From the NCBI RefSeq assembly GCF_044324875.1, contig NZ_CP172185.1: a DNA stretch of 64,000 bases, one strand, 5' to 3'. The translations under genes and the position numbers were made by a program. Shown piece after piece: positions 1 through 64,000 of the stretch (within the stretch, counting starts at the first letter, position 1; every line of letters begins with the position of its first letter). The notes under the pieces are model-generated. The model did no database searches and was not told where the DNA came from. It saw nothing but the letters and a program-made list of their open reading frames with translations. This DNA is from Escherichia coli. Lineage in GTDB: Bacteria; Pseudomonadota; Gammaproteobacteria; Enterobacterales; Enterobacteriaceae.

Positions 1-1150
1 ATAAGCGTGTAGAAACGGGATACTGCGACAACTGTGCGAGGATCTCTTTCATCGGACGGTTAAGGTCAACGCGCACCGCTTCGCCTTCTCCCGCTTTGCG
101 CAGCTCTTCCGGGATATATTTGCCTGGATTATGTTCCAGTTTTTCGATCCAAATCCCCTGACGGTTGATCTTTGCTTTGATATTACGGTCAGCAGAACAA
201 GAGACGCCCATACCGACCGGGCAGGATGCGCCGTGACGTGGCAGGCGAATCACGCGGATGTCGTGAGCGAAGTATTTACCGCCAAACTGCGCACCCAGAC
301 CAAGATTTTGCGCTTCGATCAGCAATTCTTTTTCCAGTTCCACATCGCGGAACGCCTGTCCGTGCTCATTCCCTTCCGTTGGCAGTTCATCATAGTATTT
401 AGCGGAAGCCAGTTTCACCGTTTTAAGGTTCGTTTCTGCAGAAGTTCCACCAATAACGAACGCAATATGATACGGAGGACAGGCCGCCGTACCCAGCGTG
501 CGCATCTTCTCAACCAGGTAATTTTTCAGTTTCCCCGGCGTTAGTAACGCTTTGGTTTCCTGATAGAGATACGTCTTGTTTGCCGAACCGCCACCTTTGG
601 CGATACAGAGGAATTTGTACTCGTCGCCATCAACGGCATAAAGATCGATCTGCGCTGGTAGATTGGTGCCGGTATTCACCTCTTTATACATATCCAGCGG
701 CGCGTTTTGCGAGTAGCGCAGATTATCTTCGATATAAGTGTTATAGACACCGCGTGCCAGCGCCGCTTCATCACCGCCACCGGTCCATACACGCTGCCCT
801 TTTTTACCAACAATAATCGCGGTGCCGGTATCCTGACAGGTTGGCAGAACGCCTTTCGCCGCGATGTCGGAGTTGCGCAGGAATTGCAGCGCCACATATT
901 TATCATTTTCGCTGGCTTCCGGGTCACGCAGAATGTCGGCCACCTGTTGTTGGTGAGCCGGACGCAGCATAAATGACGCATCATGAAACGCCTGACGCGC
1001 CAACAAAGTTAACGCTTCGGGTGCGACTTTCAAAATCTCCTGCCCTTCAAATTCAGATACGCTAACGTGTTCGCTGGTTAGCAGGTAATACTCAGTATCA
1101 TCTTTTTTGAGTGGAAAAGGAGCCTGATAATGAAAGGGTTTGTTTGACAT
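1..1150 (-). CDS. fumA: class I fumarate hydratase FumA, N-terminal 383 codons (3' end outside window)
   Basis: Minus-strand frame is open to the window edge, so the ORF track misses it. ATG at 1150-1148 translates [23 protein letters not shown], the FumA N-terminus. It lies upstream of manA as in E. coli K-12. Confidence 0.9.
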
Positions 1151-1348
1151 TGTTCTCTCACTTACTGCCTGGTTTGGTTATGCTCTGGGCGGGTGTTCCG
1201 TTGCCCTGTTAAAAGCGAGTAACAATATCCTACACACTTTTTTAACAAAAACTGAGACTAGTACGACTTTTTGCGGCTCCAGGTTACTTCCCGTAGGATT
1301 CTTGCTTTAATAGCGGGATTAATTTCCACATATAAACAGGGATTGATC

Positions 1349-2524
1349 ATGCAAAAACTCATTAACTCAGTGCAAAACTATGCCTGGGGCAGCAAAACGG
1401 CGTTGACTGAACTTTATGGTATGGAAAATCCGTCCAGCCAGCCGATGGCCGAGCTGTGGATGGGCGCACATCCAAAAAGCAGTTCACGAGTGCAGAATGC
1501 CGCCGGAGATATCGTTTCACTGCGTGATGTGATTGAGAGTAATAAATCGACTCTGCTCGGAGAGGCCGTTGCCAAACGCTTTGGCGAACTGCCTTTCCTG
1601 TTCAAAGTATTATGCGCAGCACAGCCGCTCTCCATTCAGGTTCATCCAAACAAACGCAATTCTGAAATCGGTTTTGCCAAAGAAAATGCCGCAGGTATTC
1701 CGATGGATGCCGCCGAGCGTAACTATAAAGATCCTAACCACAAGCCGGAGCTGGTTTTTGCGCTGACGCCTTTCCTTGCGATGAACGCGTTTCGTGAATT
1801 TTCCGAGATTGTCTCCCTACTCCAGCCAGTCGCAGGTGCACATCCGGCGATTGCTCACTTTTTACAACAGCCTGATGCCGAACGTTTAAGCGAACTGTTC
1901 GCCAGCCTGCTGAATATGCAGGGGGAAGAAAAATCCCGCGCGCTGGCGATTTTAAAATCGGCCCTTGACAGTCAGCAGGGTGAACCGTGGCAAACGATTC
2001 GTTTAATTTCTGAATTTTACCCGGATGACAGCGGTCTGTTCTCCCCGCTGTTGCTGAATGTGGTGAAATTGAATCCTGGCGAAGCGATGTTCCTGTTCGC
2101 TGAAACGCCGCACGCTTACCTGCAAGGCGTGGCGCTGGAAGTGATGGCGAACTCCGATAACGTGCTGCGTGCGGGTCTGACGCCTAAATACATTGATATT
2201 CCGGAACTGGTTGCCAATGTGAAGTTCGAAGCCAAACCGGCTAACCAGTTGTTGACCCAGCCGGTGAAACAAGGTGCAGAACTGGACTTCCCGATTCCTG
2301 TGGATGATTTTGCCTTCTCGCTGCATGACCTTAGTGATAAAGAAACCACCATCAGCCAGCAGAGTGCCGCCATTTTGTTCTGCGTCGAAGGCGATGCAAC
2401 GCTGTGGAAAGGTTCTCAGCAGTTACAGCTTAAACCGGGTGAATCAGCGTTTATTGCCGCCAACGAATCACCGGTGACTGTCAAAGGCCACGGCCGTTTA
2501 GCGCGTGTTTACAACAAGCTGTAA
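1349..2524 (+). CDS. manA: mannose-6-phosphate isomerase
   Basis: ORF 1271..2524 trimmed to the ATG at 1349 (MQKLINSVQNYAWGSK). This gives 391 aa, matching ManA length and sequence. Confidence 0.95.
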   Translation: MQKLINSVQNYAWGSKTALTELYGMENPSSQPMAELWMGAHPKSSSRVQNAAGDIVSLRDVIESNKSTLLGEAVAKRFGELPFLFKVLCAAQPLSIQVHPNKRNSEIGFAKENAAGIPMDAAERNYKDPNHKPELVFALTPFLAMNAFREFSEIVSLLQPVAGAHPAIAHFLQQPDAERLSELFASLLNMQGEEKSRALAILKSALDSQQGEPWQTIRLISEFYPDDSGLFSPLLLNVVKLNPGEAMFLFAETPHAYLQGVALEVMANSDNVLRAGLTPKYIDIPELVANVKFEAKPANQLLTQPVKQGAELDFPIPVDDFAFSLHDLSDKETTISQQSAAILFCVEGDATLWKGSQQLQLKPGESAFIAANESPVTVKGHGRLARVYNKL

Positions 2525-2624
2525 GAGCTTACTGAAAAAATTAACATCTCTTGCTAAGCTTATTAAAGGCTTATAACACCTTCAGGCGGCCAGTCCGCCT
2601 GATTTCATTTTATGGATAATCATT

Positions 2625-4133
2625 ATGAATAAATCGCTGGTAGCGGTAGGCGTCATTGTTGCGCTAGGCGTAGTCTGGACAGGCGGCGCATGGTATACAG
2701 GCAAGAAGATTGAAACCCATCTCGAAGACATGGTCGCGCAGGCGAACGCGCAACTCAAACTGACCGCTCCTGAATCCAACCTGGAAGTGAGTTATCAAAA
2801 CTATCATCGCGGCGTATTCAGCAGTCAGCTGCAACTGTTGGTGAAACCCATTGCCGGGAAAGAAAATCCGTGGATTAAAAGCGGTCAGAGCGTCATCTTC
2901 AACGAATCGGTTGATCATGGTCCCTTCCCCCTTGCCCAGCTTAAAAAACTGAACCTGATCCCGTCGATGGCATCAATTCAAACCACGCTGGTTAATAACG
3001 AAGTTAGCAAGCCACTGTTTGATATGGCAAAAGGTGAAACGCCTTTTGAGATTAACTCCCGCATTGGTTACAGCGGAGATTCCAGTTCCGATATTTCGCT
3101 CAAGCCACTGAATTACGAGCAAAAGGATGAAAAAGTCGCCTTTAGCGGCGGCGAGTTCCAGTTAAATGCAGACAGAGACGGCAAAGCTATCTCCCTTTCC
3201 GGGGAGGCGCAAAGTGGTCGGATAGACGCGGTTAACGAATATAACCAGAAAGTACAGTTGACCTTTAATAATCTGAAAACCGACGGTTCCAGCACGCTGG
3301 CAAGTTTTGGTGAGCGCGTAGGAAATCAAAAACTGTCACTGGAAAAAATGACCATTTCAGTGGAAGGCAAAGAACTGGCACTGCTGGAAGGCATGGAGAT
3401 CAGCGGTAAATCGGATCTGGTCAATGACGGTAAAACGATCAATAGCCAACTGGATTACTCGCTAAGCAGCCTGAAGGTACAGAATCAGGATCTGGGCAGC
3501 GGCAAGCTGACTTTAAAAGTCGGCCAGATTGATGGTGAAGCCTGGCATCAGTTTAGCCAGCAATATAACGCGCAAACTCAGGCGCTGCTGGCACAGCCAG
3601 AAATTGCCAACAATCCCGAACTTTATCAGGAGAAAGTGACGGAAGCCTTCTTTAGCGCCCTGCCGCTGATGTTGAAAGGCGATCCGGTGATTACTATCGC
3701 GCCGCTAAGCTGGAAAAACAGTCAGGGTGAAAGTGCGCTGAATCTGTCGCTGTTCCTGAAAGATCCGGCAACGACTAAAGAAGCGCCGCAAACGCTGGCG
3801 CAGGAAGTAGATCGTTCGGTTAAATCTCTGGATGCGAAACTGACCATTCCGGTGGATATGGCAACTGAGTTTATGACTCAAGTAGCGAAGCTGGAAGGTT
3901 ATCAGGAAGATCAAGCAAAAAAACTGGCGAAACAGCAAGTTGAAGGTGCGTCAGCAATGGGGCAGATGTTCCGTCTGACCACCTTGCAGGACAATACCAT
4001 CACCACCAGCCTGCAATATGCTAACGGTCAGATCACGTTAAACGGGCAGAAAATGCCACTGGAAGATTTCGTTGGTATGTTTGCAATGCCGGCATTAAAC
4101 GTTCCGGTCGTACCCGCTCTTCCGCAGCAGTAA
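2625..4133 (+). CDS. ydgA: DUF945 family protein YdgA
   Basis: 502-aa ORF with an N-terminal membrane anchor (MNKSLVAVGVIVALGVVWTGG). Position between manA and uidC matches K-12 synteny. Confidence 0.85.
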   Translation: MNKSLVAVGVIVALGVVWTGGAWYTGKKIETHLEDMVAQANAQLKLTAPESNLEVSYQNYHRGVFSSQLQLLVKPIAGKENPWIKSGQSVIFNESVDHGPFPLAQLKKLNLIPSMASIQTTLVNNEVSKPLFDMAKGETPFEINSRIGYSGDSSSDISLKPLNYEQKDEKVAFSGGEFQLNADRDGKAISLSGEAQSGRIDAVNEYNQKVQLTFNNLKTDGSSTLASFGERVGNQKLSLEKMTISVEGKELALLEGMEISGKSDLVNDGKTINSQLDYSLSSLKVQNQDLGSGKLTLKVGQIDGEAWHQFSQQYNAQTQALLAQPEIANNPELYQEKVTEAFFSALPLMLKGDPVITIAPLSWKNSQGESALNLSLFLKDPATTKEAPQTLAQEVDRSVKSLDAKLTIPVDMATEFMTQVAKLEGYQEDQAKKLAKQQVEGASAMGQMFRLTTLQDNTITTSLQYANGQITLNGQKMPLEDFVGMFAMPALNVPVVPALPQQ

Positions 4134-4144
4134 TTCACAGCCAA

Positions 4145-4176
4145 AACGCCGGAGGTTTTTCTCTCCGGCGTTATTT
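4145..4176. terminator. hairpin between convergent ydgA and uidC
   Basis: Perfect 10-bp stem AACGCCGGAG / CTCCGGCGTT (4145-4154 and 4163-4172), followed by TTATTT. Confidence 0.5.
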
Positions 4177-4177
4177 C

Positions 4178-5443
4178 TTACTTCAGCATAAAGTCATACT
4201 GAATACTCATTTTCACATCCCAGTAATTCAGGCGATCGCCCAGCGCACTGCCATCGCGCTTTTCCCGCCCTTTATCGGCAGCAAGAAAGAAATTCATCCC
4301 TTGTAACGGCCCTTCGCTGACCCGATAGTTCATACCACCTAAGATACCCGCGCCTTCAATCCGCACATCTCGTTTACTGGATTCATAGCCGCGAGTCACA
4401 ATCGGTGCAAATGTCAGCGTAAATTGCGGCGTTAAACGATAGTTGACACCCAATTGCCAGGACTGCATTCCTTCACGGTTACGATCAAGACTTAATGAAA
4501 AGGGATAGCCAATGTCGGTATCCACCACGGCACCATTCATTGCATGGCGCAAATAACCACCACTGCCAAATACGCTTCCCCACGGCGCATTCCAGGTCAA
4601 TTGTCCACTAACCAATGCCGTTTCATTGGGCTGGCTGGTATTACGACTTAAACCTTCGAGTTGCGCGTAAAAGCCGAGCAACTCCCCTTTCAACGTATAA
4701 TTCGGGTCAAGCGGTATGCTTTTCTCGAGAATACTTTGTATCTGATTGGATACATCTTTCTGTACCGATGCCCCCAGAGAATAGCGACTGGTATCATCAT
4801 GCCAACTGGCGGCTAAAAAAGAACGTGCGCGGTGTTTATCGTATTTTCCCGTCTGGCTGTTATACACCCCTTCATCACGAATACCGGTTGTTGAATCGGT
4901 CCATAAAAATACTCGTGAACGCCACATTCCCCACAGATCAATATTTGGCGTTAAAGCCCAATAACCTAATGCTCCTTCAGAAACTGTCGGTAATGTACGT
5001 TGCGAACTGCCAGCCATTAACGGAATACGATAAGGTAAGCTACCATAACTATAATCCGTCCCGAAGCGACCTAATTTAAGCAGACTATTTTCACTGGGTT
5101 TTATTTTTACTGCCCCCAGGGCAAAGCCAAAACTTTTATCACCATCAAGATACCACCGGGTACTCATATCAGCACGAGCACCTAATTTATAAACATAATA
5201 CGCTCCGCCTTCAACGCCAATAATATTGGAATAATAACCACTATTGAAATCGAGCAATCCTCCCTGTACCCATGCGTAAATATCTCTTCCCGCGCCAGCA
5301 CTGGGCTTATCAGCCCTGCGCAATTCGTTTTTCAGTCTGATGCGTAGTCCCGCTTCATCGTCAGCCAGTTGCGCCGCGTAAGCAGAGGTAAGGCCAGAGG
5401 CAGCCGTCAGGCAAATAACGGCCATGGCCACTATTTTTCTCAT
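4178..5443 (-). CDS. uidC: outer membrane glucuronide porin UidC
   Basis: 421-aa ORF with a signal peptide (MRKIVAMAVICLTAASGLTSAYA) and a beta-barrel-like C-terminus ending in F-x-L-K. It is downstream of uidB. Confidence 0.85.
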   Translation of the reverse strand: MRKIVAMAVICLTAASGLTSAYAAQLADDEAGLRIRLKNELRRADKPSAGAGRDIYAWVQGGLLDFNSGYYSNIIGVEGGAYYVYKLGARADMSTRWYLDGDKSFGFALGAVKIKPSENSLLKLGRFGTDYSYGSLPYRIPLMAGSSQRTLPTVSEGALGYWALTPNIDLWGMWRSRVFLWTDSTTGIRDEGVYNSQTGKYDKHRARSFLAASWHDDTSRYSLGASVQKDVSNQIQSILEKSIPLDPNYTLKGELLGFYAQLEGLSRNTSQPNETALVSGQLTWNAPWGSVFGSGGYLRHAMNGAVVDTDIGYPFSLSLDRNREGMQSWQLGVNYRLTPQFTLTFAPIVTRGYESSKRDVRIEGAGILGGMNYRVSEGPLQGMNFFLAADKGREKRDGSALGDRLNYWDVKMSIQYDFMLK

Positions 5444-5481
5444 AGTTGCACCTTTGATGTTCTGATTATTTTTATTGAATA

Positions 5482-8722
<3,241 letters not shown>

Positions 8723-9052
8723 TTCTGTATTGCACACAGTTATCTGTGAGAAACCCATGGAAGAGAAATGGAAATAAAAAGAACTGACACCGCGATCAAA
8801 AAACCAAAAACTGCAATACCCACAGCGTGATATAGATCGCATTAATCTTTAAAACAGCGTTGACATAAGCCACAAAATAAGCAATCGAACGTTCGTTCGA
8901 GCATATTGGGAACGATAAACTCTCATGACATATGGCTACAGTGAATATTTGGGGGGAATTCTCCGAACCCAGGAAGGATATTTTTTGCACAGAGAAATTA
9001 CGATATGAAACGCGGGCTCAGTTGTCACCAGCCCGCGGAAAGAGAGAGAGGA

Positions 9053-9643
9053 TCAGGATGCGGTTAAGATACCGCCAATCATCGCGCGTAATCCCTGAGC
9101 AAACGACGCTTCACGCGCCAGATCTTCCGCTTCGATATCGGCCAGTACACCGTAGGTCAGATCCAGCAGTAAACGTGAAGTCATTGCCGTGTTGATGTCT
9201 GGGCTTATCTCGCCTTTTTGCTGGGCATCACGCATCCGCTGGGCAACAAATTCCGTGATCGTCATATGCTTATTTTTAAGCATGGCGGCGACCTGTGGGT
9301 TACGCATCCCTTCCGCCATAATTTCGACCACCAGCGCCCGTTGTCCAAAGGCTTCATGGGTGAGAGAGACAATAGACTCGACCATATAGTCAACGAAATG
9401 AATCCCTTCAATCGGTTCCCGGAAACGGGCCAGCGCCCTCTCCTGGTCCTGTAAGATAATCGCCTGAATCAGGGCTTCTTTGGAGATGAAATGGTGATAG
9501 AGCGTCCCGGGACTAATGGCGCAAGATTTACAGATGGCTTTCATCGAGGCACTGTGAAATCCATTTTCTGAAAAAATCTCTCTGGCAGCATTGAGGATCC
9601 GGGTCCGTGTCGGTTGTGCTTCAGTCTGCATGTTATCCATCAT
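9053..9643 (-). CDS. uidR: TetR-family repressor of the uid operon
   Basis: 196-aa ORF with a TetR N-terminal HTH (RTRILNAAREIFSENGFHSASMKAICKSCAISPGTLYHHF). Synteny matches. Confidence 0.9.
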   Translation of the reverse strand: MMDNMQTEAQPTRTRILNAAREIFSENGFHSASMKAICKSCAISPGTLYHHFISKEALIQAIILQDQERALARFREPIEGIHFVDYMVESIVSLTHEAFGQRALVVEIMAEGMRNPQVAAMLKNKHMTITEFVAQRMRDAQQKGEISPDINTAMTSRLLLDLTYGVLADIEAEDLAREASFAQGLRAMIGGILTAS

Positions 9644-9757
9644 AAAACCATTATAGTTAGCGTGAATAACTAGTTTACCGCGTTGTCAGGTGAGCGCCTA
9701 TCATTGCTGTTGAATAGTGCGAAGGCACACTCTATTCGTATACTTTTCACTCGGAAA

Positions 9758-9769
9758 TTGGTTAACCAA
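9758..9769. promoter_or_regulatory. perfect 12-bp palindrome TTGGTTAACCAA upstream of uidR
   Basis: Perfect dyad about 115 nt upstream of the uidR start. It shares its core with the site at 8711. Confidence 0.35.
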
Positions 9770-9863
9770 TAGCCGTGATTTGGCTGCCAGTTATTTAGCT
9801 GAGACGTTGATGAGTTTATCCCGGTAAACAACACGCACGGTTGTTTACCGGTCCGTTAGTGTA

Positions 9864-10631
9864 TTAATTGAGCTCCTGTACCCCACCACCGGAGACGGTG
9901 AGAATTTGTCCGCTTACCCAGCTGGCTGCAGGCGAGCAAAGGAACAGCGCCGCGTTAGCAATATCTTGCGGTTGGCCCAGACGTCTAATCGGTGTGTGCT
10001 GTAACATTTTTTGTTCAATTTCAGGTGTAATAACGGATTTCAGGGCATCGGTTAATATTGCCCCCGGCGCAATGCCATTCACCCGAATATTTTTTTCACC
10101 CAGGTCAAACGCCATGTTTCTGACCAGATGACTGGCCGCAGCTTTAGATGATGCATAGGAGGTCATGTTTATATTTTTATTTTCTGCCGCCATAGAAGTA
10201 ATGGTCAGAATAACGCCACCGCCATTTTTTTCCATTTCTGGCGCAACAAGTTGTGACAGATGGAAAAAAGAAAATACATTCAGTTCATAAGCGCGGCGAA
10301 AATCTGCCATTGGCATATCAAACGGTTTAGGCCCACCGCCACCGGCGTTGTTAACCAGGATATCAACTTTACCCAGCTTACTGACGGCAAAGTCTGCCAG
10401 TGCAGAGAGTTCCTGTTCGGAAGTAATATCGCAGCGCCAGGCAAATGCCTGACCACCCAGTTGTTGAATTTCATCTACAACATGATTAGCTGCATCGGCG
10501 TTAATATCACTGACCACCACAGATGCGCCAGCAGTCGCGAATGTAATGGCAATTTCTTTACCAATACCTGCACCGGCACCTGTGATGATGGCACATTTTC
10601 CGTCGAGTCTCAGGTTGTCAGAATTAAACAC
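9864..10631 (-). CDS. hdhA: 7-alpha-hydroxysteroid dehydrogenase (SDR family)
   Basis: 255-aa ORF with the SDR cofactor motif TGAGAGIG and the catalytic YASSKAA motif. Synteny matches. Confidence 0.9.
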   Translation of the reverse strand: MFNSDNLRLDGKCAIITGAGAGIGKEIAITFATAGASVVVSDINADAANHVVDEIQQLGGQAFAWRCDITSEQELSALADFAVSKLGKVDILVNNAGGGGPKPFDMPMADFRRAYELNVFSFFHLSQLVAPEMEKNGGGVILTITSMAAENKNINMTSYASSKAAASHLVRNMAFDLGEKNIRVNGIAPGAILTDALKSVITPEIEQKMLQHTPIRRLGQPQDIANAALFLCSPAASWVSGQILTVSGGGVQELN

Positions 10632-10742
10632 ATAAACCTCCTGTGAACTTCAGTAAAAATAAAAGGCACCGCCTGTGTGCCACATTTTTTATCATTAACC
10701 TTGAGGAAAGGACACTACCAGGTATAGCAGATAAAGAGAGGA

Positions 10743-13538
<2,796 letters not shown>

Positions 13539-13547
13539 GGATAAGAT

Positions 13548-14720
13548 ATGTTCGATTTTTCAAAGGTCGTGGATCGTCATGGCACATGGTGTACGCAGTG
13601 GGATTATGTCGCTGACCGTTTCGGCACTGCTGACCTGTTACCGTTCACGATTTCAGACATGGATTTTGCCACTGCCCCCTGCATTATCGAGGCGCTGAAT
13701 CAGCGCCTGATGCACGGCGTGTTTGGCTACAGCCGCTGGAAAAACGATGAGTTTCTCGCGGCTATTGCCCACTGGTTTTCCACCCAGCATTACACCGCCA
13801 TTGATACGCAGTCGGTGGTGTATGGCCCTTCTGTTATCTATATGGTTTCAGAACTGATTCGTCAGTGGTCTGAAACAGGTGAAGGCGTGGTGATCCACAC
13901 ACCCGCCTATGACGCATTTTACAAGGCCATTGAAGGTAACCAGCGCACAGTAATGCCCGTTGCTTTAGAGAAGCAGGCTGACGGCTGGTTTTGCGATATG
14001 GGCAAGCTGGAAGCCGTGTTGGCGAAACCAGAATGTAAAATTATGCTCCTGTGTAGCCCACAGAATCCTACCGGGAAAGTGTGGACGTGCGATGAGCTGG
14101 AGATCATGGCTGACCTGTGCGAGCGTCATGGTGTGCGGGTTATTTCCGATGAAATCCATATGGATATGGTTTGGGGCGAGCAGCCGCATATTCCCTGGAG
14201 TAATGTGGCGCGCGGAGACTGGGCATTGCTAACGTCGGGATCGAAAAGTTTCAATATTCCCGCCCTGACCGGTGCTTACGGGATTATAGAAAATAGCAGC
14301 AGCCGTGATGCCTATTTATCGGCACTGAAAGGACGTGATGGCCTTTCTTCCCCTTCGGTACTGGCGTTAACTGCCCATATCGCCGCCTATCAGCAAGGCG
14401 CGCCGTGGCTGGATGCCTTACGCGTCTATCTGAAAGATAACCTGACGTATATCGCAGATAAAATGAACGCCGCGTTCCCTGAACTCAACTGGCAGATCCC
14501 GCAATCCACTTATCTGGCCTGGATTGATCTACGTCCGTTGAATATTGACGACAACGCGTTGCAAAAAGCGCTTATCGAGCAAGAGAAGGTCGCGATCATG
14601 CCGGGGTATACCTACGGTGAAGAAGGTCGTGGTTTTGTCCGTCTCAATGCCGGGTGCCCGCGTTCGAAACTGGAAAAAGGTGTGGCTGGATTAATTAACG
14701 CCATCCGCGCTGTTCGCTAA
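13548..14720 (+). CDS. malY: PLP-dependent beta-cystathionase / Mal regulon modulator MalY
   Basis: 390-aa ORF of the aminotransferase class I/II type (SGSKSFNIPAL lysine motif), immediately downstream of malX. Confidence 0.9.
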   Translation: MFDFSKVVDRHGTWCTQWDYVADRFGTADLLPFTISDMDFATAPCIIEALNQRLMHGVFGYSRWKNDEFLAAIAHWFSTQHYTAIDTQSVVYGPSVIYMVSELIRQWSETGEGVVIHTPAYDAFYKAIEGNQRTVMPVALEKQADGWFCDMGKLEAVLAKPECKIMLLCSPQNPTGKVWTCDELEIMADLCERHGVRVISDEIHMDMVWGEQPHIPWSNVARGDWALLTSGSKSFNIPALTGAYGIIENSSSRDAYLSALKGRDGLSSPSVLALTAHIAAYQQGAPWLDALRVYLKDNLTYIADKMNAAFPELNWQIPQSTYLAWIDLRPLNIDDNALQKALIEQEKVAIMPGYTYGEEGRGFVRLNAGCPRSKLEKGVAGLINAIRAVR

Positions 14721-14823
14721 CCCCAATTGCGCAACGTAAAAAATCGTTGCGCAATCGTGGATTTTTACCCTGCTTTGTTTTTATAATGGTGCGCACTTTT
14801 ATATCCAGAAAAAGAGTGCGACC

Positions 14824-15825
14824 ATGATTGATACCACCCTGCCATTAACTGATATCCATCGCCACCTTGATGGCAACATTCGTCCCCAGACCATTCTTGA
14901 ACTTGGCCGCCAGTATAATATCTCGCTTCCTGCACAATCCCTGGCAACACTGATTCCCCACGTTCAGGTCATTGCCAACGAACCCGATCTGGTGAGCTTT
15001 CTGACCAAACTTGACTGGGGCGTTAAAGTTCTCGCCTCTCTTGATGCCTGTCGCCGCGTGGCATTTGAAAACATTGAAGATGCATCCCGTAACGGCCTGC
15101 ACTATGTCGAGCTGCGTTTTTCACCGGGCTACATGGCAATGGCTCATCAGCTGCCTGTAGCGGGTGTTGTCGAAGCGGTGATCGATGGCGTATGTGAAGG
15201 TTGCCGTACCTTTGGTGTGCAGGCGAAGCTTATCGGCATTATGAGCCGAACCTTCGGTGAAGCTGCCTGTCAGCAAGAGCTGGAGGCCTTTTTAGCCCAT
15301 CGTGACCAGATTACCGCACTTGATTTAGCCGGTGATGAACTTGGTTTCCCGGGAAGTCTGTTCCTTTCTCACTTCAACCGCGCGCGTGATGCGGGCTGGC
15401 ATATTACCGTCCATGCAGGCGAAGCTGCCGGGCCGGAAAGCATCTGGCAGGCGATTCGTGAACTGGGGGCGGAACGTATTGGACATGGCGTAAAAGCCAT
15501 TGAAGATCGGGCGCTGATGGATTTTCTCGCCGAGCAGCAAATTGGTATTGAATCCTGTCTGACCTCCAATATTCAGACCAGCACCGTGGCAGAGCTGGCG
15601 GCACATCCGCTGAAAACGTTCCTTGAGCATGGCATTCGTGCCAGCATTAACACTGACGATCCCGGCGTACAGGGAGTGGATATCATTCACGAATATACCG
15701 TTGCCGCGCCGGCTGCTGGGTTATCCCGCGAGCAAATCCGCCAGGCGCAGATTAATGGTCTGGAAATGGCTTTCCTCAGCGCAGAGGAAAAACGCGCACT
15801 GCGAGAAAAAGTCGCTGCGAAGTAA
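14824..15825 (+). CDS. add: adenosine deaminase
   Basis: 333-aa ORF with the metal-binding motifs [10 protein letters not shown] and HAGE. Synteny matches. Confidence 0.95.
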
Positions 15826-15832
15826 CAAAAAT

Positions 15833-15861
15833 GGATGGTGCTAATTGCACCATCCTCTTTT
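15833..15861 (+). terminator. rho-independent terminator of add
   Basis: Stem GGATGGTGC / GCACCATCC with a 5-nt loop, followed by TCTTTT. Confidence 0.6.
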
Positions 15862-16901
15862 CACGCAAGGCACAGCGTCGCGCGATGTTTGGCGGATTCG
15901 ATGCCCAGCTCAATCAACTCCATTACCTGGATTGCCTGACTTGCCGGAACCGGATTTTCACCATCGCCATTTAACGCATCACGAATAGCCGCATAGTAAG
16001 CCGGATAATTCCCTGGTACTGTCAACAGCGTTTCTTCGACACGTTCCTCACCTTCCACGCGGGTAAGTACGCCATCACGCATATCGTAGCCCCAGTCTTC
16101 CTGCGGCAGACGCTCGCCATTTTTCAGACGTTCTTCCTGTGGATCGAGGCCATATTTCACATAACTGCCTCGGGATCCATGCACGATATAACGTGCTGAC
16201 TCAGCGGCTGCCAGCATGGTGCCGTGTAAAATGACTCGCCGCTGCGGATAGGACAAGATGGCGTGGAAATAATCAGTCGACTGCGCTCCGGGCCGTAACT
16301 GTGCCAAATCTACCGTCATGCTAACCGGTAAACCAAATAGCGTAATGGCCTGATCAAGAAGATGCGGTGCTAAATCGTACCAGATACCGCTGCCAGGGCC
16401 GCCCTGTTCACGCCAACGATCGCGCACCTGCGGACGGAAGCGGTCAAAATGAGACTCAAAGTAAGCAACTTCACCCAGTACGCCTTCCGCGAGCAAACCT
16501 TTTAGCGTCAGGAAATCGCTATCCCAGCGACGGTTATGGAATACAGACAGCACACGCCCCAGGCTTTTTGCCAGCGCTTCCAGCTCTCGCGCTTGTGACA
16601 GTGTCACGGTAAAGGGTTTATCAACGACCACATGTTTACCCGCCTCAAGCGCCGCTTTGGCTAACGGGAAATGGGTATCGTTGGGTGTAGGAATGACAAT
16701 CAGGTCTATGTTGGGATCGTTAAACAGATGCTTCGGCTCAGAGACAACCGTAACCGTTGGCCAGTCGGCTTTTACTTTTGTTTCATCGCTGCTGGAGATT
16801 ACCGCCAGTTCCAGCCCGGGCGTGCCCGCAATCAGGGGCGCATGGAAGGTTTTGCTCGCATAACCATACCCAATCAACCCAACACGGATGTTGTCGCTCA
16901 T
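15861..16901 (-). CDS. ydgJ: Gfo/Idh/MocA-family oxidoreductase YdgJ
   Basis: ORF trimmed to the ATG at 16901 (MSDNIRVGLIGYGYASKTFHAPLI), giving the 346 aa of K-12 YdgJ. A Rossmann GxGxxA motif is present. Confidence 0.85.
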   Translation of the reverse strand: MSDNIRVGLIGYGYASKTFHAPLIAGTPGLELAVISSSDETKVKADWPTVTVVSEPKHLFNDPNIDLIVIPTPNDTHFPLAKAALEAGKHVVVDKPFTVTLSQARELEALAKSLGRVLSVFHNRRWDSDFLTLKGLLAEGVLGEVAYFESHFDRFRPQVRDRWREQGGPGSGIWYDLAPHLLDQAITLFGLPVSMTVDLAQLRPGAQSTDYFHAILSYPQRRVILHGTMLAAAESARYIVHGSRGSYVKYGLDPQEERLKNGERLPQEDWGYDMRDGVLTRVEGEERVEETLLTVPGNYPAYYAAIRDALNGDGENPVPASQAIQVMELIELGIESAKHRATLCLA

Positions 16902-17143
16902 GTCATTGCCTCTCATTGAAGTATGATGGCTATTTGACACTATCCTTTACCCTCGCTCAACAGTTTAATAACCTGCCAGCAATAAGGGATGTTGTTTAAC
17001 TTAAGTCAAAAAAATAGCGAATTTTCCAACGACAAAAGCTAAATATCGCAAAAACCTCAGTAAAAATCTTGCTGGAGCTATTATTGCTAAGTAACATTTA
17101 CCCCCTGAAGTTAATGGATCAATCAACAGAGATGTGGGCTGTA

Positions 17144-17269
17144 ATGAATCGTCTTATTGAATTAACAGGTTGGATCGTTCTTGTCGTTTCAGTCATTCTT
17201 CTTGGCGTGGCGAGTCACATTGACAACTATCAGCCACCTGAACAGAGTACTACGGTACAACACAAGTAA
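17144..17269 (+). CDS. blr: 41-aa small membrane protein Blr
   Basis: Internal ATG of ORF 17069..17269 gives MNRLIELTGWIVLVVSVILLGVASHIDNYQPPEQ. This has one TM helix and matches Blr. Confidence 0.7.
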   Translation: MNRLIELTGWIVLVVSVILLGVASHIDNYQPPEQSTTVQHK

Positions 17270-17541
17270 GCTCTGCGCTTGTAGAGCGACATGCTGCCCG
17301 TCCGGGTGCATGTTTTCACTTGTCGGATATTAAACCAGGAATTTATTATCTTGTTCGATGTTGTTGGTGATTGTCAGAGATAGTAAAGCGCGTTACTCTT
17401 TTCAGAGCAGTTTTTCATCCCTGAATATTTGCCATCAGCGCATTCTTATTATTGTAATAACACACGCGTTCACTTTTGGTGAAATTTTATCATCACTAAT
17501 AATACCTACCCCTTTGGTATTAATTATTTTATGGACCTTTT

Positions 17542-17757
17542 ATGACTGTTCAGGACTACTTATTAAAATTTCGCAAAATCAGTTCACTCGAAAGTTTGGA
17601 AAAACTCTACGACCATCTTAATTACACCCTGACGGACGATCAGGAACTGATCAATATGTATCGTGCTGCCGATCACCGTCGCGCAGAGCTGGTTTCTGGC
17701 GGGCGTTTGTTTGACCTCGGCCAGGTACCGAAGTCCGTCTGGCACTATGTCCAATAA
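17542..17757 (+). CDS. cnu: Hha-family H-NS-binding modulator Cnu (YdgT)
   Basis: 71-aa [29 protein letters not shown] matches Cnu. Confidence 0.85.
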
Positions 17758-17842
17758 AGAAAGTAGCGATCGGTTATAAAAGCCTTATAATAACGCCCCT
17801 AAAATTAGATTTGCCTGTTTGCGTCGCTATTCTGGAGAACCT

Positions 17843-18283
17843 ATGACCACCACAACGCCACAACGTATTGGAGGCTGGTTGCTTGGCCCATTGGCCTGGC
17901 TTTTAGTCGCTCTGTTAAGTACGACGCTGGCGTTGTTGCTGTATACCGCTGCGTTATCTTCTCCGCAAACATTTCAAACGCTCGGCGAACAAGCACTGAC
18001 GACACAAATCTTATGGGGCGTTTCATTTATTACCGCTATCGCCATGTGGTATTACACACTGTGGTTGACCATCGCTTTCTTTAAACGTCGGCGTTGTGTT
18101 CCTAAACACTATATTATCTGGCTGCTTATTTCCGTATTGCTGGCAGTAAAAGCGTTCGCTTTTTCACCCGTGGAAGATGGCATAGCCGTTCGCCAGTTAC
18201 TGTTTACTTTGTTGGCAACCGCATTGATCGTCCCCTATTTTAAACGCTCGTCGCGGGTGAAAGCGACGTTTGTGAATCCGTAA
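17843..18283 (+). CDS. ydgK: inner membrane protein YdgK
   Basis: ORF trimmed to the ATG at 17843, preceded by GGAG. It is 146 aa with four hydrophobic segments. Synteny matches. Confidence 0.8.
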   Translation: MTTTTPQRIGGWLLGPLAWLLVALLSTTLALLLYTAALSSPQTFQTLGEQALTTQILWGVSFITAIAMWYYTLWLTIAFFKRRRCVPKHYIIWLLISVLLAVKAFAFSPVEDGIAVRQLLFTLLATALIVPYFKRSSRVKATFVNP

Positions 18284-18359
18284 TAACCTTACAGTTAACC
18301 TGTTGTCGCCTGCTCTGGATTAACGGATAATAGGCGGCTTTTTTATTTCAGGCCGAAAA

Positions 18360-18940
18360 ATGACTGACTACCTGTTACTGTTTGTCGGAACTGTACTGGT
18401 CAATAACTTTGTACTGGTCAAGTTTCTCGGTCTCTGTCCGTTTATGGGGGTTTCCAAAAAGCTGGAAACCGCGATGGGCATGGGGCTGGCTACAACGTTT
18501 GTGATGACGCTGGCGTCTATTTGCGCCTGGCTTATCGATACGTGGATTTTGATCCCGCTTAATCTGATTTACCTGCGCACCCTGGCGTTTATTCTGGTGA
18601 TTGCTGTGGTTGTGCAGTTCACCGAGATGGTGGTGCGCAAAACCAGCCCGGTGCTTTACCGTCTGCTGGGGATTTTTTTGCCGCTTATCACCACCAACTG
18701 TGCAGTGCTCGGCGTGGCGTTGCTGAATATCAATCTCGGGCACAATTTCTTGCAGTCGGCGCTGTACGGTTTTTCCGCCGCTGTCGGTTTCTCGCTGGTG
18801 ATGGTGCTTTTCGCCGCCATCCGCGAACGCCTTGCTGTGGCTGATGTCCCGGCACCTTTTCGCGGTAATGCCATTGCGTTAATTACCGCAGGTCTTATGT
18901 CTCTGGCCTTTATGGGCTTTACTGGTTTGGTGAAGTTGTA

Positions 18941-18941
<1 letters not shown>
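18360..18941 (+). CDS. rsxA: Rsx (Rnf-type) electron transport complex subunit A
   Basis: 193-aa polytopic membrane ORF, the first of six translationally coupled rsx genes. Confidence 0.93.
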
Positions 18942-21638
<2,697 letters not shown>

Positions 21639-22697
21639 ATGGTATTCAGAATAGCTAGCTCCCCTTATACCCATAACCAGCGCCAAACATCGCGCATTAT
21701 GCTGTTGGTGTTGCTCGCAGCTGTGCCAGGAATCGCAGCGCAACTGTGGTTTTTTGGTTGGGGTACTCTCGTTCAGATCCTGTTGGCGTCGGTCAGTGCT
21801 CTGTTAGCCGAAGCTCTCGTACTCAAACTACGCAAGCAGTCGGTAGCCGCAACGTTGAAAGATAACTCAGCATTGCTGACAGGCTTATTGCTGGCGGTAA
21901 GTATTCCCCCCCTCGCGCCATGGTGGATGGTCGTACTAGGTACGGTGTTTGCGGTGATCATCGCTAAACAGTTGTATGGCGGTCTGGGGCAAAACCCGTT
22001 TAATCCGGCAATGATTGGTTATGTGGTCTTACTGATCTCCTTCCCGGTGCAGATGACCAGCTGGTTACCGCCACATGAAATTGCGGTCAACATCCCTGGT
22101 TTTATCGACGCCATACAGGTTATTTTCAGCGGACATACCACCAGTGGTGGTGATATGAACACGCTACGCTTAGGTATTGATGGCATTAGTCAGGCGACAC
22201 CGTTGGATACATTTAAAACCTCTGTCCGTGCCGGTCATTCGGTTGAACAGATTATGCAATATCCGATCTACAGCGGTATTCTGGCGGGCGCTGGTTGGCA
22301 ATGGGTAAATCTCGCCTGGCTGGCTGGCGGCGTGTGGTTGCTATGGCAGAAAGCGATTCGCTGGCATATTCCCCTCAGCTTCTTAGTAACGCTGGCGTTA
22401 TGCGCAACGTTGGGCTGGTTGTTCTCACCAGAAACACTGGCATCACCGCAAATTCATCTGCTGTCTGGTGCGACTATGCTCGGCGCATTCTTTATTTTGA
22501 CTGACCCGGTTACTGCTTCTACGACCAATCGTGGTCGTCTTATTTTCGGCGCGCTGGCGGGTTTATTAGTCTGGTTGATCCGCAGTTTCGGCGGCTATCC
22601 TGACGGCGTGGCTTTTGCCGTCCTGCTGGCGAACATCACGGTTCCTCTGATCGATTACTACACGCGTCCGCGCGTCTACGGCCATCGCAAAGGGTAA
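21639..22697 (+). CDS. rsxD: Rsx complex subunit D
   Basis: 352-aa membrane ORF whose start abuts the rsxC stop. Confidence 0.93.
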
Positions 22698-22700
22698 ACC

Positions 22701-23321
22701 ATGCTGAAAACTATCCGAAAACACGGCATTACACTGGCACTATTTGCAGCGGGTTCTACAGGGTTAACTGCGGCCATCAACCAGATGACCAAAACGACAA
22801 TTGCTGAACAGGCCAGTCTGCAACAAAAGGCGTTATTTGATCAGGTGCTGCCAGCCGAACGCTATAACAATGCGCTGGCACAGAGTTGCTATCTGGTCAC
22901 TGCGCCAGAGTTAGGTAAAGGTGAGCATCGGGTTTACATCGCCAAACAGGATGACAAACCGGTAGCCGCCGTTCTGGAAACAACCGCGCCAGATGGCTAT
23001 TCTGGTGCGATTCAGCTGCTGGTGGGAGCCGATTTTAACGGCACGGTACTTGGCACGCGCGTGACAGAGCACCACGAAACGCCAGGGCTTGGCGATAAAA
23101 TCGAACTGCGCCTTTCTGACTGGATTACCCATTTTGCGGGTAAAAAAATCAGTGGTGCGGATGATGCGCACTGGGCGGTGAAGAAAGATGGTGGTGATTT
23201 CGACCAGTTCACCGGCGCGACGATTACTCCGCGCGCGGTGGTAAATGCGGTAAAACGCGCCGGATTGTACGCTCAGACGTTACCGGCACAACTTTCTCAA
23301 CTTCCTGCCTGTGGAGAATAA
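22701..23321 (+). CDS. rsxG: Rsx complex subunit G
   Basis: 206 aa with an N-terminal anchor and an FMN-binding-type motif ([10 protein letters not shown]). Confidence 0.93.
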
Positions 23322-23324
23322 AGC

Positions 23325-24020
23325 GTGAGCGAAATTAAAGACGTTATTGTTCAGGGGTTGTGGAAAAACAACTCTGCGCTGGTCCAGTTGCTCGGCCTTT
23401 GTCCGCTGCTGGCGGTCACGTCCACTGCCACCAACGCCCTGGGTTTAGGACTTGCGACTACGCTGGTACTGACGCTGACCAACCTGACCATTTCGACGCT
23501 GCGTCACTGGACGCCAGCCGAGATCCGCATTCCCATTTACGTGATGATCATCGCCTCGGTGGTCAGCGCTGTACAGATGCTGATCAACGCCTACGCCTTT
23601 GGCCTGTATCAATCATTAGGGATTTTTATTCCGCTGATTGTCACTAACTGTATCGTTGTGGGCCGCGCTGAAGCCTTCGCCGCCAAAAAAGGTCCGGCGC
23701 TTTCGGCACTGGACGGTTTTTCAATTGGTATGGGCGCAACCTGCGCCATGTTCGTGCTGGGTTCACTACGCGAAATAATCGGCAATGGCACGTTGTTTGA
23801 CGGTGCAGATGCGCTGTTAGGTAGCTGGGCAAAAGTATTACGCGTGGAGATTTTCCACACCGACTCCCCTTTCCTGCTGGCGATGCTGCCACCAGGTGCA
23901 TTTATTGGCCTGGGACTGATGCTGGCAGGGAAATACCTGATTGATGAAAGAATGAAAAAGCGCCGTACTGAAGCAGCTGCCGAACGTGCATTGCCAAACG
24001 GTGAAACAGGGAGTGTCTGA
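23325..24020 (+). CDS. rsxE: Rsx complex subunit E
   Basis: 231-aa membrane ORF with a GTG start ([27 protein letters not shown]). It is a paralog of RsxA. Confidence 0.93.
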
Positions 24021-24655
24021 TGAACAAAGCAAAACGCCTGGAGATCCTCACTCGCCTGCGTGAGAACAATCCTCATCCCACCACCGAGCTTAATTTCAGT
24101 TCGCCTTTTGAATTGCTGATTGCCGTACTGCTTTCCGCTCAGGCGACCGATGTCAGTGTTAATAAGGCGACGGCGAAACTCTACCCGGTGGCTAATACAC
24201 CTGCAGCGATGCTTGAACTGGGCGTCGAAGGGGTGAAAACCTATATCAAAACCATTGGGCTTTATAACAGCAAAGCAGAAAATATCATCAAAACCTGCCG
24301 TATCTTACTGGAACAGCATAATGGCGAGGTTCCGGAAGATCGTGCTGCGCTTGAAGCCCTGCCTGGTGTAGGTCGTAAAACAGCCAACGTCGTATTAAAC
24401 ACTGCATTCGGCTGGCCGACTATTGCTGTCGACACGCACATTTTCCGCGTTTGTAATCGTACTCAATTTGCGCCGGGGAAAAACGTCGAACAGGTAGAAG
24501 AAAAGCTACTGAAAGTGGTTCCGGCAGAGTTTAAAGTCGACTGCCACCATTGGTTGATCCTGCACGGGCGTTATACCTGTATTGCCCGCAAGCCTCGCTG
24601 TGGCTCTTGTATTATTGAAGATCTTTGTGAATACAAAGAGAAAGTTGACATCTGA
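24020..24655 (+). CDS. nth: endonuclease III
   Basis: 211 aa with the HhH-GPD motif (LPGVGRKTANVVL) and a C-terminal Cx6Cx2Cx5C Fe-S cluster. Confidence 0.95.
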   Translation: MNKAKRLEILTRLRENNPHPTTELNFSSPFELLIAVLLSAQATDVSVNKATAKLYPVANTPAAMLELGVEGVKTYIKTIGLYNSKAENIIKTCRILLEQHNGEVPEDRAALEALPGVGRKTANVVLNTAFGWPTIAVDTHIFRVCNRTQFAPGKNVEQVEEKLLKVVPAEFKVDCHHWLILHGRYTCIARKPRCGSCIIEDLCEYKEKVDI

Positions 24656-25265
24656 AGAAAAGGGGTAACACCGATTACCCCATTGATAACCTTTCTTTAT
24701 CCTCTTTTAAAACATCTTTTTAACGTCAATGATGCCATTGCTTAGCGTTATCATCAGGTAATCCGTTTGCGGATAACCAAAAATGCAGGTTAATTGTTTT
24801 TTTAATAGCGAAATTTTCTATTCATTCGTGATCAAGATCACGATGCTGTGGCAATGTAAAAACATTGCAAGAACTAGGTTAAAATCATTTAAATTTACAC
24901 ACGCAACAAATATTGACCTACAAAACATTACACTGGCTATTTTTCAGAAACTGGACTATCTCACTAGGAAAAACGCTAAATAGCAGAACATATCGCCGTT
25001 AAGCCATCATCCCCCTCTCAGGGTAGTGAAAAAATCTGCCGTTACGTTTTTTGAAAAATTTAACGCTGGATAACATTTCCCGGAATGGTTGAATTCCCCG
25101 CCTCAGTTATATGTAACAGATTATTACAAAGGACTTGTCTGAAAGTGCAAGATAGTGAACATTACCTGCCGTTTCCCCTCCCACTATAACAATTGCGCGT
25201 ATGTTTTTTAGGCATAACGCGAGAAAGCACCCCCGTTAATATGGGATGTAAAAAAAGAGGTAAAA

Positions 25266-26768
25266 GTGTCCACTGCAAACCAAAAACCAACTGAAAGCGT
25301 CAGTTTGAACGCTTTCAAACAACCGAAGGCGTTCTATCTCATCTTCTCGATTGAGTTATGGGAACGTTTTGGTTATTACGGCCTACAAGGAATTATGGCT
25401 GTTTACCTGGTTAAACAACTGGGTATGTCTGAAGCGGATTCAATCACCCTTTTCTCTTCCTTTAGTGCCCTGGTTTATGGTCTGGTCGCTATCGGCGGCT
25501 GGTTAGGTGACAAGGTACTGGGTACTAAACGCGTAATTATGCTTGGCGCTATTGTGCTGGCGATTGGTTATGCTCTGGTTGCCTGGTCTGGTCACGACGC
25601 CGGTATCGTTTATATGGGTATGGCGGCTATTGCGGTCGGTAACGGCCTGTTTAAAGCTAACCCGTCTTCTCTGCTTTCTACATGCTATGAGAAAAACGAC
25701 CCGCGTCTGGACGGTGCATTCACCATGTACTACATGTCCGTCAACATCGGCTCTTTCTTCTCTATGATCGCCACCCCGTGGCTGGCCGCGAAATACGGCT
25801 GGAGTGTTGCGTTTGCGTTGAGCGTTGTAGGCCTGCTGATCACTATCGTTAACTTCGCCTTCTGCCAACGCTGGGTTAAACAGTACGGTTCAAAACCAGA
25901 CTTCGAGCCTATCAACTACCGTAACCTGCTGCTGACCATTATTGGTGTTGTGGCACTGATCGCTATCGCCACCTGGCTGCTGCACAATCAGGAAGTTGCG
26001 CGTATGGCGCTGGGCGTTGTTGCCTTCGGTATTGTGGTTATCTTCGGTAAAGAAGCCTTCGCGATGAAAGGTGCTGCGCGTCGTAAAATGATCGTTGCCT
26101 TCATCCTGATGCTCGAAGCCATTATCTTCTTCGTGCTGTACAGCCAGATGCCAACGTCACTGAACTTCTTTGCGATTCGTAACGTTGAACACACCATTCT
26201 GGGCCTGGCCGTAGAACCTGAGCAGTATCAGGCACTGAACCCGTTCTGGATCATCATTGGTAGCCCGATTCTGGCCGCTATCTATAACAAGATGGGCGAT
26301 ACCCTGCCGATGCCAACTAAGTTTGCAATCGGTATGGTGATGTGTTCTGGTGCGTTCCTGATTCTGCCGCTGGGTGCAAAATTCGCGTCTGACGCAGGTA
26401 TCGTGTCTGTAAGCTGGCTGGTCGCAAGCTATGGCCTGCAGAGTATCGGGGAACTTATGATCTCTGGTCTGGGTCTGGCAATGGTTGCACAACTCGTTCC
26501 GCAGCGTCTGATGGGCTTCATTATGGGTAGCTGGTTCCTGACCACTGCCGGTGCAAACCTGATTGGTGGTTATGTTGCGGGTATGATGGCTGTGCCGGAT
26601 AACGTTACCGATCCGCTGATGTCACTGGAAGTCTATGGTCGCGTATTCTTGCAGATTGGTGTCGCTACTGCCGTTATTGCTGTACTGATGCTGCTGACCG
26701 CGCCGAAACTGCACCGCATGACGCAGGATGACGCTGCAGACAAAGCGGCGAAAGCTGCTGTAGCGTAA
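25266..26768 (+). CDS. dtpA: POT-family di/tripeptide permease DtpA (TppB)
   Basis: 500-aa ORF with a GTG start and the PTR2 signature [13 protein letters not shown] long 5' intergenic region precedes it, as in K-12. Confidence 0.92.
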
Positions 26769-26790
26769 AATTCAGGGAAACTCTTTTACA

Positions 26791-26823
26791 AGCCGCTAAC
26801 TTTTCGTTAGCGGCTTTTTTTTT
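26791..26823 (+). terminator. rho-independent terminator of dtpA
   Basis: Perfect 10-bp stem AGCCGCTAAC / GTTAGCGGCT with a 5-nt loop, followed by a run of 9 T. Confidence 0.8.
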
Positions 26824-26873
26824 GTTCAGCAACGCACTACCATACTTTAAACCACAGACAAAAGGAGTTACCG

Positions 26874-27479
26874 ATGAAATTGTTCTACAAACCGGGTGCC
26901 TGCTCTCTCGCTTCCCATATCACCCTGCGTGAGAGCGGAAAGGATTTTACGCTCGTCAGTGTGGATTTAATGAAAAAACGTCTCGAAAACGGTGACGATT
27001 ACTTTGCCGTTAACCCTAAGGGACAGGTGCCTGCATTGCTGCTGGACGATGGTACTTTGCTGACGGAAGGCGTAGCAATTATGCAGTATCTTGCCGACAG
27101 CGTCCCCGACCGCCAGTTGCTGGCACCGGTAAACAGTATTTCCCGCTATAAAACCATCGAATGGCTGAATTACATCGCCACCGAGCTGCATAAAGGTTTC
27201 ACACCTCTGTTTCGCCCTGATACACCGGAAGAGTACAAACCGACAGTTCGCGCGCAGCTGGAGAAGAAGCTGCAATATGTGAACGAGGCACTGAAGGATG
27301 AGCACTGGATCTGCGGGCAACGATTCACAATTGCTGATGCCTATCTGTTTACGGTTATGCGCTGGGCATACGCGGTGAAACTGAATCTGGAAGGGTTAGA
27401 GCACATTGCGGCATTTATGCAACGTATGGCTGAACGTCCGGAAGTACAAGACGCGCTGTCAGCGGAAGGCTTAAAGTAA
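26874..27479 (+). CDS. gstA: glutathione S-transferase
   Basis: 201-aa [25 protein letters not shown] matches GstA. Confidence 0.93.
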
Positions 27480-27522
27480 TAGCCATCGGCCCACAGGTCG
27501 TTGTGGGCCGAAATGAGATATT

Positions 27523-28386
27523 TCAGAGCTTTGTTGCGCTGAAATAATGTTCTGGATTGGCAATACGATCCTGAGCAGCAACCACTTGCAGCTCATATTC
27601 CTGCATTGCTTTGGTGGTCACCATGATTTCGTATACTGCAGCGGTCACATGTTCCAGGGCCTCCTGCAGCGTTGCCCCCTGAAGCAGTTTCACCAGCAGT
27701 AAACCGCTCGTCACATCACCAACACCTACCGGCTGGCGCATACCAAAATCCACCAGCGGACGGCTGATATGCCAGGCTTCATCGGCGGTAACCAGCAGCA
27801 TTTCAAAACGGTCACGGCTGTAGCCAGCTCGCGCCAGGTGTTTAACCAACACAATTTGTGGCCCTTGCGCAATGAGTTCGCGCGCTGCCAGAACCGCTTC
27901 TTCGACGTTATTTACTGGATGCTCACAGAGTATTTCCAGCTCAACCAGATTCGGCGCAATGATATCGCTGGCAGGCAAACCGTGACGCACATGAAACTCT
28001 GCGACACCCGGTGCAACGATACAGCCTTTTTCCGGATGACCCATTACCGGATCGCAAAAATATTTCGCCTGCGGATTTGCTGCTTTCACCTGACGAACGA
28101 TACCGAGAATATGTTCCCCCTGCTCCGCCGAACCCAGATAGCCACTTAATACGGCATCACAGGTGTGTAATTTATCAATGGCGGCAATGCCTTGCACAAT
28201 TTCGGTTAAATGGCTGGGCGGCATCACGCAGCCAGTCCATTTGCCGTATTGGGTGTGATTAGAAAATTGAACGGTGTTCAGCGGCCAGACGTTCGCGCCC
28301 AGGCGGCGCATCGGAAACTCTGCCGCACTGTTACCCGCATGACCATAAACAACGTGAGACTGGATAGCGAGAATATTTTTCATCAT
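27523..28386 (-). CDS. pdxY: pyridoxal kinase 2
   Basis: 287-aa ORF of the ribokinase-like PdxY family, downstream of tyrS in the pdxH-tyrS-pdxY arrangement. Confidence 0.92.
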
Positions 28387-28444
28387 GTTCCCTGTATAAA
28401 AACCAGGGGGAGTGATTTCTCACTCCCCCTTTCCACTTAATGCA

Positions 28445-29719
28445 TTATTTCCAGCAAATCAGACAGTAATTCTTTTTGCCGCGACGCAGTAAGGTAAAAC
28501 GACCAAACAGACGATCTTCTTCTTTAAAGAAGTATTCAGGATCGGACTGTTTTTCACCGTTAATGGTGATGGCATTGGAGGCGATGGTTTTACGCGCCTG
28601 ACCACGGGAAGGTTGCAGTTCAGAATCGACCAGCGCCTGCATCAGGTCTGCGCCCTTTTCCATCTCAACCATCGGTACGCCGTCCTGCGCCAGCTGTTCG
28701 AAGTCCGCTTCACTCAGCGCACTCAAGGAACCGCTGAACAGGCATTCGGTAATACGTTTTGCCGCCTGTAAACCTTCTTCACCGTGAACCAGACGAGTCA
28801 CCTGCTCCGCCAGTACATACTGGGCGCGCGGTGCTTTACCGCTGTTTTTATCTTCTTCTTCCAGGGCGTTGATCTCTTCAATGCTCATAAAGGTGAAGAA
28901 CTTCAGGAAGCGGTAAACGTCGGCATCCGCAGTGTTGATCCAGAACTGGTAGAATTTGTACGGGCTGGTTTTCTTCGGATCCAACCAGACTGCGCCGCCT
29001 TCAGTTTTACCAAATTTGGTGCCGTCTGCTTTGGTGATCAGCGGAACGGTCAGGCCAAACACCTGATTCTGATGCAGACGACGGGTCAGGTCGATACCAG
29101 AAGTGATGTTACCCCACTGGTCAGAACCACCAATTTGCAGCACCACACCGTACTGTTTGTTCAGACAGGCGAAGTCATAACCCTGCAACAGGTTGTAGGA
29201 AAACTCAGTGAACGAAATCCCCTGATCTTCACGGTTGAGACGCTGCTTAACCGCTTCTTTGTTGATCATCTGGTTAACGGAGAAGTGTTTGCCAATATCG
29301 CGCAGGAAGGTCAGCACATTCATATTGCCGAACCAGTCATAGTTGTTCGCCGCGATAGCAGAGTTTTCTCCACAGTCGAAATCGAGGAACGGGGCAACCT
29401 GCTTGCGGATTTTGTCCACCCATTCCTGAACAGTTTCTTCGGTGTTCAGCTTACGCTCAGCAGCTTTGAAGCTCGGGTCGCCAATCAGACCCGTCGCGCC
29501 GCCTACCAGCGCAACCGGCTTGTGGCCCGCCTGCTGGAAGCGTTTCAGGCATAACAATGGAACAAGATGCCCCAAATGCAAGCTGTCAGCGGTAGGATCG
29601 AAGCCGCAATAGAGCGCGATCGGGCCTTGCGCCAGTCGCTCTGCTAACGCTTCCTCGTCCGTCACCTGGGCTACCAGCCCCCGCTCTTGCAATTGTTTAA
29701 TCAAGTTACTGCTTGCCAT
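28445..29719 (-). CDS. tyrS: tyrosine--tRNA ligase
   Basis: ORF trimmed to the ATG at 29719 ([14 protein letters not shown]), giving 424 aa. The class I motifs HLGH and KFGKT are present. Confidence 0.96.
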
Positions 29720-29847
29720 CAAAATCTCCATGTATATAACGACTGCACCTTTGCCGGTACACGACTTTTCGCCAGATGCGAAAGAGACATAGAATAAAGT
29801 GCCAGAATCAGGAGTACCAGCGATTAAAGCAAGATTTTTGCATCTTT

Positions 29848-30504
29848 TCAGGGGGCAAGACGATCAATCTTCCACGCATCATTTTCACGCTGGTACAAAA
29901 AGCGGTCATGCAGGCGATGCTCACCGCCCTGCCAGAACTCAATCTGTTCAAGGCTGACGCGAAAACCGCCCCAAAAACTCGGCAATGGCACTTCGCCCTG
30001 TTGAAACTTCTGCTTCAGCTCCAGGAATTTACTTTCAAGGATACCGCGGGCAGAAATGCGACTGGACTGCTTCGAAACCCATGCACCAATCTGGCTATCA
30101 CGCGGGCGGCTATGAAAATATTTCATCACTTCGAGAGTCGAAAGTCGTTCCGCTTTACCGATCACCATCACCTGGCGCTCAAGGGTATGCCACGGGAACA
30201 GCAGGCTAACGCGCGGATTATTTTCGATTTGATGTGCTTTACGGCTGCCGAGGTTGGTGTAAAACACCATGCCTTTTTCGTCGTAATGTTTGAGTAAAAC
30301 GATGCGCTGATAAGGCTGACCATGTTCATCCACGGTAGCGACCACCATCGCGGTAGGGTCCGCCAGTTTGGCTTCACACGCCTGAGAGAGCCAGCGTTCA
30401 AAAAGGGTTAATGGATCGGCGGGAAGATCGCGGCGGCGTAATCCGCCTTTGGTGTATTCACGGCGCAGATGCGCGATTTGCTGCAATTCGTCGTTATCAG
30501 ACAT
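29848..30504 (-). CDS. pdxH: pyridoxine/pyridoxamine 5'-phosphate oxidase
   Basis: 218-aa [30 protein letters not shown] with the C-terminal motif WKIDRLAP. Confidence 0.95.
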
Positions 30505-30562
30505 GGTTTTCTTTACGGATTGTCAGTGGGTGACGCTATTGTGCGCCGCCCCTGGAAAAATC

Positions 30563-30892
30563 TCAACGCTGTGGATTTTGTAACTGACAGTTATTCAAGA
30601 CGATGCGGTCGCGTTTATAGACAGTCGCTTCCTCGCCTTTCGACCAGAAAACATAGATCCCGTCGGTGTAACGTGCACCAGACGCAGAAATGCCCTGTTT
30701 GAGATGCAGTAGTTGATTATCGTAAACAAAACTGACTTCCTGGCGCGGATTATTCAGTTTGACCGTCAACGGTTTTTCATCACACTGGTATTCCAGCGTA
30801 TCGGTTTGCATGCGCTCAACCAGTTGATTGAACGCGCTACAGCCGGTGAGAAGGACCGGCAAACAGATCAGTAACAGTTTTTTCATAGACAT
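30563..30892 (-). CDS. mliC: membrane-bound lysozyme inhibitor of C-type lysozyme (lipoprotein)
   Basis: 109 aa with the lipobox LLTGC. Sequence and position match MliC/YdhA. Confidence 0.85.
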
Positions 30893-30989
30893 ATCCCGAA
30901 GACTTTCCTGGTCTGGAGGGCAATACGCCCTCCCTAACGTTCCAAGTGTAACGGCAGACGCGGTAAGAAAAATTCAGTTAACTCTGATA

Positions 30990-32099
30990 TCACGGGTTAG
31001 CGGGGAAAATAGCCCCGAGTACCGTCTCCTGGCTTGCGCCAGTGACGGAAGGCAGATTTCCTGGTAATCCCGCCAGCGTCCGCCAGGCAAGCCAGGCGAA
31101 AGCCAATGCTTCCATGTCATCGCCACTAATGCCAACGGCATCGGTGGTGGTGACTTCTGTGCCTGGCAGTAATGCCGCCAGACGCGCCATGAGTAGCGGA
31201 TTACGACTTCCTCCACCACATACCATCAATCGTTCGCAGCCACCGCTCAACAAAACTTGTTCAGAAATGGTCACGGCGGTGAGTTCTGCCAGTGTCGCCT
31301 GTACATCTCGGGGATCAACACCCGGAAAATGGCGCAAATGGCGCTCCAGCCAGCCGTAGTTAAAGTATTCGCGTCCGGTACTTTTCGGTGCAGGTTGCGA
31401 GAAATACGGGTCGCTAAGCATATTTTGCAGCAGTGGGAGAATGACTTTACCCGCCCGTGCCCACTCGGCATCTTTATCGTAAGGTTTACCTGCCTGACGC
31501 CAGATCCAGGCATCCATCAGCATGTTACCAGGACCGGTATCGTAGCCCCCTACCGGCTGCCCAGGAATGAGCAGTGACAGATTGGCGATGCCACCAATAT
31601 TGAGCACCATTCGTCGCTCGGTTGGGTGAGCCAGCAGCGCATGATGGAACGCAGGTACCAGCGGTGCGCCTTGTCCTCCTAAGGCAATATCGCGACGGCG
31701 AAAATCACCGACAACCGTAATTCCGGTGCGTGCCACAATTTGATTGTTATCGCCAATCTGTAAAGTGTGTGGTGCCACGCCCGTCGGTTCATGCCAGACG
31801 GTTTGACCGTGACAGCCGATCGCAACGATATCTCTCGCCTGCAGGTTTTGTTCCTTAAGCAAGGCATTGACCGCATCAGCAAAAAGTCGCCCGAGTTGAG
31901 TATCAAGCTGTCCAAACTGAGAAAGTGTAAGCTGCTGGCCCTGGCAAATATCCAGTACAGCCTGTTTCAGAGACACCGGGATCGGCCAGCTCAAACTTGC
32001 CAGCTGTGCGACCCGGTGTTCATCAATTGTCGCCAACACAACATCAACACCATCAAGGCTGGTGCCTGACATAACGCCAATAAAGCGGCCCGATTTCAT
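30990..32099 (-). CDS. anmK: anhydro-N-acetylmuramic acid kinase
   Basis: 369-aa [26 protein letters not shown] matches the AnmK family. Confidence 0.93.
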
Positions 32100-32372
32100 A
32101 GTTCATCCTTTTTCAATCTGACGTTTGCGCACCACTCAAACATAAACTTTTCGTGAATACCATGCGGAATGACCGATTTTTACCGTTGGTAGTAAAACAT
32201 TATCTTCAAATCAATAATCATCATGAATGTTTTGTTTATAATTGGTTGATCCTACTTTCATTATGATTTGCTCATATTTGGTAGAACATGTAACCATGGA
32301 TTCACATATGCCATATACTTTGACCATGAGGGATGCTTGCGTGGCGTTTCATGGTGAACAGGAGATTTTTCA

Positions 32373-32840
32373 ATGATTAAACGCGTATTGGTTGTTTCAA
32401 TGGTAGGTCTGTCTCTTGTCGGTTGTGTTAATAACGACACCCTGTCAGGGGATGTTTATACCGCTTCTGAAGCGAAACAAGTACAGAATGTCAGCTATGG
32501 CACCATCGTTAACGTACGTCCGGTACAGATTCAGGGCGGTGATGATTCCAACGTTATCGGCGCAATTGGCGGTGCTGTTCTTGGTGGTTTCCTGGGGAAT
32601 ACTGTTGGTGGCGGAACCGGGCGTTCTCTGGCTACTGCAGCAGGCGCTGTTGCAGGTGGCGTAGCCGGTCAGGGCGTACAGAGTGCAATGAACAAAACGC
32701 AGGGTGTCGAGCTGGAAATTCGTAAAGACGATGGTAATACCATCATGGTGGTACAGAAACAAGGCAACACTCGTTTCTCTCCGGGCCAACGTGTCGTACT
32801 GGCCAGCAATGGCAGTCAGGTGACCGTTTCTCCGCGCTAA
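32373..32840 (+). CDS. slyB: outer membrane lipoprotein SlyB
   Basis: 155 aa with the lipobox LVGC and the glycine-zipper region GAIGGAVLGGFLG. Confidence 0.92.
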   Translation: MIKRVLVVSMVGLSLVGCVNNDTLSGDVYTASEAKQVQNVSYGTIVNVRPVQIQGGDDSNVIGAIGGAVLGGFLGNTVGGGTGRSLATAAGAVAGGVAGQGVQSAMNKTQGVELEIRKDDGNTIMVVQKQGNTRFSPGQRVVLASNGSQVTVSPR

Positions 32841-32847
32841 ATAGTTT

Positions 32848-32875
32848 GCGTGTGGTCAGGTTACTGACCACACGC
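32848..32875. terminator. hairpin between convergent slyB and slyA
   Basis: Perfect 12-bp stem GCGTGTGGTCAG / CTGACCACACGC with a 4-nt loop. Confidence 0.55.
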
Positions 32876-32885
32876 CTCCTTCATT

Positions 32886-33326
32886 TCACCCTTTGGCCTG
32901 TAACTCAATGATATTATGCTCAAGTTTTGCGATGAGCTTAATCAGTTGTTCCAGTTCCTCTGCGGAGATGCCATGTAAAATTTCCGCGCGGGTTTTGTTA
33001 ATAACAGCTTCCATTTCGCTGATCAGCGGCTCTGCCTTTTCCGTCAGTTTAATACGTTTAGCCCGACGATCGCTGGCACAAGTTTGACGCGAAATTAACC
33101 CTTTTTCTTCCAGTTGGTCCAGAGTACGGACCAGTGATGGCTGCTCGATGCCAATCGCTTTTGCCAGTTGAATTTGCGACTGGTCTGGAGGTAACTGATG
33201 GATATTGTGTAACGTAACCCAATGGGTTTGTGTTAACTCCAGCGGTTTCAGGCGATGGTCTATCAGAGCACGCCATATGCGCACCAACCGTGCCAGATCA
33301 GAACCTAGTGGCGATTCCAATTTCAT
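32886..33326 (-). CDS. slyA: MarR-family transcriptional regulator SlyA
   Basis: 146-aa ORF from the ATG at 33326. The K-12 annotation uses the in-frame TTG at 33320, giving 144 aa. A winged HTH is present ([23 protein letters not shown]). Confidence 0.9.
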
Positions 33327-33336
33327 CTCCTTATAA

Positions 33337-33348
33337 TTAGCTTGCTAA
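33337..33348. promoter_or_regulatory. SlyA box (TTAGCAAGCTAA on the minus strand)
   Basis: The plus strand reads TTAGCTTGCTAA, 11 nt upstream of the slyA ATG. This equals the published SlyA consensus palindrome and implies autoregulation. Confidence 0.6.
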
Positions 33349-33520
33349 GATATTATGCGGCTTTTAGAATAGTGTGCAGCAATTGTATTGCTAAAACAAA
33401 TGTATTGCTGCATTTGGTTACCGTCAGACATATTTTTCAGAAATTGCGCGTAAATTTTTCGCACTTAAAGAATATTTATTAATCTAACGCAATATATTCG
33501 GTCGTAAAGGAATCTACTTT

Positions 33521-33757
33521 GTGAAGTTTATGCTCAATGCAACAGGATTGCCCTTACAAGATCTGGTGTTCGGTGCGTCCGTCTACTTTCCTCCGTTTTT
33601 CAAAGCCTTCGCGTTTGGATTCGTCATCTGGCTTGTCGTACACCGCCTGCTTCGTGGCTGGATCTACGCCGGTGACATCTGGCATCCCTTGTTAATGGAT
33701 TTATCGCTGTTTGCGATTTGCGTTTGCCTTGCCCTGGCAATACTGATTGCGTGGTAA
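33521..33757 (+). CDS. ydhI: small membrane protein YdhI (AaeX-like, DUF1656)
   Basis: 78-aa ORF with two TM segments and a GTG start. It is the first gene of ydhIJK. Confidence 0.8.
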
Positions 33758-33759
33758 CT

Positions 33760-34617
33760 ATGTCAATTAAAACAATTAAGTATTTCTCAACAATCATTGT
33801 AGCGGTAGTTGCGGTTCTTGCCGGATGGTGGCTGTGGAATTATTACATGCAATCTCCGTGGACACGCGACGGGAAAATACGCGCAGAACAGGTTTCTATC
33901 ACCCCTCAGGTGTCGGGACGTATTGTTGAGCTGAATATAAAAGACAACCAACTGGTTAACGCGGGGGATCTTCTGCTCACGATCGATAAAACGCCCTTTC
34001 AGATCGCCGAGCTGAACGCACAGGCTCAGCTGGCGAAAGCGCAATCTGACCTCGCAAAAGCCAATAACGAAGCGAATCGTCGTCGTCATCTCTCACAAAA
34101 TTTTATTTCTGCCGAAGAACTCGATACCGCTAACCTCAATGTTAAAGCGATGCAGGCCAGTGTTGATGCCGCACAGGCGACGCTGAAACAGGCACAATGG
34201 CAACTGGCGCAAACGGAAATTCGCGCCCCGGTGAGTGGATGGGTGACTAACCTCACTACCCGCATCGGCGATTACGCTGACACCGGGAAACCGCTGTTTG
34301 CCCTTGTCGACAGCCACTCGTTTTACGTCATTGGTTATTTTGAAGAAACCAAGTTGCGCCATATCCGCGAAGGTGCACCAGCACAAATTACCCTCTATAG
34401 TGATAACAAAACGTTACAGGGTCACGTTTCCAGTATCGGTCGGGCGATTTATGATCAGAGCGTTGAAAGTGACTCAAGCCTTATTCCGGATGTGAAACCT
34501 AACGTCCCCTGGGTTCGACTTGCCCAACGCGTTCCCGTCCGCTTTGCGCTGGATAAAGTCCCAGGCGATGTCACGCTGGTGTCGGGCACCACCTGTAGCA
34601 TTGCCGTAGGTCAATAA
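33760..34617 (+). CDS. ydhJ: membrane fusion protein YdhJ (HlyD/AaeA-like)
   Basis: ORF trimmed to the ATG at 33760 ([22 protein letters not shown]), giving 285 aa. A coiled-coil/lipoyl MFP architecture is present. Confidence 0.88.
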
Positions 34618-36629
34618 TGAACGCATCGTCATGGTCCTTGCGCAATTTGCCCTGGTTCAGGGCCACGCTGGCGCAATGGCGTTATGCGTTACGCAATACC
34701 ATTGCCATGTGTCTGGCGCTGACGGTTGCCTATTATTTAAATCTGGATGAACCCTATTGGGCGATGACCTCGGCTGCCGTGGTTAGCTTTCCCACCGTTG
34801 GCGGTGTCATCAGCAAAAGCCTCGGACGCATCGCTGGCAGTTTGCTCGGAGCCATTGCGGCACTGCTTCTTGCCGGACATACGCTCAATGAGCCGTGGTT
34901 TTTTCTTTTGAGCATGGCGGCGTGGCTTGGCTTTTGTACCTGGGCCTGTGCGCACTTCACGAATAATGTCGCGTATGCATTTCAACTGGCGGGCTACACG
35001 GCTGCCATCATCGCCTTTCCGATGGTTAATATTACTGAGGCCAGCCAGCTGTGGGATATCGCTCAGGCGCGCGTTTGCGAGGTGATTGTCGGTATTTTGT
35101 GCGGCGGCATGATGATGATGATCCTGCCGAGCAGTTCCGATGCTACTGCCCTTTTAACCGCATTGAAAAACATGCACGCCCGATTACTGGAACATGCCAG
35201 TTTACTCTGGCAGCCTGAAACAACCGATGCCATTCGTGCAGCACATGAGGGGGTGATTGGACAGATACTGACCATGAATTTGCTCCGTATCCAGGCTTTC
35301 TGGAGCCACTATCGTTTTCGCCAGCAAAACGCACGCCTTAATGCGCTGCTCCACCAGCAATTACGTATGACCAGTGTCATCTCCAGCCTGCGACGTATGT
35401 TGCTCAACTGGCCCTCACCGCCATGTGCCACACGAGAAATTCTCGAACAGCTGCTGACGGCGCTCGCCAGTTCGCAAACAGATGTTTACACCGTCGCACG
35501 TATTATCGCCCCGCTACGCCCGACCAACGTCGCCGACTACCGGCACGTCGCCTTCTGGCAGCGACTACGTTATTTTTGCCGCCTTTATCTGCAAAGTAGT
35601 CAGGAATTACATCGTCTGCAAAGCGGTGTGGATGATCATACCAGACTCCCACGGACATCCGGCCTGGCTCGTCATACCGATAACGCCGAAGCTATGTGGA
35701 GCGGACTGCGTACATTTTGTACGTTGATGATGATTGGCGCATGGAGTATTGCTTCGCAATGGGATGCCGGTGCCAATGCATTAACGCTGGCAGCAATTAG
35801 CTGCGTACTCTACTCCGCCGTCGCAGCACCGTTTAAGTCGTTGTCACTGCTGATGCGCACGCTGGTGTTACTTTCGCTATTCAGCTTTGTGGTCAAATTT
35901 GGCCTGATGGTCCAGATTAGCGATCTGTGGCAATTTTTACTGTTTCTCTTTCCACTGCTGGCGACGATGCAGCTTCTTAAATTGCAGATGCCCAAATTTG
36001 CCGCACTGTGGGGGCAACTGATTGTTTTTATGGGTTCGTTTATCGCTGTCACTAATCCCCCGGTGTATGATTTTGCTGATTTTCTTAACGATAATTTGGC
36101 AAAAATCGTTGGCGTCGCGTTGGCGTGGTTAGCGTTCGCCATTTTGCGTCCAGGGTCGGATGCTCGTAAAAGCCGTCGTCATATTCGCGCGCTGCGCCGG
36201 GATTTTGTCGATCAACTAAGCCGCCATCCAACACTGAGTGAAAGCGAATTTGAATCGCTCACTTATCATCACGTCAGTCAGTTGAGTAACAGCCAGGATG
36301 CGCTGGCTCGCCGTTGGTTATTACGCTGGGGTGTAGTGCTGCTGAACTGTTCTCATGTTGTCTGGCAATTACGCGACTGGGAATCGCGTTCCGATCCGTT
36401 ATCGCGAGTACGGGATAACTGTATTTCACTGTTGCGGGGAGTGATGAGTGAGCGTGGCGTTCAGCAAAAATCACTGGCGACCACACTTGAAGAATTACAG
36501 CGGATTTGTGACAGCCTTGCCCGTCATCATCAACCTGCTGCCCGTGAGCTGGCGGCAATTGTCTGGCGGCTGTACTGCTCGCTTTCGCAACTTGAGCAAG
36601 CACCGCCACAAGGTACGCTGGCCTCTTAA
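34617..36629 (+). CDS. ydhK: fusaric-acid-resistance-type efflux protein YdhK (AaeB-like)
   Basis: 670-aa ORF with two clusters of TM helices. Its start overlaps the ydhJ stop. Confidence 0.88.
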
Positions 36630-37151
36630 TTACTTAATTACACCACAGGCATAGCGTTCACCGCCACCGCCCAGCGGTTTAGGTTGATCGGACATATTAT
36701 CGCCGCCAACGTGGACCATCAGTGCTTTGTCTTTGACTTCATCCAGTGATTTCAGACGAGGTGCGATGACGGCATCGGTAGCTTTGCCGTCATTATTGAC
36801 GACCAGTGCAGGCAGATCGCCTAAATGCCCGGCACCTTCTGGCCCTTCATGTTTACCGGTATTTTGTGGATCAAGATGCCCGCCTGCGGATTCCGCGGCG
36901 CTGGCTTTGCCATCTTTGGTGGCTGGCTGGCAGCTTCCTTTGGCATGAATATGGAAGCCATGTTCACCGGGGGGTAATGCTTTCAGATCGGGCGAAAACT
37001 CCAGACCTTTATCGGTTTCAGTAATGGTGACGCTACCAATTGACTGCCCAACCCCTTGCGACGTGACGAGGTTCATCTCGACTTTTTCACTGGCAGCTTG
37101 TGCGCCGGTCGCAACAACCAGCGCCAGAATGGCCAGACTAAAACGTTTCAT
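36630..37151 (-). CDS. sodC: periplasmic Cu,Zn superoxide dismutase
   Basis: ORF trimmed to the ATG at 37151 (MKRFSLAILALVVATGAQA signal peptide), giving 173 aa. The motif GFHIHAKGSC is present. Confidence 0.93.
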   Translation of the reverse strand: MKRFSLAILALVVATGAQAASEKVEMNLVTSQGVGQSIGSVTITETDKGLEFSPDLKALPPGEHGFHIHAKGSCQPATKDGKASAAESAGGHLDPQNTGKHEGPEGAGHLGDLPALVVNNDGKATDAVIAPRLKSLDEVKDKALMVHVGGDNMSDQPKPLGGGGERYACGVIK

Positions 37152-37231
37152 AGGACCTCCGTTCATTGTGCATTCCTGAATAAGTGTAAACCAGTGACAC
37201 ATTTTTGAACGGCGGCTATTCCTAAAAGTGC

Positions 37232-38128
37232 TTACGGTACGTCGTAACCCAGTGCCGCTTTACGGATACGGAACCATTGTTGACGGGTCATTTTCAGTGT
37301 TTCTGCTTCGACAGCTGCCCGTACGCGCTCAATTTTACCTGAGCCGATAATTGGCAGCGGCTGCGACGGTAAACGTAATACCCAGGCGTAAACCACCTGT
37401 TCAATCGAGCCCGCGTTTAACTCCTCCGCCACCACAGCCAGTTCATCACGCAGCGGCTGGAAATAATCATCATTAAACAGACGACCACCACCAAGGCAGG
37501 ACCACGCCATCGGACGAACACGCAGTTGTTGCAGTTGGTCGAGCGTGCCATCCAGCAGTAACGGCTGATGCACCGGGGATATTTCCACCTGATTAGTGGC
37601 AAGGGTAAACGGCAGACGTGATTGCAACAGGGCAAATTGCGCAGGCGTAAAGTTCGATACGCCAAAATGGCGCACTTTGCCGCTCTGATGCAGATGTTTA
37701 AACGCGTCCGCCACTTCATCGGCATCCATTAACGGGTCTGGTCGGTGGATTAACAGCAGATCCAGATGATCGGTCGCGAGATTAATTAGCGACTGTTCGG
37801 CGCTCTTAATGATGTGATCGCGGTCAGTGATGTAATGACCAATGACGTTTTCTTCACGCGCGGTCGTCGCGATACCGCATTTACTGACGATTTCCATCCG
37901 TTCACGCAGATGAGGTGCAAGTTTCAGCGCCTCGCCAAACGCCGCTTCGCACTGATAGCCACCATAAATATCAGCATGGTCCACGGTGGTCACGCCGAGA
38001 TCCAGATGCTCTTCAATAAAACTGACCAGCTGGCGGGCGGACATATTCCAGTCCATCAATCGCCAGTAGCCCATCACAAAACGGGAAAACTCCGGGCCTT
38101 GCGGCGCAATAGTAATACGCTGAACCAT
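37232..38128 (-). CDS. ydhF: aldo-keto reductase family oxidoreductase YdhF
   Basis: 298-aa ORF with AKR motifs (TVDHADIYG, HFGVSNF). Confidence 0.88.
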   Translation of the reverse strand: MVQRITIAPQGPEFSRFVMGYWRLMDWNMSARQLVSFIEEHLDLGVTTVDHADIYGGYQCEAAFGEALKLAPHLRERMEIVSKCGIATTAREENVIGHYITDRDHIIKSAEQSLINLATDHLDLLLIHRPDPLMDADEVADAFKHLHQSGKVRHFGVSNFTPAQFALLQSRLPFTLATNQVEISPVHQPLLLDGTLDQLQQLRVRPMAWSCLGGGRLFNDDYFQPLRDELAVVAEELNAGSIEQVVYAWVLRLPSQPLPIIGSGKIERVRAAVEAETLKMTRQQWFRIRKAALGYDVP

Positions 38129-38176
38129 AATCGCTTCCTCTTATCAGATATGAGAGGAGTATACGCAAGATTAGAC

Positions 38177-38416
38177 TCAAAAGAGTGATGGTTGCTCCGG
38201 TTCGTCTGATGACGCTGGCTTATTTGCGCGTAATTTGCGCATTAATCGCTGCCGACAAAGGCGCAGCACCTCTTGTTTTTCGCCATCGCTCATTTTATTC
38301 CAGTTAAAACGCTCATCCCGACTACGAAAACAGCCGCGACAAAACCCGCGTTCGTCAGACTGGCAAATTCCCCGGCACGGGCTCTGTACGGGAAAGAACT
38401 CTAATTGCTCCGCCAC
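38177..38416 (-). CDS. ydhL: DUF1289 cysteine-rich protein YdhL
   Basis: 79-aa ORF with the motif SPCRGICQSDERGFCRGCFR. Confidence 0.8.
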   Translation of the reverse strand: MAEQLEFFPVQSPCRGICQSDERGFCRGCFRSRDERFNWNKMSDGEKQEVLRLCRQRLMRKLRANKPASSDEPEQPSLF

Positions 38417-38489
38417 TTCGCCCTCCTCAAAATAAGATTATTACCATTATTGAAGCTGTTAATGCCCAAAGTAGCAACTTTGCTTGCAC

Positions 38490-38505
38490 TAGACCGACTG
38501 GTCTA
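38490..38505. promoter_or_regulatory. NemR box TAGACCGACTGGTCTA
   Basis: Perfect TAGACC-N4-GGTCTA dyad 15 nt upstream of the nemR ATG. It matches the described NemR operator. Confidence 0.7.
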
Positions 38506-38519
38506 CTACACTCCAACGC

Positions 38520-39119
38520 ATGAACAAACACACCGAACATGATACTCGCGAACATCTCCTGGCAACGGGCGAGCAACTTTGCCTGCAACGTGGATTCACC
38601 GGGATGGGGCTAAGCGAATTACTAAAAACCGCTGAAGTGCCGAAAGGGTCCTTCTATCACTACTTTCGCTCTAAAGAAGCGTTTGGCGTTGCCATGCTTG
38701 AGCGCCATTACGCCGCATATCACCAGCGACTGACTGAGTTGCTGCAATCCGGCGAAGGTAACTACCGCGACCGCATACTGGCTTATTACCAGCAAACACT
38801 GAACCAGTTTTGCCAACATGGAACCATCAGTGGTTGCCTGACAGTAAAACTCTCTGCCGAAGTGTGCGATCTGTCAGAAGATATGCGTAGCGCGATGGAT
38901 AAAGGCGCTCGCGGCGTGATCGTTCTGCTCTCGCAGGCGCTGGAAAATGGCCGTGATAGCCATTGTTTAACCTTTTGTGGCGAACCGCTGCAACAGGCAC
39001 AAGTGCTTTACGCACTATGGCTGGGTGCGAATCTGCAGGCCAAAATTTCGCGCAATTCCGAGCCACTGGAAAACGCGCTGGCACATGTAAAAACCATTAT
39101 TGCGACGCCTGCCGTTTAG
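38520..39119 (+). CDS. nemR: TetR-family electrophile-sensing repressor NemR
   Basis: 199 aa with a TetR HTH (REHLLATGEQLCLQRGFTGMGLSELLKTAEVPKGSFYHYF). Confidence 0.92.
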   Translation: MNKHTEHDTREHLLATGEQLCLQRGFTGMGLSELLKTAEVPKGSFYHYFRSKEAFGVAMLERHYAAYHQRLTELLQSGEGNYRDRILAYYQQTLNQFCQHGTISGCLTVKLSAEVCDLSEDMRSAMDKGARGVIVLLSQALENGRDSHCLTFCGEPLQQAQVLYALWLGANLQAKISRNSEPLENALAHVKTIIATPAV

Positions 39120-39155
39120 CAGGCATTTTTTATCACCAGACGACCGGGAGCCTTT

Positions 39156-40253
39156 ATGTCATCTGAAAAACTGTATTCCCCACTGAAAGTGGGCGCGATC
39201 ACGGCGGCAAACCGTATTTTTATGGCACCGCTGACGCGTCTGCGCAGTATTGAACCGGGTGACATCCCTACCCCGTTGATGGCGGAATACTATCGCCAAC
39301 GTGCCAGTGCCGGTTTGATTATTAGCGAAGCCACGCAAATTTCTGCCCAGGCAAAAGGGTATGCTGGTGCACCTGGCATCCATAGTCCGGAACAAATTGC
39401 CGCATGGAAAAAAATTACCGCTGGCGTTCATGCTGAAAATGGTCATATGGCCGTACAGCTGTGGCACACCGGACGCATTTCTCACGCCAGCCTGCAACCT
39501 GGCGGTCAGGCACCGGTAGCGCCTTCCGCACTTAGCGCGGGAACACGTACTTCTCTGCGCGATGAAAATGGTCAGGCGATCCGTGTTGAAACATCCATGC
39601 CGCGTGCGCTTGAACTGGAAGAGATTCCGGGTATCGTCAATGATTTCCGTCAGGCCATTGCTAACGCGCGTGAAGCCGGTTTTGATCTGGTAGAGCTCCA
39701 CTCTGCTCATGGTTATTTGCTGCATCAGTTCCTTTCTCCTTCTTCAAACCATCGTACCGATCAGTACGGCGGCAGCGTGGAAAATCGCGCACGTCTGGTG
39801 CTGGAAGTGGTCGATGCAGGGATTGAAGAATGGGGGGCCGATCGCATTGGCATTCGCGTTTCGCCAATCGGTACTTTCCAGAACACGGATAACGGCCCGA
39901 ATGAAGAAGCCGATGCACTGTATCTGATTGAACAACTGGGTAAACGCGGCATTGCTTATCTGCATATGTCAGAACCAGATTGGGCGGGAGGTGAACCGTA
40001 TACTGATGCGTTCCGCGAAAAAGTACGCGCCCGTTTCCACGGTCCGATTATCGGCGCAGGTGCATACACGGTAGAAAAAGCCGAAACGCTGATTGGCAAA
40101 GGGTTAATTGATGCGGTGGCATTTGGTCGTGACTGGATTGCGAACCCGGATCTGGTCGCCCGCTTGCAGCGCAAAGCTGAGCTTAACCCACAGCGTGCCG
40201 AAAGTTTTTACGGTGGCGGCGCGGAAGGCTACACTGATTACCCGACGCTATAA
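39156..40253 (+). CDS. nemA: N-ethylmaleimide reductase (Old Yellow Enzyme family)
   Basis: 365-aa ORF of the OYE family ([20 protein letters not shown]). Confidence 0.94.
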
Positions 40254-40333
40254 TCCAACATTGCGAGCGGCGCAAAGCCGCCGCTATACTAAAACAACAT
40301 TTTGAATCTGTTAGCCATTTTGAGGATATAAAG

Positions 40334-40741
40334 ATGCGTCTTCTTCATACCATGCTGCGCGTTGGCGATCTGCAACGCTCCATCGATTTTTATACCAAAG
40401 TACTGGGCATGAAACTGCTGCGTACCAGCGAAAACCCGGAATACAAATACTCACTGGCGTTTGTTGGCTACGGCCCGGAAACCGAAGAAGCGGTGATTGA
40501 ACTGACCTACAACTGGGGCGTGGATAAATACGAACTCGGCACTGCTTATGGTCACATCGCGCTTAGCGTTGATAACGCCGCTGAAGCGTGCGAAAAAATC
40601 CGTCAAAACGGGGGTAACGTCACCCGTGAAGCGGGTCCGGTAAAAGGCGGTACTACGGTTATCGCGTTTGTGGAAGATCCGGACGGTTACAAAATTGAGT
40701 TAATCGAAGAGAAAGACGCCGGTCGCGGTCTGGGCAACTAA
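40334..40741 (+). CDS. gloA: glyoxalase I (lactoylglutathione lyase)
   Basis: 135-aa [33 protein letters not shown] matches GloA. Confidence 0.95.
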
Positions 40742-40843
40742 TCTCCTGCCGGGCGTGAACTCATCGCGCCCGCATCTTTACTGCATCGACAAGTAATATT
40801 TGTCATAATGCGCGCTGCAATTTATCCGTATTAAGAGAATCAG

Positions 40844-41491
40844 ATGTCCGATAACGCTCAACTTACCGGTCTGTGCGACCGTTTTCGTGGTTTTTATCCT
40901 GTTGTGATCGATGTTGAAACAGCCGGATTTAACGCCAAAACCGATGCGCTGCTTGAGATTGCCGCCATCACCCTGAAAATGGATGAACAAGGCTGGCTGA
41001 TGCCGGACACCACATTACATTTCCACGTCGAACCATTTGTCGGCGCAAATTTGCAGCCAGAGGCCCTCGCCTTCAACGGCATTGACCCGAACGATCCCGA
41101 TCGCGGCGCGGTCAGCGAATACGAGGCGCTGCACGAAATTTTTAAAGCTGTACGTAAAGGCATTAAAGCGAGCGGCTGTAACCGCGCCATTATAGTGGCG
41201 CACAACGCCAATTTCGATCACAGCTTTATGATGGCCGCCGCAGAACGCGCCTCACTGAAACGTAACCCGTTCCACCCTTTCGCCACTTTTGACACTGCTG
41301 CACTTGCCGGGCTGGCACTCGGACAAACCGTATTGTCAAAGGCTTGCCAGACCGCTGGCATGGACTTCGACAGCACCCAGGCGCACTCCGCGCTGTACGA
41401 CACCGAACGCACTGCTGTGCTGTTTTGTGAAATCGTCAACCGCTGGAAACGTCTGGGAGGCTGGCCGCTACCTGCCGCCGAAGAGGTGTAA
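40844..41491 (+). CDS. rnt: ribonuclease T
   Basis: 215-aa DEDDh exonuclease ([25 protein letters not shown]). Confidence 0.94.
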
Positions 41492-41583
41492 TCGAGTCGA
41501 TGCCTGATGACATGCAATGATTCAGGCATCTATAGTGAGGCTATTCCACGCATCATGCATGATATTCACGGGGAATAGCGTTA

Positions 41584-44500
41584 ATGGCAGATAATCCAAA
41601 CCTTTCATCGCCCCTGCCGGACGTGTTTTCACCGGCAACCCGCGACTGGTTTCTTCGCGCCTTTAAACAGCCGACCGCTGTCCAGTCGCAAACCTGGCAT
41701 GTGGCGGCGCGAGGCGAACATGCGCTGGTGATTGCACCGACTGGCTCCGGGAAAACGCTGGCAGCATTTCTCTACGCCCTCGATCAGCTCTTCCGCGAAG
41801 GCGGCGAAGATACCCGCGAGGCGCATAAACGTAAAACCTCACGCATCCTCTATATTTCACCGATCAAAGCTCTGGGCACCGACGTTCAGCGCAACTTGCA
41901 GATCCCGTTACAGGGTATTGCCGATGAACGGCGGCGGCGCGGCGAAACGGAAGTCAATCTTCGCGTGGGGATCCGTACTGGCGATACGCCTGCACAGGAA
42001 CGCAGCAAACTCACCCGTAATCCGCCGGATATTCTGATCACCACACCCGAATCACTCTATCTGATGCTGACCTCCCGCGCGCGCGAAACGCTACGCGGCG
42101 TCGAAACGGTAATTATTGATGAAGTCCACGCGGTAGCGGGCAGTAAACGTGGTGCGCATCTGGCGTTAAGTCTGGAGCGGCTCGATGCGCTGCTCCACAC
42201 CTCAGCACAGCGAATTGGCCTTTCTGCCACTGTACGCTCAGCCAGCGATGTTGCAGCATTTCTTGGTGGCGATCGCCCGGTTACGGTAGTAAACCCGCCC
42301 GCAATGCGCCATCCGCAGATACGGATTGTCGTACCGGTCGCCAATATGGATGATGTCTCATCGGTCGCCAGCGGCACCGGCGAAGACAGCCATGCCGGCC
42401 GAGAAGGCTCCATCTGGCCATATATTGAAACGGGTATCCTTGATGAAGTTTTGCGCCATCGCTCGACCATTGTCTTTACTAATTCACGCGGGCTGGCGGA
42501 AAAACTGACGGCACGATTGAATGAACTTTACGCCGCACGCTTACAGCGTTCCCCGTCTATCGCCGTTGATGCGGTCCATTTCGAGTCGACCTCCGGCGCA
42601 ACCTCTAACCGTGTACAAAATAGCGACATTTTTATTGCCCGCTCACACCACGGCTCCGTCTCTAAAGAACAACGAGCAATCACCGAACAGGCGCTGAAAT
42701 CGGGTGAATTACGCTGCGTGGTCGCAACCTCCAGTCTCGAACTGGGGATTGATATGGGCGCGGTGGATCTGGTGATTCAGGTGGCAACGCCGCTTTCTGT
42801 TGCCAGTGGGTTACAACGCATTGGACGTGCCGGACACCAGGTAGGTGGTATCTCCAAAGGGCTTTTTTTCCCCCGAACCAGGCGTGACTTAGTCGATTCC
42901 GCAGTCATTGTAGAGTGTATGTTCGCAGGCAGGCTGGAAAACCTGACACCGCCGCATAATCCACTCGACGTCCTTGCGCAGCAAACCGTTGCCGCCGCGG
43001 CGATGGATGCATTACAGGTAGACGAATGGTAATCCCGCGTACGCCGTGCCGCACCGTGGAAAGATCTGCCAAGACGTGTTTTTGACGCCACGCTGGATAT
43101 GCTTTCCGGGCGCTATCCCTCTGGCGATTTTTCTGCTTTTCGCCCCAAACTGGTCTGGAACCGGGAGACCGGGATATTGACCGCCCGACCTGGCGCTCAA
43201 TTGTTGGCGGTTACCAGCGGCGGCACCATTCCGGATCGTGGCATGTATAGCGTGTTATTACCCGAAGGTGAAGAACAGGCCGGTTCGCGGCGGGTGGGTG
43301 AACTGGATGAGGAGATGGTATATGAGTCGCGGGTGAACGACATTATCACTCTCGGCGCTACCTCATGGCGGATCCAGCAAATCACCCGCGATCAGGTGAT
43401 TGTGACTCCTGCTCCAGGTCGTTCTGCCCGCCTTCCCTTCTGGCGTGGTGAAGGTAACGGACGTCCGGCAGAATTAGGCGAGATGATCGGCGATTTTCTC
43501 CATTTACTGGCGGATGGCGCGTTCTTTTCCGGGACTATTCCCCCGTGGTTGGCAGAAGAAAATACGATCGCCAATATTCAGGGGTTGATTGACGAGCAGC
43601 GCAACGCGACGGGCATCGTTCCAGGTAGTCGTCATCTGGTCCTCGAACGGTGCCGTGATGAAATTGGTGACTGGCGTATTATTTTGCACTCTCCCTATGG
43701 AAGACGGGTGCATGAACCCTGGGCGCTGGCGATTGCCGGGCGAATACATGCACTATGGGGCGCTGACGCGTCTGTGGTTGCCAGTGATGACGGCATTGTT
43801 GCGCGCATTCCTGACACCGATGGTAAATTGCCTGATGCCGCGATTTTTTTGTTTGAACCAGAAAAGTTGCTGCAAATTGTCCGCGAGGCGGTAGGCAGCT
43901 CGGCACTTTTCGCCGCCCGTTTTCGCGAATGCTCCGCGCGGGCATTATTAATGCCGGGCCGCACGCCGGGCCATCGCACCCCGCTCTGGCAACAACGGCT
44001 GCGCGCCAGTCAGTTGCTGGAAATCGCTCAGGGATATCCGGATTTTCCGGTCATTCTCGAAACACTACGCGAATGTCTGCAAGATGTTTATGATCTTCCC
44101 GCGCTGGAACGTTTGATGCGTCGCCTGAACGGTGGCGAAATTCAAATATCCGATGTAACGACCACTACGCCTTCGCCTTTCGCCGCCAGTTTATTGTTCG
44201 GCTATGTCGCGGAATTTATGTACCAGAGCGACGCCCCGCTGGCAGAGCGCCGGGCATCCGTACTGTCGCTGGACAGCGAGTTACTGCGCAATCTACTCGG
44301 ACAGGTCGATCCGGGGGAATTACTCGACCCGCAGGTCATTCGCCAGGTGGAAGAAGAGTTGCAACGACTGGCTCCTGGCAGAAGAGCGAAAGGTGAAGAA
44401 GGATTGTTCGACCTGCTGCGCGAACTGGGGCCAATGACCGTTGAAGACCTGGCGCAACGACATACAGGCAGCAGTGAAGAGATTGCGTCGTATCTGGAAA

Positions 44501-45286
44501 ATCTTCTTGCAGTAAAACGAATCTTCCCGACCATGATTAGCGGGCAGGAGCGTCTTGCCTGTATGGATGATGCCGCCAGGCTGCGCGATGCTCTCGGCGT
44601 ACGACTACCAGAGTCACTGCCAGAGATTTATTTGCACCGAGTCAGTTACCCGCTTCGCGACCTCTTTCTGCGCTATCTCCGGGCTCATGCTCTGGTCACG
44701 TCTGAACAACTGGCTCATGAGTTTAGTCTCGGTACTGCCATTGTCGAAGAGCAACTTCAGCAACTGCGCGAACAGGGGCTGGTGATGAATCTGCAACAAG
44801 ACATCTGGGTGAGCGATGAAGTATTTCGTCGTCTGCGTTTGCGCTCGCTGCAAGCCGCCAGAGAAGCGACACGTCCCGTTGCGGCCACGACCTATGCGCG
44901 ATTGCTGCTGGAACGTCAGGGCGTATTACCCGCCACCGATGGTAGCCCGGCACTCTTTGCCTCAACATCGCCAGGCGTTTATGAGGGCGTGGATGGCGTG
45001 ATGCGGGTGATCGAACAGCTTGCTGGCGTTGGTTTACCCGCCTCACTCTGGGAAAGCCAGATCCTGCCTGCCCGCGTACGCGACTATTCGCCAGAAATGC
45101 TCGATGAATTACTGGCAACCGGTGCGGTTATCTGGTCGGGGCAAAAAAAGCTGGGTGAAGATGACGGTCTGGTGGCACTGCATCTACAGGAATATGCCGC
45201 AGAATCGTTCACTCCCGCCGAAGCAGATCAGGCGAATCGTTCGGCGCTGCAGCAAGCGATAATCGCTGTTCTGGCTGACGGAGGTG
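41584..45286 (+). pseudogene. lhr: ATP-dependent helicase Lhr, inactivated by an in-frame TAA (43030-43032) and truncated by prophage insertion at about 45286
   Basis: ORFs 41584..43032 and 43099..45297 share one frame. They are joined by DEW-TAA-SRVRRAAPWKDLP, where Lhr has a sense codon. DEAD-box motifs are present (APTGSGKT, DEVH, SATV). Lhr-like sequence ends after ...AVLADGG, which is about 1234 of about 1538 codons. Confidence 0.9.
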
Positions 45287-45294
45287 ATCAGACA

Positions 45295-45327
45295 TGAGAT
45301 AAATGAAGGGGGATCCGTGAGATAAAT
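45295..45327 (+). repeat. two direct copies of TGAGATAAAT at the prophage terminus (candidate transposase end-binding sites)
   Basis: Copies lie at 45295-45304 and 45318-45327, 23 bp apart, within 45 bp of the lhr junction. A degenerate third copy GATAGATAAG lies at 45391-45400. Confidence 0.5.
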
Positions 45328-45480
45328 AACGAATTGGAGTGGGTTAACATGGGTTCTGGTGAACAGAACTGAAATTCTTTTCCGCTATACGATAGATAAG
45401 TCGGGCATTGAAATCATCCTTCCTGGCAACTTAGAATCGAGTTTGCTGAAACATGACCCGCAACAAAAAGGATGATTCCA

Positions 45481-45642
45481 ATGACTACTCAAAACAATAA
45501 GCATGATAGCCTGGATTACTCAGAAAAGCCCAAAAGCAAGCACATCGTGACGTTCGAGCGCGATTCCGGTAGAAAAGGAGAATCGTCTTCCTCTGCCAAT
45601 AAAACCACTATGCCGGCAGCCCCTGCCCCAGGGAAAAAATAA
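45481..45642 (+). CDS. possible 53-aa hydrophilic protein (unsupported small ORF)
   Basis: ATG at 45481 is preceded by AAAGGA. The product MTTQNNKHDSLDYSEKPKSKH...PAAPAPGKK is low-complexity. The ORF is below the 60-aa track cutoff and converges on the 45646 gene with a 3-nt gap. Confidence 0.2.
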   Translation: MTTQNNKHDSLDYSEKPKSKHIVTFERDSGRKGESSSSANKTTMPAAPAPGKK

Positions 45643-45645
45643 ACA

Positions 45646-46278
45646 TCATTCATCGTTCGTTGCACGAACGCGCCTGATCTCCACTCTGGCAATCTGATCT
45701 GCTGGAATATAGGTTGCCAGAGCTCCCCAGTACTTATCAACCACGCCTTTATACTCTTCCCATTCGTTACTGCCTGAAGGGCTGCTGTGCGTGACGTAAA
45801 GAACCATATCGCCTTTATTCCCCAGGGTAAACGGACCGTTAGGCCACTCTTCAAAGTTCCCTGGCAGCCGTGACATCATACCGGAACCATCGCGAAGAAT
45901 CACTCTGACCTCGGTAACGCTGAAGCCTGTTTGATCAAACATTGCCTGCCATGCTGAGCTGGTATCGTCAGACCATGAAATATCATTATTCCACAGTAAT
46001 CTGTACATCCATTTGCGACCGTACCTGCGCCACCACGCACCGCATGTAACGGCACACAGAAGTGCTGGTGGTGTTGCCAGCCAGGCATTCAGACCTGCCC
46101 ACATAACAGCCTGGTAAGCCATCATTGCTGTCAGGCCAAAAATCAGCGAAGAAAAAGTCACCTCAATGGGCTTGTGGTGATCCTTCAGTCCCACATTCGC
46201 AATAAAATACCCAATATAGCCACTGGTCAGGGTCACCAGTGTTGCCCATGGCAGATTTAACAACGAAACGTCAAACAT
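45646..46278 (-). CDS. prophage left-end accessory membrane protein (about 3 TM N-domain plus about 110-aa soluble C-domain), function unknown
   Basis: ORF 45646..46356 trimmed to the ATG at 46278, preceded by GGGAGA, giving 210 aa. Hydrophobic segments include LVTLTSGYIGYFIANVGL, FSSLIFGLTAMMAYQAVMWAGL and PPALLCAVTCGAWW. It lies downstream of the mor terminator and is the last gene before the phage end. Confidence 0.7.
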   Translation of the reverse strand: MFDVSLLNLPWATLVTLTSGYIGYFIANVGLKDHHKPIEVTFSSLIFGLTAMMAYQAVMWAGLNAWLATPPALLCAVTCGAWWRRYGRKWMYRLLWNNDISWSDDTSSAWQAMFDQTGFSVTEVRVILRDGSGMMSRLPGNFEEWPNGPFTLGNKGDMVLYVTHSSPSGSNEWEEYKGVVDKYWGALATYIPADQIARVEIRRVRATNDE

Positions 46279-46316
46279 ATTTTCTCCCTGCATCCTGAAT
46301 ACTAAAGAGAGAGCAT

Positions 46317-46350
46317 AAAAAAAGCACGGTAAGGGGTCTACCGTGCTTTT
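46317..46350 (-). terminator. rho-independent terminator ending the early operon after mor
   Basis: Stem GCACGGTA / TACCGTGC (46324-46331 and 46339-46346) with a 7-nt loop. On the minus strand it is followed by 7 T (A-run 46317-46323). It starts 43 nt downstream of the mor stop. Confidence 0.65.
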
Positions 46351-46392
46351 ATACAATAAGGAGATTTTTGAAAGGACTTTAACAAGCAGGAA

Positions 46393-46791
46393 TTATCTGG
46401 ATTTGTTAACGTCTTTCGTCTCCTCTGGCAGATCTTCATCAAACAACCTGCCCTGCATCCGATCCAGTTCTTCTTTTCTGACCCGCTTAACCACGCTGTA
46501 GACCCACTGAAGCGAAACACCAAACTTGCGGGCCAGTTCGTGGTGGTTGCGTCCGTTAAACTCCCTGAAGATTTCCCGGTCGCGCTGACTGACCTTCCAT
46601 ACCATGCCCATCGGGAAATAAACGTTTTGCCCGCCCCAGACCTGCATCATTCGGTTCGCGACGGCCTGACCAATCTGGTCGGCAATTGCGGGCTCAATAT
46701 CAATAATCTCGCGAACGGTCTCAGAGGTATGCTGTGCCAGCTCCACCAGGAGTTCCGGCCCTTTACTTCGAAACTGATTCAGGTCGCTCAT
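46393..46791 (-). CDS. mor: Mor-family transcriptional activator
   Basis: 132 aa. The C-terminal half (GGQNVYFPMG...REFNGRNHHELARKFGVSLQWVYSVVKRVR) resembles the phage Mu Mor/C HTH region. Confidence 0.85.
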   Translation of the reverse strand: MSDLNQFRSKGPELLVELAQHTSETVREIIDIEPAIADQIGQAVANRMMQVWGGQNVYFPMGMVWKVSQRDREIFREFNGRNHHELARKFGVSLQWVYSVVKRVRKEELDRMQGRLFDEDLPEETKDVNKSR

Positions 46792-47215
46792 GTTTTACTC
46801 CCGCAGCTCTGTGCTGCCACTTCTTCAGTTTCTCAATAACACTGCTTGCCTGTTCAGTATTGAGCCAGCGCAGGGCGCTGATGCCCGTTTCCCGCTTGAT
46901 CCACCGCGCTAATGCATTTTCTGAACGGTCACGAACAATGCCGGCAGCAGCCATTTCAAGCCATAGCGCACGGATTTTCCTGGACTGCGGATGGTTATCC
47001 AGCGGTAAACCGGAGCTGGCTTTTCCGGCAGGCTTAACGCGAAAGCCTTTCCTTTTCATGGATTCCAGCACGCAGTTTAGTTGTGTGGTATCCATTCCTT
47101 TGGTTGAGGCTTTACCGGTCAGCCCCTGTAACATCTGGCGATAGGTGTCTTCATCCATACCCAGTTCATTACGGGCAATATGAATGAGCTGGATAAGACG
47201 TTGTTTAGTCATCAT
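46763..47215 (-). CDS. GemA-like (Mu gp16, DUF1018) regulatory protein
   Basis: ORF trimmed to the ATG at 47215, preceded by AAGGAG, giving 150 aa. The motifs LIQLIHIARNELGMDEDTYRQML and QSRKIRALWLEM are typical of the GemA family. It sits next to mor, as in Mu. Confidence 0.7.
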   Translation of the reverse strand: MMTKQRLIQLIHIARNELGMDEDTYRQMLQGLTGKASTKGMDTTQLNCVLESMKRKGFRVKPAGKASSGLPLDNHPQSRKIRALWLEMAAAGIVRDRSENALARWIKRETGISALRWLNTEQASSVIEKLKKWQHRAAGVKHERPESVSK

Positions 47216-47420
47216 CGTTGCTCCTTTTACCTGCGCCACCGATATAATCGACATATAAAGGAAGCGCCACAGGCCAGCACAGGAACATCACCGACCAGCT
47301 AATCCAGTAGCCGGCACCACTGTAACGTGAATAAAACCCTGAACGGCGGTGCAGTTCAGCAGTACACCAACCGACAAAACAATACCAGAACAGGGCACAT
47401 ACAACAGATTCAGCCGTCAT
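47205..47420 (-). CDS. small two-TM membrane protein, unknown function
   Basis: 71 aa from the ATG at 47420 (MTAESVVCALFWYCFVGWCTAEL...ISWSVMFLCWPVALPLYV). It overlaps both neighbours, consistent with translational coupling. Confidence 0.5.
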   Translation of the reverse strand: MTAESVVCALFWYCFVGWCTAELHRRSGFYSRYSGAGYWISWSVMFLCWPVALPLYVDYIGGAGKRSNDDD

Positions 47421-47640
47421 TCTGAATATCCCCCCAACTGATATGAATATTACGGGCAGCAATGACAGGGTCGTTATTCCACCATGCACCTGACATGTAT
47501 TTTTCAACCTGTTCGCGTCCGGCAATAACACCAATTGTGATCCCCGGCCTGACGTTCTTAAAAAAGGCGCGGGCAAAAAGGTATCTGGCAGATATTCGGC
47601 AGGCTTTTAATTTCCGGCTGTTACCTGATAGCGTAATCAT
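47410..47640 (-). CDS. hypothetical early protein
   Basis: 76-aa ORF whose ATG overlaps the upstream stop (ATGA). No motif was recognised. Confidence 0.5.
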   Translation of the reverse strand: MITLSGNSRKLKACRISARYLFARAFFKNVRPGITIGVIAGREQVEKYMSGAWWNNDPVIAARNIHISWGDIQNDG

Positions 47641-48320
47641 CTGGCCTCCAGTTTCTGTTGTTCCTGCCCACTGACCGGGCGGTGCAGTCTGACGTTCTGC
47701 CCTTCACGAAACCCCGCATAGCGCGAGGCGTCGCCATTGCGGCTTCTTCCCGGTTTACGCGCCCTGGTGGTTTGCGTCTGCGGGTATTTATGTTCCAGCC
47801 ACTGCTGCATCAGTTCACGCTCATCATCGGTCAGGGCAAAGGACTGTATTTCACTGATAACGGCCAGCACCCAGCCTTCGGCAAACTGGTCTCCACGGCT
47901 GGTGCGGGTGGCGGTTTTTATTCTTTTGTTCTGTGCACTGATATACTGCTGACGCGCCTTTTTCAGCTGACGGGCCAGCACTTCCCAGGTGTATGCAGCC
48001 AGTGCCGCACGTTCCCGGTTGCCGTAGAACCCCACAGACGGATGCGTGCCGGGGTGAATGATGGAGTTAACACCAAATACCTCGCGGATGATGTTCATCA
48101 GGCCTGGCATGTAGCGCGGTGGACGGAGACTGCCTGTCGGCCAGTAGTGACTGATGGTTTCATCAATATCACTCATAGCAATGTCGGAATGTGTGATGCC
48201 GTGAACATCCATCAGTTTACGGGCTCGGCGCAGTGCCAGAGCGGCCTCGTGCGGGTTGCCGGATGCGGCCAGCGCCAGCAACTTTTTCAGTTTCTCAATG
48301 TGTTTATTCTGGTCTGTCAT
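47637..48320 (-). CDS. DUF2786-like early protein
   Basis: ORF trimmed to the ATG at 48320 (ATGA overlap with the upstream stop), giving 227 aa. The N-terminus IEKLKKLLALAASGNPHEAALALRRARKLM is the DUF2786 signature as I recall it. Confidence 0.6.
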   Translation of the reverse strand: MTDQNKHIEKLKKLLALAASGNPHEAALALRRARKLMDVHGITHSDIAMSDIDETISHYWPTGSLRPPRYMPGLMNIIREVFGVNSIIHPGTHPSVGFYGNRERAALAAYTWEVLARQLKKARQQYISAQNKRIKTATRTSRGDQFAEGWVLAVISEIQSFALTDDERELMQQWLEHKYPQTQTTRARKPGRSRNGDASRYAGFREGQNVRLHRPVSGQEQQKLEAR

Positions 48321-48532
48321 TGTTCTGTATCTCCGGTATTTTTCTGCCGTTTCCATGCCCGGACAGCGTCGGACAGCTCTTTCAGGCTGTATGCTGCTTT
48401 AAGCTTTTCCCATAACCACTGTGTTGTTATGTGCATCAGCAGGGCAGCCAGGGCTGCCCCCGCACTGAGGCATGTCGCCAGGCCAGTAAGAATCAGTATC
48501 CATGCGGTGATTTCCCTGAGTATGTCAGCCAT
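48317..48532 (-). CDS. small single-pass membrane protein
   Basis: 71 aa with the TM segment ITAWILILTGLATCLSAGAALAALLM. Confidence 0.5.
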   Translation of the reverse strand: MADILREITAWILILTGLATCLSAGAALAALLMHITTQWLWEKLKAAYSLKELSDAVRAWKRQKNTGDTEQ

Positions 48533-48546
48533 TGAATGCCTCCCGG

Positions 48547-48843
48547 TTACTCGTTCGTGTAAATCACGCCCAGTCGTGCAGCCAGACGTTCCAGTTTTTT
48601 CTGTTTGTGGAAGTCAATCAGCCGGTCCATCCCCTGAAGGCGCAATTGCTCTGTCATGATTTCCACGTCTGCCAGCTCTGCCGCGAGGTCGCTTTCGCTG
48701 CCCTGTCCGTTCAGATTGCGGGCAGCACTGGCCGCCAGTTCAGCGGCCTCTTCTGTCAGTTTCAGGGCCTGTGCGTCCGGCCCGAAACGCTGCAGGGCCA
48801 GACGGTAGAGGGCGGTGCGGGTGAGTATGGTGTTCCGTGTCAT
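48547..48843 (-). CDS. MazG-like all-alpha nucleoside triphosphate pyrophosphohydrolase
   Basis: 98 aa. It carries the metal-binding pattern E-E-x2-E (LTEEAAEL) and E-x2-D (AAELADVEIM), typical of small phage MazG-like proteins. Confidence 0.6.
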   Translation of the reverse strand: MTRNTILTRTALYRLALQRFGPDAQALKLTEEAAELAASAARNLNGQGSESDLAAELADVEIMTEQLRLQGMDRLIDFHKQKKLERLAARLGVIYTNE

Positions 48844-48852
48844 GCCGCGCCC

Positions 48853-49125
48853 TCAGTGCTTCCGGCTGACGGTGATGTGCAGGCCGCCTTCTGCAGTGGT
48901 TTCCATCCGGTACGGCACCTCATGCTCTGCCGTGTGGGTGAGTGTGTTCATCAGTACCTGCAGGGCAGCCGCCTTTCCGTTGGTTGCCACAATGGCCTGT
49001 GTGGTCATGCTGATTAGCGCCGTCAGGACGTGCTTCACATCGGTGAGGTCGCGGCATTCACACTCGTTGACATAGTGTTCAACAAGGGTTCGGGTGCGCT
49101 GTCGTGCTTCCTGTGGGGTAATCAT
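48853..49125 (-). CDS. hypothetical early protein
   Basis: 90-aa ORF whose start overlaps the upstream stop (ATGA). No motif was recognised. Confidence 0.5.
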   Translation of the reverse strand: MITPQEARQRTRTLVEHYVNECECRDLTDVKHVLTALISMTTQAIVATNGKAAALQVLMNTLTHTAEHEVPYRMETTAEGGLHITVSRKH

Positions 49126-49316
49126 TGCGAGTCCTCCCTGTCAGGGCGGGAGAATTCCATGACGGGCACGTCTGCCGAAAAATGCTGGCTGCAGTACGGG
49201 CAGACCAGGGTGACGCGTACCGCAGGGATGTGGTATTTACCGGACATCACGGCGATGGCGCTGTGAAAACGCAGGGCTGTTATATCCCTCTCGCACTGAA
49301 TACATTTAAATATCAT
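49122..49316 (-). CDS. zinc-ribbon protein
   Basis: 64 aa with two CxxC pairs (CIQC ... CPYC), preceded by GAGGAG. Confidence 0.5.
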   Translation of the reverse strand: MIFKCIQCERDITALRFHSAIAVMSGKYHIPAVRVTLVCPYCSQHFSADVPVMEFSRPDREDSQ

Positions 49317-49413
49317 GATTTAATTCTCCTCTGTTTCCGGCGTGCAGAAGCCCGCGGCGCTGACGCCGGAATAAAAAAGAAAATGTTTTTATTAAATAAT
49401 TAACGTGGTGTGT

Positions 49414-49944
49414 TTACTGCACATCCTGCTCAAAAGGAATTATTGAAAAATCCTCAATGTCGCTTTTAATGGAAATACCGGGAATATTTTTCACGGCCTC
49501 TTTTTCATTCAGGATAGCGTCTTTATTTATTTCCTCTTTTACACGAATAAAGCGCTCAAGCCCCAGACGTCTCAGTAATTCAATAACATTATCCGCCCCA
49601 CGGATACTGACTGATGGCGGACGGTTTCGCCACTGCACCTCGCCGGTGGTAAGGTTAGCGAACTTCACCTTCCCGTTGCCGGTCAGTTCATCACGGTGCG
49701 CCTCACACCATGTCTGGATACCGGACTGCAGTTCGGCCATGCGTTTTTTCAGGCTCTCGGTGAGCGGGGCATAACGTGCGGTGATATCGCCAATGGCGTC
49801 ATTCATTTCTGTTTCAGCCCTGACCAGTTCACGTTGTGCGTCACCGAGTAGTCTGATTCCCTCAATGACCTCTTCGCGTGTCCCTGGTACCCAGAGTGCC
49901 GCTGCGGCCTTGATACGTTTTGCCCCTTTTGTACTTTTTGCCAT
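49414..49944 (-). CDS. gam: host-nuclease inhibitor Gam (Mu Gam / Ku-like)
   Basis: 176 aa. It is collinear with Mu Gam from my memory of that sequence: MAK..KRIK.AAA, ETEMNDAI, WCEA.RDELT..GKVK.ANL.TG, W..RPPSVSIRG, RLGLERFIR, EDFSIIPFEQ. Confidence 0.9.
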   Translation of the reverse strand: MAKSTKGAKRIKAAAALWVPGTREEVIEGIRLLGDAQRELVRAETEMNDAIGDITARYAPLTESLKKRMAELQSGIQTWCEAHRDELTGNGKVKFANLTTGEVQWRNRPPSVSIRGADNVIELLRRLGLERFIRVKEEINKDAILNEKEAVKNIPGISIKSDIEDFSIIPFEQDVQ

Positions 49945-49971
49945 ATTTTATGATTTCTCCGGTTGTGCTGA

Positions 49972-50241
49972 TTACCACAAAGATTCCGGCCACACGACGC
50001 GACAGCCGTGCAGTTCGAAAACGCCCTGACGGAAATATCCCCTGTGGTCATGTCCGGTATACAGATAACAGGCCTTTCCCTGCTCAAGCATGCGCATGCA
50101 ATGCGCACTCCGGGAAACGCGGATGACAGGTTTGTTACCCCTGATGGTGATGCTTTGTACATCCGTGTTCGTCGCCTTAAGCGCCATAATGGCTGACTGC
50201 ACTTTGCTGATTTGCTGGTTGATACCTGTGGTGGATTTCAT
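49972..50241 (-). CDS. hypothetical early protein
   Basis: 89-aa ORF immediately after the B-like ATPase gene (stop 50244, start 50241). No motif was recognised. Confidence 0.5.
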   Translation of the reverse strand: MKSTTGINQQISKVQSAIMALKATNTDVQSITIRGNKPVIRVSRSAHCMRMLEQGKACYLYTGHDHRGYFRQGVFELHGCRVVWPESLW

Positions 50242-50243
50242 TA

Positions 50244-51410
50244 TTAAACTCCTTTGACAACGTCAGCGTTGACCTGTGGAACCCCGATTTCAGCGGCCAG
50301 ATTCATGGCGGCTATTACCAGGTTACTGACGGCCAGCGGATACAGCAGGCTGACCATATTTTTACGATGACTTCCCGGATTGCTCAGGCGGGCACGTATG
50401 GCATCCACTGCGCTGGCGTCCATAATGTCCGTCAGTTGTTTACCGGCCCGTTGCAGTTTGAACGTCAGAAATTCTTCAAGGTTATTGTCCAGAGGCAGAA
50501 GTTCGACCACCTCACAGCGCTGAACGACTTCACGGACTTCCATATTGCGTTCAGACAGTTTTGTCGCCAGTTCCGGCTGGCCAATCAGCACGATGGACAG
50601 CAGTTTTTTGAAACCGGACTCCAGCTCAAAAAAGCGTTTGAGGTGTTTCAGTGTCGGAATGGGCAGACTGTGGGCCTCCTCAATCACCAGAACGTGGCTG
50701 AACCCCGCCTGGCTGCTGTCTTTCAGGACGCGATGCAACTGGCGAAAGCGGGCGTCCTGACTGCGTCTGATGCTTTCCAGTGGTGCGATGGTACTGATAA
50801 TGGCTTCGGCAATAGCTGCTGCCTTCAGGGTTTTCCCTTTCACATCGTTGTCTTCCATAGCGATGATGTATGGCTCGATAACAATTACCGGCGCATTCTC
50901 GCGGTTAATACGTTCAGTCAGGTCGCGGCGCAGCGTGGATTTACCCGCACCGGACTCACCGATGACGGCCATAAACCCACCATGACGGGCTGTCTGGTAC
51001 AGCGCCTCACGCACGTAGCGAATGTCCGGGGTGGTGAACACATCATCAGAACCCTGCATGGCTTCATCGGCGAACGGGTCACGGAAAAGACCAAACGCTT
51101 TTTTGGTTGCTGGAAATAACACCTGTTTTTTGAGTAACATATTCTCTTCCTCACTGAGGCTCGTTTTATCTGTGGTACCCGCTGTACGGGGCGTGGCCGC
51201 GCCCTGTACAGCATCAAAACTCTTCGTTGTATCAATCCCCTGACTTTCCAGCCAGGACGCAAGACGCCGGCGCACTTCTCCGGGGCTGGTGCGGGGCCAC
51301 GCGTTATGATTCACAATCTGGGCCAGCGTGGCCTCAGAAACATCGACAGCTCTCGCCGCCACCGCCTGTGGAATACGGGCCTCTTTCAGTTGCTGCTTCA
51401 GTACCAGCAT
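50244..51410 (-). CDS. transposition ATPase (MuB analogue, ExeA/AAA_22-type)
   Basis: ORF trimmed to the ATG at 51410, preceded by GAGGAGGG, giving 388 aa. It has an N-terminal HTH-like segment, Walker A GESGAGKST and Walker B HVLVIEEAH. It lies directly downstream of the transposase gene. Confidence 0.85.
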   Translation of the reverse strand: MLVLKQQLKEARIPQAVAARAVDVSEATLAQIVNHNAWPRTSPGEVRRRLASWLESQGIDTTKSFDAVQGAATPRTAGTTDKTSLSEEENMLLKKQVLFPATKKAFGLFRDPFADEAMQGSDDVFTTPDIRYVREALYQTARHGGFMAVIGESGAGKSTLRRDLTERINRENAPVIVIEPYIIAMEDNDVKGKTLKAAAIAEAIISTIAPLESIRRSQDARFRQLHRVLKDSSQAGFSHVLVIEEAHSLPIPTLKHLKRFFELESGFKKLLSIVLIGQPELATKLSERNMEVREVVQRCEVVELLPLDNNLEEFLTFKLQRAGKQLTDIMDASAVDAIRARLSNPGSHRKNMVSLLYPLAVSNLVIAAMNLAAEIGVPQVNADVVKGV

Positions 51411-51420
51411 GTTTCCCTCC

Positions 51421-53190
51421 TCAGTTGCCGTTAACAATGCTGATAACGCTGCTGCGGGCCGGCGTGGTCAGCGTGGCCATGACTTCATCCAGTGCGGCTT
51501 CCGGTACGCCGTCCGGGTACTGTGCTGTTAACTGGCGGTAATGTTCCGGCGTCCAGGTCAGGCCGTCGGCGCTGAACTTATCGCGCAGGGCTTTCGCGGC
51601 CTCCACATGAGTCATGGGACGCTGTTCAGTGCGCGGTCCGCGTACGTCAGAGGCCTGACCACGCTTCGGTATACAGGCCGGAAGTGTGGCGTCATCAATA
51701 TGTTTATACGGGTCAAGCCGCCCGCCGAACGGCAGCGCCTTCGCCTTGCGTGCGGCAGCTGCATCTGCGGCGTTGTCTGTACCGGTGACCAGCGCTTCGG
51801 TTTCTTTTGCCGCCATCTGCGCCGGGGTTTCCGGCAGGGCTTTGTAACTTTCGCCAAATACCGCCGCGCCTTCAGCAAAGCCAAACTCGTTCTTTCTGAC
51901 CTCTTCGACCAGGAAGAACGTCTCGTGGCCGTCCTCACCGGTCAGAACCACCTGTGCCACATCGCTGCGCCACGGGTTACGGGTAATCATCAGTTTTTCA
52001 CCGACCAGTACGCCCGGTACCGTTGATACGTCAAATTCAGTGCCCCGGAACGAGACACGAAGTTTTGGCGTGACTTTGCGGAGTTCTGGTGCCGCCACAG
52101 CCAGTTCACGACATACCTCAACGGAAGGCGCTTTTTTCAGCTGCTCAGCAGTAATCTTCAGCCAGATATCCGTGCGGGTTTTACCGTGGCGGCTGTGAAC
52201 AGCCGTGGCGTTAAAGTGGCTGCGCCATTTCGCGGCCAGCGCGTTGAGTTCTTCCAGACTGTGAACCGGCCGGAACTTCAGACCCGGCTCCAGCTTGCGT
52301 TCGATAATGTCACGCGCCTTTTCCACCTGTCCGGTGGCGCGGGCGTTATGCGGCTTGTGCGCTATCAGGTCGATGCCCAGTGAGCGGCACATGTTTTTCG
52401 TCATACCCGCGGTGTTTGCCGAGCCGGGGTCGAGATAGAGTATTTTTGGCACGCCGTGCAGCACGTCTGCGCCGCCACGCTCCTGCATGGCGTTGATAAG
52501 CACAGAACACAGGTTCTCACCGGATTCCGCACCCGTCACATACTCAACGTAAATCCAGCCGCTGGCATGGTCGGTAATCTCGTAACTCCACACGCGGTCA
52601 CTGGCGATACGGGCAAGGTTAGCGGGCTTGTTTTTGTAGAATTTCGCGCTGTCCATCACCTGCAGCCCTTTATGTCCATTGCTCAGGTAGTAAAGCGTGC
52701 AGAGTGAGGCGTCAATCTGCCAGACATGATTGGGGTGCAGACTGGCCACTTCGGTATGCGGTGCAGGGGCATCCAGTTGTTCCGGGTGCAGGCCATAGTT
52801 ACGCAGGGCACGACTGATGGCATCTTCGGACAACGGGAAAAACTCACCGGTGGTTTCATCTGTTCTGCCTGCGGAGATAAAGCCGTTAGCCCGCAGGGTT
52901 TCCACTGCATCCGCGATGGAATAGAGACGCTTACCGTTCTTGCGGGTGGCCTCACGTAGTGTGGCAGATATCAGCGCGGCTTCGTCGCGGGTCAGGGTGC
53001 TGCGTCCGGCATCGGCGCGTTTTTTGCGTTTATCAGTCACAGAGACCTCCTTCAGCCTGCGCAGCAGAGTGGCGCGGGACATGCCAAGTTCAGCACAGGC
53101 AGCGTCGTATATTGCACCGCGTTTACCATGCCCCGCATTACGTGCCGCGCGGGCTGTTTCAACAAGTTTTTCAGTCAGTGCCGGGGTCAT
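51421..53190 (-). CDS. DDE transposase (MuA analogue, rve/integrase core)
   Basis: 589 aa with an N-terminal HTH (MSRATLLRRLKEV). The catalytic triad candidates are D in VWQIDAS, D in LYLDPGS and E 36 residues later (GQVEKA), which is the D-x35-E spacing. Confidence 0.9.
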   Translation of the reverse strand: MTPALTEKLVETARAARNAGHGKRGAIYDAACAELGMSRATLLRRLKEVSVTDKRKKRADAGRSTLTRDEAALISATLREATRKNGKRLYSIADAVETLRANGFISAGRTDETTGEFFPLSEDAISRALRNYGLHPEQLDAPAPHTEVASLHPNHVWQIDASLCTLYYLSNGHKGLQVMDSAKFYKNKPANLARIASDRVWSYEITDHASGWIYVEYVTGAESGENLCSVLINAMQERGGADVLHGVPKILYLDPGSANTAGMTKNMCRSLGIDLIAHKPHNARATGQVEKARDIIERKLEPGLKFRPVHSLEELNALAAKWRSHFNATAVHSRHGKTRTDIWLKITAEQLKKAPSVEVCRELAVAAPELRKVTPKLRVSFRGTEFDVSTVPGVLVGEKLMITRNPWRSDVAQVVLTGEDGHETFFLVEEVRKNEFGFAEGAAVFGESYKALPETPAQMAAKETEALVTGTDNAADAAAARKAKALPFGGRLDPYKHIDDATLPACIPKRGQASDVRGPRTEQRPMTHVEAAKALRDKFSADGLTWTPEHYRQLTAQYPDGVPEAALDEVMATLTTPARSSVISIVNGN

Positions 53191-53205
53191 AGCTTGTCTT
53201 CCCTG

Positions 53206-53523
53206 TTATCCGATTCTGGCGGCAATTTTTCTGGCACGGTCGCGCAGGGTTTCGCCATCGCAGGTTTTCACCACGTTATTTACCGGTTGCGGCGCAACTG
53301 CCGGGCGCAATGCTGACTGATGCTGCAGACGTCTTATCTGCTGCATCAGCATCACTTCCATCGTCAGTACAAACGGATGCGCCTCCTGTGCGGGTACGCA
53401 GATTTCACCGGAAGGTGTCACCACGCGGAAACCCTGCACCATCTCCGGCAGCAGATTACACAGTGCGTGCCCCAGTGCCTCCGGGCTGTCCATCAGGATA
53501 TTTTGTGTGTTATCCGTGTTCAT
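53206..53523 (-). CDS. hypothetical early protein
   Basis: 105-aa ORF whose start overlaps the upstream stop (TAATG). Confidence 0.5.
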   Translation of the reverse strand: MNTDNTQNILMDSPEALGHALCNLLPEMVQGFRVVTPSGEICVPAQEAHPFVLTMEVMLMQQIRRLQHQSALRPAVAPQPVNNVVKTCDGETLRDRARKIAARIG

Positions 53524-54440
53524 TACTGCATGCCCTCCGGTCGGTTGATTTCAGGCTCCGGTTCGGTCAGCCATGCGGGGACATCGTTACCCGATGGTGC
53601 GGCATCAAGGTCGAACGTCTCACGCAATGCATGAACACTGCGTTCAATCTGGCAGACCAGACCGGCCATGAAATCTCTGGGGGTATCAATCATGTTTTTA
53701 CTGCAGTATTCACACAGGGTTTCAAAGGCACCGGAGAGCCGGACGGCGATGGCAGATTCCGCCTCAACCGCTAATGCGGTCACTTCCGCCCGCAGCTTCT
53801 TCACCTCTTCATCAGGCTCAGGCGGTTGAATACGGGATTTCTTCTCCAGTTTTGTGGCCAGTTCGTTGATTTTTTCGTCCTTTCCGGCAAGCACCTGTTG
53901 CTGAGCTGCGTTAGTTTCGCGCGCTTCACGCAGGGCCTGGCGAAGTTCACGTACTGACATGCGATCAACATCATCAAGCGTCAGGCCGGCAACTGTGCCG
54001 CCGTCGGCCAGTTCGGCAAGGTCTTCATCGTCTTCAGCAACAAGTTCAAATAATTTTGCCTTACCCAAAAGCGACAACGTTGTCGCTTTTGGCTCTAGTT
54101 TTGGTGAAAGGTATTTCAAAGATGCTTTCATCATTCGTTGTGCTGCGCGCACGTGCAAACCAAGTTGTTCTTCTACAATTCCAACAAAGTCCCCGTGTGG
54201 CTCATTTTCTTTTAAGATGATCAGCCGTTTACCCGCTTCCAGCATAGATTCAGCACTCTGCGCCATATAAAAACGTGCTTCGTGAACGATGCGATCACGT
54301 TCATAAGGCAGTCCATCACCAAACTGCTGCATGATCTCCATGCGATGCTGTGTCATGGCATTCAGGCTGACGTTGAGATCATCCGACAGCGGTACCTCGG
54401 CGTTCAGTTCAGTGTTAACCGGTGATTTGGTGCGTCCCAT
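53523..54440 (-). CDS. coiled-coil early protein (possibly DUF3102-like)
   Basis: 305-aa ORF preceded by AAGGAG. It has a central acidic segment and a long predicted coiled coil (RELRQALREARETNAAQQQVLAGKDEKINELATKLEKK). The family assignment is from memory only. Confidence 0.5.
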   Translation of the reverse strand: MGRTKSPVNTELNAEVPLSDDLNVSLNAMTQHRMEIMQQFGDGLPYERDRIVHEARFYMAQSAESMLEAGKRLIILKENEPHGDFVGIVEEQLGLHVRAAQRMMKASLKYLSPKLEPKATTLSLLGKAKLFELVAEDDEDLAELADGGTVAGLTLDDVDRMSVRELRQALREARETNAAQQQVLAGKDEKINELATKLEKKSRIQPPEPDEEVKKLRAEVTALAVEAESAIAVRLSGAFETLCEYCSKNMIDTPRDFMAGLVCQIERSVHALRETFDLDAAPSGNDVPAWLTEPEPEINRPEGMQ

Positions 54441-54450
54441 TGATTACTCC

Positions 54451-54765
54451 TTACAAACGACTACCTGAAATGACACGTTGGTTGATTTCGTTAATGCGAT
54501 CCTGTGCACGTGCCATCTCGTTACTGTGGGCCATGGCGATCTGCAGCAACTGGATGCCCGGTGCGAAACGCCCGTTTTCCAGTTTCAGGGCCAGTCCTTC
54601 TTCAATGAGGGTGTTGAGTGCCCGGTTGATGTTTGCCGGTGACTCGTGCAGTGCTGCCGCCAGTTCACCATTGGAAATACCGTTCAGGGCATGACCGCGC
54701 AGCGCTTTGAGTACCCGGAGGATGCGACTGCCGGAGCTTGAAACATTCGTCTTACTCATCTGCAT
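54451..54765 (-). CDS. winged-helix DNA-binding protein (IclR-N-like)
   Basis: 104 aa. The segment RILRVLKALRGHALNGISNGELAAALHESPANINRALNTLIEEGL resembles an IclR-type wHTH. Confidence 0.55.
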   Translation of the reverse strand: MQMSKTNVSSSGSRILRVLKALRGHALNGISNGELAAALHESPANINRALNTLIEEGLALKLENGRFAPGIQLLQIAMAHSNEMARAQDRINEINQRVISGSRL

Positions 54766-54811
54766 ACCTCTTTTGCGATATGTGATAACCTTTTACAAAG
54801 AATCAAAATAT

Positions 54812-55000
54812 TCAGGCTGCCTGAGCTGTTGATTTCAGCCCCAGTTTCACGGCGATTTCATGGGATTTACCGTAACGTGCTTTGCTCTGCCCATTGAGAA
54901 CGCGGTATACCTCATTGCGGTTGTAGCCGTTTTCTTCTGCCCAGCGGGTGAAAGTGATCCCGCGCTGGCGGAAGAGAGCTTTGACTTGTTCTGCAGTCAT
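54812..55000 (-). CDS. small HTH protein, first gene of the early operon (Ner/Cro functional analogue, BcepMu gp16-like)
   Basis: 62 aa, preceded by AAGGAG and divergent from the repressor gene. The HTH-like segment is FTRWAEENGYNRNEVYRVLNG. Confidence 0.6.
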   Translation of the reverse strand: MTAEQVKALFRQRGITFTRWAEENGYNRNEVYRVLNGQSKARYGKSHEIAVKLGLKSTAQAA

Positions 55001-55100
55001 CGTTGTCTCCTTTGTTGATGCAATGATGTTTGCCTTATGTGTGATAGATTATGGTGCAGATTATCTCACCAGTCAACTTAAAGAGTGCAGAAAAACTCAC
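55001..55100. promoter_or_regulatory. divergent immunity/early promoter-operator region
   Basis: 100-bp spacer between the Ner-like gene and the repressor gene. It contains GTGAT-AGATTAT-GGTGC-AGATTAT-CTCAC, with the 7-bp direct repeats at 55046 and 55058 and outer GTGA/TCAC inverted arms. Confidence 0.55.
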
Positions 55101-55439
55101 ATGATCGGGTTACGTATTAAAGAAGAAAGAGAGCGTCTATCTCTTACACAGCAAGGGTTGGCTGATGCTATCGGTGTGGCAAAGAGAACTTTTATTGATT
55201 GGGAAAAAGATCGCACTTCTCCTACTGCAGTGCAGTTATCTGCACTATCAGAAATCGGTGTAGATGTTTTGTATGTAGTTACTGGGGTGCGGAGTCAGCC
55301 TGTTGTTGCACCTTATATGTCACAAGAAAAGAAAGAGTTAATGGATGCATTCGACGAGATGAGCCCCGAACAACGGAGGGCAATTCTTGAGGTCGGCAAA
55401 GTCTTCATTCAACCCAAACCAAGCAAACTCGCAGGCTGA
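55101..55439 (+). CDS. XRE-family prophage repressor (no peptidase domain)
   Basis: ORF 54948..55439 trimmed to the ATG at 55101, giving 112 aa. The HTH_3 motif is LRIKEERERLSLTQQGLADAIGVAKRTFIDWEKDRTSP. Confidence 0.8.
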   Translation: MIGLRIKEERERLSLTQQGLADAIGVAKRTFIDWEKDRTSPTAVQLSALSEIGVDVLYVVTGVRSQPVVAPYMSQEKKELMDAFDEMSPEQRRAILEVGKVFIQPKPSKLAG

Positions 55440-55524
55440 TTCTGACCTGGACAGAAAGGACAGGTGGTTGATCTGGATGCTTTCAGAAAACGCCGTCAGT
55501 AGCATGGCAGAAATCGGCGGGCTT

Positions 55525-55549
55525 ACCGGAAAGCACTGTACTTTCCGGT
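55525..55549. terminator. hairpin between the convergent repressor and dam genes
   Basis: Stem ACCGGAAAG / CTTTCCGGT with a 7-nt loop. The flanking T runs are weak. Confidence 0.4.
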
Positions 55550-55557
55550 TATGGCTT

Positions 55558-56322
55558 TTAGAAATTGCAGATCACCAGCTCACGGCGTGGAGTTGATTTG
55601 CCTGCCAGACTGTAGTTGATGTTCACTGTCTGTATGTTCAGTCCAGTGAACACCTCGCGCATCTGCGGGATGTCGTTCACCGAAATTATCATCTTTCCTC
55701 TGATGCACCGGGCCAGCTCTGCCAGCCGCGAGTAGTTCCCTTCAGGAAAATCCACACCATAGCCTTCTGTACCCAGATACGGCGGGTCACAGTAGAACAG
55801 CGTGTGCGGACGGTCATAGCGCTCAATGCACTGTTGCCAGTCCATGTGTTCTATCACCGTTCTGGAAAGCCGCAGGTGTGCCGCTGACAGTTCTTCCTCG
55901 ATACGCAGCAGGTTGAAGCGTGGCGGGGATGTGGTGGAGGTGCCGAAGCTGTGCTCTGCCACCTTGCCGCCAAACGCCTGCTTCTGGAGGTAGTAGAACC
56001 GTGCTGCACGCTGGATATCCGTCAGTGTTTCTGTCGGGGTGATCTGCAGCCATTTGTAGATCTGCCGGCTGACCAGCGCCCATTTGAACTGGCGGACAAA
56101 TTCTTCCAGATGATGTTTTACCACCCGATACAGATTTACCAGTTCACCATTGATATCGTTAATGACTTCGAGCTTACCAGGTGTCTTAAGAAAATAGAGC
56201 GCTGCTGCGCCGCAGAACGGCTCCACGTAACATTCATGCGCCGGAAACAGCGGCAGGATGTGTTTTGCCAGGCGACGTTTGCCACCAATCCATGGAACGA
56301 TGGGTAATGTCTGCATTTTCAT
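55558..56322 (-). CDS. dam: Dam-type N6-adenine DNA methyltransferase (D12 class), orphan
   Basis: 254 aa with the AdoMet motif EPFCGAAALYF and the catalytic DPPY motif (FYCDPPYLG). No adjacent nuclease gene was recognised. Confidence 0.9.
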   Translation of the reverse strand: MKMQTLPIVPWIGGKRRLAKHILPLFPAHECYVEPFCGAAALYFLKTPGKLEVINDINGELVNLYRVVKHHLEEFVRQFKWALVSRQIYKWLQITPTETLTDIQRAARFYYLQKQAFGGKVAEHSFGTSTTSPPRFNLLRIEEELSAAHLRLSRTVIEHMDWQQCIERYDRPHTLFYCDPPYLGTEGYGVDFPEGNYSRLAELARCIRGKMIISVNDIPQMREVFTGLNIQTVNINYSLAGKSTPRRELVICNF

Positions 56323-56514
56323 AATCTGTAAGCCTTTTACAATTATTAAAAATATGGCAGGCTAGTCTGGTCTCGCGAGACTGACTGAACCCCGGTCGGC
56401 TCACAGCGCATTCCTGTGGGACGATGGCCAGCCCGGTGGGTCCGAAGCACCGGGCTGGTCGTTCTTTCATGATGCGGCAGGGATGAAGTGATTTCTGTTA
56501 ATGTGGTTTAGGGA
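56323..56514 (-). other. structured GC-rich spacer upstream of dam (possible regulatory RNA/leader or protein-binding dyads)
   Basis: A perfect 12-bp palindrome GTCTCGCGAGAC lies at 56370-56381, with AGTC/GACT extensions. A perfect 11-bp stem CCAGCCCGGTG / CACCGGGCTGG lies at 56428-56458; its loop contains CUUCGG on the minus strand. There is no convincing ORF. Confidence 0.3.
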
Positions 56515-56730
56515 TTATCCGGGGCGATTTTCTGACCTTATCTGGTCCAGGGCATAAGTGATCCCTTCTGCAAAAACAGAAGTATCAAACTGCTTTTGTA
56601 TTTCCTGAAAATGAACAGTGGCACGACAGACACTCAGTTCTCCGCGATGTAACCGGATAATATCTTCCAGAACATTGTTCACTGCTTCGGCACGGCGCTG
56701 ATGTTCTGTTAACGTTAATCGGGGATTCAT
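56515..56730 (-). CDS. hypothetical 71-aa protein
   Basis: ORF preceded by AAGGAG (plus strand CTCCTT at 56738-56743). No motif was recognised. Confidence 0.5.
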   Translation of the reverse strand: MNPRLTLTEHQRRAEAVNNVLEDIIRLHRGELSVCRATVHFQEIQKQFDTSVFAEGITYALDQIRSENRPG

Positions 56731-57107
56731 GATGCACTCCTTAAATGATGATTTTTATGTACTCACCGGCAAAATATTCTGCCGATTACTGAACACGCAT
56801 CCGGCTCCTCAGGTTTTGATTTATTCTGGTTTTTTCGATATCCCGGACCAGGTTGATCACGACAGAAAAAGTGCCGGTATTTTATTGATACGCTGATATG
56901 GCTTCGGGATAACAGCTATATTCGTTACTCTCAGTTGCTGGCTGTGGGAGCGGCTGATGTCGTCCTCACGGAAAAAACGCTCTGTCTGCTCAATGCCATG
57001 CCGACCTTTCTGCAGCCCCGGCCCGTACCATTTAAAGAGTCACTTCTGGATGCAGTAAAAACCGGTGAAAATGCAGTCATCGCTGAATGCGTATCCCGGA
57101 TTATGCG

Positions 57108-57656
57108 TTACGTGTTTAATGAACGTAAGTGAGGTTTATCCGCTGTCTGCATAATCCCGATAGCCAGTGCGAGGGGAAGCAATTCCGGGGAAACTCTTTC
57201 AAACAGCGATTCCCATTCTCCTCTCGCCATCACTCTGTCCAGCCCGCCCTCCAGCTGCATTTCAGCAATCTTCCTGATTTCCCGGAACAACGCCGCTTTG
57301 ATCTCTTCATGCTCAGCTTTATTTTCCGGTGTCAGAATGTATTCGTCGAAGAACCGGGGAGGCTGGTTAACGGGGGGCATGTTCACCGGGATGTGTTCCT
57401 GTATCCCGTACTCCGGGGCTGAAAAACATTTTGTTGTCTGACCGGTGAGTTTGCGTAACACCTTCATGAGTTGCTCCTGAAGCAGCTCATTCGTCCGACA
57501 GATACGCTCGTCGTCCACAACTGCGGCATCGACAATGACGCTTTTTCCAAATTCCTTTTTCACCATCTCTTTTATACGCGTCAGAACGTAACTTTTACCG
57601 CTGCCTACAGGCCCGGACACTCTGACGGTGATGGTCGGCTTCGGTGTGACTGTCAT
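57108..57656 (-). CDS. hypothetical protein with an N-terminal Walker-A-like motif
   Basis: ORF trimmed to the ATG at 57656, preceded by AAGGAG, giving 182 aa. ITVRVSGPVGSGKSYV fits GxxxxGK[ST], and SVIVD follows only about 20 aa later, which is atypical for a complete P-loop fold. The C-terminal half is helical. Confidence 0.55.
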   Translation of the reverse strand: MTVTPKPTITVRVSGPVGSGKSYVLTRIKEMVKKEFGKSVIVDAAVVDDERICRTNELLQEQLMKVLRKLTGQTTKCFSAPEYGIQEHIPVNMPPVNQPPRFFDEYILTPENKAEHEEIKAALFREIRKIAEMQLEGGLDRVMARGEWESLFERVSPELLPLALAIGIMQTADKPHLRSLNT

Positions 57657-57787
57657 TCTGTATCTCCTTTGTGAGTGATCCAGCGTGTATTCTGCATACC
57701 CCGAACACGCCTCTCTCTTAACGCGCTTTAAAATCCTCCGCGCCACGCTTTTGCCATGCTGTCTCCACACAACAAGGAGACATTTTC

Positions 57788-58138
57788 ATGAAACCATTCA
57801 CTTCCCTTATCGTTGACGTACAAAAAACCCGCCTGCGTGGATGGCTTGTTGCGGCCGTGCTGCTGCTCCTCATCATCGCGCTGGTCTCACCCCAGCAGTT
57901 GCCGGTGGTGGTGTACAAGCTCTCTCTCATCTCCCTCGCCGCCGTGCTCGGCTACTGGCTGGACCGCTCACTCTTCCCGAAGGCCCGTCCGGGGCAGTAC
58001 CTGAAGCATGACGAGCGCCTCATGGCTGAGGGGCGCTGGCCCGTACAGACCGGCCTTCACCTGGTGTTTTCTGCTGCGTTAATCCGCCGTGCACTGATTG
58101 TTGCAGCTGTCTGTCTGGCTGTTGCGATGGGGCTTTAA
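57788..58138 (+). CDS. putative holin (3 TM)
   Basis: 116 aa, preceded by AAGGAGA. It has three hydrophobic segments and sits immediately upstream of the endolysin gene. Confidence 0.6.
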   Translation: MKPFTSLIVDVQKTRLRGWLVAAVLLLLIIALVSPQQLPVVVYKLSLISLAAVLGYWLDRSLFPKARPGQYLKHDERLMAEGRWPVQTGLHLVFSAALIRRALIVAAVCLAVAMGL

Positions 58139-58140
58139 TC

Positions 58141-58875
58141 ATGAACTGGCCACAGAGCACCTGGATTGTATGCATGTCCCTGAAACTGGCTTTCGAAGCC
58201 TTTCTGGTCTTCATCAGAACCGAACGCCTGTCAGTCCGTGTCGGGACCTTTCTGGTTCATATGGCATGGGTATTCTTTGTCGCAATGTTGCTCTGGTGTG
58301 GCGGCTTCTTCAGTCAGGCCCGCGCAGCGCAGCCTCCGCAGGCTGCGCTGCAGTATCGCGATGATGTGATCCGTAATGCCCGGCTTGAATGGGGGCTGTC
58401 TGCGCCGGTGGCCGATTTCGCCGCGCAACTGCATCAGGAAAGCGGCTGGCGGACTGATGCGGTCTCGCCGGTGGGCGCTCAGGGGCTGGCGCAGTTTATG
58501 CCCGCCACCGCTGACTGGATAAGCCAGTTGATGCCGGCGTTGAGCAGTCGTGAGCCGTTTAATCCGGCATGGGCCATCCGGGCGCTGGTCAGCTATGACC
58601 GCTGGCTGTGGCAGCGCATCAGCGCCGCCAGTGACTGCGAGCGTATGGCCATGACACTGTCGGGCTATAACGGTGGTCTGGGTTGGGTACAACGGGACAG
58701 GCGGCTCGCATCACAGAAAGGTCTGGACAGCACCCGCTGGTTCGGACATGTCGCCACGGTGAATGCCGGACGCAATGCTGCCAGCTGGCGGGAGAACCGC
58801 CATTATCCGCAGCGCATCCTGCACGAACTGGCCCCCCGTTATCTGACATGGGGGGGCGGCAGCTGTGTGGACTAA
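58141..58875 (+). CDS. SLT-domain lytic transglycosylase endolysin with an N-terminal hydrophobic anchor or signal
   Basis: The ORF carries the catalytic ES motif (QLHQESGW), GLAQFMPATA and YNGG. Its N-terminus contains MAWVFFVAMLLWCGGFFSQARA. The start codon is ambiguous (58141 or 58261). Confidence 0.8.
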   Translation: MNWPQSTWIVCMSLKLAFEAFLVFIRTERLSVRVGTFLVHMAWVFFVAMLLWCGGFFSQARAAQPPQAALQYRDDVIRNARLEWGLSAPVADFAAQLHQESGWRTDAVSPVGAQGLAQFMPATADWISQLMPALSSREPFNPAWAIRALVSYDRWLWQRISAASDCERMAMTLSGYNGGLGWVQRDRRLASQKGLDSTRWFGHVATVNAGRNAASWRENRHYPQRILHELAPRYLTWGGGSCVD

Positions 58876-59167
58876 CCTGCTAAAAAATCTGCCGTGGCGC
58901 AGTCTGCTGCTGGCAGTGCTCATAAATGCTTTTCTGATTGGACTTTATTACCTGGGCTACAAAAGTGCAAAATGGCATCTGAATCGATCGCAGTTTGGCA
59001 TTCGAATCGATCATGATTTGGCATCCATCTCCGATCACAGTTTGGCATCACAATCGATCACGATTTGGCATGCTTCCGATCATTGATTGGCATCCTGCCA
59101 GTCACTCCGGGAATTAACTCTTTTCACCACAGTCTCCATTGCCGTGTTTAAACCAGTGGAGACGTCA

Positions 59168-60733
59168 ATGTCCAGAAAGAGAAAATCCAGGAGCACTATG
59201 GAAACCTGTTTTAAGATCCTTCAGCTCAAGTTCGACAAGAAGCTGACTAACCGTTGTATCGGACTGACGTTACACATCAGCGCCTCAACCGTTTTTGAGG
59301 TTCTTGCCCGCTTCAAAGCCTCTTCTCTGTCATGGCCATTACCTGCTGATATATCCCATGACACGCTGGAGAAACTCATTTTTCCGCCCAAAGACACCTT
59401 TGCATCAGAGCTTGTAATGCCTGACATGTTGTACTTCGATACGGAAATGAGAAAACCAGGTGTGACGCGGCAACTGTTGTGGATGGAATACAAGGCACAG
59501 GCGGGTAACAAAGCGATGGGATACTCGCACTTCTGCCGTTGCTACCGGGAGTGGAAAAAAACGCGACGTCTCTCCATGCGCCAGGAGCATCGTGCCGGCG
59601 AAAAGCTTTTTATCGACTTCTGTGGTCCTACGGTTCCTGTTATTAATCCGGACACCGGTGAGATACGCCGCGTGGCAATCTTCGTGGCCGTAATGGGGGC
59701 GTCCAACTATACCTACGTTGAAGCGTGCGAAGGTCAGGACATGATGTCATGGTTAAATGCCCACAGCCGTTGCCTGACCTTCCTGGGCGGCGTACCGAAG
59801 CTGCTCATCCCCGATAACCTCAGAAGCGCAGTGAAAAAGGCCGATCGATATGAGCCTGTCATCAACGACAGTTATCAGGCACTGGCTGAGCACTATGGCA
59901 CGGTTATCATCCCGGCCCGACCACGCAAACCTAAAGATAAACCAAAAGCAGAAAACGGCGTCCTCATCGTTGAACGATGGCTTCTTGCCCGCATCCGTAA
60001 TGAAACCTTCCACACGCTCAGGGCGCTGAATGCGCGCCTTAGGGAGTTACTGACAGACATGAATAACCGGCCAATGAAGGGGTACGGCAATCAAACCCGT
60101 GCAGAACGCTTCCGCATACTGGATGCGCCAGCACTCTCTCCGCTGCCTCTGGCACCTTATGAATACACGGAATACAAAGCTGTGAAGGTTGGCCCTGACT
60201 ACCACGTTGAATATGCCCGTCACTGGTACTCCGTTCCACACGAACTGGTCGGTCAGCGTCTGTCACTGAAGGCGGGGCAGTCGGTGGTACAGCTCTGGCA
60301 CAAGGGGCAGTGTGTGGCGCAACATCCGCGCAGCACACATGAATATAAACACACAACCAATCCGCTTCACATGCCAGAGCGCCACCGGCAGCACGGGACA
60401 TGGACACCGGAACGCCTGATCGAGCAGGGAAAACGTACGGGCCCGTCCACAGGCCGGGTGGTTGAATCCATGCTGAAGGCAAAACCCCATCCGGAACTGG
60501 CTTATCGTGCAGTTCTGGGGCTGCTGGCACTTCAGAAAAAATACGGCCCGGAACGGCTGGAAAAGGCCTGTTACGTTGCCCTGCACTATAACGCCCCTGA
60601 CAGACGCTTTATCGACAATCTGCTGCGTCACCATCGGGAGAACCTGGAGCTTCCATTATCCCGCCAGGGCGAACAACATCCGGCATATGCTTCAGAGCAT
60701 GAAAACCTGCGTGGTCCGGGCTACTACCACTGA
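59168..60733 (+). CDS. istA: IS21-family transposase IstA
   Basis: ORF trimmed to the ATG at 59168, preceded by GGAG, giving 521 aa. It has an N-terminal HTH and a DDE/rve core (LFIDFCG ... LLIPDNLRSAV ... PKAENGV). Confidence 0.88.
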   Translation: MSRKRKSRSTMETCFKILQLKFDKKLTNRCIGLTLHISASTVFEVLARFKASSLSWPLPADISHDTLEKLIFPPKDTFASELVMPDMLYFDTEMRKPGVTRQLLWMEYKAQAGNKAMGYSHFCRCYREWKKTRRLSMRQEHRAGEKLFIDFCGPTVPVINPDTGEIRRVAIFVAVMGASNYTYVEACEGQDMMSWLNAHSRCLTFLGGVPKLLIPDNLRSAVKKADRYEPVINDSYQALAEHYGTVIIPARPRKPKDKPKAENGVLIVERWLLARIRNETFHTLRALNARLRELLTDMNNRPMKGYGNQTRAERFRILDAPALSPLPLAPYEYTEYKAVKVGPDYHVEYARHWYSVPHELVGQRLSLKAGQSVVQLWHKGQCVAQHPRSTHEYKHTTNPLHMPERHRQHGTWTPERLIEQGKRTGPSTGRVVESMLKAKPHPELAYRAVLGLLALQKKYGPERLEKACYVALHYNAPDRRFIDNLLRHHRENLELPLSRQGEQHPAYASEHENLRGPGYYH

Positions 60734-60749
60734 CAGAAGGAACAACAGT

Positions 60750-61505
60750 ATGAGTGATAACCTGTTAAACAAACTGACCCAACTGAAACTCCCGGCGATG
60801 GCCGGGAGCCTGATACGGCAGCGGGAAACGCCTCAGACCTACGACGAACTGTCGTTCGAGGAAAGGCTGACGCTGCTGGTTGATGACGAGCTTCTGAGCA
60901 GGGAAAACAGCCGTGTGGCACGGTTGAGAAAAAATGCCGGCCTGAAATACCAGGCAACACCGGAAGGGCTGCGCTATCCGGCCTCAAGAGGTCTGCGGGC
61001 TGAACAGATGAGAGAACTGCTGAACGGCCACTACATAACCCACAGGAAAAACCTGCTGATAACCGGTCCGACAGGATGTGGCAAGAGCTGGATAGCCAAT
61101 GCGCTGGGCGAACAGGCATGTCGACAGAAACACAGCGTCCGGTACTGTAGAACCGGGCGATTACTGGAACAACTGGCTCAGGGACGTGTTGATGGCAGCT
61201 GGCTGAAATATCTGAAACAGTTGCAAAAAATACAGGTTCTAATCCTGGACGATCTGGGGCTGGAACAGTTAAGTAACGCCCAGTGTAATGACCTTCTGGA
61301 GCTCATAGAGGATCGTTACGGACAAAGCAGCACGATAGTGGTAAGCCAGTTCCCGGTAGATAAATGGCATGGTCTGATGGAGAACCCAACAACAGCAGAT
61401 GCCATCCTGGACAGACTGGTACATAACTCACACCGAGTGGTCCTTCAGGGAGAGTCACTGAGGAAAAATCCCCCGGTAGTGGAAAGCAGCGAAAAAACGC
61501 GTTAA
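60750..61505 (+). CDS. istB: IS21-family helper ATPase IstB
   Basis: ATG at 60750, 16 nt after the istA stop, giving 251 aa. Walker A is GPTGCGKSW and Walker B is VLILDDLG. Confidence 0.9.
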   Translation: MSDNLLNKLTQLKLPAMAGSLIRQRETPQTYDELSFEERLTLLVDDELLSRENSRVARLRKNAGLKYQATPEGLRYPASRGLRAEQMRELLNGHYITHRKNLLITGPTGCGKSWIANALGEQACRQKHSVRYCRTGRLLEQLAQGRVDGSWLKYLKQLQKIQVLILDDLGLEQLSNAQCNDLLELIEDRYGQSSTIVVSQFPVDKWHGLMENPTTADAILDRLVHNSHRVVLQGESLRKNPPVVESSEKTR

Positions 61506-61856
61506 AAAGCGGTAGAAAAAGTTAAGTTCCCGGTTGATCGAATGGATGCGAATCGCTGATCGGACTTCGATGCCAATCCGTGATCGAATAGAGCGGAATA
61601 CGCAAAAGCGGGCATGAAAACGCCACGCGCGACGGCGATAAGGCGATCAGTGAGTTGCAGTCAGCATTCGACACATACAAAACGGAGCAGGCAATGCTTG
61701 AGAACGCTGCATTGCGAGCATGGGCAAAACGGTATCAGGAGCAGGTGGCCGCTGGGCAGCAGGCTGAGGCCGGTTATCTTGAGCAGATTGCTCAACTGGA
61801 GAGTCAGAACAAACAACTACAGGGGCAAATTAACGATGTCACACAGCGCTGGATTG

Positions 61857-62123
61857 ATGAAAAAGGTAAGAGCCATCCCATTGAGTGCGTGTTTACTCGC
61901 GGTTTCGTGCGCCAGTACAACGCCGCACTCGGGTATGACAACGCATCCGTCGACACCGGTCATTCAGACTCAGTTGCCGCCACTGGCACCCGCTCTGGCA
62001 CAGCGACCGGGCAACCTGAAACCACTGACACCCGGTTACGCGATTCGGGTGTCTCCCAGCGTGACGTTCTCGCCAACATCATCGACAACGCAGGACAATG
62101 TCGTCGCTGGCGGAACCAGATAA
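61857..62123 (+). CDS. o-spanin Rz1 lipoprotein, embedded in the +1 frame of Rz
   Basis: The ATG at 61857 gives MKKVRAIPLSACLLAVSCAS, a signal sequence with a lipobox-like AVSC, followed by a proline-rich 88-aa product. It lies wholly inside the Rz C-terminal part. Confidence 0.7.
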   Translation: MKKVRAIPLSACLLAVSCASTTPHSGMTTHPSTPVIQTQLPPLAPALAQRPGNLKPLTPGYAIRVSPSVTFSPTSSTTQDNVVAGGTR

Positions 62124-62157
62124 ACGCGTTGCTGGATGAACGGGAAGGATTACAGAA

Positions 62158-62484
62158 ATGACACTGCAGGTTGAATTCTGGACGGTGGTGGGCTTTCTCA
62201 TCACCTTCATGAGCTTTGTTGGCGGTATGGCCAAATGGCTGTTCAGTAAAGCGGAGGAACGTCAGGCTGCACGTTTTGCCTCTCTTGAGCAGTCACTGCA
62301 GCAGTCCGCCTCCAGTTGGGGCGAGCTGGAAAAAGAATTGATGCGATTTAAAGCGGATTTACCGCTGAATTATGTCCGTCGCGAGGATTATATCCGTGGC
62401 CAGACAGTCATCGAGGCCAAACTGGACGCGCTTTACAACAAACTGGAAGTGGTACAGCAGTACCGCAATACCGGAGGTCAATAA
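62158..62484 (+). CDS. membrane-anchored coiled-coil protein (Mu gp25 position, possibly DUF2730)
   Basis: 108 aa with an ATGA overlap with the Rz stop. The N-terminal TM segment is FWTVVGFLITFMSFVGGMAKWLF. Confidence 0.55.
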   Translation: MTLQVEFWTVVGFLITFMSFVGGMAKWLFSKAEERQAARFASLEQSLQQSASSWGELEKELMRFKADLPLNYVRREDYIRGQTVIEAKLDALYNKLEVVQQYRNTGGQ

Positions 62485-62795
62485 TGGTCGATATTACCCG
62501 GGTACGCCGTGAATCCCTGCGCTGGAGTCTGCTGGTTGCCCTTAACAAAACCCGCCCTTACACCGCCAGCGAGACGCTGCTGCTGGAAGTGTCCCGCGCC
62601 ATCTACCCGGACACCACGCAACTGGAACTGCGCCGTGAGCTTGATTACCTGGCAGATCGCAAAATGGTGGAACTGGAGAGGAGACCGTCCGGTGACTGGT
62701 TTGCCGATCTGAGTCGCCTTGGTGTGGATATTGTGGAATACACCGTGGAATGCGGCCCCGGTATTGCCCGCCCGGAAAAATACTGGAGTGAGTGA
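62484..62795 (+). CDS. hypothetical late protein (Mu gp26 position)
   Basis: 103-aa ORF translationally coupled to both neighbours. Confidence 0.5.
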   Translation: MVDITRVRRESLRWSLLVALNKTRPYTASETLLLEVSRAIYPDTTQLELRRELDYLADRKMVELERRPSGDWFADLSRLGVDIVEYTVECGPGIARPEKYWSE

Positions 62796-63340
62796 TTATG
62801 GGACGTCGCAGCAGCATTGATTCTCTGCCGAAGGAGGTCCGTCGCTGGCTTGAGCGGGCACTGACGGAGAATAATTTCACCGGCTATGCAGAGCTTGAAA
62901 GTCTGTTGAAGGAAAAGGGGTACAGCATCACCCGCTCTTCCCTGCAGCGGTTTGGCTACAAAATGGAGCAGCAACTGGCCCGTGTGCGGGCGGCAACCGA
63001 GGCAGCGCGTCTGCTTGCCCGGGAGGCCGGAGACGATCCTGATGACCGTTCAGCCGGACTGATAACCCTCGTCCAGACCGAAATGACGGATATCCTGATG
63101 CGCCTGCAGGAGTCGCGGGAAAACGACGATCCCTTCGCCCGGGCAAAACTGCTGGCAACGGCTTCAAAAAATATCGCCACACTGACCCGCGCCTCGGTCA
63201 ACCTCAAGCGCTATCAGGCAGAAGTCAGAGAGAGGGTTGAACGTGCTGCCGCTGCCGCCGAGAAAATTGCCCGTAAGGGCGGGCTCTCTGCGGAAGCCGT
63301 ACAGGCACTGCGCCGGGAAATTCTGGGGGTGGCGTCATGA
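62792..63340 (+). CDS. Mu gp27-like small terminase subunit (DUF3486)
   Basis: 182 aa. The N-terminus GRRSSIDSLPKEVRRWLERAL and the position directly upstream of TerL fit the family, as recalled from memory. Confidence 0.65.
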   Translation: MIMGRRSSIDSLPKEVRRWLERALTENNFTGYAELESLLKEKGYSITRSSLQRFGYKMEQQLARVRAATEAARLLAREAGDDPDDRSAGLITLVQTEMTDILMRLQESRENDDPFARAKLLATASKNIATLTRASVNLKRYQAEVRERVERAAAAAEKIARKGGLSAEAVQALRREILGVAS

Positions 63341-64000
63341 CGGAGCTGCCGCCGCACATTCCTGACACCGCGAGTTATGAGACACCGCCGGTTCTGTTGC
63401 CTTACCAGCAGCGCTGGGTGGCAGATACCTCTCCGCTTAAGGTGATGGAAAAGAGCCGTCGTACCGGTATTACATGGGCTGAGGCATCCGATAACGTACT
63501 GACCGCAGCCTCTTCTGCGCCTGCAGGCGGGATGAATGTGTATTACATCGCCTATAACCAGGATATGACCGTCGAATACATTCAGGCGTGTGCGATGTGG
63601 GCGCGGGCATTCAACTATGCGGCCAGTGAAATTGAAGAAGGATTCTGGGAGGAGGACGACGACGATAAACACATCAGGACTTACACCATCAAATTTCCTG
63701 ACTCCGGCTTTCGCATTGTCGCGCTCTCCAGCCGCCCGTCTAACCTGCGTGGCCGTCAGGGTATTATTGTTATCGACGAAGCGGCGTTCCATGAGCAACT
63801 GGACGAACTGCTGAAAGCGGCGCTGGCGATGCTTATCTGGGGGGGCAAGGTACGCGTTATCTCCACCCATGACGGTGACGACAATCCATTCAGTACGCTT
63901 ATCGGAGATATCCGTGCCGGACGTCAGGGAGGCAGCGTACATCGCATCACTTTCCGGGAAGCCGTATCTGAGGGGCTGTTCCAGCGCGTTTGTCTGCGCA
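63337..64000 (+). CDS. large terminase subunit (Mu gp28-like), N-terminal 221 codons; continues past the window
   Basis: The frame from the ATG at 63337 (ATGA overlap) is open to the window edge, so the ORF track misses it. It has a Walker-B-like IIVIDEAAF and the motif LLPYQQRW typical of TerL N-termini. Confidence 0.75.
   Translation, partial: MTELPPHIPDTASYETPPVLLPYQQRWVADTSPLKVMEKSRRTGITWAEASDNVLTAASSAPAGGMNVYYIAYNQDMTVEYIQACAMWARAFNYAASEIEEGFWEEDDDDKHIRTYTIKFPDSGFRIVALSSRPSNLRGRQGIIVIDEAAFHEQLDELLKAALAMLIWGGKVRVISTHDGDDNPFSTLIGDIRAGRQGGSVHRITFREAVSEGLFQRVCLR

What the first reader, a model, noticed from the sequence alone, without database searches (positions are those of the whole stretch)
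45285..64000. Transposable Mu-type prophage inserted inside the lhr helicase gene
The Lhr reading frame is recognisable up to ...AVLADGG at about 45286 and stops three codons later. Everything downstream is phage. On the minus strand lie Mor, a GemA-like protein, Gam, an AAA+ B-like ATPase and a DDE transposase. An XRE repressor, then holin/SLT/Rz/Rz1, a DUF3486 small terminase and TerL follow on the plus strand. Insertion in the middle of a housekeeping ORF, rather than at a tRNA or intergenic att site, is what transposition-based integration predicts. Only about 1234 of the roughly 1538 Lhr codons are present on this side.
Basis: partly seen in the sequence, partly recalled or inferred. Interest (0 to 1): 0.6.

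Follow-up and report, generated by a model that had tools for sequence, protein, structure and literature searches.

The report
BcepMu-like transposable prophage interrupting lhr
An ordinary, already-known type of transposing virus (a BcepMu-like relative of phage Mu) has jumped into the middle of the non-essential E. coli helicase gene lhr, and has since itself been damaged by an insertion sequence.

Summary
The window is E. coli chromosome. Homology to intact lhr stops at 45284, in codon 1234 of 1538, and phage DNA starts at 45285 with TGATCAG.... The phage is a BcepMu-type transposable prophage, not a Mu-type one. Its DDE transposase is 68% identical to BcepMu TnpA and its ATPase 59% identical to BcepMu gp08. 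Neither resembles MuA or MuB by BLASTP. Gene order and terminal repeats match BcepMu.

A near-identical 37.7-kb prophage sits at five other chromosomal sites in complete E. coli genomes, each time flanked by a 6-bp duplication.

The missing right junction turned up in public read assemblies. Run SRR21142071 carries both the identical left junction and ...GCATCA|CGGAGG|AGCCTGG..., followed by the lhr 3' remnant and grxD. So the duplication is CGGAGG.

A 2639-bp IS21-family element (58966-61604) splits the phage Rz spanin gene. A nonsense mutation (Tyr483 to TAA, 43032) also lies in lhr. The nonsense mutation is confined to a sub-lineage, and the IS probably is too.

This is an ordinary, well-understood feature of low interest.

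The parts
41584..45284 (+). 5' part of lhr (codons 1-1233 plus 2 nt), truncated by the prophage. It carries an extra TAA nonsense codon at 43030-43032 (Tyr483 to stop).
45279..45284 (.). Left copy of the 6-bp target-site duplication, CGGAGG.
   Evidence: The right copy is seen in L032 and L028. Both junctions occur in the same run, SRR21142071. A 6-bp duplication was found in 5 of 5 other insertions.
45285..45327 (+). Prophage left terminus: TG end plus two G(A/C)GATAAAT repeats at nt 12-20 and 35-43, the presumed TnpA binding sites. The same layout occurs at the right end and at both BcepMu ends.
   Evidence: (0 expected by chance)
45285..64000 (.). Left 18.7 kb of a BcepMu-like transposable prophage. 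The full element is about 37.7 kb plus the IS. The window ends inside TerL.
45481..46278 (.). Two left-end genes of unknown function: 53 aa on + (45481-45642) and 210 aa on - (45646-46278). BcepMu has no counterpart.
46393..46791 (-). Mor-family transcription activator.
   Evidence: PF08765, 1e-43
46763..47212 (-). GemA / gp16 homologue.
   Evidence: PF06252, 1e-40
49414..49944 (-). Gam host-nuclease inhibitor.
   Evidence: PF07352, 1e-40
50244..51410 (-). TnpB-type transposition ATPase (AAA_22, ExeA-like). 59% identical to BcepMu gp08, no similarity to MuB.
51421..53190 (-). TnpA DDE (rve) transposase. 68% identical to BcepMu gp09, 56% to Pseudomonas phage B3 A, no similarity to MuA.
54812..55000 (-). 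First gene of the leftward early operon: a small HTH DNA-binding protein (BcepMu gp16 family, Ner/Cro-like position).
55101..55439 (+). Divergently transcribed XRE/HTH_3 repressor candidate (BcepMu gp17 position).
55558..56322 (-). DNA adenine methyltransferase (cargo gene). One SNP at 56065 relative to the Ec1117 copy.
57788..58875 (+). Holin (57788-58138) and SLT-type endolysin (58141-58875).
58865..58965 (+). 5' fragment (34 codons) of the Rz i-spanin gene, cut by the IS.
58966..61604 (+). IS21-family insertion sequence (ISSso4-like), 2639 bp, TG...CA ends. istA 59198-60733, istB 60750-61505. 4-bp duplication AAAG (58962-58965 and 61605-61608).
61605..62161 (+). 3' fragment of Rz, with the embedded, intact Rz1 o-spanin ORF at 61857-62123 (lipobox LAVSC, proline-rich).
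62798..63340 (+). Small terminase (DUF3486 / phrog_426).
63337..64000 (+). 5' part of the large terminase, cut by the window end.

Best explanation
A BcepMu-like transposable myovirus prophage integrated into E. coli lhr by DDE transposition.

Mechanism (inferred from Mu and Tn552 biochemistry):
- TnpA (an rve-fold transposase of the Tn552/IS1604 type) binds the paired G(A/C)GATAAAT repeats inside each TG...CA terminus.
- With the AAA+ partner TnpB it joins the 3' CA ends to target DNA with a 6-bp stagger.
- Repair of the stagger produced the CGGAGG duplication and split lhr at codon 1234.

Lysogeny is presumably held by the divergent HTH_3 repressor. The leftward early operon runs from a Ner-like protein through TnpA, TnpB and Gam to GemA and Mor. 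Mor would switch on the rightward late genes: holin, SLT endolysin, Rz/Rz1, terminase, head, and a P2-like tail.

Later changes in the sub-lineage the window comes from:
- An IS21-family element landed in Rz, so the spanin step of lysis is broken and downstream late genes may suffer polarity.
- The already dead lhr picked up a nonsense codon.

Shown here: identity of the parts, both junctions, the 6-bp duplication, multiple insertion sites, the IS. Inferred: the biochemistry, the regulation, the lysis defect.
For: - lhr homology ends at 45284. The empty site in GN25 reads ...GACGGAGG|AGCCTGG....
- TnpA and TnpB are 68% and 59% identical to BcepMu gp09 and gp08, and gene order is syntenic with BcepMu.
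- The terminal architecture TGA-N-G(A/C)GATA(A/T)(A/T)T x2 is shared by both ends and by BcepMu.
- A prophage differing from the window's copy by one SNP apart from the IS (Ec1117), and 100.0%-identical copies in four other genomes, lie at five other sites, all with 6-bp duplications: inaA/yfaH, yhfW, kbl-tdh, kefF and a GntR regulator.
- In run SRR21142071, contig 197 has the left junction and contig 259 has ...GCATCA|CGGAGG|AGCCTGG, then the lhr remnant and grxD.
- No tyrosine integrase is present. The only recombinase is a small serine (Gin-like) one next to the tail-fibre genes.
- IS. Rz family and Rz1.
- The fusion protein without the nonsense codon is on 6-7 contigs. The nonsense version is on 2.
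Against: - The right junction was seen in sister assemblies (SRR21142071, SRR21141407 and others), not in the very genome the window comes from. A later deletion at that end in this strain is not excluded.
- No complete RefSeq E. coli genome has this junction.
- Transposition chemistry, repressor function and the lysis defect are inferred from homology, not tested.
- I could not retrieve Summer et al. 2004 to check what duplication length was reported for BcepMu.
Confidence: 0.95

Rival explanations
1. A genuine Mu-type (Muvirus) prophage that uses MuA/MuB homologues and makes a 5-bp target duplication.
For: Mor, GemA and Gam are Mu-family proteins. The ends are TG...CA. The insertion is in the middle of an ORF.
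Against: BLASTP of the transposase against MuA and of the ATPase against MuB finds nothing (best E 0.46 and 2.4). Pfam finds only rve and no Mu transposase domains. The early operon is inverted relative to Mu. The duplication is 6 bp in 6 of 6 insertions.
Confidence: 0.02
2. A prophage that integrates site-specifically, with lhr as its attachment site.
For: A recombinase gene lies at the right end of the element in related genomes.
Against: That recombinase is a 190-aa serine resolvase/invertase next to the tail-fibre genes, not an integrase. The same prophage occupies at least six different loci with six unrelated flanking hexamers. None of 5,426 complete genomes has it in lhr.
Confidence: 0.01
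3. In this particular strain the element is only a left-end remnant. The right part of the prophage and the lhr 3' end have been deleted or rearranged beyond position 64000, for example by recombination between IS copies.
For: The window stops inside TerL, so the right end of this genome was not seen. An IS21-family element present in multiple copies in many E. coli genomes (up to 23 places per genome) sits inside the prophage and could mediate rearrangements.
Against: Everything present is colinear with, and essentially identical to, the intact Ec1117 copy up to the last base of the window. Sister genomes of the same insertion lineage have an intact right junction.
Confidence: 0.05

Closest known systems
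Burkholderia phage BcepMu (Bcepmuvirus; Summer et al. 2004) and its enterobacterial relatives
   Same: - TnpA is 68% and TnpB 59% identical.
- The gene order is the same: Mor, GemA ... TnpB, TnpA ... leftward; repressor, holin, SLT, Rz with embedded Rz1, lipoprotein, TerS, TerL ... P2-like tail rightward.
- The TG...CA ends carry two GATA(A/T)(A/T)T repeats at the same offsets.

   Different: - The host is E. coli.
- The accessory genes differ: Dam methylase, the 53-aa and 210-aa left-end genes, DUF2786, Gam.
- There is a serine invertase at the right end where BcepMu has an acyltransferase.
- This copy carries an IS in Rz.
Escherichia phage PhiKM (PQ738613), Escherichia phage Phi06_2974 B, Klebsiella phage KP12, and the unnamed prophage in E. 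coli Ec1117, PK8275, F1022, MS1494 and PKF11
   Same: Nucleotide identity is 94.5% to PhiKM and 86-87% to KP12 and Phi06_2974 B. It is 100.0% to the Ec1117-type prophages, and the Ec1117 copy, checked base by base, differs by one SNP.
   Different: The insertion site (lhr) and the IS21-family insertion in Rz.
Escherichia phage Mu
   Same: The lifestyle (transposition, insertion into ORFs), the Mor/GemA/Gam homologues and the TG...CA ends.
   Different: - No detectable MuA or MuB homology.
- 6-bp rather than 5-bp duplication.
- The early operon is inverted.
- The tail module is P2-like.

Pseudomonas phage B3
   Same: The transposase is 56% identical. The early region is inverted in the B3-like way (PMC5977238).
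   Different: B3 is a siphovirus of Pseudomonas with different structural genes. The B3 morphology is from my own knowledge, not tested here.

Membership tests
BcepMu-like transposable phages | rve-fold TnpA of the Tn552/IS1604 type, homologous to BcepMu gp09. | tested here: met
   68% identity over 581 aa, E = 0. Pfam rve. The type is described in PMC2628397.
BcepMu-like transposable phages | ExeA-like AAA+ transposition partner homologous to BcepMu gp08. | tested here: met
   59% identity, E = 3e-167. AAA_22.
BcepMu-like transposable phages | Early operon inverted relative to the late genes, and overall synteny with BcepMu. | tested here: met
   Gene tables of the Ec1117 copy and BcepMu.
BcepMu-like transposable phages | 5'-TG...CA-3' termini with repeated internal transposase-binding motifs. 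| tested here: met
   Left end in the window, right end in Ec1117 and L032, both aligned with the BcepMu ends.
BcepMu-like transposable phages | Integration at many sites, each with a short target duplication. | tested here: met
   Six sites with six different 6-bp duplications.
BcepMu-like transposable phages | Replicative transposition during lytic growth, and host DNA on virion ends. | not testable with these tools
   Needs induction and virion DNA sequencing.
Mu (Muvirus) in the strict sense | MuA-family transposase (Mu DNA-binding and Mu-transposase C domains). | tested here: not met
   No BLASTP similarity. Pfam finds rve only. Mu is absent from the tblastn hits.
Mu (Muvirus) in the strict sense | MuB homologue. 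| tested here: not met
Mu (Muvirus) in the strict sense | 5-bp target-site duplication. | tested here: not met
   6 bp in 6 of 6 insertions.
IS21 family (the element at 58966-61604) | istA (rve plus Mu-transpos_C_2) followed by istB (the IstB_IS21 ATPase), TG...CA ends, short duplication. | tested here: met
   Pfam. PGAP names it ISSso4 family. There are 100% identical full-length copies elsewhere. The duplication is AAAG.
Integrase-mediated (att-site) prophage | Tyrosine or large serine integrase at one end, and a constant att site. | tested here: not met
   No integrase in the annotated element, and the sites vary.

The most novel reading that the evidence does not exclude
Loss of lhr may be tolerated or even favoured in some E. 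coli lineages, and this lineage is domesticating a crippled transposable prophage. lhr is hit here twice, by the phage and by a nonsense codon. Unrelated assemblies carry other lhr-disrupting alleles nearby. The prophage's spanin gene has been knocked out by an IS while its early genes and cargo genes (Dam and the left-end ORFs of unknown function) stay intact.
Probability: 0.07. Interest if true: 0.3.

Novelty: already known. Interest (0 to 1): 0.12.

Why it matters
It matters little beyond annotation.

- It is a clean, fully resolved example of a BcepMu-type transposable prophage in E. coli: both junctions, the empty site, and a 6-bp duplication.
- It shows that 'Mu-like' prophages of this group should not be expected to leave Mu's 5-bp footprint.
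- It gives a small dated series of events in one lineage: phage insertion first, then a nonsense mutation in the dead gene. The IS hit in the phage lysis gene is probably later too, but that was not shown. This illustrates pseudogene and prophage decay.
- lhr is non-essential (my own knowledge), so no strong phenotype is expected.

Tried and rejected
- Exact-pattern scans for the predicted right junction (with a 0-10 nt variable gap) and for the left junction found nothing in genome contigs or metagenome contigs.
- The cluster representative P0001, a 281-aa Lhr C-terminal fragment, only led to contigs that begin inside lhr. These are contig-end truncations and uninformative. The exact allele P0028 was what led to the right junction.
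- Looking up the 73-aa Rz'-IS fusion ORF found no record. I therefore could not list other genomes with the same IS insertion.
- Literature: no held paper gives the BcepMu duplication length, and Summer et al. 2004 is not in the library. The 'Mu-like prophage + lhr' search only hit an unrelated use of LHR, the locus of heat resistance. PhiKM has no paper in the library.
- The PADLOC scan of the unknown cargo ORFs found only the Dam methylase and one marginal hit (SngB, E = 4e-4). I do not interpret either as a defence system.
- I considered whether the L023 allele (GGA to TGA at lhr codon 1234, inside the target hexamer) is an excision footprint. I rejected this because there is no length change and no duplicated hexamer. 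Searching by the 281-aa ORF also selects for disruptions just upstream of it.
Full report
**What is in the sequence**

The window is E. coli chromosome. Positions 1-41583 match core genes (uidA ... rsx ... tyrS ... nemA, gloA, rnt) in more than 5,390 of 5,426 complete genomes. Megablast of 41500-46500 aligns to lhr in 5,425 genomes, but only up to window 45284. No genome covers the remainder.

The translation from 41584 reads Lhr up to ...AVLADGG, then DQT and a stop.

Strain GN25 carries an uninterrupted 1538-codon lhr. It differs from the window at a single base over 3785 nt: window 43032 is A where GN25 has C. This turns Tyr483 (TAC) into TAA. The empty site in GN25 reads ...GCTGACGGAGG|AGCCTGGTTTGC....

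**The phage**

From 45285 (TGATCAGACATGAGATAAATG...) to the end of the window the DNA is prophage.

- Pfam and PHROGs confirm Mor, GemA, Gam, an AAA_22 ATPase (388 aa), an rve transposase (589 aa), an HTH_3 repressor, holin, SLT endolysin, Rz-like spanin, DUF3486 TerS and TerL.
- The transposase is 68% identical to BcepMu gp09, annotated as a Tn552/IS1604-type rve transposase. It is 56% identical to Pseudomonas B3 transposase A. The ATPase is 59% identical to BcepMu gp08.
- Neither protein shows any BLASTP similarity to MuA or MuB.
- Gene order is colinear with BcepMu. This includes the leftward early operon, the divergent repressor, and Rz with an embedded Rz1.
- The KS10 paper (PMC2628397) states that BcepMu-type transposases are Tn552-related rve proteins and that these prophages end in TG...CA.
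- The closest deposited phages are Escherichia phage PhiKM (94.5%), Klebsiella KP12 and Phi06_2974 B.
- 95 complete E. coli genomes carry at least 80% of the 18.7-kb stretch.

**Ends and target duplication**

The left end in the window and the right end in the Ec1117 copy share one layout. Each has TGAT, nine bases, G(A/C)GATAAAT at nt 12-20, and the same motif again at nt 35-43. The composite pattern occurs once in the window, against zero expected by chance. BcepMu's two ends have the same layout.

I read both junctions of five copies in complete genomes. All five match the window's phage at 100.0% identity, and the Ec1117 copy, compared base by base, differs by one SNP at 56065.

| Strain | Site | Flanking hexamer |
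|---|---|---|
| Ec1117 | inaA/yfaH | ACTAGC |
| PK8275 | inside yhfW | ATATCC |
| F1022 | kbl-tdh | GCTTTC |
| MS1494 | inside kefF | TCCTGT |
| PKF11 | inside a GntR/FCD regulator | GAAAGT |

All five are perfect 6-bp direct repeats. The element therefore transposes with a 6-bp stagger, not Mu's 5 bp. The expected duplication at lhr is CGGAGG (45279-45284).

**The other end**

The window stops in TerL, so the right junction had to be found elsewhere.

- Exact-pattern scans of the genome and metagenome collections found nothing.
- The truncated 732-aa Lhr ORF was found in Logan assembly SRR31072984 contig 19, which is 100% identical to window 33099-55297.
- I predicted the ORF that a gene caller would find at the right junction: 281 aa, starting at Met1258 of Lhr. 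That exact sequence is in the collection.
- Among its contigs, L032 (SRR21142071 contig 259) and L028 (SRR21141407, plus four similar places) carry a serine recombinase gene. It is followed by ...GCATTTATCGCGCGGCGCATCA|CGGAGG|AGCCTGGTTTGCAC..., the rest of lhr, and grxD.
- The 1237-aa fusion protein (Lhr 1-1233 plus GDQT, without the nonsense codon) is on 6-7 contigs. One is SRR21142071 contig 197, whose junction sequence is identical to the window's.

Both junctions therefore occur in one sequencing run, with CGGAGG duplicated.

**Secondary events**

Compared with the Ec1117 copy, the window has 2,643 extra bases: an IS plus its 4-bp duplication. The extra DNA at 58966-61604 is an IS21-family element.

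- It encodes IstA (rve plus Mu-transpos_C_2) and IstB. PGAP calls it the ISSso4 family.
- Its ends are TG...CA and its duplication is AAAG.
- Full-length copies at 100% identity lie in other chromosomes and plasmids.
- It cuts the Rz i-spanin gene (phrog_1403) after codon 34. The embedded Rz1 lipoprotein ORF (61857-62123) is intact.

The SRR31072984 contig ends about 27 nt into the IS, as expected for a repeat. The nonsense-bearing Lhr fragment is on only 2 contigs, against 6-7 for the version without it. The nonsense mutation is therefore younger than the phage insertion. The IS insertion probably is too, but that was not shown directly (inference).

**Mechanism**

Shown here: the parts, both junctions, the duplication and the multiplicity of sites.

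Inferred from Mu and Tn552 biochemistry (established knowledge, not tested here):
- TnpA binds the terminal repeats and, with the AAA+ TnpB, transfers the 3' CA ends into target DNA 6 bp apart.
- The repressor holds the leftward early operon off.
- Mor turns on the late genes.

Because Rz is broken, the last step of lysis (outer-membrane disruption) should fail. The IS may also be polar on the terminase and head genes, so this copy is probably defective.

**Rivals**

- A true Mu-type element is excluded by the absence of MuA/MuB homology and by the 6-bp duplication.
- Site-specific integration is excluded by six different sites and the lack of an integrase.
- A truncated remnant in this particular genome cannot be fully excluded, because the window ends at 64000. 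It is unlikely given perfect colinearity up to that point and the intact right junctions in sister genomes.

**Verdict**

This is a known kind of element (BcepMu-like prophages in enterobacteria have been recognised since 2004), and near-identical copies are already in public genomes. Interest is low.

Noticed in passing
window 43030-43032: lhr carries an in-frame TAA (Tyr483 to stop, C to A at 43032). It is the only difference from strain GN25 over 3785 nt. The allele is on 2 public contigs, against 6-7 contigs for the same lhr::prophage fusion without it, so it arose after the insertion.
   Followed up: yes
window 58966-61604: An IS21-family (ISSso4-like) insertion sequence with istA and istB sits inside the prophage Rz spanin gene, with a 4-bp duplication AAAG.
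   Followed up: yes
L023 9929-9931; L024-L027; L030/L031: Other E. coli assemblies without the prophage carry independent lhr-disrupting alleles close to the same place. One is GGA to TGA at codon 1234, inside the hexamer that is duplicated here. Another is a stop at codon 1226. A third splits lhr into 435 + 780 + 281 aa. Part of this clustering comes from how they were found, by searching for the 281-aa ORF.
   Followed up: partly
window 45481-46278: Two genes lie between the phage left end and Mor: 53 aa on + and 210 aa on -. They have no Pfam or PADLOC match and no BcepMu counterpart. They belong to PHROG families of unknown function (phrog_15726 and phrog_12870) and may be cargo genes.
   Followed up: partly
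L002 9222-9794 (Ec1117); L032 144-716: A 190-aa serine recombinase (Gin-like resolvase/invertase) is the last gene before the prophage right end, next to the tail-fibre and tail-fibre-assembly genes. This suggests an invertible host-range segment as in Mu and P1.
   Followed up: no
window 56065: The only SNP (C vs T) between the window's prophage and the Ec1117 copy, over the 16.1 kb they share, lies in the Dam methylase gene.
   Followed up: no

What the first reader, a model, noticed from the sequence alone, without database searches (positions are those of the whole stretch)
45481..46350. Terminator-insulated membrane protein gene at the extreme left end (moron; candidate exclusion or defence function)
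The early operon ends at a clean intrinsic terminator (46317-46350) just after mor. One more minus-strand gene then follows before the phage end. It encodes a 210-aa protein with about three N-terminal TM helices and an unrecognised C-terminal domain of about 110 aa (...GNFEEWPNGPFTLGNKGDMVLYVTHSSPSGSNEWEEYKG...). The region to its left looks more AT-rich by eye than the early operon. A terminal position, a separate transcription unit and a membrane protein with no recognisable family are typical of lysogen-expressed morons, such as superinfection exclusion or abortive-infection factors. A 53-aa hydrophilic ORF (45481-45642) converges on it with a 3-nt gap, but its reality is doubtful.
Basis: inference. 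Interest (0 to 1): 0.6.

Follow-up and report, generated by a model that had tools for sequence, protein, structure and literature searches.

The report
Prophage membrane-protein cassette, likely antiviral
The last two genes at the left end of a Mu-type prophage in E. coli form a conserved, portable pair: a three-helix membrane protein and a tiny proline-rich partner facing it, and relatives of this pair turn up in phage defence hotspots, so it is a good but untested candidate for a new antiviral module.

Summary
A BcepMu-like transposable prophage interrupts E. coli lhr, and its left end is the TG at 45285. After mor comes a strong terminator (46313-46350, z = -7.1), then a 210-aa gene (45646-46278, minus strand). 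The protein is predicted N-out with three TM helices and a cytoplasmic Sm/SH3-like beta-barrel. It is a distant relative of DUF6338.

The "doubtful" 53-aa convergent ORF (45481-45642) is real. Its dN/dS is 0.11, the same as the big gene, and PGAP annotates it. A small proline-rich ORF abuts the 3' end of homologues in about 50 loci from Gamma- and Alphaproteobacteria.

The slot is variable. Of E. coli genomes, 639 carry this gemA-mor backbone and only 129 carry the gene; ST131-type relatives have 163 bp there instead.

Homologous pairs sit in unrelated phages. These include the P2 gpQ-gpA defence hotspot, sites between head or tail genes, and a Rhizobium island flanked by Shosta-, PARIS- and Avs-like genes.

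It is therefore a genuine two-gene moron. A defence function is supported only by association, and no known defence family matches. Expression in lysogens, the promoter and the mechanism remain untested.

The parts
45285..45324 (.). Left end (attL) of the BcepMu-like transposable prophage. It starts with TG and carries two direct GAGATAAAT repeats at 45296 and 45319.
   Evidence: Matches in other E. coli genomes begin at 45282-45285 beside different host genes. This 40-bp stretch is the only part left of mor that is kept (82%) in empty-slot relatives. The repeats were located. The flank is lhr.
45408..45437 (+). Sigma-70-like promoter candidate (TTGAAA-18-TAGAAT, 10 of 12) placed to drive the small partner gene.
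   Evidence: Promoter scan. This is a consensus match only. The region as a whole has no more such sites than its shuffles.
45481..45642 (+). Small partner gene: 53 aa, hydrophilic, with N-terminal DYSEKPK and C-terminal PAAPAPGKK. It is convergent with the membrane-protein gene, and the stop codons are 3 nt apart.
   Evidence: It matches phrog_15726 over 53/53 residues (E 1e-41). PGAP annotates it as a CDS. dN/dS is 0.107, with 12 synonymous and 6 non-synonymous differences against L032. An HMM of it hits a convergent abutting ORF in 35 loci.
45646..46278 (-). 210-aa inner-membrane protein (phrog_12870, a distant relative of DUF6338). Predicted topology is N-out with three TM helices and a cytoplasmic Sm/SH3-like small beta-barrel.
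   Evidence: dN/dS is 0.104. A profile search finds 522 clusters at 50% identity.
46284..46288 (-). Shine-Dalgarno sequence GGGAG, 5 nt upstream of the ATG at 46278.
   Evidence: Read directly from the sequence.
46312..46317 (-). -10-like hexamer TATGCT directly after the terminator T-run. A -35-like TAGACC lies 17 bp upstream in the hairpin loop. Together they are a possible weak promoter embedded in the terminator.
   Evidence: A TAnnnT hexamer sits in the same place in 8 of 9 distinct enterobacterial loci. The match is 8 of 12, below the scan threshold, so it was not reported. This is inference.
46313..46350 (-). Intrinsic terminator between mor and the membrane-protein gene. An A-run and a T-run flank the stem, so it may also stop plus-strand (antisense) transcripts, more weakly.
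   Evidence: dG -19.1, z -7.08. Stem changes in L004, L005, L016 and L022 are compensatory. The hairpin stays about 40 nt upstream of the gene even when an extra gene follows mor.
46393..46791 (-). mor, the last conserved gene of the early operon and the right-hand border of the variable slot. Homology to empty-slot relatives resumes at 46432-46437.
   Evidence: Pfam Mor, E 1e-43.

Best explanation
The feature is a portable two-gene accessory cassette (a moron). It lies between mor and the left end of a BcepMu-like transposable prophage.

Gene 1 encodes an inner-membrane protein. Its short N-terminus faces the periplasm. It has three TM helices, and the first helix and first loop are the most conserved part of the family. 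A cytoplasmic Sm/SH3-like beta-barrel follows. Gene 2 faces it tail to tail and encodes a roughly 50-aa hydrophilic protein with a proline-rich, lysine-ended C-terminus.

Shown: the anatomy, purifying selection on both genes, the presence/absence polymorphism, and the occurrence of the pair in unrelated phages, in the P2 defence hotspot and in a defence island.

Inferred: the cassette protects the lysogen against other phages. The membrane protein would be the effector, most likely an oligomeric membrane-perturbing protein acting in abortive-infection style, or less likely a block to DNA entry. The small partner would restrain or tune it. That control could act at the RNA level, because the abutting 3' ends force the two transcripts to overlap as antisense. 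It could also act at the protein level, with the PxxP-KK tail docking on the SH3-like barrel.
For: Cassette and moron status:
- 639 E. coli genomes carry this gemA-mor backbone and only 129 carry the gene.
- Empty-slot relatives have 163 bp between the element end and the mor stop, against 1108 bp here.
- GC is 46.7% against 54.3% for the early operon.
- Homologues sit between the head-tail adaptor and head closure genes (L066), between the distal tail protein and the tail fibre (L070), after portal and head-morphogenesis genes (L071), and after a tail chaperone (L077).

Partner gene:
- dN/dS is 0.107 for the small gene and 0.104 for the large one.
- HMM hits to an abutting convergent ORF occur in 35 enterobacterial and 16 alphaproteobacterial-type loci, including loci not used to build the models.
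- The gap between the stop codons is -20 to +7 nt in most loci.
- A partner is also present in the P2-like and Rhizobium loci.

Defence association:
- Three different P2-like phages carry portal, Ogr/Delta, the homologue, a 43-aa partner, variable genes, then gpA. A fourth, L062, has the homologue in the same interval but no partner was seen there. That interval is the published defence hotspot (PMC9122126).
- The Rhizobium leguminosarum homologue is flanked by ShosT/ShosA (E 7e-11 and 1e-70), AriA/AriB-like (5e-41 and 2e-5) and an Avs2-like gene (1e-20).

Protein:
- Charge distribution follows the positive-inside rule: 0 K+R in the N-tail, 2 in loop 1, 5 just after TM3.
- Residues 1-36 are 75% identical on average across the family, against 44-53% for the other regions.
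Against: - There is no experimental datum of any kind.
- No PADLOC, Pfam or NCBIfam defence family matches.
- The association evidence is anecdotal: four P2-like loci, one island and one TA-adjacent prophage. It is not an enrichment statistic, and hotspots also carry non-defence cargo.
- Within enterobacterial BcepMu-like phages the gene has diverged in step with the backbone. It is 56-69% identical, against 49-62% for A and B. That is more like a long-resident phage gene than rapidly swapped defence cargo.
- No promoter passes the scan on the gene's strand. A strong terminator sits 41 nt upstream, so expression in lysogens is unproven.
- In two unrelated phage types the gene directly follows the late-gene activator (Mor or Ogr/Delta). 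This could point to a role in the phage's own development.
- The enterobacterial and alphaproteobacterial small partners are not demonstrably homologous (hhalign probability 1.6%).
Confidence: 0.5

Rival explanations
1. Classical superinfection exclusion. The membrane protein sits in the inner membrane of the lysogen and blocks genome entry of incoming phages, as P22 SieA, HK97 gp15 or T4 Imm do. The small partner would be incidental or regulatory.
For: It is a small inner-membrane protein encoded at a prophage end behind a terminator. The periplasm-facing N-tail plus TM1 is the most conserved part (75% mean identity). That would fit contact with a conserved host or phage entry component.
Against: Exclusion proteins are usually tied to one phage type. 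This family occurs in Mu-like, P2-like and several siphovirus-type prophages, and also in non-phage islands. It has a near-universal partner gene, which known Sie proteins lack. No homology to any Sie protein was found.
Confidence: 0.17
2. An addiction or toxin-antitoxin-like module. It would stabilise whatever mobile element carries it (membrane toxin plus small protein and/or antisense antidote), with no dedicated antiviral role.
For: The tail-to-tail, abutting or overlapping arrangement is conserved. It resembles 3'-overlapping type I TA loci such as txpA/RatA and bsrG/SR4 (my own knowledge). The pair is found on many kinds of mobile element. Neighbours include HigB and ShosTA.
Against: A 210-aa protein with a folded cytoplasmic domain is unlike type I toxins, which are under 60 aa. 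The 'antitoxin' region is under protein-level selection. A Mu-type prophage does not excise and is not easily lost, so stabilising it would bring little benefit. Many TA modules are themselves defence systems, so this rival overlaps the main explanation.
Confidence: 0.15
3. An ordinary, dispensable early or middle gene of this phage lineage that acts in the phage's own lytic cycle. Examples would be host takeover, control of lysis timing, or membrane-linked replication. It would be expressed by partial read-through of the terminator after mor.
For: Within enterobacterial BcepMu-like phages the position is fixed and divergence tracks the backbone. No scan-grade promoter exists. Empty-slot relatives also have a terminator after mor, so the terminator is not specific to the cargo. 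There are weak Foldseek matches of the 3-TM part to class I and LydA holins (E 0.008-0.5). The gene follows a late-gene activator in both Mu-like and P2-like phages.
Against: The gene is absent from most close E. coli relatives, which are otherwise 96-99% identical in flanking genes. It is absent from sequenced phages of the group (KP12, PhiKM, phiE255). Homologues occur in non-phage defence islands and at unrelated positions in structural-gene modules. The hairpin stays attached to this gene, not to mor, when an extra gene intervenes.
Confidence: 0.13
4. A mini MscS-like or other ion channel that changes host physiology (lysogenic conversion unrelated to phages).
For: It has the same gross plan as MscS: N-out, three TM helices, then a cytoplasmic Sm-like beta domain (the MscS architecture is from my own knowledge). 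TM3 is rich in small residues, with A76 nearly invariant and G80 invariant.
Confidence: 0.05

Closest known systems
Phage morons encoding lysogen-expressed membrane proteins (HK97 gp15, P22 SieA, T4 Imm as functional analogues)
   Same: It is an extra gene between conserved neighbours and is absent from close relatives. It has slightly deviant base composition and is set off by a terminator. Its product is a small inner-membrane protein encoded at a prophage end.
   Different: There is no sequence or fold relationship. This cassette has a conserved convergent partner gene. It is not confined to one phage type, or even to phages. An own promoter and expression in lysogens have not been shown.
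Pfam DUF6338 (PF19865), an uncharacterised family of membrane proteins
   Same: Twenty of 36 relatives give weak hits (best E 1.4e-6), and some database entries are named DUF6338. Length (about 200-220 aa) and membrane character agree.
   Different: The window protein itself gives no hit at E up to 1. No function is known for DUF6338. The only paper in the library that mentions it is a proteomics list.
Cargo of the P2 gpQ-gpA anti-phage hotspot (Rousset et al. 2022, PMC9122126)
   Same: Homologues at 59-62% identity lie in exactly this interval in P2-like phages. A convergent small partner accompanies them in three of the four examples (L073-L075). The neighbouring cargo differs between them.
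   Different: The window copy lies in a Mu-type phage, not in P2. The family is not among the systems in PADLOC-DB. No protection has been tested.
3'-overlapping convergent type I toxin-antitoxin loci (txpA/RatA, bsrG/SR4, fst/RNAII)
   Same: A membrane protein gene faces a convergent transcription unit, with no room for a terminator in between. Antisense overlap of the 3' ends is therefore unavoidable.
   Different: The 'toxin' is 210 aa with a folded cytoplasmic domain. The opposing unit encodes a peptide under purifying selection. Toxicity has not been tested.
Lambda RexAB-type abortive infection (membrane effector plus cytoplasmic partner expressed from a prophage)
   Same: It is a two-component, prophage-borne system with a polytopic inner-membrane protein as the presumed effector.
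   Different: There is no homology. The genes are convergent, not in an operon. The partner is a 50-aa, probably unstructured peptide, not a 279-aa sensor.
MscS mechanosensitive channel
   Same: The predicted topology is the same: N-out, three TM helices, then a cytoplasmic Sm-like beta domain.
   Different: There is no sequence match, no MscS among the best structural matches, and no alpha-beta or C-terminal barrel domains.

Membership tests
Moron (extra gene unit in a phage genome, in the sense of Hendrix and colleagues) | Present in some genomes and absent from close relatives at the same site, between conserved neighbours | tested here: met
   639 E. coli genomes carry the gemA-mor backbone and 129 carry the gene. 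Empty slots in L002 and L006-L008 have 163 bp instead of 1108 bp.
Moron (extra gene unit in a phage genome, in the sense of Hendrix and colleagues) | Own promoter and terminator, so that it can be expressed from the repressed prophage | tested here: inconclusive
   There is a strong, conserved terminator upstream. No scan-grade promoter exists on the gene's strand. Only a conserved -10-like hexamer after the T-run can be pointed to. No downstream terminator lies before the element end.
Moron (extra gene unit in a phage genome, in the sense of Hendrix and colleagues) | Base composition different from the surrounding phage genes | tested here: met
   GC is 46.7% for 45285-46392 against 54.3% for the early operon. 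The difference is modest, and the gene itself is 49.9%.
Moron (extra gene unit in a phage genome, in the sense of Hendrix and colleagues) | The same unit is found at other positions in unrelated phages | tested here: met
   It occurs in the P2-like gpQ-gpA interval, between head-tail adaptor and head closure genes, between the distal tail protein and the fibre, and after portal and head-morphogenesis genes.
Pfam DUF6338 (PF19865) | Score above the family's gathering threshold | tested here: not met
   The window protein has no Pfam hit at E up to 1. Twenty of 36 relatives hit only weakly, with a best E of 1.4e-6. It is at most a distant relative.
Known anti-phage defence systems (PADLOC-DB 2.0) | Match to a model of a known or candidate defence protein | tested here: not met
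   Neither protein matches any family at E up to 10.
Anti-phage defence genes in general | Recurrent location in defence islands or hotspots | tested here: inconclusive
   Homologues lie in the gpQ-gpA hotspot of four P2-like loci. One lies in a Rhizobium island with ShosTA, AriAB-like and Avs2-like genes. These are few loci, and no enrichment statistic was computed.
Anti-phage defence genes in general | Protects cells or cultures against phage infection | not testable with these tools
   This needs cloning and phage challenge.
Superinfection exclusion proteins (SieA, gp15 of HK97, Imm) | Sequence or fold relationship to a known exclusion protein | tested here: not met
   No named family matches in Pfam, PHROGs, NCBIfam or PDB. 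The best structural matches are Sm proteins and generic 3-TM holins.
Superinfection exclusion proteins (SieA, gp15 of HK97, Imm) | Inner-membrane location in the lysogen | tested here: inconclusive
   Three TM helices and a positive-inside charge pattern are predicted. Expression in the lysogen was not testable.
Type I (antisense RNA) toxin-antitoxin loci with 3' overlap | Small hydrophobic toxin peptide, typically under 60 aa | tested here: not met
   The protein is 210 aa and has a folded 90-aa cytoplasmic domain.
Type I (antisense RNA) toxin-antitoxin loci with 3' overlap | Convergent transcription units whose 3' ends must overlap | tested here: met
   The stop codons are 3 nt apart here and -20 to +7 nt apart in most homologous loci. 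No terminator lies between them. The transcripts themselves were not observed.
MscS-type channels | MS_channel domain, or MscS as a top structural match | tested here: not met
BcepMu-like (Bcepmuvirus) transposable prophage (the carrier element) | Mu-type transposition and early genes (rve transposase, AAA+ B protein, Gam, GemA, Mor), and insertion at unrelated host sites with a TG end | tested here: met
   Pfam hits. Different flanking host genes. The closest deposited phage, PhiKM, is classified as Bcepmuvirus.

The most novel reading that the evidence does not exclude
The pair is a previously unrecognised, widespread two-gene anti-phage system of Proteobacteria and their temperate phages. 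A DUF6338-like membrane effector has an Sm/SH3-like cytoplasmic barrel that is held in check by a polyproline-lysine-tailed micro-protein. The genes are wired tail to tail, so that each transcript is antisense to the other. Phage-induced loss of the labile partner, as peptide or RNA, would release a membrane-damaging oligomer.
Probability: 0.3. Interest if true: 0.7.

Novelty: new variant of a known kind. Interest (0 to 1): 0.55.

Why it matters
If the cassette protects against phages, it would add a compact system of about 0.9 kb. That system has no relative among described defences. It is carried by Mu-like, P2-like and siphovirus-type prophages and by chromosomal islands in both Gamma- and Alphaproteobacteria.

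It would also give a function to part of the DUF6338 neighbourhood of protein space (522 clusters at 50% identity). It would offer a clean example of a conserved micro-protein, and of obligatory convergent transcription, as a control device.

The locus also shows that the extreme left end of BcepMu-like prophages is a cargo slot worth mining. About 2% of complete E. coli genomes carry this particular cargo. These include clinically relevant lineages such as ABU 83972 and O25 strains.

Tried and rejected
- Pfam, NCBIfam and PADLOC scans of both proteins gave nothing usable. The only hit was a RhaT match at E 0.18, which is noise.
- A PDB sequence profile search gave nothing below E 0.5.
- Foldseek against PDB gave nothing significant. 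BFVD gave one uncharacterised full-length match and weak generic 3-TM holin matches. I do not take these as homology.
- The AFDB50 fold library was not available.
- I tried to predict a complex by fusing the two proteins with a linker in a paired alignment (A4).
- I tested whether the enterobacterial and alphaproteobacterial small partners are homologous. hhalign probability is 1.6% and neither HMM detects the other group. They are treated as positional and compositional analogues that share short motifs.
- A sigma-70 promoter scan found nothing on the gene's strand.
- Literature searches for DUF6338, for the protein accessions and for the PHROG number found nothing relevant. A broader search on Mu-like prophage defence found no description of this gene.
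- The P2-type allele (P0220) was not found in complete E. coli genomes.
- I considered and rejected the idea that the terminator alone marks the gene as independent. Empty-slot relatives also end the early operon with a different terminator.
Full report
**Where we are**

The window is E. coli chromosome. The 600 bases left of 45285 match lhr in 4382 complete genomes.

From 45285 rightwards runs a transposable prophage. Its early genes read leftwards on the minus strand:
- an rve-type transposase (51421-53190) and an AAA+ B protein (50244-51437)
- Gam (49414-49944)
- a DUF2786/DUF7168 protein (47637-48356)
- GemA (46763-47254)
- Mor (46393-46791)

The closest deposited phage, PhiKM, is classified as Bcepmuvirus.

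Identical copies of the left-end region occur in other E. coli genomes beside flgJ, flgA, clbG, otsA and other genes. The match always starts at 45282-45285. The element therefore transposes, and its left end is the TG at 45285. Two GAGATAAAT repeats follow at 45296 and 45319.

**The observation**

- *Gene.* It runs 45646-46278 on the minus strand. The start is an ATG preceded by GGGAG. The longer TTG-initiated ORF in the mechanical list would begin inside the terminator. The 210-aa product aligns end to end with phrog_12870 and with the CDS that PGAP annotates elsewhere.
- *Terminator.* It has a 13-bp stem and seven T residues. Folding gives dG -19.1 kcal/mol and z = -7.1 against shuffles.
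- *Base composition.* The 1.1 kb between the element end and mor is 46.7% GC, against 54.3% for the early operon.
- *Small ORF.* The 53-aa ORF (45481-45642, plus strand) ends 3 nt from the stop codon of the large gene.

**The small ORF is real and is the partner**

- It matches phrog_15726 over its whole length.
- NCBI's pipeline annotates it.
- Against an 88%-identical E. coli allele (L032) it shows 12 synonymous and 6 non-synonymous differences. That gives dN/dS 0.107, indistinguishable from 0.104 for the large gene.
- An HMM built from nine enterobacterial versions finds one ORF per locus in 35 loci (E 1e-9 to 1e-25 among about 18,000 ORFs). It is always on the opposite strand and abuts the 3' end of the large gene.
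- A second HMM, built from six alphaproteobacterial-type small ORFs, does the same in 16 loci. Nine of these were not used to build it.
- The distance between the two stop codons is -20 to +7 nt in most loci.
- The P2-like phages, the Rhizobium island and a further prophage have the same kind of ORF.
- The two groups are not alignable by hhalign (probability 1.6%). They do share length, hydrophilicity, an N-terminal [D/N/S]-Y-[S/T]-[E/P] motif, and a proline-rich C-terminus ending in KK (PAAPAPGKK, PPPSPKKK, PPPPKK).

I treat them as the same functional partner. Common descent is not demonstrated.

**The protein**

- *Family size.* The family is large and uniform. A profile search finds 522 clusters at 50% identity, nearly all 200-220 aa and matched end to end.
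- *Pfam.* Twenty of 36 aligned relatives hit DUF6338 weakly. The window protein itself does not.
- *Structure.* AlphaFold2 with the family alignment gives pLDDT 84.7. The model has helices at 11-28, 37-60 and 65-97 and a beta domain at 119-205.
- *Topology.* There are no K or R residues in the N-tail, two in loop 1 and five just after TM3. This predicts N-out and C-in, so the beta domain is cytoplasmic.
- *Conservation.* Residues 1-36 (N-tail, TM1 and loop 1, including invariant P10, W11, G20, Y21, Y24, G30 and H35) are 75% identical on average. Other regions are 44-53% identical. The membrane part is therefore more than an anchor.
- *Mosaic alleles.* One relative is 97% identical in the barrel but 40% identical in TM2-TM3. 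Another shows the reverse pattern.

**The slot**

Of 5426 complete E. coli genomes, 639 carry this gemA-mor pair. Only 129 carry the large gene, 118 of them over at least 80% of its length.

In relatives without it, homology breaks inside the last codons of mor (46432-46437) and resumes only for the terminal 40 bp. This holds for the ST131 prophage in the yersiniabactin island, for strain FDAARGOS_1252 and for phage PhiKM. There, 163 bp holding a different terminator separate mor from the end.

Other E. coli alleles (L004, L005) keep the N-terminal half at 82-86% nucleotide identity, have a diverged barrel, and insert a further 78-aa gene after mor.

Across Citrobacter, Serratia, Salmonella, Symbiopectobacterium, Arsenophonus and related prophages, the gene always sits directly after mor at the element end. 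It is 56-69% identical there. The transposase and B protein are 49-62% identical. In this phage lineage it is an old passenger that some sublineages have lost, not a recent arrival.

**The terminator and transcription**

The hairpin upstream of the gene is conserved in structure while its stem sequence changes: GCACGGTAG/CTACCGTGC here, GCGCAATGG/CTGTTGCGC in L004 and L005, and a third version in L016 and L022. It stays about 40 nt upstream of the start codon even where an extra gene separates it from mor. It therefore travels with the cassette.

A TAnnnT hexamer directly follows the T-run in eight of nine distinct loci (TATGCT here, at 46317-46312). A TAGACC lies 17 bp upstream in the hairpin loop. 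This would be a weak promoter (8 of 12) embedded in the terminator, and the scan did not report it. I rate it as a lead only.

A better consensus match (TTGAAA-18-TAGAAT, 45408-45437) precedes the small gene.

No terminator lies between the two genes. Their transcripts must therefore overlap as antisense. An A-run and a T-run flank the hairpin, so it could also end the plus-strand transcript.

**Where else the pair lives**

This is the most informative result.

- *P2-like phages.* Homologues of 59-62% identity lie in the order portal, Ogr/Delta-type gene, homologue, then further cargo and gpA. In three of the four phages (L073-L075) a 43-aa convergent partner follows the homologue; in L062 no partner was seen. 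The remaining cargo differs between them. Rousset and colleagues identified the gpQ-gpA interval as a hotspot of anti-phage systems (PMC9122126).
- *Rhizobium leguminosarum.* The homologue is flanked by ShosT/ShosA (E 7e-11 and 1e-70), an AriA/AriB-like pair (5e-41 and 2e-5), an Avs2-like NTPase (1e-20) and an IS66 element.
- *Other prophages.* Copies interrupt structural modules. They lie between the head-tail adaptor and head closure genes (L066), between the distal tail protein and the tail fibre (L070), after portal and head-morphogenesis genes (L071), after capsid and decoration genes (L067), and after a tail chaperone near a HigB toxin (L077).
- *Bradyrhizobium.* The pair follows a resolvase-type HTH gene in an island.

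This is the distribution expected of a self-contained, horizontally mobile cassette. Its company is what one sees for defence genes.

**What it most likely does**

*Shown.* It is a two-gene unit under purifying selection. It is portable, dispensable for the carrier phage, and encodes a polytopic inner-membrane protein with a cytoplasmic small barrel plus a micro-protein.

*Inferred.* It serves the lysogen against other phages. The breadth of carriers and the non-phage copies argue against a kin-specific entry block. The tight, conserved restraint architecture argues for a potentially harmful effector. I therefore favour an abortive-infection or toxin-antitoxin-like mechanism at the membrane over classical exclusion.

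Approximate confidence:
- cassette and moron status: 0.9
- defence in the broad sense: 0.55
- the specific effector-plus-restraint mechanism: 0.25-0.3

*Against.* No known defence model matches. The association is anecdotal. No promoter is proven. Divergence tracks the backbone in Mu-like phages. The gene follows late-gene activators (Mor, Ogr/Delta) in two phage types, which could point to a role in phage development.

**Comparison with known systems, and novelty**

It behaves like a moron and resembles prophage membrane effectors such as RexB or Sie proteins, and 3'-overlapping type I TA loci. It belongs to none of them by sequence or fold. It is at best a distant relative of DUF6338, whose function is unknown.

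I found no description of the gene, the pair or the PHROGs in the paper library. I rate it a new variant of a known kind (prophage accessory or defence cassette) and moderately interesting. It is a well-delimited, cheap-to-test candidate among many such candidates. Its unusual features are the conserved micro-protein and the tail-to-tail wiring.

Noticed in passing
window 59087-61505: An IS21-family insertion sequence sits inside the prophage. It comprises an IstA-like transposase (rve + Mu-transpos_C_2, 548 aa) and IstB (PF01695, E 2e-60). It lies between the holin/SLT endolysin genes (57788-58875) and the Mu gp27-like gene (62792-63340). Related phages PhiKM and KP12 match the flanks in separate pieces. 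The prophage's late operon is probably interrupted, and the prophage may be defective.
   Followed up: partly
window 43099-45297 and 45285: The prophage is inserted in the helicase gene lhr. The lhr reading frame runs into the element and stops at 45297. The other part of lhr and the right prophage end lie outside the window, so the target-site duplication could not be checked.
   Followed up: partly
L004 1850-2225, L005 1943-2179, L012 7690-7977: Some relatives carry one more small gene (78-95 aa) after mor. In L004 and L005 it lies upstream of the conserved hairpin. In the Serratia locus L012 it lies downstream of it. The slot therefore has at least two independent cargo positions.
   Followed up: no
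window 46393-46791; L073-L075 6719-6976; L062 5636-5959; L009 7658-7927: The membrane-protein gene directly follows a small transcription-factor gene in unrelated settings. This is Mor in Mu-like phages, Ogr/Delta in P2-like phages, and an HTH_7 protein in Bradyrhizobium. This may be coincidence, or a hint that the activator and the cassette are functionally linked.
   Followed up: no
alignment A1 (P0003, P0005 against window 45646-46278): Alleles are mosaic. P0003 is 97% identical in the beta-barrel but 40% identical in TM2-TM3. P0005 is 97% identical in the N-terminal segment but 61% identical in the barrel. This suggests recombination between domains.
   Followed up: partly
window 45325-45480: The stretch between the terminal 40 bp and the small gene is conserved in L004 as DNA, and reads there as a 34-38-aa ORF beginning MNRTEILFRYTIDKSGIEI. 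Other conserved strings (for example GREIFKRETCDKCGSTWD in one frame) recur at the left ends of Serratia, Arsenophonus and Symbiopectobacterium prophages. These are probably internal transposase-binding sites, not genes.
   Followed up: no
window 54451-56322: The immunity region of the prophage holds divergent HTH genes: an IclR/HTH_24-like gene at 54451-54765 (minus) and an HTH_3 gene at 54948-55439 (plus). A Dam-type N6-adenine methyltransferase follows at 55558-56322 (minus), on the strand opposite to the late genes.
   Followed up: partly
L003 (Synechococcus phage Ssp-JY41, PP438431.1) 5983-6726: The only deposited 'phage' record with a homologue (29% identity) has it at the very end of a 20-kb record. 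It lies just downstream of what reads like a BrnT/BrnA-type toxin-antitoxin pair. That is my reading of the translation and was not tested.
   Followed up: no

What the first reader, a model, noticed from the sequence alone, without database searches (positions are those of the whole stretch)
46393..58138. Early operon points away from the late genes (BcepMu-type layout, not Mu-type)
In Mu, the early, middle and late genes all run in one direction away from the repressor end. Here the Ner-like, transposase, B, gam and mor operon runs leftward to the phage end, while the lysis and terminase genes run rightward. The repressor and an accessory cassette lie between the two. This matches my recollection of the BcepMu/SalMu family rather than a recent inversion. 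The early operon ends with a clean terminator and the phage terminus follows directly.
Basis: partly seen in the sequence, partly recalled or inferred. Interest (0 to 1): 0.4.

Follow-up and report, generated by a model that had tools for sequence, protein, structure and literature searches.

The report
BcepMu-type transposable prophage, divergent early operon
The left 18.7 kb of a common E. coli Mu-like (BcepMu-type) prophage is here, and its early genes do run away from the late genes, but this is the normal, already published layout of that phage family and not a rearrangement.

Summary
The core observation holds. From 55000 down to 46393 an uninterrupted minus-strand operon runs: BcepMu-gp16-type HTH, wHTH, DUF3102, rve transposase, ExeA-type ATPase, Gam, GemA, Mor. 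It ends at a strong terminator (46350-46320). A repressor (plus strand), a minus-strand Dam/orf71/P-loop cassette and then the plus-strand holin, SLT endolysin, gp27 and TerL follow.

Gene order and strand match BcepMu (36 of 55 CDS of an IS-free copy, all collinear), Pseudomonas phage B3, a Salmonella prophage and 64 of 68 informative relatives. Only chance-level inverted repeats flank the block. The layout is published for BcepMu, and about 12% of complete E. coli genomes carry this prophage. The finding is therefore already known.

Two corrections:
- The phage end is at 45285, inside host lhr, 1.03 kb beyond the terminator. An accessory 210-aa membrane gene lies in between.
- The 548-aa ORF among the late genes is the IstA of an IS21-family element that splits the Rz-like spanin gene.

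Three things were noticed in passing:
- A covarying perfect palindrome sits inside the DUF3102 gene.
- A family-wide hairpin sequesters the holin Shine-Dalgarno.
- Four distant relatives have a Mu-like collinear layout.

The parts
45285..45327 (+). Left prophage end (attL). It has a terminal TGA and two GAGATAAAT repeats (45296-45304 and 45319-45327), which are putative transposase-binding sites. Host lhr is cut at 45284.
   Evidence: Identity with copies of the prophage in kefF and gcl starts exactly here. Both BcepMu ends and about 33 relatives have the same register, TGA-N8-G(A/C)GATA(A/T)AT-N14-repeat. The host flank is lhr.
45481..46278 (.). Left-end accessory region ('moron') between the terminator and the terminus. 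It holds a 53-aa ORF (45481-45642, plus) and a 210-aa membrane ORF (45646-46278, minus).
   Evidence: Hits are phrog_15726 and phrog_12870, both of unknown function. There are no Pfam, NCBIfam or PADLOC hits. In most enterobacterial relatives the end lies about 150 bp after mor, so this region is absent there.
46320..46350 (-). Intrinsic terminator that closes the early operon.
   Evidence: 13-bp stem, 5-nt loop and a TTTTTTTAT tail on the minus strand.
46393..46791 (-). mor, the only Mor/C-family activator and the last early gene.
   Evidence: Pfam Mor 1.1e-43; 56% identity to BcepMu gp01.
46763..47212 (-). gemA homologue.
   Evidence: Pfam GemA 1.6e-40; 44% identity to BcepMu gp02 and 36% to Mu GemA.
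47205..49316 (-). Seven small early ORFs, including a DUF2786/DUF7168 protein (47637-48320).
   Evidence: ORF packing, Pfam and the RefSeq annotation of an identical copy.
49414..49944 (-). gam, a host-nuclease inhibitor.
   Evidence: Pfam Phage_Mu_Gam 9.9e-41. It is 61.5% identical to Mu Gam and has no homologue in BcepMu or B3.
50244..51410 (-). ExeA/AAA_22 ATPase, the positional analogue of MuB (BcepMu gp08 type).
   Evidence: Pfam AAA_22 3.9e-20; 59% identity to BcepMu gp08; no similarity to MuB.
51421..53190 (-). DDE (rve) transposase of the BcepMu gp09 / B3 ORF12 type.
   Evidence: Pfam rve; 68% identity to BcepMu and 56% to B3; no similarity to MuA.
53523..54440 (-). DUF3102 gene (BcepMu gp10 type) with a hypervariable central cassette (aa about 84-135).
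   Evidence: Pfam DUF3102; mosaic divergence among near-identical prophages.
54063..54094 (.). Perfect spacer-less palindrome AGCCAAAAGCGACAAC|GTTGTCGCTTTTGGGT inside the DUF3102 gene.
   Evidence: Found. It lies at the homologous position in 37 of 56 relatives, and both arms change together. The CAAA..TTTG type is strongly enriched upstream of tnpA across the family.
54451..54759 (-). Winged-HTH (IclR-like) regulator, BcepMu gp12 type.
   Evidence: Pfam HTH_IclR; phrog_1368; 57% identity to B3 ORF14.
54812..55000 (-). First early gene, a small HTH protein of the BcepMu_gp16 family. It is the positional analogue of Ner/Cro.
   Evidence: TIGR04111 at 98 bits against a cut-off of 34; 71% identity to B3 ORF17; no similarity to Mu Ner.
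55048..55076 (-). Candidate early promoter Pe (TTGACT-17-CATAAT).
   Evidence: This is the only 10-of-12 consensus match on the minus strand in 45-59 kb, and it lies 48 nt upstream of the first early gene. The function is inferred.
55101..55439 (+). Repressor-type HTH_3 gene, divergent from the early operon. A plus-strand terminator follows at 55525-55549.
   Evidence: Pfam HTH_3; 37-38% identity to BcepMu gp17 and B3 ORF18; terminator scan.
55558..57656 (-). Variable accessory cassette: Dam methylase (55558-56322), orf71 (56515-56730) and a P-loop ORF (57108-57656).
   Evidence: Pfam MethyltransfD12 9.6e-29; PHROG hits. Sequences upstream of the late-promoter box are unrelated between relatives.
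57715..57736 (+). Candidate late (lysis) promoter box CTCTTAACGCGCTTTAAAATCC, with a -10-like TAAAAT at 57729-57734.
   Evidence: Conservation begins here in 11 enterobacterial relatives. A TTAAAA(T/G) box lies at the same distance from the holin across clades. A related box recurs upstream of the head-protease gene in the intact copy and in BcepMu. The function is inferred.
57755..57790 (+). Leader hairpin that pairs the holin Shine-Dalgarno (GGAG, 57776-57779) and start codon.
   Evidence: MFE -13.7 kcal/mol, z = -2.7. Across the family the median z is -2.67 and the median P(SD paired) is 0.80, against about 0 and 0.3-0.7 for other gene starts.
57788..58875 (+). Holin (57788-58138) and SLT-domain endolysin (58141-58875).
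   Evidence: Pfam Holin_2-3 1.7e-41 and SLT 1.5e-13; 58-61% identity to BcepMu gp21 and gp22.
58865..62161 (+). Rz-like spanin gene, split into 58865-58965 and 61603-62161 by an IS.
   Evidence: The uninterrupted 217-aa gene is present in the identical prophage L002; 32% identity to BcepMu Rz.
58966..61604 (+). IS21-family element (ISSso4-like) carrying istA and istB, with TG..CA ends and an AAAG target duplication.
   Evidence: Pfam IstB_IS21 2.4e-60 and rve plus Mu-transpos_C_2. The insertion is absent from 11 otherwise identical prophages.
62158..64000 (+). Late genes continue: gp25-like (62158-62484), gp26-like (62484-62795), gp27/DUF3486 small-terminase-like (62792-63340) and the TerL N-terminus (63337 to the window end).
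   Evidence: Pfam Phage_Mu_Gp27 6.7e-51; 44-58% identity to BcepMu gp25-gp28 in the same order and on the same strand.

Best explanation
Window 45285-64000 is the left part of a BcepMu-type transposable (Mu-like) prophage. It inserted by transposition into the E. coli lhr gene. Its divergent layout is the ancestral, standard organisation of this phage lineage and not a local inversion.

Shown:
- Gene content, order and strands.
- The left end.
- Homology to BcepMu and B3.

Inferred mechanism:
- In the lysogen the plus-strand repressor shuts the divergent early promoter near 55076-55048.
- On induction, one leftward transcript makes the gp16-type HTH, wHTH, DUF3102 protein, rve transposase, ExeA-type ATPase, Gam and finally GemA and Mor. 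It stops at the terminator at 46350-46320, before the left-end accessory gene and host DNA.
- Mor is the only Mor/C-family activator. It then turns on rightward late promoters, the first being the conserved TAACGC..TTTAAAAT box at 57715-57736 in front of the holin.
- Because early transcription runs away from the late genes, lysis and morphogenesis genes are insulated from early read-through.
- Holin translation is probably damped further by a leader hairpin that sequesters its ribosome-binding site.

This particular copy carries an IS21-family insertion in its spanin gene, so its lysis is probably impaired.
For: -
- Collinear, same-strand homology to BcepMu covers 15 window genes and 36 of 55 CDS of the intact copy. 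B3 is also collinear.
- Against Mu, only Mor, GemA, Gam, head genes and Gin match, and the three early ones are on the opposite strand and in reverse order relative to the late genes.
- The left end is defined by three independent insertion sites (lhr, kefF, gcl) and by a terminal motif shared with BcepMu.
- Two complete copies have 6-bp target duplications.
- 639 of 5426 complete E. coli genomes carry the transposase-ATPase segment, in different host genes.
- 64 of 68 relatives have the divergent layout, and so does a Salmonella relative.
- The early promoter and terminator come from the scan.
- The late-promoter box repeats in front of two late operons in both the E. coli phage and BcepMu.
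- Literature: the two-cluster BcepMu organisation (PMC2771037). [quoted passage not shown]
Against: - No transcription data were available, so promoter assignments, Mor dependence and operon limits are inferences from sequence.
- The right two-thirds of the prophage, including attR, lies outside the window and was only seen in identical copies elsewhere.
- Nucleotide identity to BcepMu itself is below megablast detection, so strict genus membership is uncertain.
- Four distant relatives with the same transposase family are collinear like Mu, so the layout is not absolutely fixed in the lineage.
Confidence: 0.93

Rival explanations
1. A recent inversion of the early block occurred in a phage that was originally collinear like Mu, in this strain or its immediate lineage.
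For: Four distant relatives with the same transposase family are collinear (L037, L039, L043, L070). The orientation has therefore changed at least once in the family's history. An IS element is also present nearby.
Against: - All relatives with 72-94% transposase identity in which late genes were visible, all E. coli copies examined, PhiKM, BcepMu, B3 and a Salmonella prophage share the divergent layout.
- There is no inverted repeat above chance at the block borders.
- IS-free copies have the same layout.
- The terminal motif sits just beyond mor in about 33 relatives.
Confidence: 0.02
2. The region is two unrelated elements lying side by side, such as a transposon-like early module and a separate defective prophage, or an assembly artefact. 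On this reading it is not one phage genome.
For: The transposase and ATPase are unrelated to MuA and MuB, while the head genes resemble Mu. The region is visibly mosaic: Gam and Gin are Mu-like.
Against: - The whole 37.7-kb unit, bounded by matching inverted terminal motifs and 6-bp target duplications, recurs intact at different chromosomal sites.
- The same unit is a plaque-forming, sequenced phage in Burkholderia (BcepMu). A 95% identical sequence is deposited as a phage genome from an E. coli host (PhiKM).
Confidence: 0.02

Closest known systems
Burkholderia phage BcepMu (NC_005882; Summer et al. 2004, cited in PMC2771037)
   Same: - Two divergent clusters: mor to gp16-type HTH on the bottom strand reaching the left end, then repressor, holin, SLT, Rz, gp27, TerL, heads and P2-like tails on the top strand.
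- Homologous rve transposase (68%) and ExeA-type ATPase (59%).
- The same terminal motif architecture.
- One Mor-family activator.
- The same late-promoter-like box and a palindrome in the gp10 (DUF3102) gene.
   Different: - Protein identity is only 31-76%, and there is no megablast-level DNA identity.
- BcepMu lacks Gam and a Gin-type invertible tail-fibre segment.
- Its genes between repressor and holin (gp18-20) are on the top strand, whereas here Dam, orf71 and the P-loop ORF are on the bottom strand.
- In BcepMu mor lies 364 bp from the end. Here an extra 0.75-kb accessory region intervenes.
Escherichia phage PhiKM (PQ738613, GenBank taxonomy Bcepmuvirus) and the prophage present in about 12% of complete E. 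coli genomes
   Same: 95-100% nucleotide identity over the early, control and lysis regions, with identical gene order and strands.
   Different: This copy is inserted in lhr, a junction not found in the 5426 complete genomes. It carries an IS21-family insertion in the spanin gene. PhiKM has a different DUF3102 central cassette and palindrome, and lacks the left-end 210-aa gene region in its partial record.
Pseudomonas phage B3 (NC_006548)
   Same: The same divergent layout and homologous early genes: transposase 56%, ATPase 55%, DUF3102 52%, gp16-type HTH 71%. It also has a holin/SLT lysis cassette.
   Different: B3 has a siphovirus-type late region, no Gam homologue and different accessory genes.
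Escherichia phage Mu / D108 (Muvirus)
   Same: Transposable temperate phage with Mor, GemA, Gam (61.5%), TerL (about 49-58%), portal and head-morphogenesis homologues. The full prophage also has a Gin invertase (76%).
   Different: - Mu is collinear: c points leftward and ner through late genes all point rightward.
- Mu has MuA, MuB and Ner proteins that are unrelated by BLASTP.
- Mu uses a two-step Mor then C cascade.
- Mu makes 5-bp target duplications (established knowledge), against 6 bp here.
SalMu-type Salmonella prophages
   Same: A Salmonella enterica prophage (L088) with an 81% identical DUF3102 protein shows the same divergent layout and gene set. The literature lists SalMu as a BcepMu relative (PMC3417384).
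   Different: The S. Typhi CT18 SalMu sequence itself was not available in the collections and was not compared. L088 has a CI-type repressor and other accessory genes.

Membership tests
BcepMu-like transposable phages (Bcepmuvirus and relatives) | rve-type (Tn552/IS481-like) DDE transposase homologous to BcepMu gp09, not to MuA | tested here: met
   68% identity over 98% of the protein. BLASTP against MuA gives E = 0.46.
BcepMu-like transposable phages (Bcepmuvirus and relatives) | ExeA/AAA_22 ATPase (gp08) immediately downstream of the transposase | tested here: met
   59% identity and 100% coverage; Pfam AAA_22.
BcepMu-like transposable phages (Bcepmuvirus and relatives) | Two divergent gene clusters with the gp16/gp17 lysogeny switch at the interface | tested here: met
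   TIGR04111 (BcepMu_gp16) scores 98 bits against a cut-off of 34. The feature is described in PMC2771037.
BcepMu-like transposable phages (Bcepmuvirus and relatives) | TG...CA termini with repeated terminal motifs at both ends | tested here: met
   The left end at 45285 has the BcepMu register. The right end is outside the window and was verified only in identical copies L002 and L087.
BcepMu-like transposable phages (Bcepmuvirus and relatives) | Quasi-random insertion by transposition with a short target-site duplication | tested here: inconclusive
   The different host junctions are lhr, kefF, gcl, flgJ and a fimbrial gene. Two other copies have 6-bp duplications, TCCTGT and GTCAGG. The duplication for this copy cannot be seen because attR is outside the window.
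BcepMu-like transposable phages (Bcepmuvirus and relatives) | Holin, SLT endolysin and Rz/Rz1 cassette followed by gp27/TerL, Mu-like heads and P2-like tails | tested here: met
   Window genes are, with Rz split by an IS. Heads and tails were seen only in the identical copy L002.
BcepMu-like transposable phages (Bcepmuvirus and relatives) | Genus-level nucleotide identity to BcepMu (ICTV uses about 70% over the genome; from memory) | tested here: not met
   Megablast of 12.9 kb returned no BcepMu hit, and protein identities are 31-76%. The 95% identical PhiKM is nevertheless filed under Bcepmuvirus in GenBank. Membership therefore holds at the family or 'BcepMu-like' level, and strict genus placement is doubtful.
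Muvirus (Mu, D108) | MuA transposase, MuB ATPase and Ner | tested here: not met
   No significant BLASTP similarity. Mu is absent from the 69 phage records that matched the transposase.
Muvirus (Mu, D108) | Collinear early, middle and late transcription away from the repressor end | tested here: not met
   The early operon is on the strand opposite to the late genes.
Muvirus (Mu, D108) | Two Mor/C-family activators acting in sequence | tested here: not met
   Only one Mor-family gene is present in the window and in the complete identical copy.

The most novel reading that the evidence does not exclude
The layout itself is not new. However, the early region carries an apparently undescribed cis element: a perfect, spacer-less 26-34 bp palindrome of the form CAAA(A/T)-N8-10|N8-10-(A/T)TTTG.
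- In the window it lies at 54063-54094, inside the hypervariable HTH-like cassette of the DUF3102 gene, about 600 bp upstream of the transposase gene.
- It is kept as a palindrome, with different inner sequences, in Enterobacterales, Burkholderiales, Neisseriales and phage B3.
- In the Pseudomonas clade it sits instead inside or near the repressor gene.
- It may be the binding site of a co-evolving dimeric phage protein, possibly the DUF3102 protein itself, in the way parS lies within spo0J.
- Such a protein could gate transcription into the transposase gene or assist transposition.

Together with the family-wide hairpin that sequesters the holin Shine-Dalgarno, this would add two unrecognised control points to BcepMu/B3-type phages.
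Probability: 0.3. Interest if true: 0.5.

Novelty: already known. Interest (0 to 1): 0.18.

Why it matters
The main point matters for annotation only. Mu-like prophages of E. coli and Salmonella with a leftward early operon should be read as BcepMu-type phages, not as rearranged Mu. Their left boundary should be set by the terminal TGA-N8-GAGATAAAT motif and not by the mor terminator.

The practical corrections here are:
- The true end is at 45285, inside lhr.
- A left-end accessory gene belongs to the prophage.
- An IS21-family insertion probably cripples the spanin.

The incidental elements (palindrome, holin leader, late-promoter box) would matter only if experiments show that they regulate transposition or lysis timing in this very widespread prophage family.

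Tried and rejected
- **Inversion scars.** The repeat finder and my own ungapped scan with shuffles found only a chance-level long-range repeat (19 of 22 nt, 46530 with 58813). Everything stronger is a local hairpin.
- **Known RNA families.** Rfam at E <= 1 over 45-64 kb gave no match.
- **Defence-system reading of the accessory genes.** PADLOC gave only orphan or type II methyltransferase models for Dam and sub-threshold SngB/HerA hits for the P-loop ORF. I did not pursue this.
- **The 210-aa left-end ORF.** It has no Pfam, NCBIfam or PADLOC hit and only one distant phage hit. Its function stays unknown.
- **Extra copies or half-sites of the palindrome.** None above chance in the window or in the whole prophage copy.
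- **RNA or DNA level for the palindrome, from wobble bias.** There were 5 G.T against 11 C.A/A.C mismatches, which is uninformative.
- **Classical intrinsic terminator for the palindrome.** I rejected this as the sole explanation. The 'U-tract' position covaries (A-U to U-A) and the element also occurs in the oppositely transcribed repressor gene.
- **Repressor as the binding partner.** This is unlikely, because loci with identical palindromes have different repressors.
- **Structure of the DUF3102 protein.** The AlphaFold2 model was poor (mean pLDDT 45.6), so I ran no fold search. PDB sequence search was empty.
- **Literature.** The B3 genome paper (PMC516594) is not held. No paper discusses DUF3102 function.
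- **SalMu.** S. Typhi CT18 SalMu itself could not be fetched. A Salmonella enterica relative was used instead.
- **Transposase tree.** It is a quick neighbour-joining tree without support values. It serves only to show that the four collinear relatives do not cluster.

Full report
**1. What is in the window**

ORF listing and domain scans show a compact minus-strand gene string from 55000 to 46393:
- a 62-aa HTH protein, 54812-55000 (NCBIfam TIGR04111 'BcepMu gp16 family', 98 bits against a cut-off of 34)
- an IclR-like wHTH, 54451-54759
- a DUF3102 protein, 53523-54440
- orf105
- an rve-domain transposase, 51421-53190
- an AAA_22/ExeA-type ATPase, 50244-51410
- orf89
- Gam, 49414-49944
- seven small ORFs, including a DUF2786/DUF7168 protein
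- GemA, 46763-47212
- Mor, 46393-46791

The consensus scan finds one good sigma-70-like promoter on the minus strand at 55076-55048. This is 48 nt upstream of the first gene. It also finds a 13-bp-stem, T-tailed terminator on the minus strand at 46350-46320, 43 nt after the mor stop.

To the right lie:
- a plus-strand HTH_3 repressor-type gene (55101-55439) with its own plus-strand terminator (55525-55549)
- a minus-strand cassette of Dam methylase, a 71-aa ORF and a P-loop ORF (55558-57656)
- the plus-strand holin (57788-58138), SLT endolysin (58141-58875), gp25-like and gp26-like genes, gp27/DUF3486 (62792-63340) and the start of TerL (63337 onward)

The central observation, that the early operon points away from the late genes with the repressor and an accessory cassette between them, is therefore correct.

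**2. Two corrections to the observation**

*The phage terminus does not follow the terminator.*
- Megablast against complete E. coli genomes shows the prophage-specific match starting at window 45283-45286 in strains where it sits in unrelated loci.
- Base-level comparison with the copy in kefF of strain MS1494 (L002, 99.98% identical) puts the end at 45285, TGATCAGACATGAGATAAATG.... The copy in gcl of strain STIN_95 (L087) begins with the same terminal sequence.
- The end has the same architecture as both ends of BcepMu: TGA, then G(A/C)GATA(A/T)AT at positions 12-20 and again at 35-43.
- The same motif occurs once, just beyond mor and pointing inward, in about 33 genomic relatives.
- The host sequence up to 45284 is the lhr helicase gene.
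- Between terminator and terminus lie 1,035 bp. They carry a 210-aa membrane ORF (45646-46278, minus; phrog_12870, no other hit) and a 53-aa ORF (45481-45642, plus).
- In most enterobacterial relatives the terminus is only about 150 bp beyond mor, and in BcepMu it is 364 bp beyond. This interval is therefore a lineage-specific accessory insertion.

*The late block is interrupted.*
- Window 58966-61604 is an IS21-family element (IstA plus IstB; RefSeq 'ISSso4 family') that is absent from 11 otherwise identical prophages.
- It splits the 217-aa Rz-like spanin gene.
- The 548-aa ORF at 59087-60733 is IstA, not a terminase.

**3. Which family**

- The transposase finds BcepMu gp09 (68% identity), phiE255-type Burkholderia phages, B3 and many B3-like Pseudomonas phages (56%). 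It finds no Mu or D108 record.
- Direct BLASTP of the first early protein, the transposase and the ATPase against Mu Ner, MuA and MuB gives nothing.
- Fifteen window genes have BcepMu and B3 homologues in the same order and on the same strands.
- For the complete IS-free copy, 36 of 55 CDS match BcepMu and all are collinear.
- Only 9 of 55 match Mu. The three early ones (Gam, GemA, Mor) are inverted in strand and order relative to the late genes.
- The closest isolated phage is Escherichia phage PhiKM (95% nt identity), which GenBank files under Bcepmuvirus. Its permuted partial record shows the same strands.
- The published description of BcepMu states that genes 1-13 are on the bottom strand, genes 17-52 on the top strand, and the lysogeny control genes 16 and 17 at the interface, followed by the lysis cassette (PMC2771037).
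- A review lists SalMu, PhotoMu and ChromoMu as relatives. [quoted passage not shown]

**4. Test of the inversion alternative**

- No inverted repeat pairs the borders of the early block.
- The only long-range repeat at 19 or more of 22 nt joins the mor and SLT coding regions. Twelve shuffles reached 17-20 of 22.
- I fetched 80 genomic loci encoding transposase relatives of 50-94% identity, from Enterobacterales, Burkholderiales, Neisseriales, Pseudomonadales and others. I then mapped early and late markers by tblastn.
- In 64 of the 68 loci where late genes are within reach, they lie upstream of and opposite to the transposase. This is the BcepMu layout.
- All informative loci with 72-94% transposase identity are of this kind.
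- A Salmonella enterica prophage retrieved through its DUF3102 protein shows the same layout.
- The transposase-ATPase segment is present in 639 of 5426 complete E. coli genomes, usually at 95-99% identity, on chromosomes, at different sites.
- Target duplications of 6 bp flank two complete copies: TCCTGT in kefF and GTCAGG in gcl.
- The exact lhr junction of this window is not in the collection.

**5. Exceptions**

Four distant loci have the Mu-like collinear order. They are L037 (Burkholderiaceae MAG), L039 (Oxalobacter MAG), L043 (Rhodocyclus tenuis) and L070 (a proteobacterial MAG), with 53-67% transposase identity. Their order is repressor (minus), then gp16-type HTH through transposase to Mor, then holin or gp26/gp27/TerL all on one strand.
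- L078 may be a fifth, because its terminal motif lies on the repressor side.
- They do not cluster in a quick neighbour-joining tree of the transposase (no support values).
- The orientation of the whole repressor-to-mor segment has therefore changed more than once, or modules have been exchanged.
- A single inversion of the segment from the repressor gene through mor converts one layout into the other. This is an inference.

**6. How it most likely works**

*Shown:* gene content, order, strands and the left end.

*Inferred:* the following regulatory sequence.
- The repressor and the gp16-type HTH flank a 100-bp divergent control region.
- Early transcription runs leftward and ends at the mor terminator.
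- Mor is the only Mor/C-family protein in the window and in the full copy. It activates the late promoters directly.

*Candidate first late promoter:*
- In 11 enterobacterial relatives the sequences upstream of the holin are unrelated (different accessory genes) until a block CACT-TTAACGC-TTTAAAATCC begins (window 57715-57736).
- A TTAAAA(T/G) box sits 55-60 nt before the holin start across clades.
- A related box (TAAAGCAGATTAAAAT) recurs on the late strand in the gap before the head-protease gene of the intact copy.
- In BcepMu the same 20-nt string, TAAAGCCGATTAAAAGACC, precedes both the holin and the protease gene.

The divergent arrangement means early read-through cannot enter the lysis genes. 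This is a plausible rationale, not a tested one.

**7. Things noticed inside the finding's coordinates**

*(a) Holin leader.*
- The window has the hairpin TGTCTCC-N9-GGAGACA, which pairs the Shine-Dalgarno. An outer stem pairs the start codon (z = -2.7).
- BcepMu has a different, stronger structure that also buries its SD (z = -5.2).
- I scored 46 non-identical relatives over -60..+15 around the holin start. The median z is -2.67, 63% fall below -2, and the median P(SD paired) is 0.80.
- Ten control gene starts in the same loci have median z from -0.3 to +0.7 and median P(SD paired) from 0.31 to 0.72. For nine of them 0-6% fall below -2; GemA is the exception at 20%.
- Stem sequences differ by clade, but an anti-SD always pairs with the SD.
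- This recalls the sdi stem-loop of lambda S (from memory). I found no description of it for this family.

*(b) Palindrome in the DUF3102 gene.*
- A perfect 16+16 palindrome without spacer lies at 54063-54094 inside the DUF3102 gene.
- At the homologous codons, 37 of 56 relatives have at least 12 of 16 palindromic pairs. The outer CAAA/TTTG is conserved and the inner positions differ between phages but change on both arms, so the encoded amino acids change too.
- On 25 distinct sequences, 96% of cells pair and 9 of 13 pairs show double-sided changes. There are 63 such cells against 18.8 in shuffles and at most 11 in slid controls. The caveat is that I chose these rows for being palindromic.
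- Some lineages have a real loop instead (L030, L045, Lonsdalea).
- Across 80 loci, perfect palindromes (arms of at least 11, loop of at most 2) of the CAAA..TTTG type number 22 in the 4.5 kb upstream of the transposase (0.34 Mb in total). Only 1 lies in the remaining 1.23 Mb.
- They fall into two positional classes: inside the DUF3102 gene, or, in the Pseudomonas clade, upstream in the repressor region. In L085, the one locus where ORFs were checked, the site lies inside the repressor ORF 5803-6288.
- Among near-identical E. coli and Salmonella prophages the DUF3102 gene is mosaic. Only its central part (aa about 84-135) diverges. That part holds both an HTH-looking motif with a hypervariable putative recognition helix and the palindrome.
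- Seven allele classes pair one-to-one, while the N- and C-terminal parts reassort. Linkage alone could give this pairing.
- There is one site per prophage, no Rfam match, no literature, and the structure model was too poor to use.
- My best guess is a DNA-level binding site for a co-evolving dimeric phage protein. This is a hypothesis.

*(c) Mosaicism with Mu.* Gam is 61.5% identical to Mu Gam and absent from BcepMu and B3. The full copy has a Gin-type invertase (76% identity to Mu Gin) with an invertible tail-fibre segment, which the literature says BcepMu lacks.

**8. Verdict**

- The interpretation as BcepMu-type and not a recent inversion is supported.
- The layout is a textbook property of a described phage group and of a prophage found in roughly one in eight complete E. 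coli genomes.
- Novelty is 'already known' and interest is low.
- The palindrome and the holin leader are the only items that might repay further work.

Noticed in passing
window 54063-54094 (inside the DUF3102 gene 53523-54440); homologous sites in L003, L005, L006-L042, L060 and L079; alternative sites in L048, L055, L064, L082, L084 and L085: A perfect spacer-less palindrome, CAAA(A/T)-N|N-(A/T)TTTG, is embedded in coding sequence. It is kept as a palindrome with different inner sequences across the family: 96% pairing and 9 of 13 pairs with double-sided changes, on rows chosen for being palindromic. There are 22 such palindromes in the 4.5 kb upstream of tnpA against 1 elsewhere in 1.23 Mb. 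In the Pseudomonas clade the site lies upstream in the repressor region (inside the repressor ORF in L085, the one locus checked). It sits in a hypervariable HTH-like cassette of the DUF3102 protein. The function is unknown.
   Followed up: partly
window 57755-57790 (holin leader), with a candidate late-promoter box at 57715-57736: A hairpin pairs the holin Shine-Dalgarno and start codon. Across 46 relatives the holin leader is unusually structured (median z -2.67, median P(SD paired) 0.80), unlike 10 control gene starts. A TAA(A/C)GC..TTAAAA(T/G) box precedes the holin and again precedes the head-protease gene in the intact E. coli copy and in BcepMu.
   Followed up: partly
window 58966-61604: An IS21-family (ISSso4-like) element with istA and istB is inserted in the Rz-like spanin gene (fragments 58865-58965 and 61603-62161). 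It has TG..CA ends and an AAAG duplication. Eleven otherwise identical prophages lack it. This copy is probably lysis-impaired.
   Followed up: yes
window 45285-46320: A lineage-specific accessory region lies between the mor terminator and the true left end. It holds a 210-aa membrane ORF (phrog_12870) and a 53-aa ORF. There is no family, defence-system or structure hit, and only one distant phage homologue. No promoter was detected.
   Followed up: partly
window 43099-45284: The host lhr (ATP-dependent helicase) gene is truncated by the prophage insertion. This lhr::prophage junction is absent from all 5426 complete E. coli genomes searched.
   Followed up: partly
L037, L039, L043, L070 (possibly L078): Distant relatives with the same transposase family (53-67% identity) have a Mu-like collinear layout, with mor directly followed by the holin or gp26/gp27/TerL on the same strand. 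They do not form a clade in a quick transposase tree, which suggests repeated flips or module exchange. L037 lacks the holin leader hairpin and the TTAAAA box.
   Followed up: partly
window 49414-49944; L002 40177-40749: There is mosaic exchange with Mu. Gam is 61.5% identical to Mu Gam but absent from BcepMu and B3. The complete prophage ends with a Gin-type invertase (76% identity to Mu Gin) and an invertible tail-fibre segment, which the literature says BcepMu lacks.
   Followed up: partly
L002 3096-3101 and 40828-40833; L087 101-106 and the six bases after the prophage right end (about 39179-39184): Two complete copies of the prophage are flanked by 6-bp target duplications (TCCTGT and GTCAGG). 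Mu makes 5 bp.
   Followed up: yes
window 1-43000: The rest of the window (host chromosome upstream of rnt-lhr) was not examined. The composition profile shows low-GC stretches at 17-18 kb (0.43) and 24-25 kb (0.44).
   Followed up: no

What the first reader, a model, noticed from the sequence alone, without database searches (positions are those of the whole stretch)
55558..57656. Three-gene accessory cassette between the immunity and lysis modules: Walker-A protein, 71-aa protein, orphan Dam methyltransferase
Three minus-strand genes sit between the repressor and the holin gene, transcribed against both neighbouring modules. The first (57656-57108) encodes a 182-aa protein with a precise GxxxxGKS motif (GPVGSGKS). 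A hhhhD follows only about 20 residues later, so it is not a canonical P-loop fold. The second (56730-56515) encodes a 71-aa protein of unknown function. The third (56322-55558) is a DPPY Dam-family methyltransferase, separated by a 190-nt structured spacer. No cognate nuclease is visible. This could be self-protection against GATC-specific restriction, epigenetic control of phage promoters as in the Mu mom paradigm, or an uncharacterised modification-linked defence or anti-defence module. A 377-bp stretch (56731-57107) inside the cassette has no convincing ORF.
Basis: inference. Interest (0 to 1): 0.6.

Follow-up and report, generated by a model that had tools for sequence, protein, structure and literature searches.

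The report
Phage methylase with RNA gate, mosaic neighbours
The "three-gene cassette" is a mosaic cargo region, common in E. coli, of a BcepMu-like transposable prophage; it holds four separable genes, and its orphan adenine methylase carries a conserved, undescribed leader RNA that probably masks its ribosome-binding site, much as in phage Mu's com-mom control.

Summary
The three minus-strand ORFs are real, but the interpretation needs correcting.

- **The "ORF-free" 377 bp.** It holds a fourth gene on the + strand (134 aa, phrog_2266). In this window a 1-bp deletion at 56863 breaks it.
- **Not one unit.** Relatives carry the methylase with other neighbours, or the P-loop module without the methylase. 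P2-like phages carry the 134-aa gene with a different small partner.
- **The "Walker-A protein".** It is a mosaic. A truncated P-loop-like N-module is fused to a C-domain that stands alone in Serratia. The window copy lacks about 65 aa of the N-module.
- **The methylase.** It is the ortholog of M.EcoMIV of E. coli ST131 prophage Phi2, which is transcribed at low level in lysogens and has no assigned site. The alignment does not conserve the EcoDam GATC-contact residues.
- **New here.** The "structured spacer" is a 145-nt leader that travels with this methylase family. Covariation supports a hairpin and a long-range helix over the Shine-Dalgarno region. Distant relatives have a Com zinc-ribbon gene between leader and methylase, as in Mu's com-mom. 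Rfam has no match.

No defence-system model matched apart from methyltransferase models hit by the methylase. The region occurs in about 9% of complete E. coli genomes.

The parts
55558..56322 (-). Orphan D12-class (Dam-family) N6-adenine DNA methyltransferase, 254 aa; ortholog of M.EcoMIV (EC958_1101) of ST131 prophage Phi2
   Evidence: Pfam PF02086 at E 1e-28. TIGR00571 scores 116.8 against a cut-off of 114.85. PDB hits are DpnM and EcoDam at E 1e-17 and 1e-14. The syntenic EC958 gene is shown. Transcription and motif data come from PMC4659465.
56320..56464 (-). Conserved structured leader of the methylase gene. Elements: hairpin P1 56428-56458; r1 56414-56420; r2 56398-56406; r3 56326-56334. 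r3 overlaps the Shine-Dalgarno region. Read on the + strand, P1 looks like a terminator.
   Evidence: Alignment and RNAalifold. Pair counts. Covariance model hit of 130 bits, the only significant hit in the window. The MFE contains the r2:r3 helix. No Rfam match.
56515..56730 (-). 71-aa protein of unknown function (phrog_4490). Its start codon overlaps that of the + strand gene in the palindrome CATG (56728-56731).
   Evidence: phrog_4490 at E 5e-51. A Serratia homolog of 73 aa sits in the same position. Between E. coli and Serratia pN is 0.45 and pS 0.89.
56729..57132 (+). Frameshifted copy of a 134-aa gene (phrog_2266, WP_032289791.1), with a 1-bp deletion at 56863. When intact it overlaps the 71-aa gene head to head and the 182-aa gene tail to tail (25 nt).
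   Evidence: Homologs occur in Serratia (53% identity) and P2-like phages (about 31%). In P2-like phages dN/dS is 0.07.
57108..57656 (-). 182-aa modular protein (phrog_3787): a truncated P-loop-like N-module (residues about 1-55) plus a conserved C-terminal helical domain. It is a deletion variant of the 242-247-aa form.
   Evidence: The N-module family is described. The C-domain matches the stand-alone Serratia 89-aa protein. No Pfam family passes its cut-off.
57657..57787 (.). Divergent intergenic region between the 182-aa gene and the holin. It presumably holds the leftward promoter and the late lysis promoter.
   Evidence: Read from the sequence. The consensus promoter scan found nothing there. 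A stretch of about 50 nt next to the holin is similar in Serratia; this was compared by eye only.
55525..55549 (+). Terminator-like hairpin between the convergent repressor and methylase genes

Best explanation
This is the variable cargo region of a BcepMu-like (Bcepmuvirus) transposable prophage of E. coli, of the same type as ST131 prophage Phi2. It lies between the repressor and the lysis genes and holds four separable units, not one system.

(1) The methylase module.
- It is an orphan D12-class adenine methylase together with a conserved 145-nt leader.
- Shown: in the leader, a segment about 80 nt upstream (CUGUGAGCC) pairs with GGCUUACAG at -12 to -4 from the start codon, which masks the Shine-Dalgarno region. 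An alternative local hairpin (CACAG:CUGUG) could free it.
- Shown: more distant Mu-like phages have leader, com, then methylase.
- Inferred: the enzyme is kept off in the lysogen. It is made in a gated burst during lytic growth and methylates progeny DNA before packaging, which protects it from restriction in the next host. That is the role Mom plays in Mu.

(2) and (3) The 71-aa and 134-aa genes.
- Shown: they are divergent genes whose start codons overlap in CATG, so each gene's ribosome-binding site lies inside the other's first codons.
- Shown: P2-like phages keep the same architecture around a homolog of the larger gene, inside the GpA-GpQ defence hotspot.
- Inferred: the pair is a mutually exclusive antisense switch of unknown output.
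- Shown: it is inactivated here by a frameshift.

(4) The 182-aa protein.
- Shown: it is a polymorphic protein made of shuffled modules, and its P-loop remnant is too small to be an NTPase domain.
- Its role is unknown.
For: Prophage type and position:
- PhiKM and PGAP annotations.
- BcepMu itself has three unrelated + strand genes in this slot.

Separability:
- KP12 keeps the methylase but has a different neighbour.
- L087-L093 have the P-loop N-module with neither the methylase nor the pair.
- L094, L096 and L097 have the N-module and the methylase without the pair.
- Serratia has the methylase, the pair and only the C-domain.
- 43 P2-like loci have only the pair architecture.
- The two small partners are not detectably homologous (hhalign probability 0.1%).
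- Both P2-like genes are under purifying selection (dN/dS 0.07 and 0.12).

Leader:
- It is present in every methylase context examined.
- RNAalifold independently calls P1 and the SD helix.
- 90% of cells pair and 13 pairs show double changes. No shuffle in 500 reaches this, and slid controls give 24-50%.
- With 35 sequences, 7 of 8 SD-helix pairs show double changes.
- L127 forms the same helix from an unrelated sequence.
- The model finds the leader in 40 of the 48 methylase loci searched at E <= 0.001, including ones outside the seed.
- Neither Rfam nor Mu's own Pmom region matches.

Com:
- Pfam PF10122 hits at E about 1e-14 in relatives, with their own SD-masking stems.

Silence in lysogens:
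- In EC958 the ortholog is transcribed significantly below dam, and no motif could be assigned (PMC4659465).
Against: - There are no expression data for this prophage. The EC958 result is for an ortholog about 94% identical, under one condition.
- r1, r2 and r3 could be DNA repeats bound by a protein, because all three co-vary together.
- The 35-sequence alignment was fitted to the model, and the sequences are related.
- In single-sequence folds the 12 nt before the start are only modestly more paired than in controls (7.5 against 5.9 nt).
- The window has no com gene, so what opens the gate is unknown.
- The recognition site and the anti-restriction role are inferred from general knowledge of phage orphan methylases.
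- The 71-aa gene, the 134-aa gene and the C-domain gene co-occur with overlapping ends in both E. coli and Serratia, so those three may be functionally linked.
- Structure prediction failed for both unknown proteins (pLDDT 44 and 47).
Confidence: 0.55

Rival explanations
1. The three (or four) genes form one modification-linked defence or anti-defence system.
For: - They are adjacent and mostly co-oriented.
- They co-occur in about 490-530 of 5,426 complete E. coli genomes.
- The homologous pair in P2-like phages lies in the GpA-GpQ hotspot, where many defence systems sit (PMC13586616).
Against: - The E. coli co-occurrence reflects one prophage lineage.
- Outside that lineage the parts assort independently.
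- PADLOC hits only methyltransferase models, through the methylase itself. No other component matches above noise.
- There is no nuclease.
- The ortholog methylase is transcribed at low level in lysogens.
- The 134-aa gene is frameshifted in the window lineage, which is spread over at least 11 complete genomes, and it is deleted in L068 and L069.
Confidence: 0.08
2. The conserved stretch upstream of the methylase acts at the DNA level, not as an RNA gate. P1 would be a terminator for + strand read-through from the repressor side, and r1, r2 and r3 would be repeated binding sites for a phage regulator of the methylase promoter.
For: - P1 is followed by a T-rich run on the + strand.
- r1 and r2 form a dyad, r3 repeats the same core, and all three change together in L122, L131 and L164.
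- Mu's mom promoter is controlled by a dyad-binding activator (from my own knowledge).
Against: - The r2-r3 spacing varies from 74 to 97 nt, which does not suit a phased promoter.
- One-sided changes are almost all wobble-compatible transitions.
- G-U pairs are kept in most sequences.
- L127 pairs only if wobble pairs are allowed.
- An inner hairpin between r2 and r3 changes sequence but remains a hairpin.
- r3 always abuts the start codon.
Confidence: 0.2
3. The methylase is mainly an epigenetic regulator of phage or host genes, for example of lysogeny stability or transposition timing, rather than protection against restriction.
For: - Dam methylation controls several transposases and the Mu mom promoter (reviewed in PMC4659465).
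- The phage is transposable.
Against: - Transcription in lysogens is low.
- In Mu-like relatives the gene sits in the terminal, com-linked mom position, which points to late modification of progeny DNA.
- No methylation-site clusters were examined here.
Confidence: 0.15
4. The 71-aa and 134-aa pair is a toxin-antitoxin, exclusion or abortive-infection module expressed from the prophage.
For: - It sits in variable hotspots of two unrelated temperate phage groups.
- The larger gene has been lost independently twice, by frameshift and by deletion, while the small gene was kept. That fits a dispensable toxin.
- The P2-like version ends in a hydrophobic tail.
Against: - The genes are divergent, not an operon.
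- There is no TA, Pfam or PADLOC hit.
- In P2-like phages the pair keeps a fixed place next to the portal gene while the cargo beside it varies, so it looks like a fixture rather than cargo.
Confidence: 0.2

Closest known systems
Phage Mu com-mom operon (translational activation of a late DNA-modification gene)
   Same: - A DNA-modification gene whose ribosome-binding site is masked by an mRNA helix.
- Relatives of this methylase have a Com zinc-ribbon gene directly upstream (PF10122).
- Relatives often sit at the very end of Mu-sized contigs.
   Different: - The enzyme is a D12 methyltransferase, not Mom.
- The window copy has no com.
- The gene lies between the immunity and lysis modules.
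- The leader does not match Mu's Pmom/com region (6.9 bits).
M.EcoMIV (EC958_1101), orphan methylase of E. coli ST131 prophage Phi2 (Forde et al. 2015, PMC4659465)
   Same: Syntenic ortholog, about 94% nucleotide identity, with the same neighbours.
   Different: The EC958 prophage has the intact 134-aa gene and the 242-aa form of the modular protein. The paper did not describe the leader or the neighbouring genes.
E. coli Dam, T4 Dam and DpnM (GATC methylases of the D12 class)
   Same: The fold family and the DPPY catalytic motif.
   Different: - The similarity is distant (E 1e-14 to 1e-17).
- The positions aligned to EcoDam K9 and R124 are Pro and Ala. The role of those residues is from my own knowledge.
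- The recognition site is unknown.
BcepMu gp18-gp20 region
   Same: The same slot between the repressor (gp17) and the holin (gp21).
   Different: Its genes are unrelated, all on the + strand, and include no methylase.
P2 GpA-GpQ accessory hotspot (Rousset 2022, PMC9122126; PMC13586616)
   Same: It holds a homolog of the 134-aa gene in the same head-to-head CATG overlap with a small gene.
   Different: - The small partner is not homologous.
- There is no methylase and no P-loop module.
- The pair has not been tested or named as a defence system in the papers read.

Membership tests
D12-class (alpha) N6-adenine DNA methyltransferase / Dam family | Match to the family profile above the curated cut-off | tested here: met
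   PF02086 scores 101.3 bits against a cut-off of 22. TIGR00571 scores 116.8 against 114.85, a marginal pass.
D12-class (alpha) N6-adenine DNA methyltransferase / Dam family | Catalytic DPPY motif | tested here: met
   CDPPYLG is in the translation and aligns to DPPY of EcoDam and DpnM.
D12-class (alpha) N6-adenine DNA methyltransferase / Dam family | AdoMet-binding FxGxG motif | tested here: inconclusive
   EPFCGAAAL aligns to EPFVGAGSV of EcoDam. The second Gly is Ala.
GATC-specific Dam | Conservation of the EcoDam residues that contact GATC (K9, R124; their role is from my own knowledge) | tested here: not met
   In the HMMER alignment K9 aligns to Pro and R124 to Ala. No site could be assigned to the ortholog by SMRT sequencing (PMC4659465).
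Orphan (solitary) methyltransferase | No cognate restriction endonuclease next to it | tested here: met
   The neighbouring genes have no nuclease or restriction-enzyme hit in Pfam or PADLOC.
P-loop NTPase | Walker A motif GxxxxGK[ST] | tested here: met
   GPVGSGKS at residues 14-21. Some relatives have GKN instead.
P-loop NTPase | A complete alpha/beta core with Walker B, and a match to an NTPase family | tested here: not met
   - The best Pfam hit, AAA_35, scores 19.5 bits against a cut-off of 27.
- PDB profile hits cover only strand 1, the P-loop and helix 1.
- The shared module is about 78 aa, and the window copy lacks its last strand.
- The AF2 model has pLDDT 44, and the fold search gave nothing at E <= 0.001.
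Mu com-mom type module | An mRNA structure masking the ribosome-binding site of the modification gene | tested here: met
   The r2:r3 helix is in the MFE, is called by RNAalifold and is supported by pair counts. The evidence is computational only.
Mu com-mom type module | A Com zinc-ribbon activator gene immediately upstream | tested here: not met
   The window has none. The only CxxC...CxxC ORF in the prophage part, 49122-49316, does not hit PF10122. Com is present in 13 of the 80 related methylase loci.
Mu com-mom type module | A Mom-family modification enzyme | tested here: not met
   The enzyme is a D12 methyltransferase.
Mu com-mom type module | Late, activator-dependent transcription | not testable with these tools
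   This needs expression data after induction.
Known anti-phage defence systems (PADLOC-DB 2.0) | A match of the non-methylase genes to any system component | tested here: not met
   There are no hits for the 71-aa or 134-aa proteins or their Serratia and P2-like relatives. The P-loop protein gives only noise-level hits.
Type II toxin-antitoxin pair (for the 71-aa and 134-aa genes) | Two small co-oriented genes in one operon, with a match to TA families | tested here: not met
   The genes are divergent with overlapping start codons. No family hit.
Any Rfam RNA family (for the leader) | A covariance-model match | tested here: not met
   No match at E <= 1 in 54500-58500.

The most novel reading that the evidence does not exclude
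The 145-nt leader is an undescribed class of cis-regulatory RNA that gates translation of a widespread family of phage orphan adenine methyltransferases. It would exist in two versions, one working with a Com zinc-ribbon protein and one (as here) without. Separately, the start-codon-overlapping divergent gene pair shared by BcepMu-like and P2-like phages would be an RNA-level toggle in which each mRNA is antisense to the other's ribosome-binding site.
Probability: 0.4. Interest if true: 0.6.

Novelty: new variant of a known kind. Interest (0 to 1): 0.42.

Why it matters
- **Annotation.** The region is carried by roughly one in eleven complete E. coli genomes, including the pandemic ST131 clone. 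Correct annotation therefore has wide reach: four genes, one of them often mis-called or missed, and a methylase of unknown specificity.
- **The silent methylase.** The leader offers a concrete, testable reason why such prophage methylases are silent in methylome surveys. It also extends the com-mom logic of gated, late DNA modification from Mom to Dam-family enzymes.
- **The gene pair.** The overlapping divergent pair is a compact regulatory architecture worth testing, because it sits in or beside defence hotspots of two temperate phage groups.
- **No new defence system.** None of this amounts to a new defence system.

Tried and rejected
- **Structure prediction.** The 247-aa form and the 134-aa protein gave pLDDT 44 and 47. 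Foldseek against the PDB gave no hit at E <= 0.001 and TM-scores below 0.3, so there is no fold assignment.
- **T7 gp5.5/5.7 lead.** The Midge annotators' HHpred note for the 143-aa homolog was not reproduced. hhalign probabilities were 0.1% and 1.6%.
- **'DUF2513' label.** UniRef gives this name to the Serratia homolog, but hmmscan against Pfam did not reproduce it.
- **Small-partner homology.** The BcepMu-like and P2-like small partners showed no homology (hhalign probability 0.1%).
- **PDB profile search.** The 134-aa family gave no hits at E <= 10.
- **Genome-wide scan for the P-loop N-module.** The first alignment tried was too divergent to search with.
- **A Com-like gene in the window.** Only a non-Com zinc-ribbon ORF was found.
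- **A leader peptide across the spacer.** The 78-aa ORF 56234-56470 has no conserved start in relatives and the leader carries indels, so I rejected it.
- **Promoter scan.** Three sites were found against 3.5 expected, which is uninformative.
- **Smith and Jeddeloh 2005.** This paper, on prophage methylases active only after induction, is not held in the library.
Full report
**Context.** The right part of the window, from about 45.4 kb, is a BcepMu-like transposable prophage of E. coli.
- The early genes run leftward: a Tn552-type rve transposase (51421-53190), an ExeA-like AAA protein, Gam, a DUF3102 protein, an IclR-type HTH protein and a Ner-like protein.
- They are followed by a rightward HTH repressor (55101-55439).
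- After the region in question come a rightward holin (57788-58138) and an SLT endolysin.
- The same arrangement is annotated in Escherichia phage PhiKM (genus Bcepmuvirus) and in E. coli chromosomes that are 100% identical over the region.
- In BcepMu itself the slot between the repressor gp17 and the holin gp21 holds three unrelated + strand genes. The slot is therefore a variable cargo site.

**Checking the observation.**
- The three minus-strand ORFs exist as described, with plausible ribosome-binding sites.
- They belong to phage protein families: phrog_3787 (182 aa), phrog_4490 (71 aa) and phrog_56/D12 methyltransferase (254 aa).
- The 377-bp "ORF-free" stretch is not empty. In near-identical prophages a 134-aa + strand gene (WP_032289791.1; phrog_2266, E 2.6e-44) is annotated there.
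- In the window a single base is missing at 56863, which splits that gene into two frames.
- At least 11 complete genomes from different sources are 100% identical across the region, so the frameshift is a lineage trait rather than a sequencing error.
- When intact, this gene overlaps the 71-aa gene head to head: the two start codons share the palindrome CATG at 56728-56731. It overlaps the 182-aa gene tail to tail by 25 nt.

**Do the genes travel together?**
- Within E. coli they do. 498 of 5,426 complete genomes carry the 71-aa/134-aa/P-loop segment and 526 carry the methylase, among them ST131 strain EC958. That is one prophage lineage.
- Outside it the parts assort independently:
  - The BcepMu-like element in the Klebsiella phage KP12 record keeps the methylase but has a different gene (DUF2441) before the holin.
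  - E. coli variants L087-L093 have the P-loop N-module alone, followed by membrane-protein cargo.
  - L096 and L097 have the N-module and the methylase but not the pair.
  - L095 has the N-module protein and only a relic of the methylase leader.
  - Serratia marcescens prophages have the methylase, a 73-aa gene, a 139-aa gene and an 89-aa protein. The last matches only the C-terminal 60 residues of the E. coli "P-loop" protein.
  - 43 P2-like contigs have only a homolog of the 134-aa gene (about 31% identity). It sits head to head in the same CATG overlap with a 63-64-aa gene, between the portal gene Q and the replication gene A.
- That interval is the main defence hotspot of P2 (PMC13586616).

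**The "Walker-A protein".**
- Its close family is tiny and confined to E. coli (23 hits).
- The common form is 242-247 aa. The window's 182-aa form lacks about 65 residues in two blocks.
- An exhaustive search showed that only the first 76-80 residues are shared, at 40-57% identity, with proteins of 155-364 aa. That segment is strand, GxxGxGK[S/N], helix, strand, then W.KPRSGTIFKLEE. The rest of those proteins is built from shuffled short modules.
- Some members have GKN in place of GKS.
- Stand-alone N-domain forms (141 and 158 aa) and many frameshifted forms exist.
- A profile of the module matches only the strand 1, P-loop and helix 1 element of unrelated NTPases, including designed minimal P-loop proteins.
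- No Pfam or NCBIfam family passes its cut-off.
- The window copy has lost the third strand of even this small module.
- Its function is unknown. Its one constant is position: it is the first leftward gene beside the holin promoter region.

**The methylase.**
- It is a D12-class enzyme with DPPY and no nuclease partner.
- Its ortholog in EC958 is M.EcoMIV, on prophage Phi2. Forde et al. found it transcribed far below dam in mid-log LB. They could assign no motif by SMRT sequencing and noted that no homolog above 65% identity has a known site (PMC4659465).
- Its similarity to EcoDam and DpnM is distant (E 1e-14 and 1e-17). The positions aligned to EcoDam K9 and R124 are Pro and Ala. I recall those residues as GATC contacts, but did not check that here.
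- Calling it a GATC "Dam duplicate" is therefore unwarranted.

**The spacer is a conserved leader.**
- About 170 nt upstream of the methylase start is conserved in every context, including those where the upstream gene differs.
- On an alignment of 23 leaders, RNAalifold called two elements:
  - a GC-rich hairpin, P1 (window 56428-56458);
  - a long-range helix between CUGUGAGCC (r2, 56398-56406) and GGCUUACAG (r3, 56326-56334). r3 lies at -12 to -4 from the AUG and overlaps the Shine-Dalgarno sequence.
- Pair counts on the 23-leader alignment:
  - 90.3% of cells form standard pairs;
  - 13 pairs have changes on both sides;
  - no shuffle in 500 reaches the observed values;
  - sliding the partners drops pairing to 24-50%.
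- One-sided changes in the SD helix are nearly all wobble-compatible.
- L122 and L131 (U-A to C-G) and L164 (U-A to C-G) show compensatory changes. L127 forms a 10-bp helix at the same place from an unrelated sequence.
- A covariance model built from 19 leaders finds a full-length match directly upstream of the methylase, or of a small ORF preceding it, in 40 of the 48 methylase loci searched (E <= 0.001). These include distant ones not in the seed. The window has one significant hit.
- On the 35-sequence model-fitted alignment, 7 of 8 SD-helix pairs show double changes. A fitted alignment leans towards the model's structure.
- A short alternative hairpin, r1:r2 (CACAG:CUGUG), co-varies too but with weaker statistics.
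- The window's minimum-energy fold contains r2:r3 enclosing an inner hairpin.
- Neither Rfam nor Mu's own mom promoter region matches.

**Link to com-mom.**
- In 13 of the 80 closest methylase loci a small ORF lies between the leader and the methylase.
- It is a Com zinc ribbon (PF10122, E about 1e-14), and several of these loci have a further stem masking the methylase SD.
- Many of the methylase genes are the last gene on Mu-sized contigs, which is where mom sits in Mu.
- This methylase family therefore fills the Mom niche: a late, translationally gated DNA-modification function.
- The window's version has the leader but no com. The only zinc-ribbon ORF in the visible prophage part (49122-49316, phrog_3401) is not Com by Pfam. 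What opens the gate here is open. Co-transcriptional formation of r1:r2 is one possibility.
- On the + strand P1 is followed by a T-rich run. It could also stop read-through from the repressor side that runs antisense across the methylase. That is inference.

**The divergent pair.**
- Both genes code for protein. In P2-like phages dN/dS is 0.07 for the large gene and 0.12 for the small one. Between E. coli and Serratia pN is below pS.
- The small partners of the two phage groups are not detectably related, yet the CATG overlap is kept in nearly all loci.
- Each gene's ribosome-binding site lies inside the other's first codons, and each promoter must lie inside the other gene. Mutual antisense interference is therefore a reasonable inference, not a demonstration.
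- The 134-aa gene has been inactivated at least twice: by the frameshift here and by a deletion that leaves 18 codons in L068 and L069.
- Its fold could not be determined.
- The stretch 56650-57260, which covers this gene and the C-domain, is 98-100% identical between prophages whose flanks are 69-96% identical. I have no explanation for this.

**Verdict.**
- The finding describes an ordinary and very common cargo region, mis-parsed in one respect. It is not a three-gene system.
- The methylase is already catalogued.
- What is worth a second look is narrower: the covariation-supported leader, its com-containing relatives, and the overlapping divergent pair.
- I rate the region a new variant of a known kind, a mom-like gated modification module built around a Dam-family enzyme.
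- I put moderate confidence in the RNA gate and low confidence in any assigned role for the other three genes.

Noticed in passing
window 58966-61602: An IS21-family element (istA 59087-60733, istB 60507-61505) is inserted with a 6-bp target duplication into the gene after the SLT endolysin. That gene is the Rz/spanin-like protein, annotated as 'MreC domain' in NR301. This prophage copy is therefore probably defective for lysis.
   Followed up: partly
window 56650-57260: The stretch covering the 134-aa gene and the C-domain of the 182-aa gene is 98-100% identical between prophage variants whose flanks are only 69-96% identical. The most variable part is 57260-57940, which covers the N-module, the intergenic region and the holin start.
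   Followed up: partly
window 49122-49316 (-): A 64-aa ORF with CxxC...CxxC (phrog_3401, unknown function) lies in the early operon. It is not Com by Pfam. It is noted only as a candidate RNA- or DNA-binding zinc ribbon.
   Followed up: partly
L095:5897-6057: A leader-like match (43 bits, E about 1e-10) lies after the modular-protein gene in a prophage with no methylase. It looks like a relic of a lost methylase module.
   Followed up: no
L068 and L069, about 4001-4059: These are E. coli prophage variants in which the 134-aa gene is deleted except for its first 18 codons, while the 71-aa gene and the modular protein are kept.
   Followed up: no
window 57700-57787 and L010:6690-6784: About 50 nt just upstream of the holin start is similar in E. 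coli and Serratia (CTTAA.GC.CTTTAAAA...CGCGCCAC...GCCATGCTG.CTCCA). It may be the late promoter or activator site. It was compared by eye only.
   Followed up: no
L126, L133, L136, L137, L140, L143, L148, L154 (about 160 nt upstream of the methylase): Com zinc-ribbon genes lie between the leader and the methylase. Several have a stem such as AGAGCCUCU:AGAGGUUUU that masks the methylase Shine-Dalgarno sequence, plus an intervening hairpin. This recalls the Com target in Mu.
   Followed up: partly
P0017, P0018, P0020-P0022 (E. coli relatives of the 182-aa protein): Many database copies of the modular protein carry frameshifted tails, which suggests frequent decay or slippage in this gene.
   Followed up: no
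L005-L007 and L027-L067: In P2-like phages the pair keeps a fixed distance from the portal gene while the cargo between it and gene A varies (Fic, DinI, nucleotidyltransferase-like). The pair flanks the hotspot rather than being variable cargo.
   Followed up: partly

What the first reader, a model, noticed from the sequence alone, without database searches (positions are those of the whole stretch)
58865..62161. IS21-family element precisely splits the Rz i-spanin gene; the frame is restored by in-silico excision
The ORF starting at 58865 encodes a typical Rz N-terminal TM anchor and runs into IS sequence at 58966. Removing 58966-61608 (the IS plus one copy of the AAAG duplication) joins ...GYK to SGHENATRDGDKAISELQSAFDTYK... 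This gives one uninterrupted 218-codon frame ending at 62161, a coiled-coil Rz-like protein. The insertion is therefore a clean, probably recent event. It should abolish the spanin complex, so outer-membrane disruption at lysis is impaired. It also places 2.6 kb of IS between the late promoter and Rz1 and the terminase genes, with possible polar effects. Holin and endolysin remain intact.
Basis: seen in the sequence. Interest (0 to 1): 0.6.

Follow-up and report, generated by a model that had tools for sequence, protein, structure and literature searches.

The report
Insertion sequence splits a prophage spanin gene

Summary
Positions 58966-61604 are a complete 2,639-bp IS21-family element (istA and istB on the + strand, TG...CA ends), flanked by a 4-bp duplication AAAG. 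Deleting 58966-61608 gives a 654-nt ORF (217 aa). A 1,202-nt rebuilt "empty site" matches 11 complete E. coli genomes at 100% in one piece, and PGAP annotates the same CDS there.

The rebuilt protein matches PHROG 1403 "Rz-like spanin" end to end (E 1.9e-89). It has an N-terminal membrane anchor and a helix-linker-helix layout. It sits directly after a holin and an SLT endolysin. It carries a conserved embedded +1-frame lipoprotein gene (Rz1-like, 61857-62123), which is intact.

The host element is a Mu-like transposable prophage inserted in lhr. Apart from the IS, its visible 16 kb differs from an intact copy by one SNP, so the event is recent. None of 5,426 complete E. coli genomes has this junction.

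Loss of spanin function and polarity on downstream genes are well-founded inferences but are untested. Both components are identical to catalogued sequences, and IS disruption of prophage genes is routine, so interest is low.

The parts
57788..58138 (+). Holin gene (116 aa), intact
   Evidence: Pfam Holin_2-3 E 1.7e-41. PHROG 1528 holin E 1.2e-50. Identical to the Ec1117 prophage.
58141..58875 (+). Endolysin gene (244 aa, SLT lytic transglycosylase with a hydrophobic N-terminal extension), intact. Its stop overlaps the Rz start.
   Evidence: Pfam SLT E 1.5e-13. PHROG 669 endolysin E 4.9e-67. Identical to Ec1117.
58865..58965 (+). 5' fragment of the i-spanin (Rz-like) gene: GTG start, 33 codons plus 2 nt, encoding the cytoplasmic tip and the membrane anchor (residues about 12-32)
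   Evidence: Hydropathy maximum of 2.03 at residues 13-31. Same start as PGAP CDS WP_021537377.1.
58865..59086 (+). Chimeric truncated ORF (73 aa): 33 spanin residues fused to 40 IS-encoded residues
58962..58965 (.). Left copy of the 4-bp target-site duplication AAAG
   Evidence: The empty site in 11 genomes has a single AAAG.
58966..61604 (+). Complete IS21-family insertion sequence, 2,639 bp, with termini TG...CA. PGAP labels the IstB of identical copies 'ISSso4 family'.
   Evidence: 100% identical over its full length to copies in many E. coli chromosomes and plasmids. Same termini in 8 copies.
58983..59094 (+). Left subterminal array of five ~23-bp repeats (ATCGATCnnnnTTTGGCAT). These are presumed IstA binding sites.
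59168..60733 (+). istA transposase gene (521 aa from the ATG at 59168; PGAP uses the ATG at 59198, giving 511 aa)
   Evidence: NCBIfam transpos_IS21 E 9.7e-85, 285 bits against a cut-off of 160. Pfam rve and Mu-transpos_C_2. PGAP start.
60750..61505 (+). istB helper ATPase gene (251 aa)
   Evidence: Pfam IstB_IS21 E 1e-60. NCBIfam IS21_help_AAA at 258 bits against a cut-off of 200.
61535..61604 (+). Right end of the IS, with two repeat copies in inverted orientation relative to the left-end repeats
61605..61608 (.). Right copy of the target-site duplication AAAG
61609..62161 (+). 3' fragment of the i-spanin gene (codons 34-217 plus stop). It has no start codon before the TTG at 61655 and no membrane anchor.
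   Evidence: Identical to Ec1117.
61857..62123 (+). Embedded o-spanin (Rz1-like) gene in the +1 frame, 88 aa, with lipoprotein signal MKKVRAIPLSACLLAVS|C. An alternative upstream ATG lies at 61836. The gene is intact.
   Evidence: The open frame and lipobox are conserved in Klebsiella-phage, E. coli, Proteus, Morganella and Yersiniaceae relatives.
62158..62484 (+). Next late gene (108 aa, N-terminal membrane segment). Its ATG overlaps the Rz stop (ATGA).
   Evidence: PHROG 462 E 6.6e-35.
62798..63340 (+). Mu gp27-like small terminase gene, followed by the large terminase gene from 63337. Both lie downstream of the IS.
   Evidence: Pfam Phage_Mu_Gp27 E 6.4e-51. PHROG 2 terminase large subunit.

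Best explanation
A complete IS21-family insertion sequence has transposed into codon 34 of the i-spanin (Rz-like) gene. The element is 2,639 bp with istA and istB, and PGAP labels identical copies 'ISSso4 family'. The host gene belongs to a Mu-like transposable prophage that itself sits in the E. coli lhr gene. The insertion duplicated 4 bp (AAAG) and lies just after the membrane anchor.

Shown: the insertion, its exact boundaries, the identity of the rebuilt gene with intact copies, the spanin-like anatomy, the intact embedded Rz1-like gene, and the recency of the event.

Inferred:
1. The i-spanin is now null. The N-terminal 33 residues are fused to 40 IS-encoded residues. The periplasmic part has no start codon and no anchor, so it cannot reach the periplasm.
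2. [quoted passage not shown] After induction, lysis would therefore stall at the outer-membrane step, giving spherical cells, most visibly with added Mg2+ or without shear. This is the phenotype of lambda Rz or Rz1 knockouts.
3. Expression of Rz1, the next gene and the terminase genes may fall. About 350 nt between the istB stop and the Rz1 start are now untranslated, and the ATGA stop/start coupling at 62158-62161 has lost its upstream ribosomes.
4. The extra 2.6 kb may exceed the spare capacity of headful packaging.
For: Boundaries, duplication and restored frame.

The empty site exists in nature. The 1,202-nt rebuilt query matches 11 complete genomes at 100% in one piece, and PGAP annotates the same 654-nt CDS.

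IS family: NCBIfam transpos_IS21 and IS21_help_AAA both score above their cut-offs, and Pfam IstB_IS21 gives E 1e-60. Identical full-length copies occur in many genomes. Eight copies share the same termini, with duplications of 4-7 bp. Subterminal repeat arrays are present.

Spanin identity:
- PHROG 1403 'Rz-like spanin' E 1.9e-89, covering residues 1-217 of the protein and 1-212 of a 212-position profile.
- 421 homologues, the listed ones about 217 aa long, with no gap at the junction and G31, Y32 and G35 invariant.
- A hydropathy peak at residues 13-31.
- An AlphaFold model with a helix at 11-119, a disordered stretch at 145-172 and a helix at 184-216.
- A position immediately after the holin and the SLT endolysin.

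Embedded o-spanin: an open +1 frame with a lipobox is present in all 6 relatives examined. Across the nucleotides encoding Rz linker residues 144-176, the Rz frame is 42-67% identical while the Rz1 frame is 76-97% identical. The gene spans 0.54-0.94 of the Rz gene length, which is typical of embedded spanins (PMC6139136).

Recency: window 45285-58965 and 61609-64000 differ from the Ec1117 prophage by a single SNP at 56065.

Expected phenotype: lambda Rz or Rz1 knockouts give spherical cells, and in shaken cultures lysis is blocked only when divalent cations are added (PMC6139136).
Against: No experiment bears on this spanin family. The protein has no Pfam or NCBIfam family, so 'Rz' is a class label resting on a PHROG annotation and on anatomy.

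The AlphaFold model is only moderately confident (mean pLDDT 66, pTM 0.32).

The consensus scan found no + strand terminator-like site inside the IS, and the IS genes run in the same direction as the late genes. Read-through may therefore keep downstream genes expressed.

The prophage beyond 64000 is not visible, so it may carry other lesions that make the spanin loss irrelevant.

Spanin-null phages still lyse shaken cultures, so the defect may be mild in some settings (PMC6139136).
Confidence: 0.88

Rival explanations
1. The prophage was already defective or is otherwise dead, and the IS hit is a neutral event in decaying DNA with no phenotypic consequence of its own.
For: Only 18.7 kb of a roughly 40-kb element lies in the window, so the head and tail genes are unseen. 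IS copies commonly land in prophage genes in other E. coli: terminase, capsid, tail tip and bor were all seen among the hits.
Against: The visible 16 kb differs by one SNP from a prophage that is intact in 11 genomes. The prophage family sits at many different chromosomal sites, which indicates recent transposition. All visible ORFs are full length.
Confidence: 0.15
2. The split gene is not a spanin but another small bitopic membrane protein of the late operon. The +1 lipoprotein frame would then be a by-product of composition.
For: No Pfam or NCBIfam hit for either protein. RefSeq names for relatives are inconsistent: hypothetical, lipoprotein, OmpH family, MreC domain. The mature Rz1-like protein (71 aa) is longer than lambda Rz1 and has no cysteine apart from the lipobox (lipidated) one.
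Against: A full-length PHROG 'Rz-like spanin' match, plus weaker matches to four other PHROG families annotated Rz-like spanin. A tblastn hit to an annotated spanin of Pseudomonas phage Komp_PAO1_1. A position directly after the holin and endolysin. The +1 frame is more conserved than the Rz frame over the linker. The lipobox is conserved in six taxa.
Confidence: 0.05
3. The IS at this site is an assembly artefact, with a repeat placed wrongly by the assembler.
For: The IS is multicopy in many E. coli genomes, up to 23 places per genome. No other complete genome or GTDB representative has this junction.
Against: Both junctions are base-perfect. A 4-bp duplication flanks the IS, and the two flanks are adjacent halves of one gene. 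A mis-join at a repeat would not create a target duplication.
Confidence: 0.02

Closest known systems
IS21-family insertion sequences; PGAP labels the IstB of identical E. coli copies 'IS21-like element ISSso4 family'
   Same: Two genes, istA (DDE transposase) and istB (AAA+ helper). TG...CA ends. Arrays of subterminal repeats. Short target duplications of variable length. 100% identical full-length copies in many E. coli chromosomes and plasmids.
   Different: Nothing in the element itself; only this insertion site is new. I could not compare it with the ISfinder ISSso4 entry, so the exact ISfinder name is unverified.
Lambda Rz/Rz1, the prototype embedded two-component spanin
   Same: The i-spanin has an N-terminal anchor and a helix-linker-helix periplasmic domain. 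The o-spanin is a proline-rich lipoprotein encoded in the +1 frame inside the i-spanin gene. The pair lies directly downstream of the endolysin (PMC6139136).
   Different: No detectable sequence homology: no Pfam family, lambda Rz's included, matches the protein. The i-spanin is longer (217 aa). The mature o-spanin is 71 aa with 11 Pro and no periplasmic Cys, against 40 aa and 10 Pro in lambda. The function has not been tested.
Embedded spanins of transposable phages (the B3/JBD67 and BcepMu/phiE255 groups in Kongari et al. 2018)
   Same: The same phage lifestyle and the same lysis-cassette order. The SLT endolysin here is about 62% identical to those of JBD67-type Pseudomonas phages and a Burkholderia phage. 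The embedded architecture is the same (PMC6139136).
   Different: The spanin proteins themselves show only a weak partial match to one Pseudomonas phage spanin: 36% identity over residues 101-214, E 3e-6. The close relatives are the enterobacterial phages or prophages PhiKM, KP12 and Phi06_2974 B.
IS insertions that inactivate prophage genes in E. coli genomes
   Same: The same process. Other copies of this IS interrupt terminase genes and lie at capsid, tail-tip and bor genes elsewhere.
   Different: This site was not seen in 5,426 complete genomes. A literature search found no report of an IS in a spanin gene, but that is a gap in reporting rather than in kind.

Membership tests
IS21 family of insertion sequences | Two consecutive genes: istA (DDE transposase) and istB (AAA+ helper ATPase) | tested here: met
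   NCBIfam transpos_IS21 at 285 bits (cut-off 160) and IS21_help_AAA at 258 bits (cut-off 200). Pfam IstB_IS21 E 1e-60.
IS21 family of insertion sequences | Terminal TG...CA with multiple subterminal repeats at both ends | tested here: met
   TGCAAAATGG...GGAATACGCA in 8 copies. Five ~23-bp repeats at the left end and two at the right.
IS21 family of insertion sequences | Short direct target duplication. The 4-8 bp range for the family is from my own knowledge. | tested here: met
   AAAG (4 bp) here. 4, 5, 5, 6, 6, 7 and 7 bp in seven other copies.
IS21 family of insertion sequences | Identity to the named ISfinder entry ISSso4 | not testable with these tools
   Only PGAP's product name for IstB of identical copies is available. 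There is no ISfinder access.
i-spanin (Rz-like) of a two-component spanin | N-terminal transmembrane anchor on a bitopic protein | tested here: met
   Hydropathy maximum of 2.03 over residues 13-31. Helical in the model. The N-in/C-out topology itself was not tested.
i-spanin (Rz-like) of a two-component spanin | Periplasmic domain made of helical segments joined by a flexible linker | tested here: met
   AlphaFold model: helix to residue 119 (pLDDT 75-87), disordered 145-172, helix 184-216 (pLDDT 61-71). Overall confidence is moderate.
i-spanin (Rz-like) of a two-component spanin | Gene lies in the lysis cassette next to the endolysin | tested here: met
   The holin, SLT endolysin and this gene are contiguous and overlapping.
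i-spanin (Rz-like) of a two-component spanin | Sequence membership in a curated spanin family | tested here: inconclusive
   PHROG 1403 'Rz-like spanin' E 1.9e-89 over the full length. No Pfam family above cut-off, lambda Rz's included, and no NCBIfam family.
i-spanin (Rz-like) of a two-component spanin | Required for outer-membrane disruption; binds the o-spanin through its C-terminus | not testable with these tools
   Needs lysis assays or complementation of a lambda Rz/Rz1 double amber.
o-spanin (Rz1-like), embedded architecture | Lipoprotein signal peptide with a lipobox cysteine | tested here: met
   MKKVRAIPLSACLLAVS|C. The lipobox regex used (my rendering of the general lipoprotein signal pattern) matches all 6 relatives. 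The -3 Ala departs from the strict consensus [LVI][ASTVI][GAS]C quoted in PMC6139136.
o-spanin (Rz1-like), embedded architecture | Short proline-rich mature domain encoded wholly inside the i-spanin gene in another frame | tested here: met
   71 aa with 11 Pro, in the +1 frame, spanning 0.54-0.94 of the Rz gene length. The typical range is from PMC6139136.
o-spanin (Rz1-like), embedded architecture | Evidence of selection on the embedded frame | tested here: met
   Over the same nucleotides, the Rz1 frame is 76-97% identical and the Rz frame 42-67% identical. Only 5 comparisons were made.
o-spanin (Rz1-like), embedded architecture | Periplasmic cysteines for intermolecular disulfides, described as general for two-component spanins | tested here: inconclusive
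   The mature o-spanin has no Cys apart from the lipobox (lipidated) one. The i-spanin has two invariant Cys, C127 and C198.
Mu-like transposable phage (host element) | DDE transposase plus ATPase, together with Mor, GemA, Gam, gp27 and a Mu-type portal | tested here: met
Mu-like transposable phage (host element) | Insertion at many unrelated chromosomal sites | tested here: met
   The same prophage end abuts flgJ, flgA, clbG, otsA, gcl, mdfA and other genes in different genomes. Here it sits in lhr, and in Ec1117 next to inaA.

The most novel reading that the evidence does not exclude
This lysogen may be a natural i-spanin null of an otherwise intact, recently active transposable phage in which the IS is co-oriented with the late operon. 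Two untested consequences would be mildly new. First, late transcription at induction could read into istAB and couple IS21-type transposition to prophage induction. Second, the 2.6-kb insert, which takes the prophage from about 37.7 kb to about 40.4 kb, could overflow headful packaging so that particles lack the far end. The IS would then kill the phage by two independent routes while leaving host killing intact.
Probability: 0.1. Interest if true: 0.3.

Novelty: already known. Interest (0 to 1): 0.15.

Why it matters
The finding matters little beyond annotation. It shows that the two "hypothetical" fragments flanking this IS are halves of one spanin gene.

It also shows that a prophage family found in 636 of 5,426 complete E. 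coli genomes, with relatives in Citrobacter, Yersinia, Proteus, Morganella and others, has an embedded Rz/Rz1-type spanin pair. RefSeq leaves the pair unnamed, and the Rz1-like gene is not annotated in the four relatives I inspected.

For the strain itself, the prophage probably cannot complete lysis efficiently, which would be relevant only if someone wanted to induce or use this phage.

Tried and rejected
- Sister strains: I looked for strains carrying the same IS junction or the same lhr::prophage junction. None of 5,426 complete E. coli genomes has either. An exact 28-nt junction scan of the GTDB representative genomes found nothing. The "sister strain without the IS" comparison could therefore only be made with the same prophage at other chromosomal sites.
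- Curated families: Pfam and NCBIfam gave nothing for the rebuilt Rz apart from a sub-threshold OmpH hit, and nothing for Rz1.
- Promoters and terminators: the sigma-70 promoter scan of 57000-62600 found no site. The terminator scan found none on the + strand inside the IS, and its total was at chance level. Neither an IS-borne outward promoter nor an intrinsic terminator can therefore be claimed.
- A 5-bp duplication (AAAAG) was considered and rejected. The right junction has only four A's after ACGC, one of which is the IS terminal A that is fixed in 8 copies.
- Literature searches for an IS in a spanin gene and for ISSso4 gave no directly relevant report.
- Assembly artefact was rejected because of the perfect target duplication.
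- I did not run a fold search. The model is an elongated helix with low pTM, and the result would not change the verdict.

Full report
**1. The observation**

The sequence was read directly and the ORFs were listed. A GTG at 58865, overlapping the stop of the preceding gene, opens an ORF encoding MWTNLLKNLPWRSLLLAVLINAFLIGLYYLGYK. At 58966 the sequence becomes TGCAAAATGGCATC..., and the ORF runs on for 40 unrelated codons to a stop at 59086. The foreign block ends ...GGAATACGCA at 61604. AAAG lies at 58962-58965 and again at 61605-61608.

Deleting 58966-61608 gives a 654-nt frame (217 codons plus stop at 62159-62161) that reads ...GYK|SGHENATRDGDKAISELQSAFDTYK....

**2. Not chance, and a real gene**

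I built a 1,202-nt "empty site" from 600 nt on each side of the excised element. It matches 11 complete E. coli genomes at 100% identity as one ungapped piece, and 634 genomes over at least 80% of its length. In strain Ec1117, PGAP annotates exactly this 654-nt CDS with the same GTG start, as WP_021537377.1, "hypothetical protein".

A search of 5.8 billion proteins returned 421 homologues. The listed ones are almost all 216-217 aa long and come from E. coli, Citrobacter, Yersinia, Enterobacter, Klebsiella, Salmonella, Proteus, Morganella and Serratia. In an alignment of 26 of them there is no gap at the junction, and G31, Y32 and G35 around it are invariant. The two fragments are therefore halves of one gene.

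**3. The inserted element**

The block 58966-61604 is 2,639 bp.
- Its first gene (59168-60733; PGAP starts it at 59198) scores 285 bits on NCBIfam "IS21 family transposase", against a cut-off of 160.
- Its second gene (60750-61505) scores 258 bits on "IS21-like element helper ATPase IstB", against a cut-off of 200, and gives E 1e-60 on Pfam IstB_IS21.
- The left end carries five ~23-bp repeats (ATCGATCnnnnTTTGGCAT). The right end carries two in the opposite orientation.

Full-length copies occur in 225 of 5,426 complete E. coli genomes, on both chromosomes and plasmids. Matches of any length occur at up to 23 places per genome. At least 20 records hold copies at 100.0% identity, many of them chicken isolates. 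PGAP names the IstB "ISSso4 family".

Seven other copies that I extracted share the same TG...CA termini and are flanked by duplications of 4, 5, 5, 6, 6, 7 and 7 bp. The 4-bp AAAG is therefore normal for this element. A 5-bp reading (AAAAG) is excluded, because only four A's follow ACGC at the right junction and one of them is the IS's fixed terminal base.

**4. What the split gene is**

The rebuilt protein matches PHROG 1403, "Rz-like spanin", over residues 1-217 of the protein and 1-212 of the 212-position profile, with E 1.9e-89. It also matches four other PHROG families annotated Rz-like spanin more weakly.

It has no Pfam or NCBIfam family. "Rz" here is therefore a functional class and not homology to lambda Rz.

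Its anatomy fits the class as defined by Kongari et al. 2018 (PMC6139136):
- A hydrophobic anchor at residues 13-31.
- A predicted long helix to residue 119, a disordered linker at 145-172, and a C-terminal helix at 184-216. The model has mean pLDDT 66, so confidence is moderate.
- A position immediately after a Holin_2-3 holin (57788-58138) and an SLT endolysin (58141-58875).

**5. The embedded partner gene**

In the +1 frame, 61857-62123 encodes MKKVRAIPLSACLLAVS|CASTTPHSG.... This is a lipoprotein signal followed by a 71-aa mature part with 11 prolines.

The open frame, the lipobox and the stop position are conserved in the Klebsiella phage KP12 record, a second E. coli prophage, and Proteus, Morganella and Yersiniaceae relatives whose Rz is only about 70% identical.

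Over the nucleotides encoding the Rz linker (residues 144-176), the Rz frame is 42-67% identical to the window while the Rz1 frame is 76-97% identical. Selection there acts on the embedded frame. The gene occupies 0.54-0.94 of the Rz gene length, as most embedded o-spanins do.

This Rz1-like gene lies wholly in the 3' fragment and is intact. It is not annotated in the four relatives whose annotation I inspected.

**6. Context and timing**

The host element is a Mu-like transposable prophage. The window holds a DDE transposase, an AAA+ partner, Gam, GemA, Mor, a dam-like methylase, gp27-type small terminase and large terminase. The Ec1117 copy continues with a Mu-type portal and contractile-tail genes.

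The prophage's left end is at 45285 (TGATCAGACATGAG...), inside lhr. In other genomes the same end abuts flgJ, flgA, clbG, otsA, gcl, mdfA and other genes, so the family has transposed recently.

Against the Ec1117 copy, window 45285-58965 and 61609-64000 show one mismatch (56065) in about 16 kb. The IS is identical to copies elsewhere. The insertion is therefore recent.

No complete E. coli genome, and no GTDB representative, has this IS junction.

**7. Consequences (inferred)**

The 5' product is a 73-aa chimera. The 3' fragment has no start codon before a TTG at 61655 and has no anchor, so a functional i-spanin cannot be made.

In lambda, loss of either spanin subunit arrests lysis at a spherical-cell stage. 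In shaken cultures this is seen only when divalent cations are added (PMC6139136). The same is the best expectation here.

The IS genes run with the late operon, and no + strand terminator-like motif lies inside the IS. Intrinsic termination is therefore not predicted. Two features could still lower expression of Rz1, the next gene and perhaps the terminase genes:
- About 350 nt from the istB stop to the Rz1 start are now untranslated.
- The ATGA overlap between the Rz stop and the next gene (62158-62161) has lost its upstream ribosomes.

From general knowledge of Mu, whose headful packaging leaves only about 2 kb of spare capacity, a 2.6-kb insert may also cause loss of the distal end in packaged DNA. 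The prophage is 37,726 bp in Ec1117. This was not tested.

**8. Rivals**

An assembly artefact is excluded by the perfect duplication and by the adjacent halves of one gene. A non-spanin identity is unlikely given sections 4 and 5. The remaining rival is that unseen lesions beyond 64000 already inactivate the prophage, which would make the hit neutral. The near-identity of the visible part to intact copies argues against this but cannot exclude it.

**9. Verdict**

The functional part remains inference. The element, the gene and the process are all known, and only the site is new. Interest is low.

Noticed in passing
window 45285 (prophage end) and 41584-45297 (lhr): The Mu-like prophage is inserted inside the helicase gene lhr and cuts it after about 1,233 of 1,538 codons. 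Its end reads TGATCAGACATGAGATAAATG.... None of 5,426 complete E. coli genomes has the prophage at this site.
   Followed up: partly
window 43030-43032: lhr also carries an in-frame TAA where other E. coli have TAC (C to A at 43032). The best of 4,381 genomes matches at 200 of 201 positions, and the one top hit I compared base by base differs at exactly this base. The gene is therefore hit twice in this strain.
   Followed up: yes
window 61857-62123; L001, L003, L004, L005: The embedded Rz1-like lipoprotein gene is not annotated in any of the four relatives whose annotation I inspected. The i-spanin gene is variously named hypothetical, lipoprotein, OmpH family or MreC domain-containing in public records.
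   Followed up: partly
L002, L009-L014 (other copies of the IS): This IS makes target duplications of variable length (4, 5, 5, 6, 6, 7 and 7 bp in seven copies). It is at 100% identity in many chicken-derived E. coli, with matches at up to 23 places per genome. Several other copies lie in or next to prophage genes: terminase, capsid, tail tip and bor.
   Followed up: partly
L004 3144-40869 (Ec1117 prophage): The intact sister prophage is 37,726 bp. It has TGAT...ATCA ends and GCTAGT on both sides, an apparent 6-bp duplication rather than Mu's 5 bp. It lies between a LysR pseudogene and inaA.
   Followed up: partly
window 58141-58350 (endolysin N-terminus): The SLT endolysin has an N-terminal extension of about 70 aa with hydrophobic stretches. 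Most Pseudomonas, Burkholderia and Ralstonia phage endolysins listed do not align to it; their alignments start at residue 72. It may be a membrane-tethering or signal-anchor-release segment.
   Followed up: no
window 62158-62161: The Rz stop (TGA) overlaps the ATG of the next late gene (ATGA). That gene encodes a 108-aa protein with an N-terminal hydrophobic segment and matches PHROG 462. Translational coupling to Rz is lost in the interrupted allele.
   Followed up: no
window 56065: This is the only base difference between the visible prophage and the Ec1117 copy (C here, T there). It lies inside the dam-like DNA adenine methylase gene, 55558-56322 on the minus strand.
   Followed up: no
window 57108-57770 (minus strand): A gene divergent from the holin matches PHROG 3787 (unknown function, E 1.2e-88) and gives weak P-loop-type Pfam hits. 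PGAP uses a shorter 182-aa start, which leaves about 130 bp of intergenic DNA that presumably holds the late promoter.
   Followed up: no
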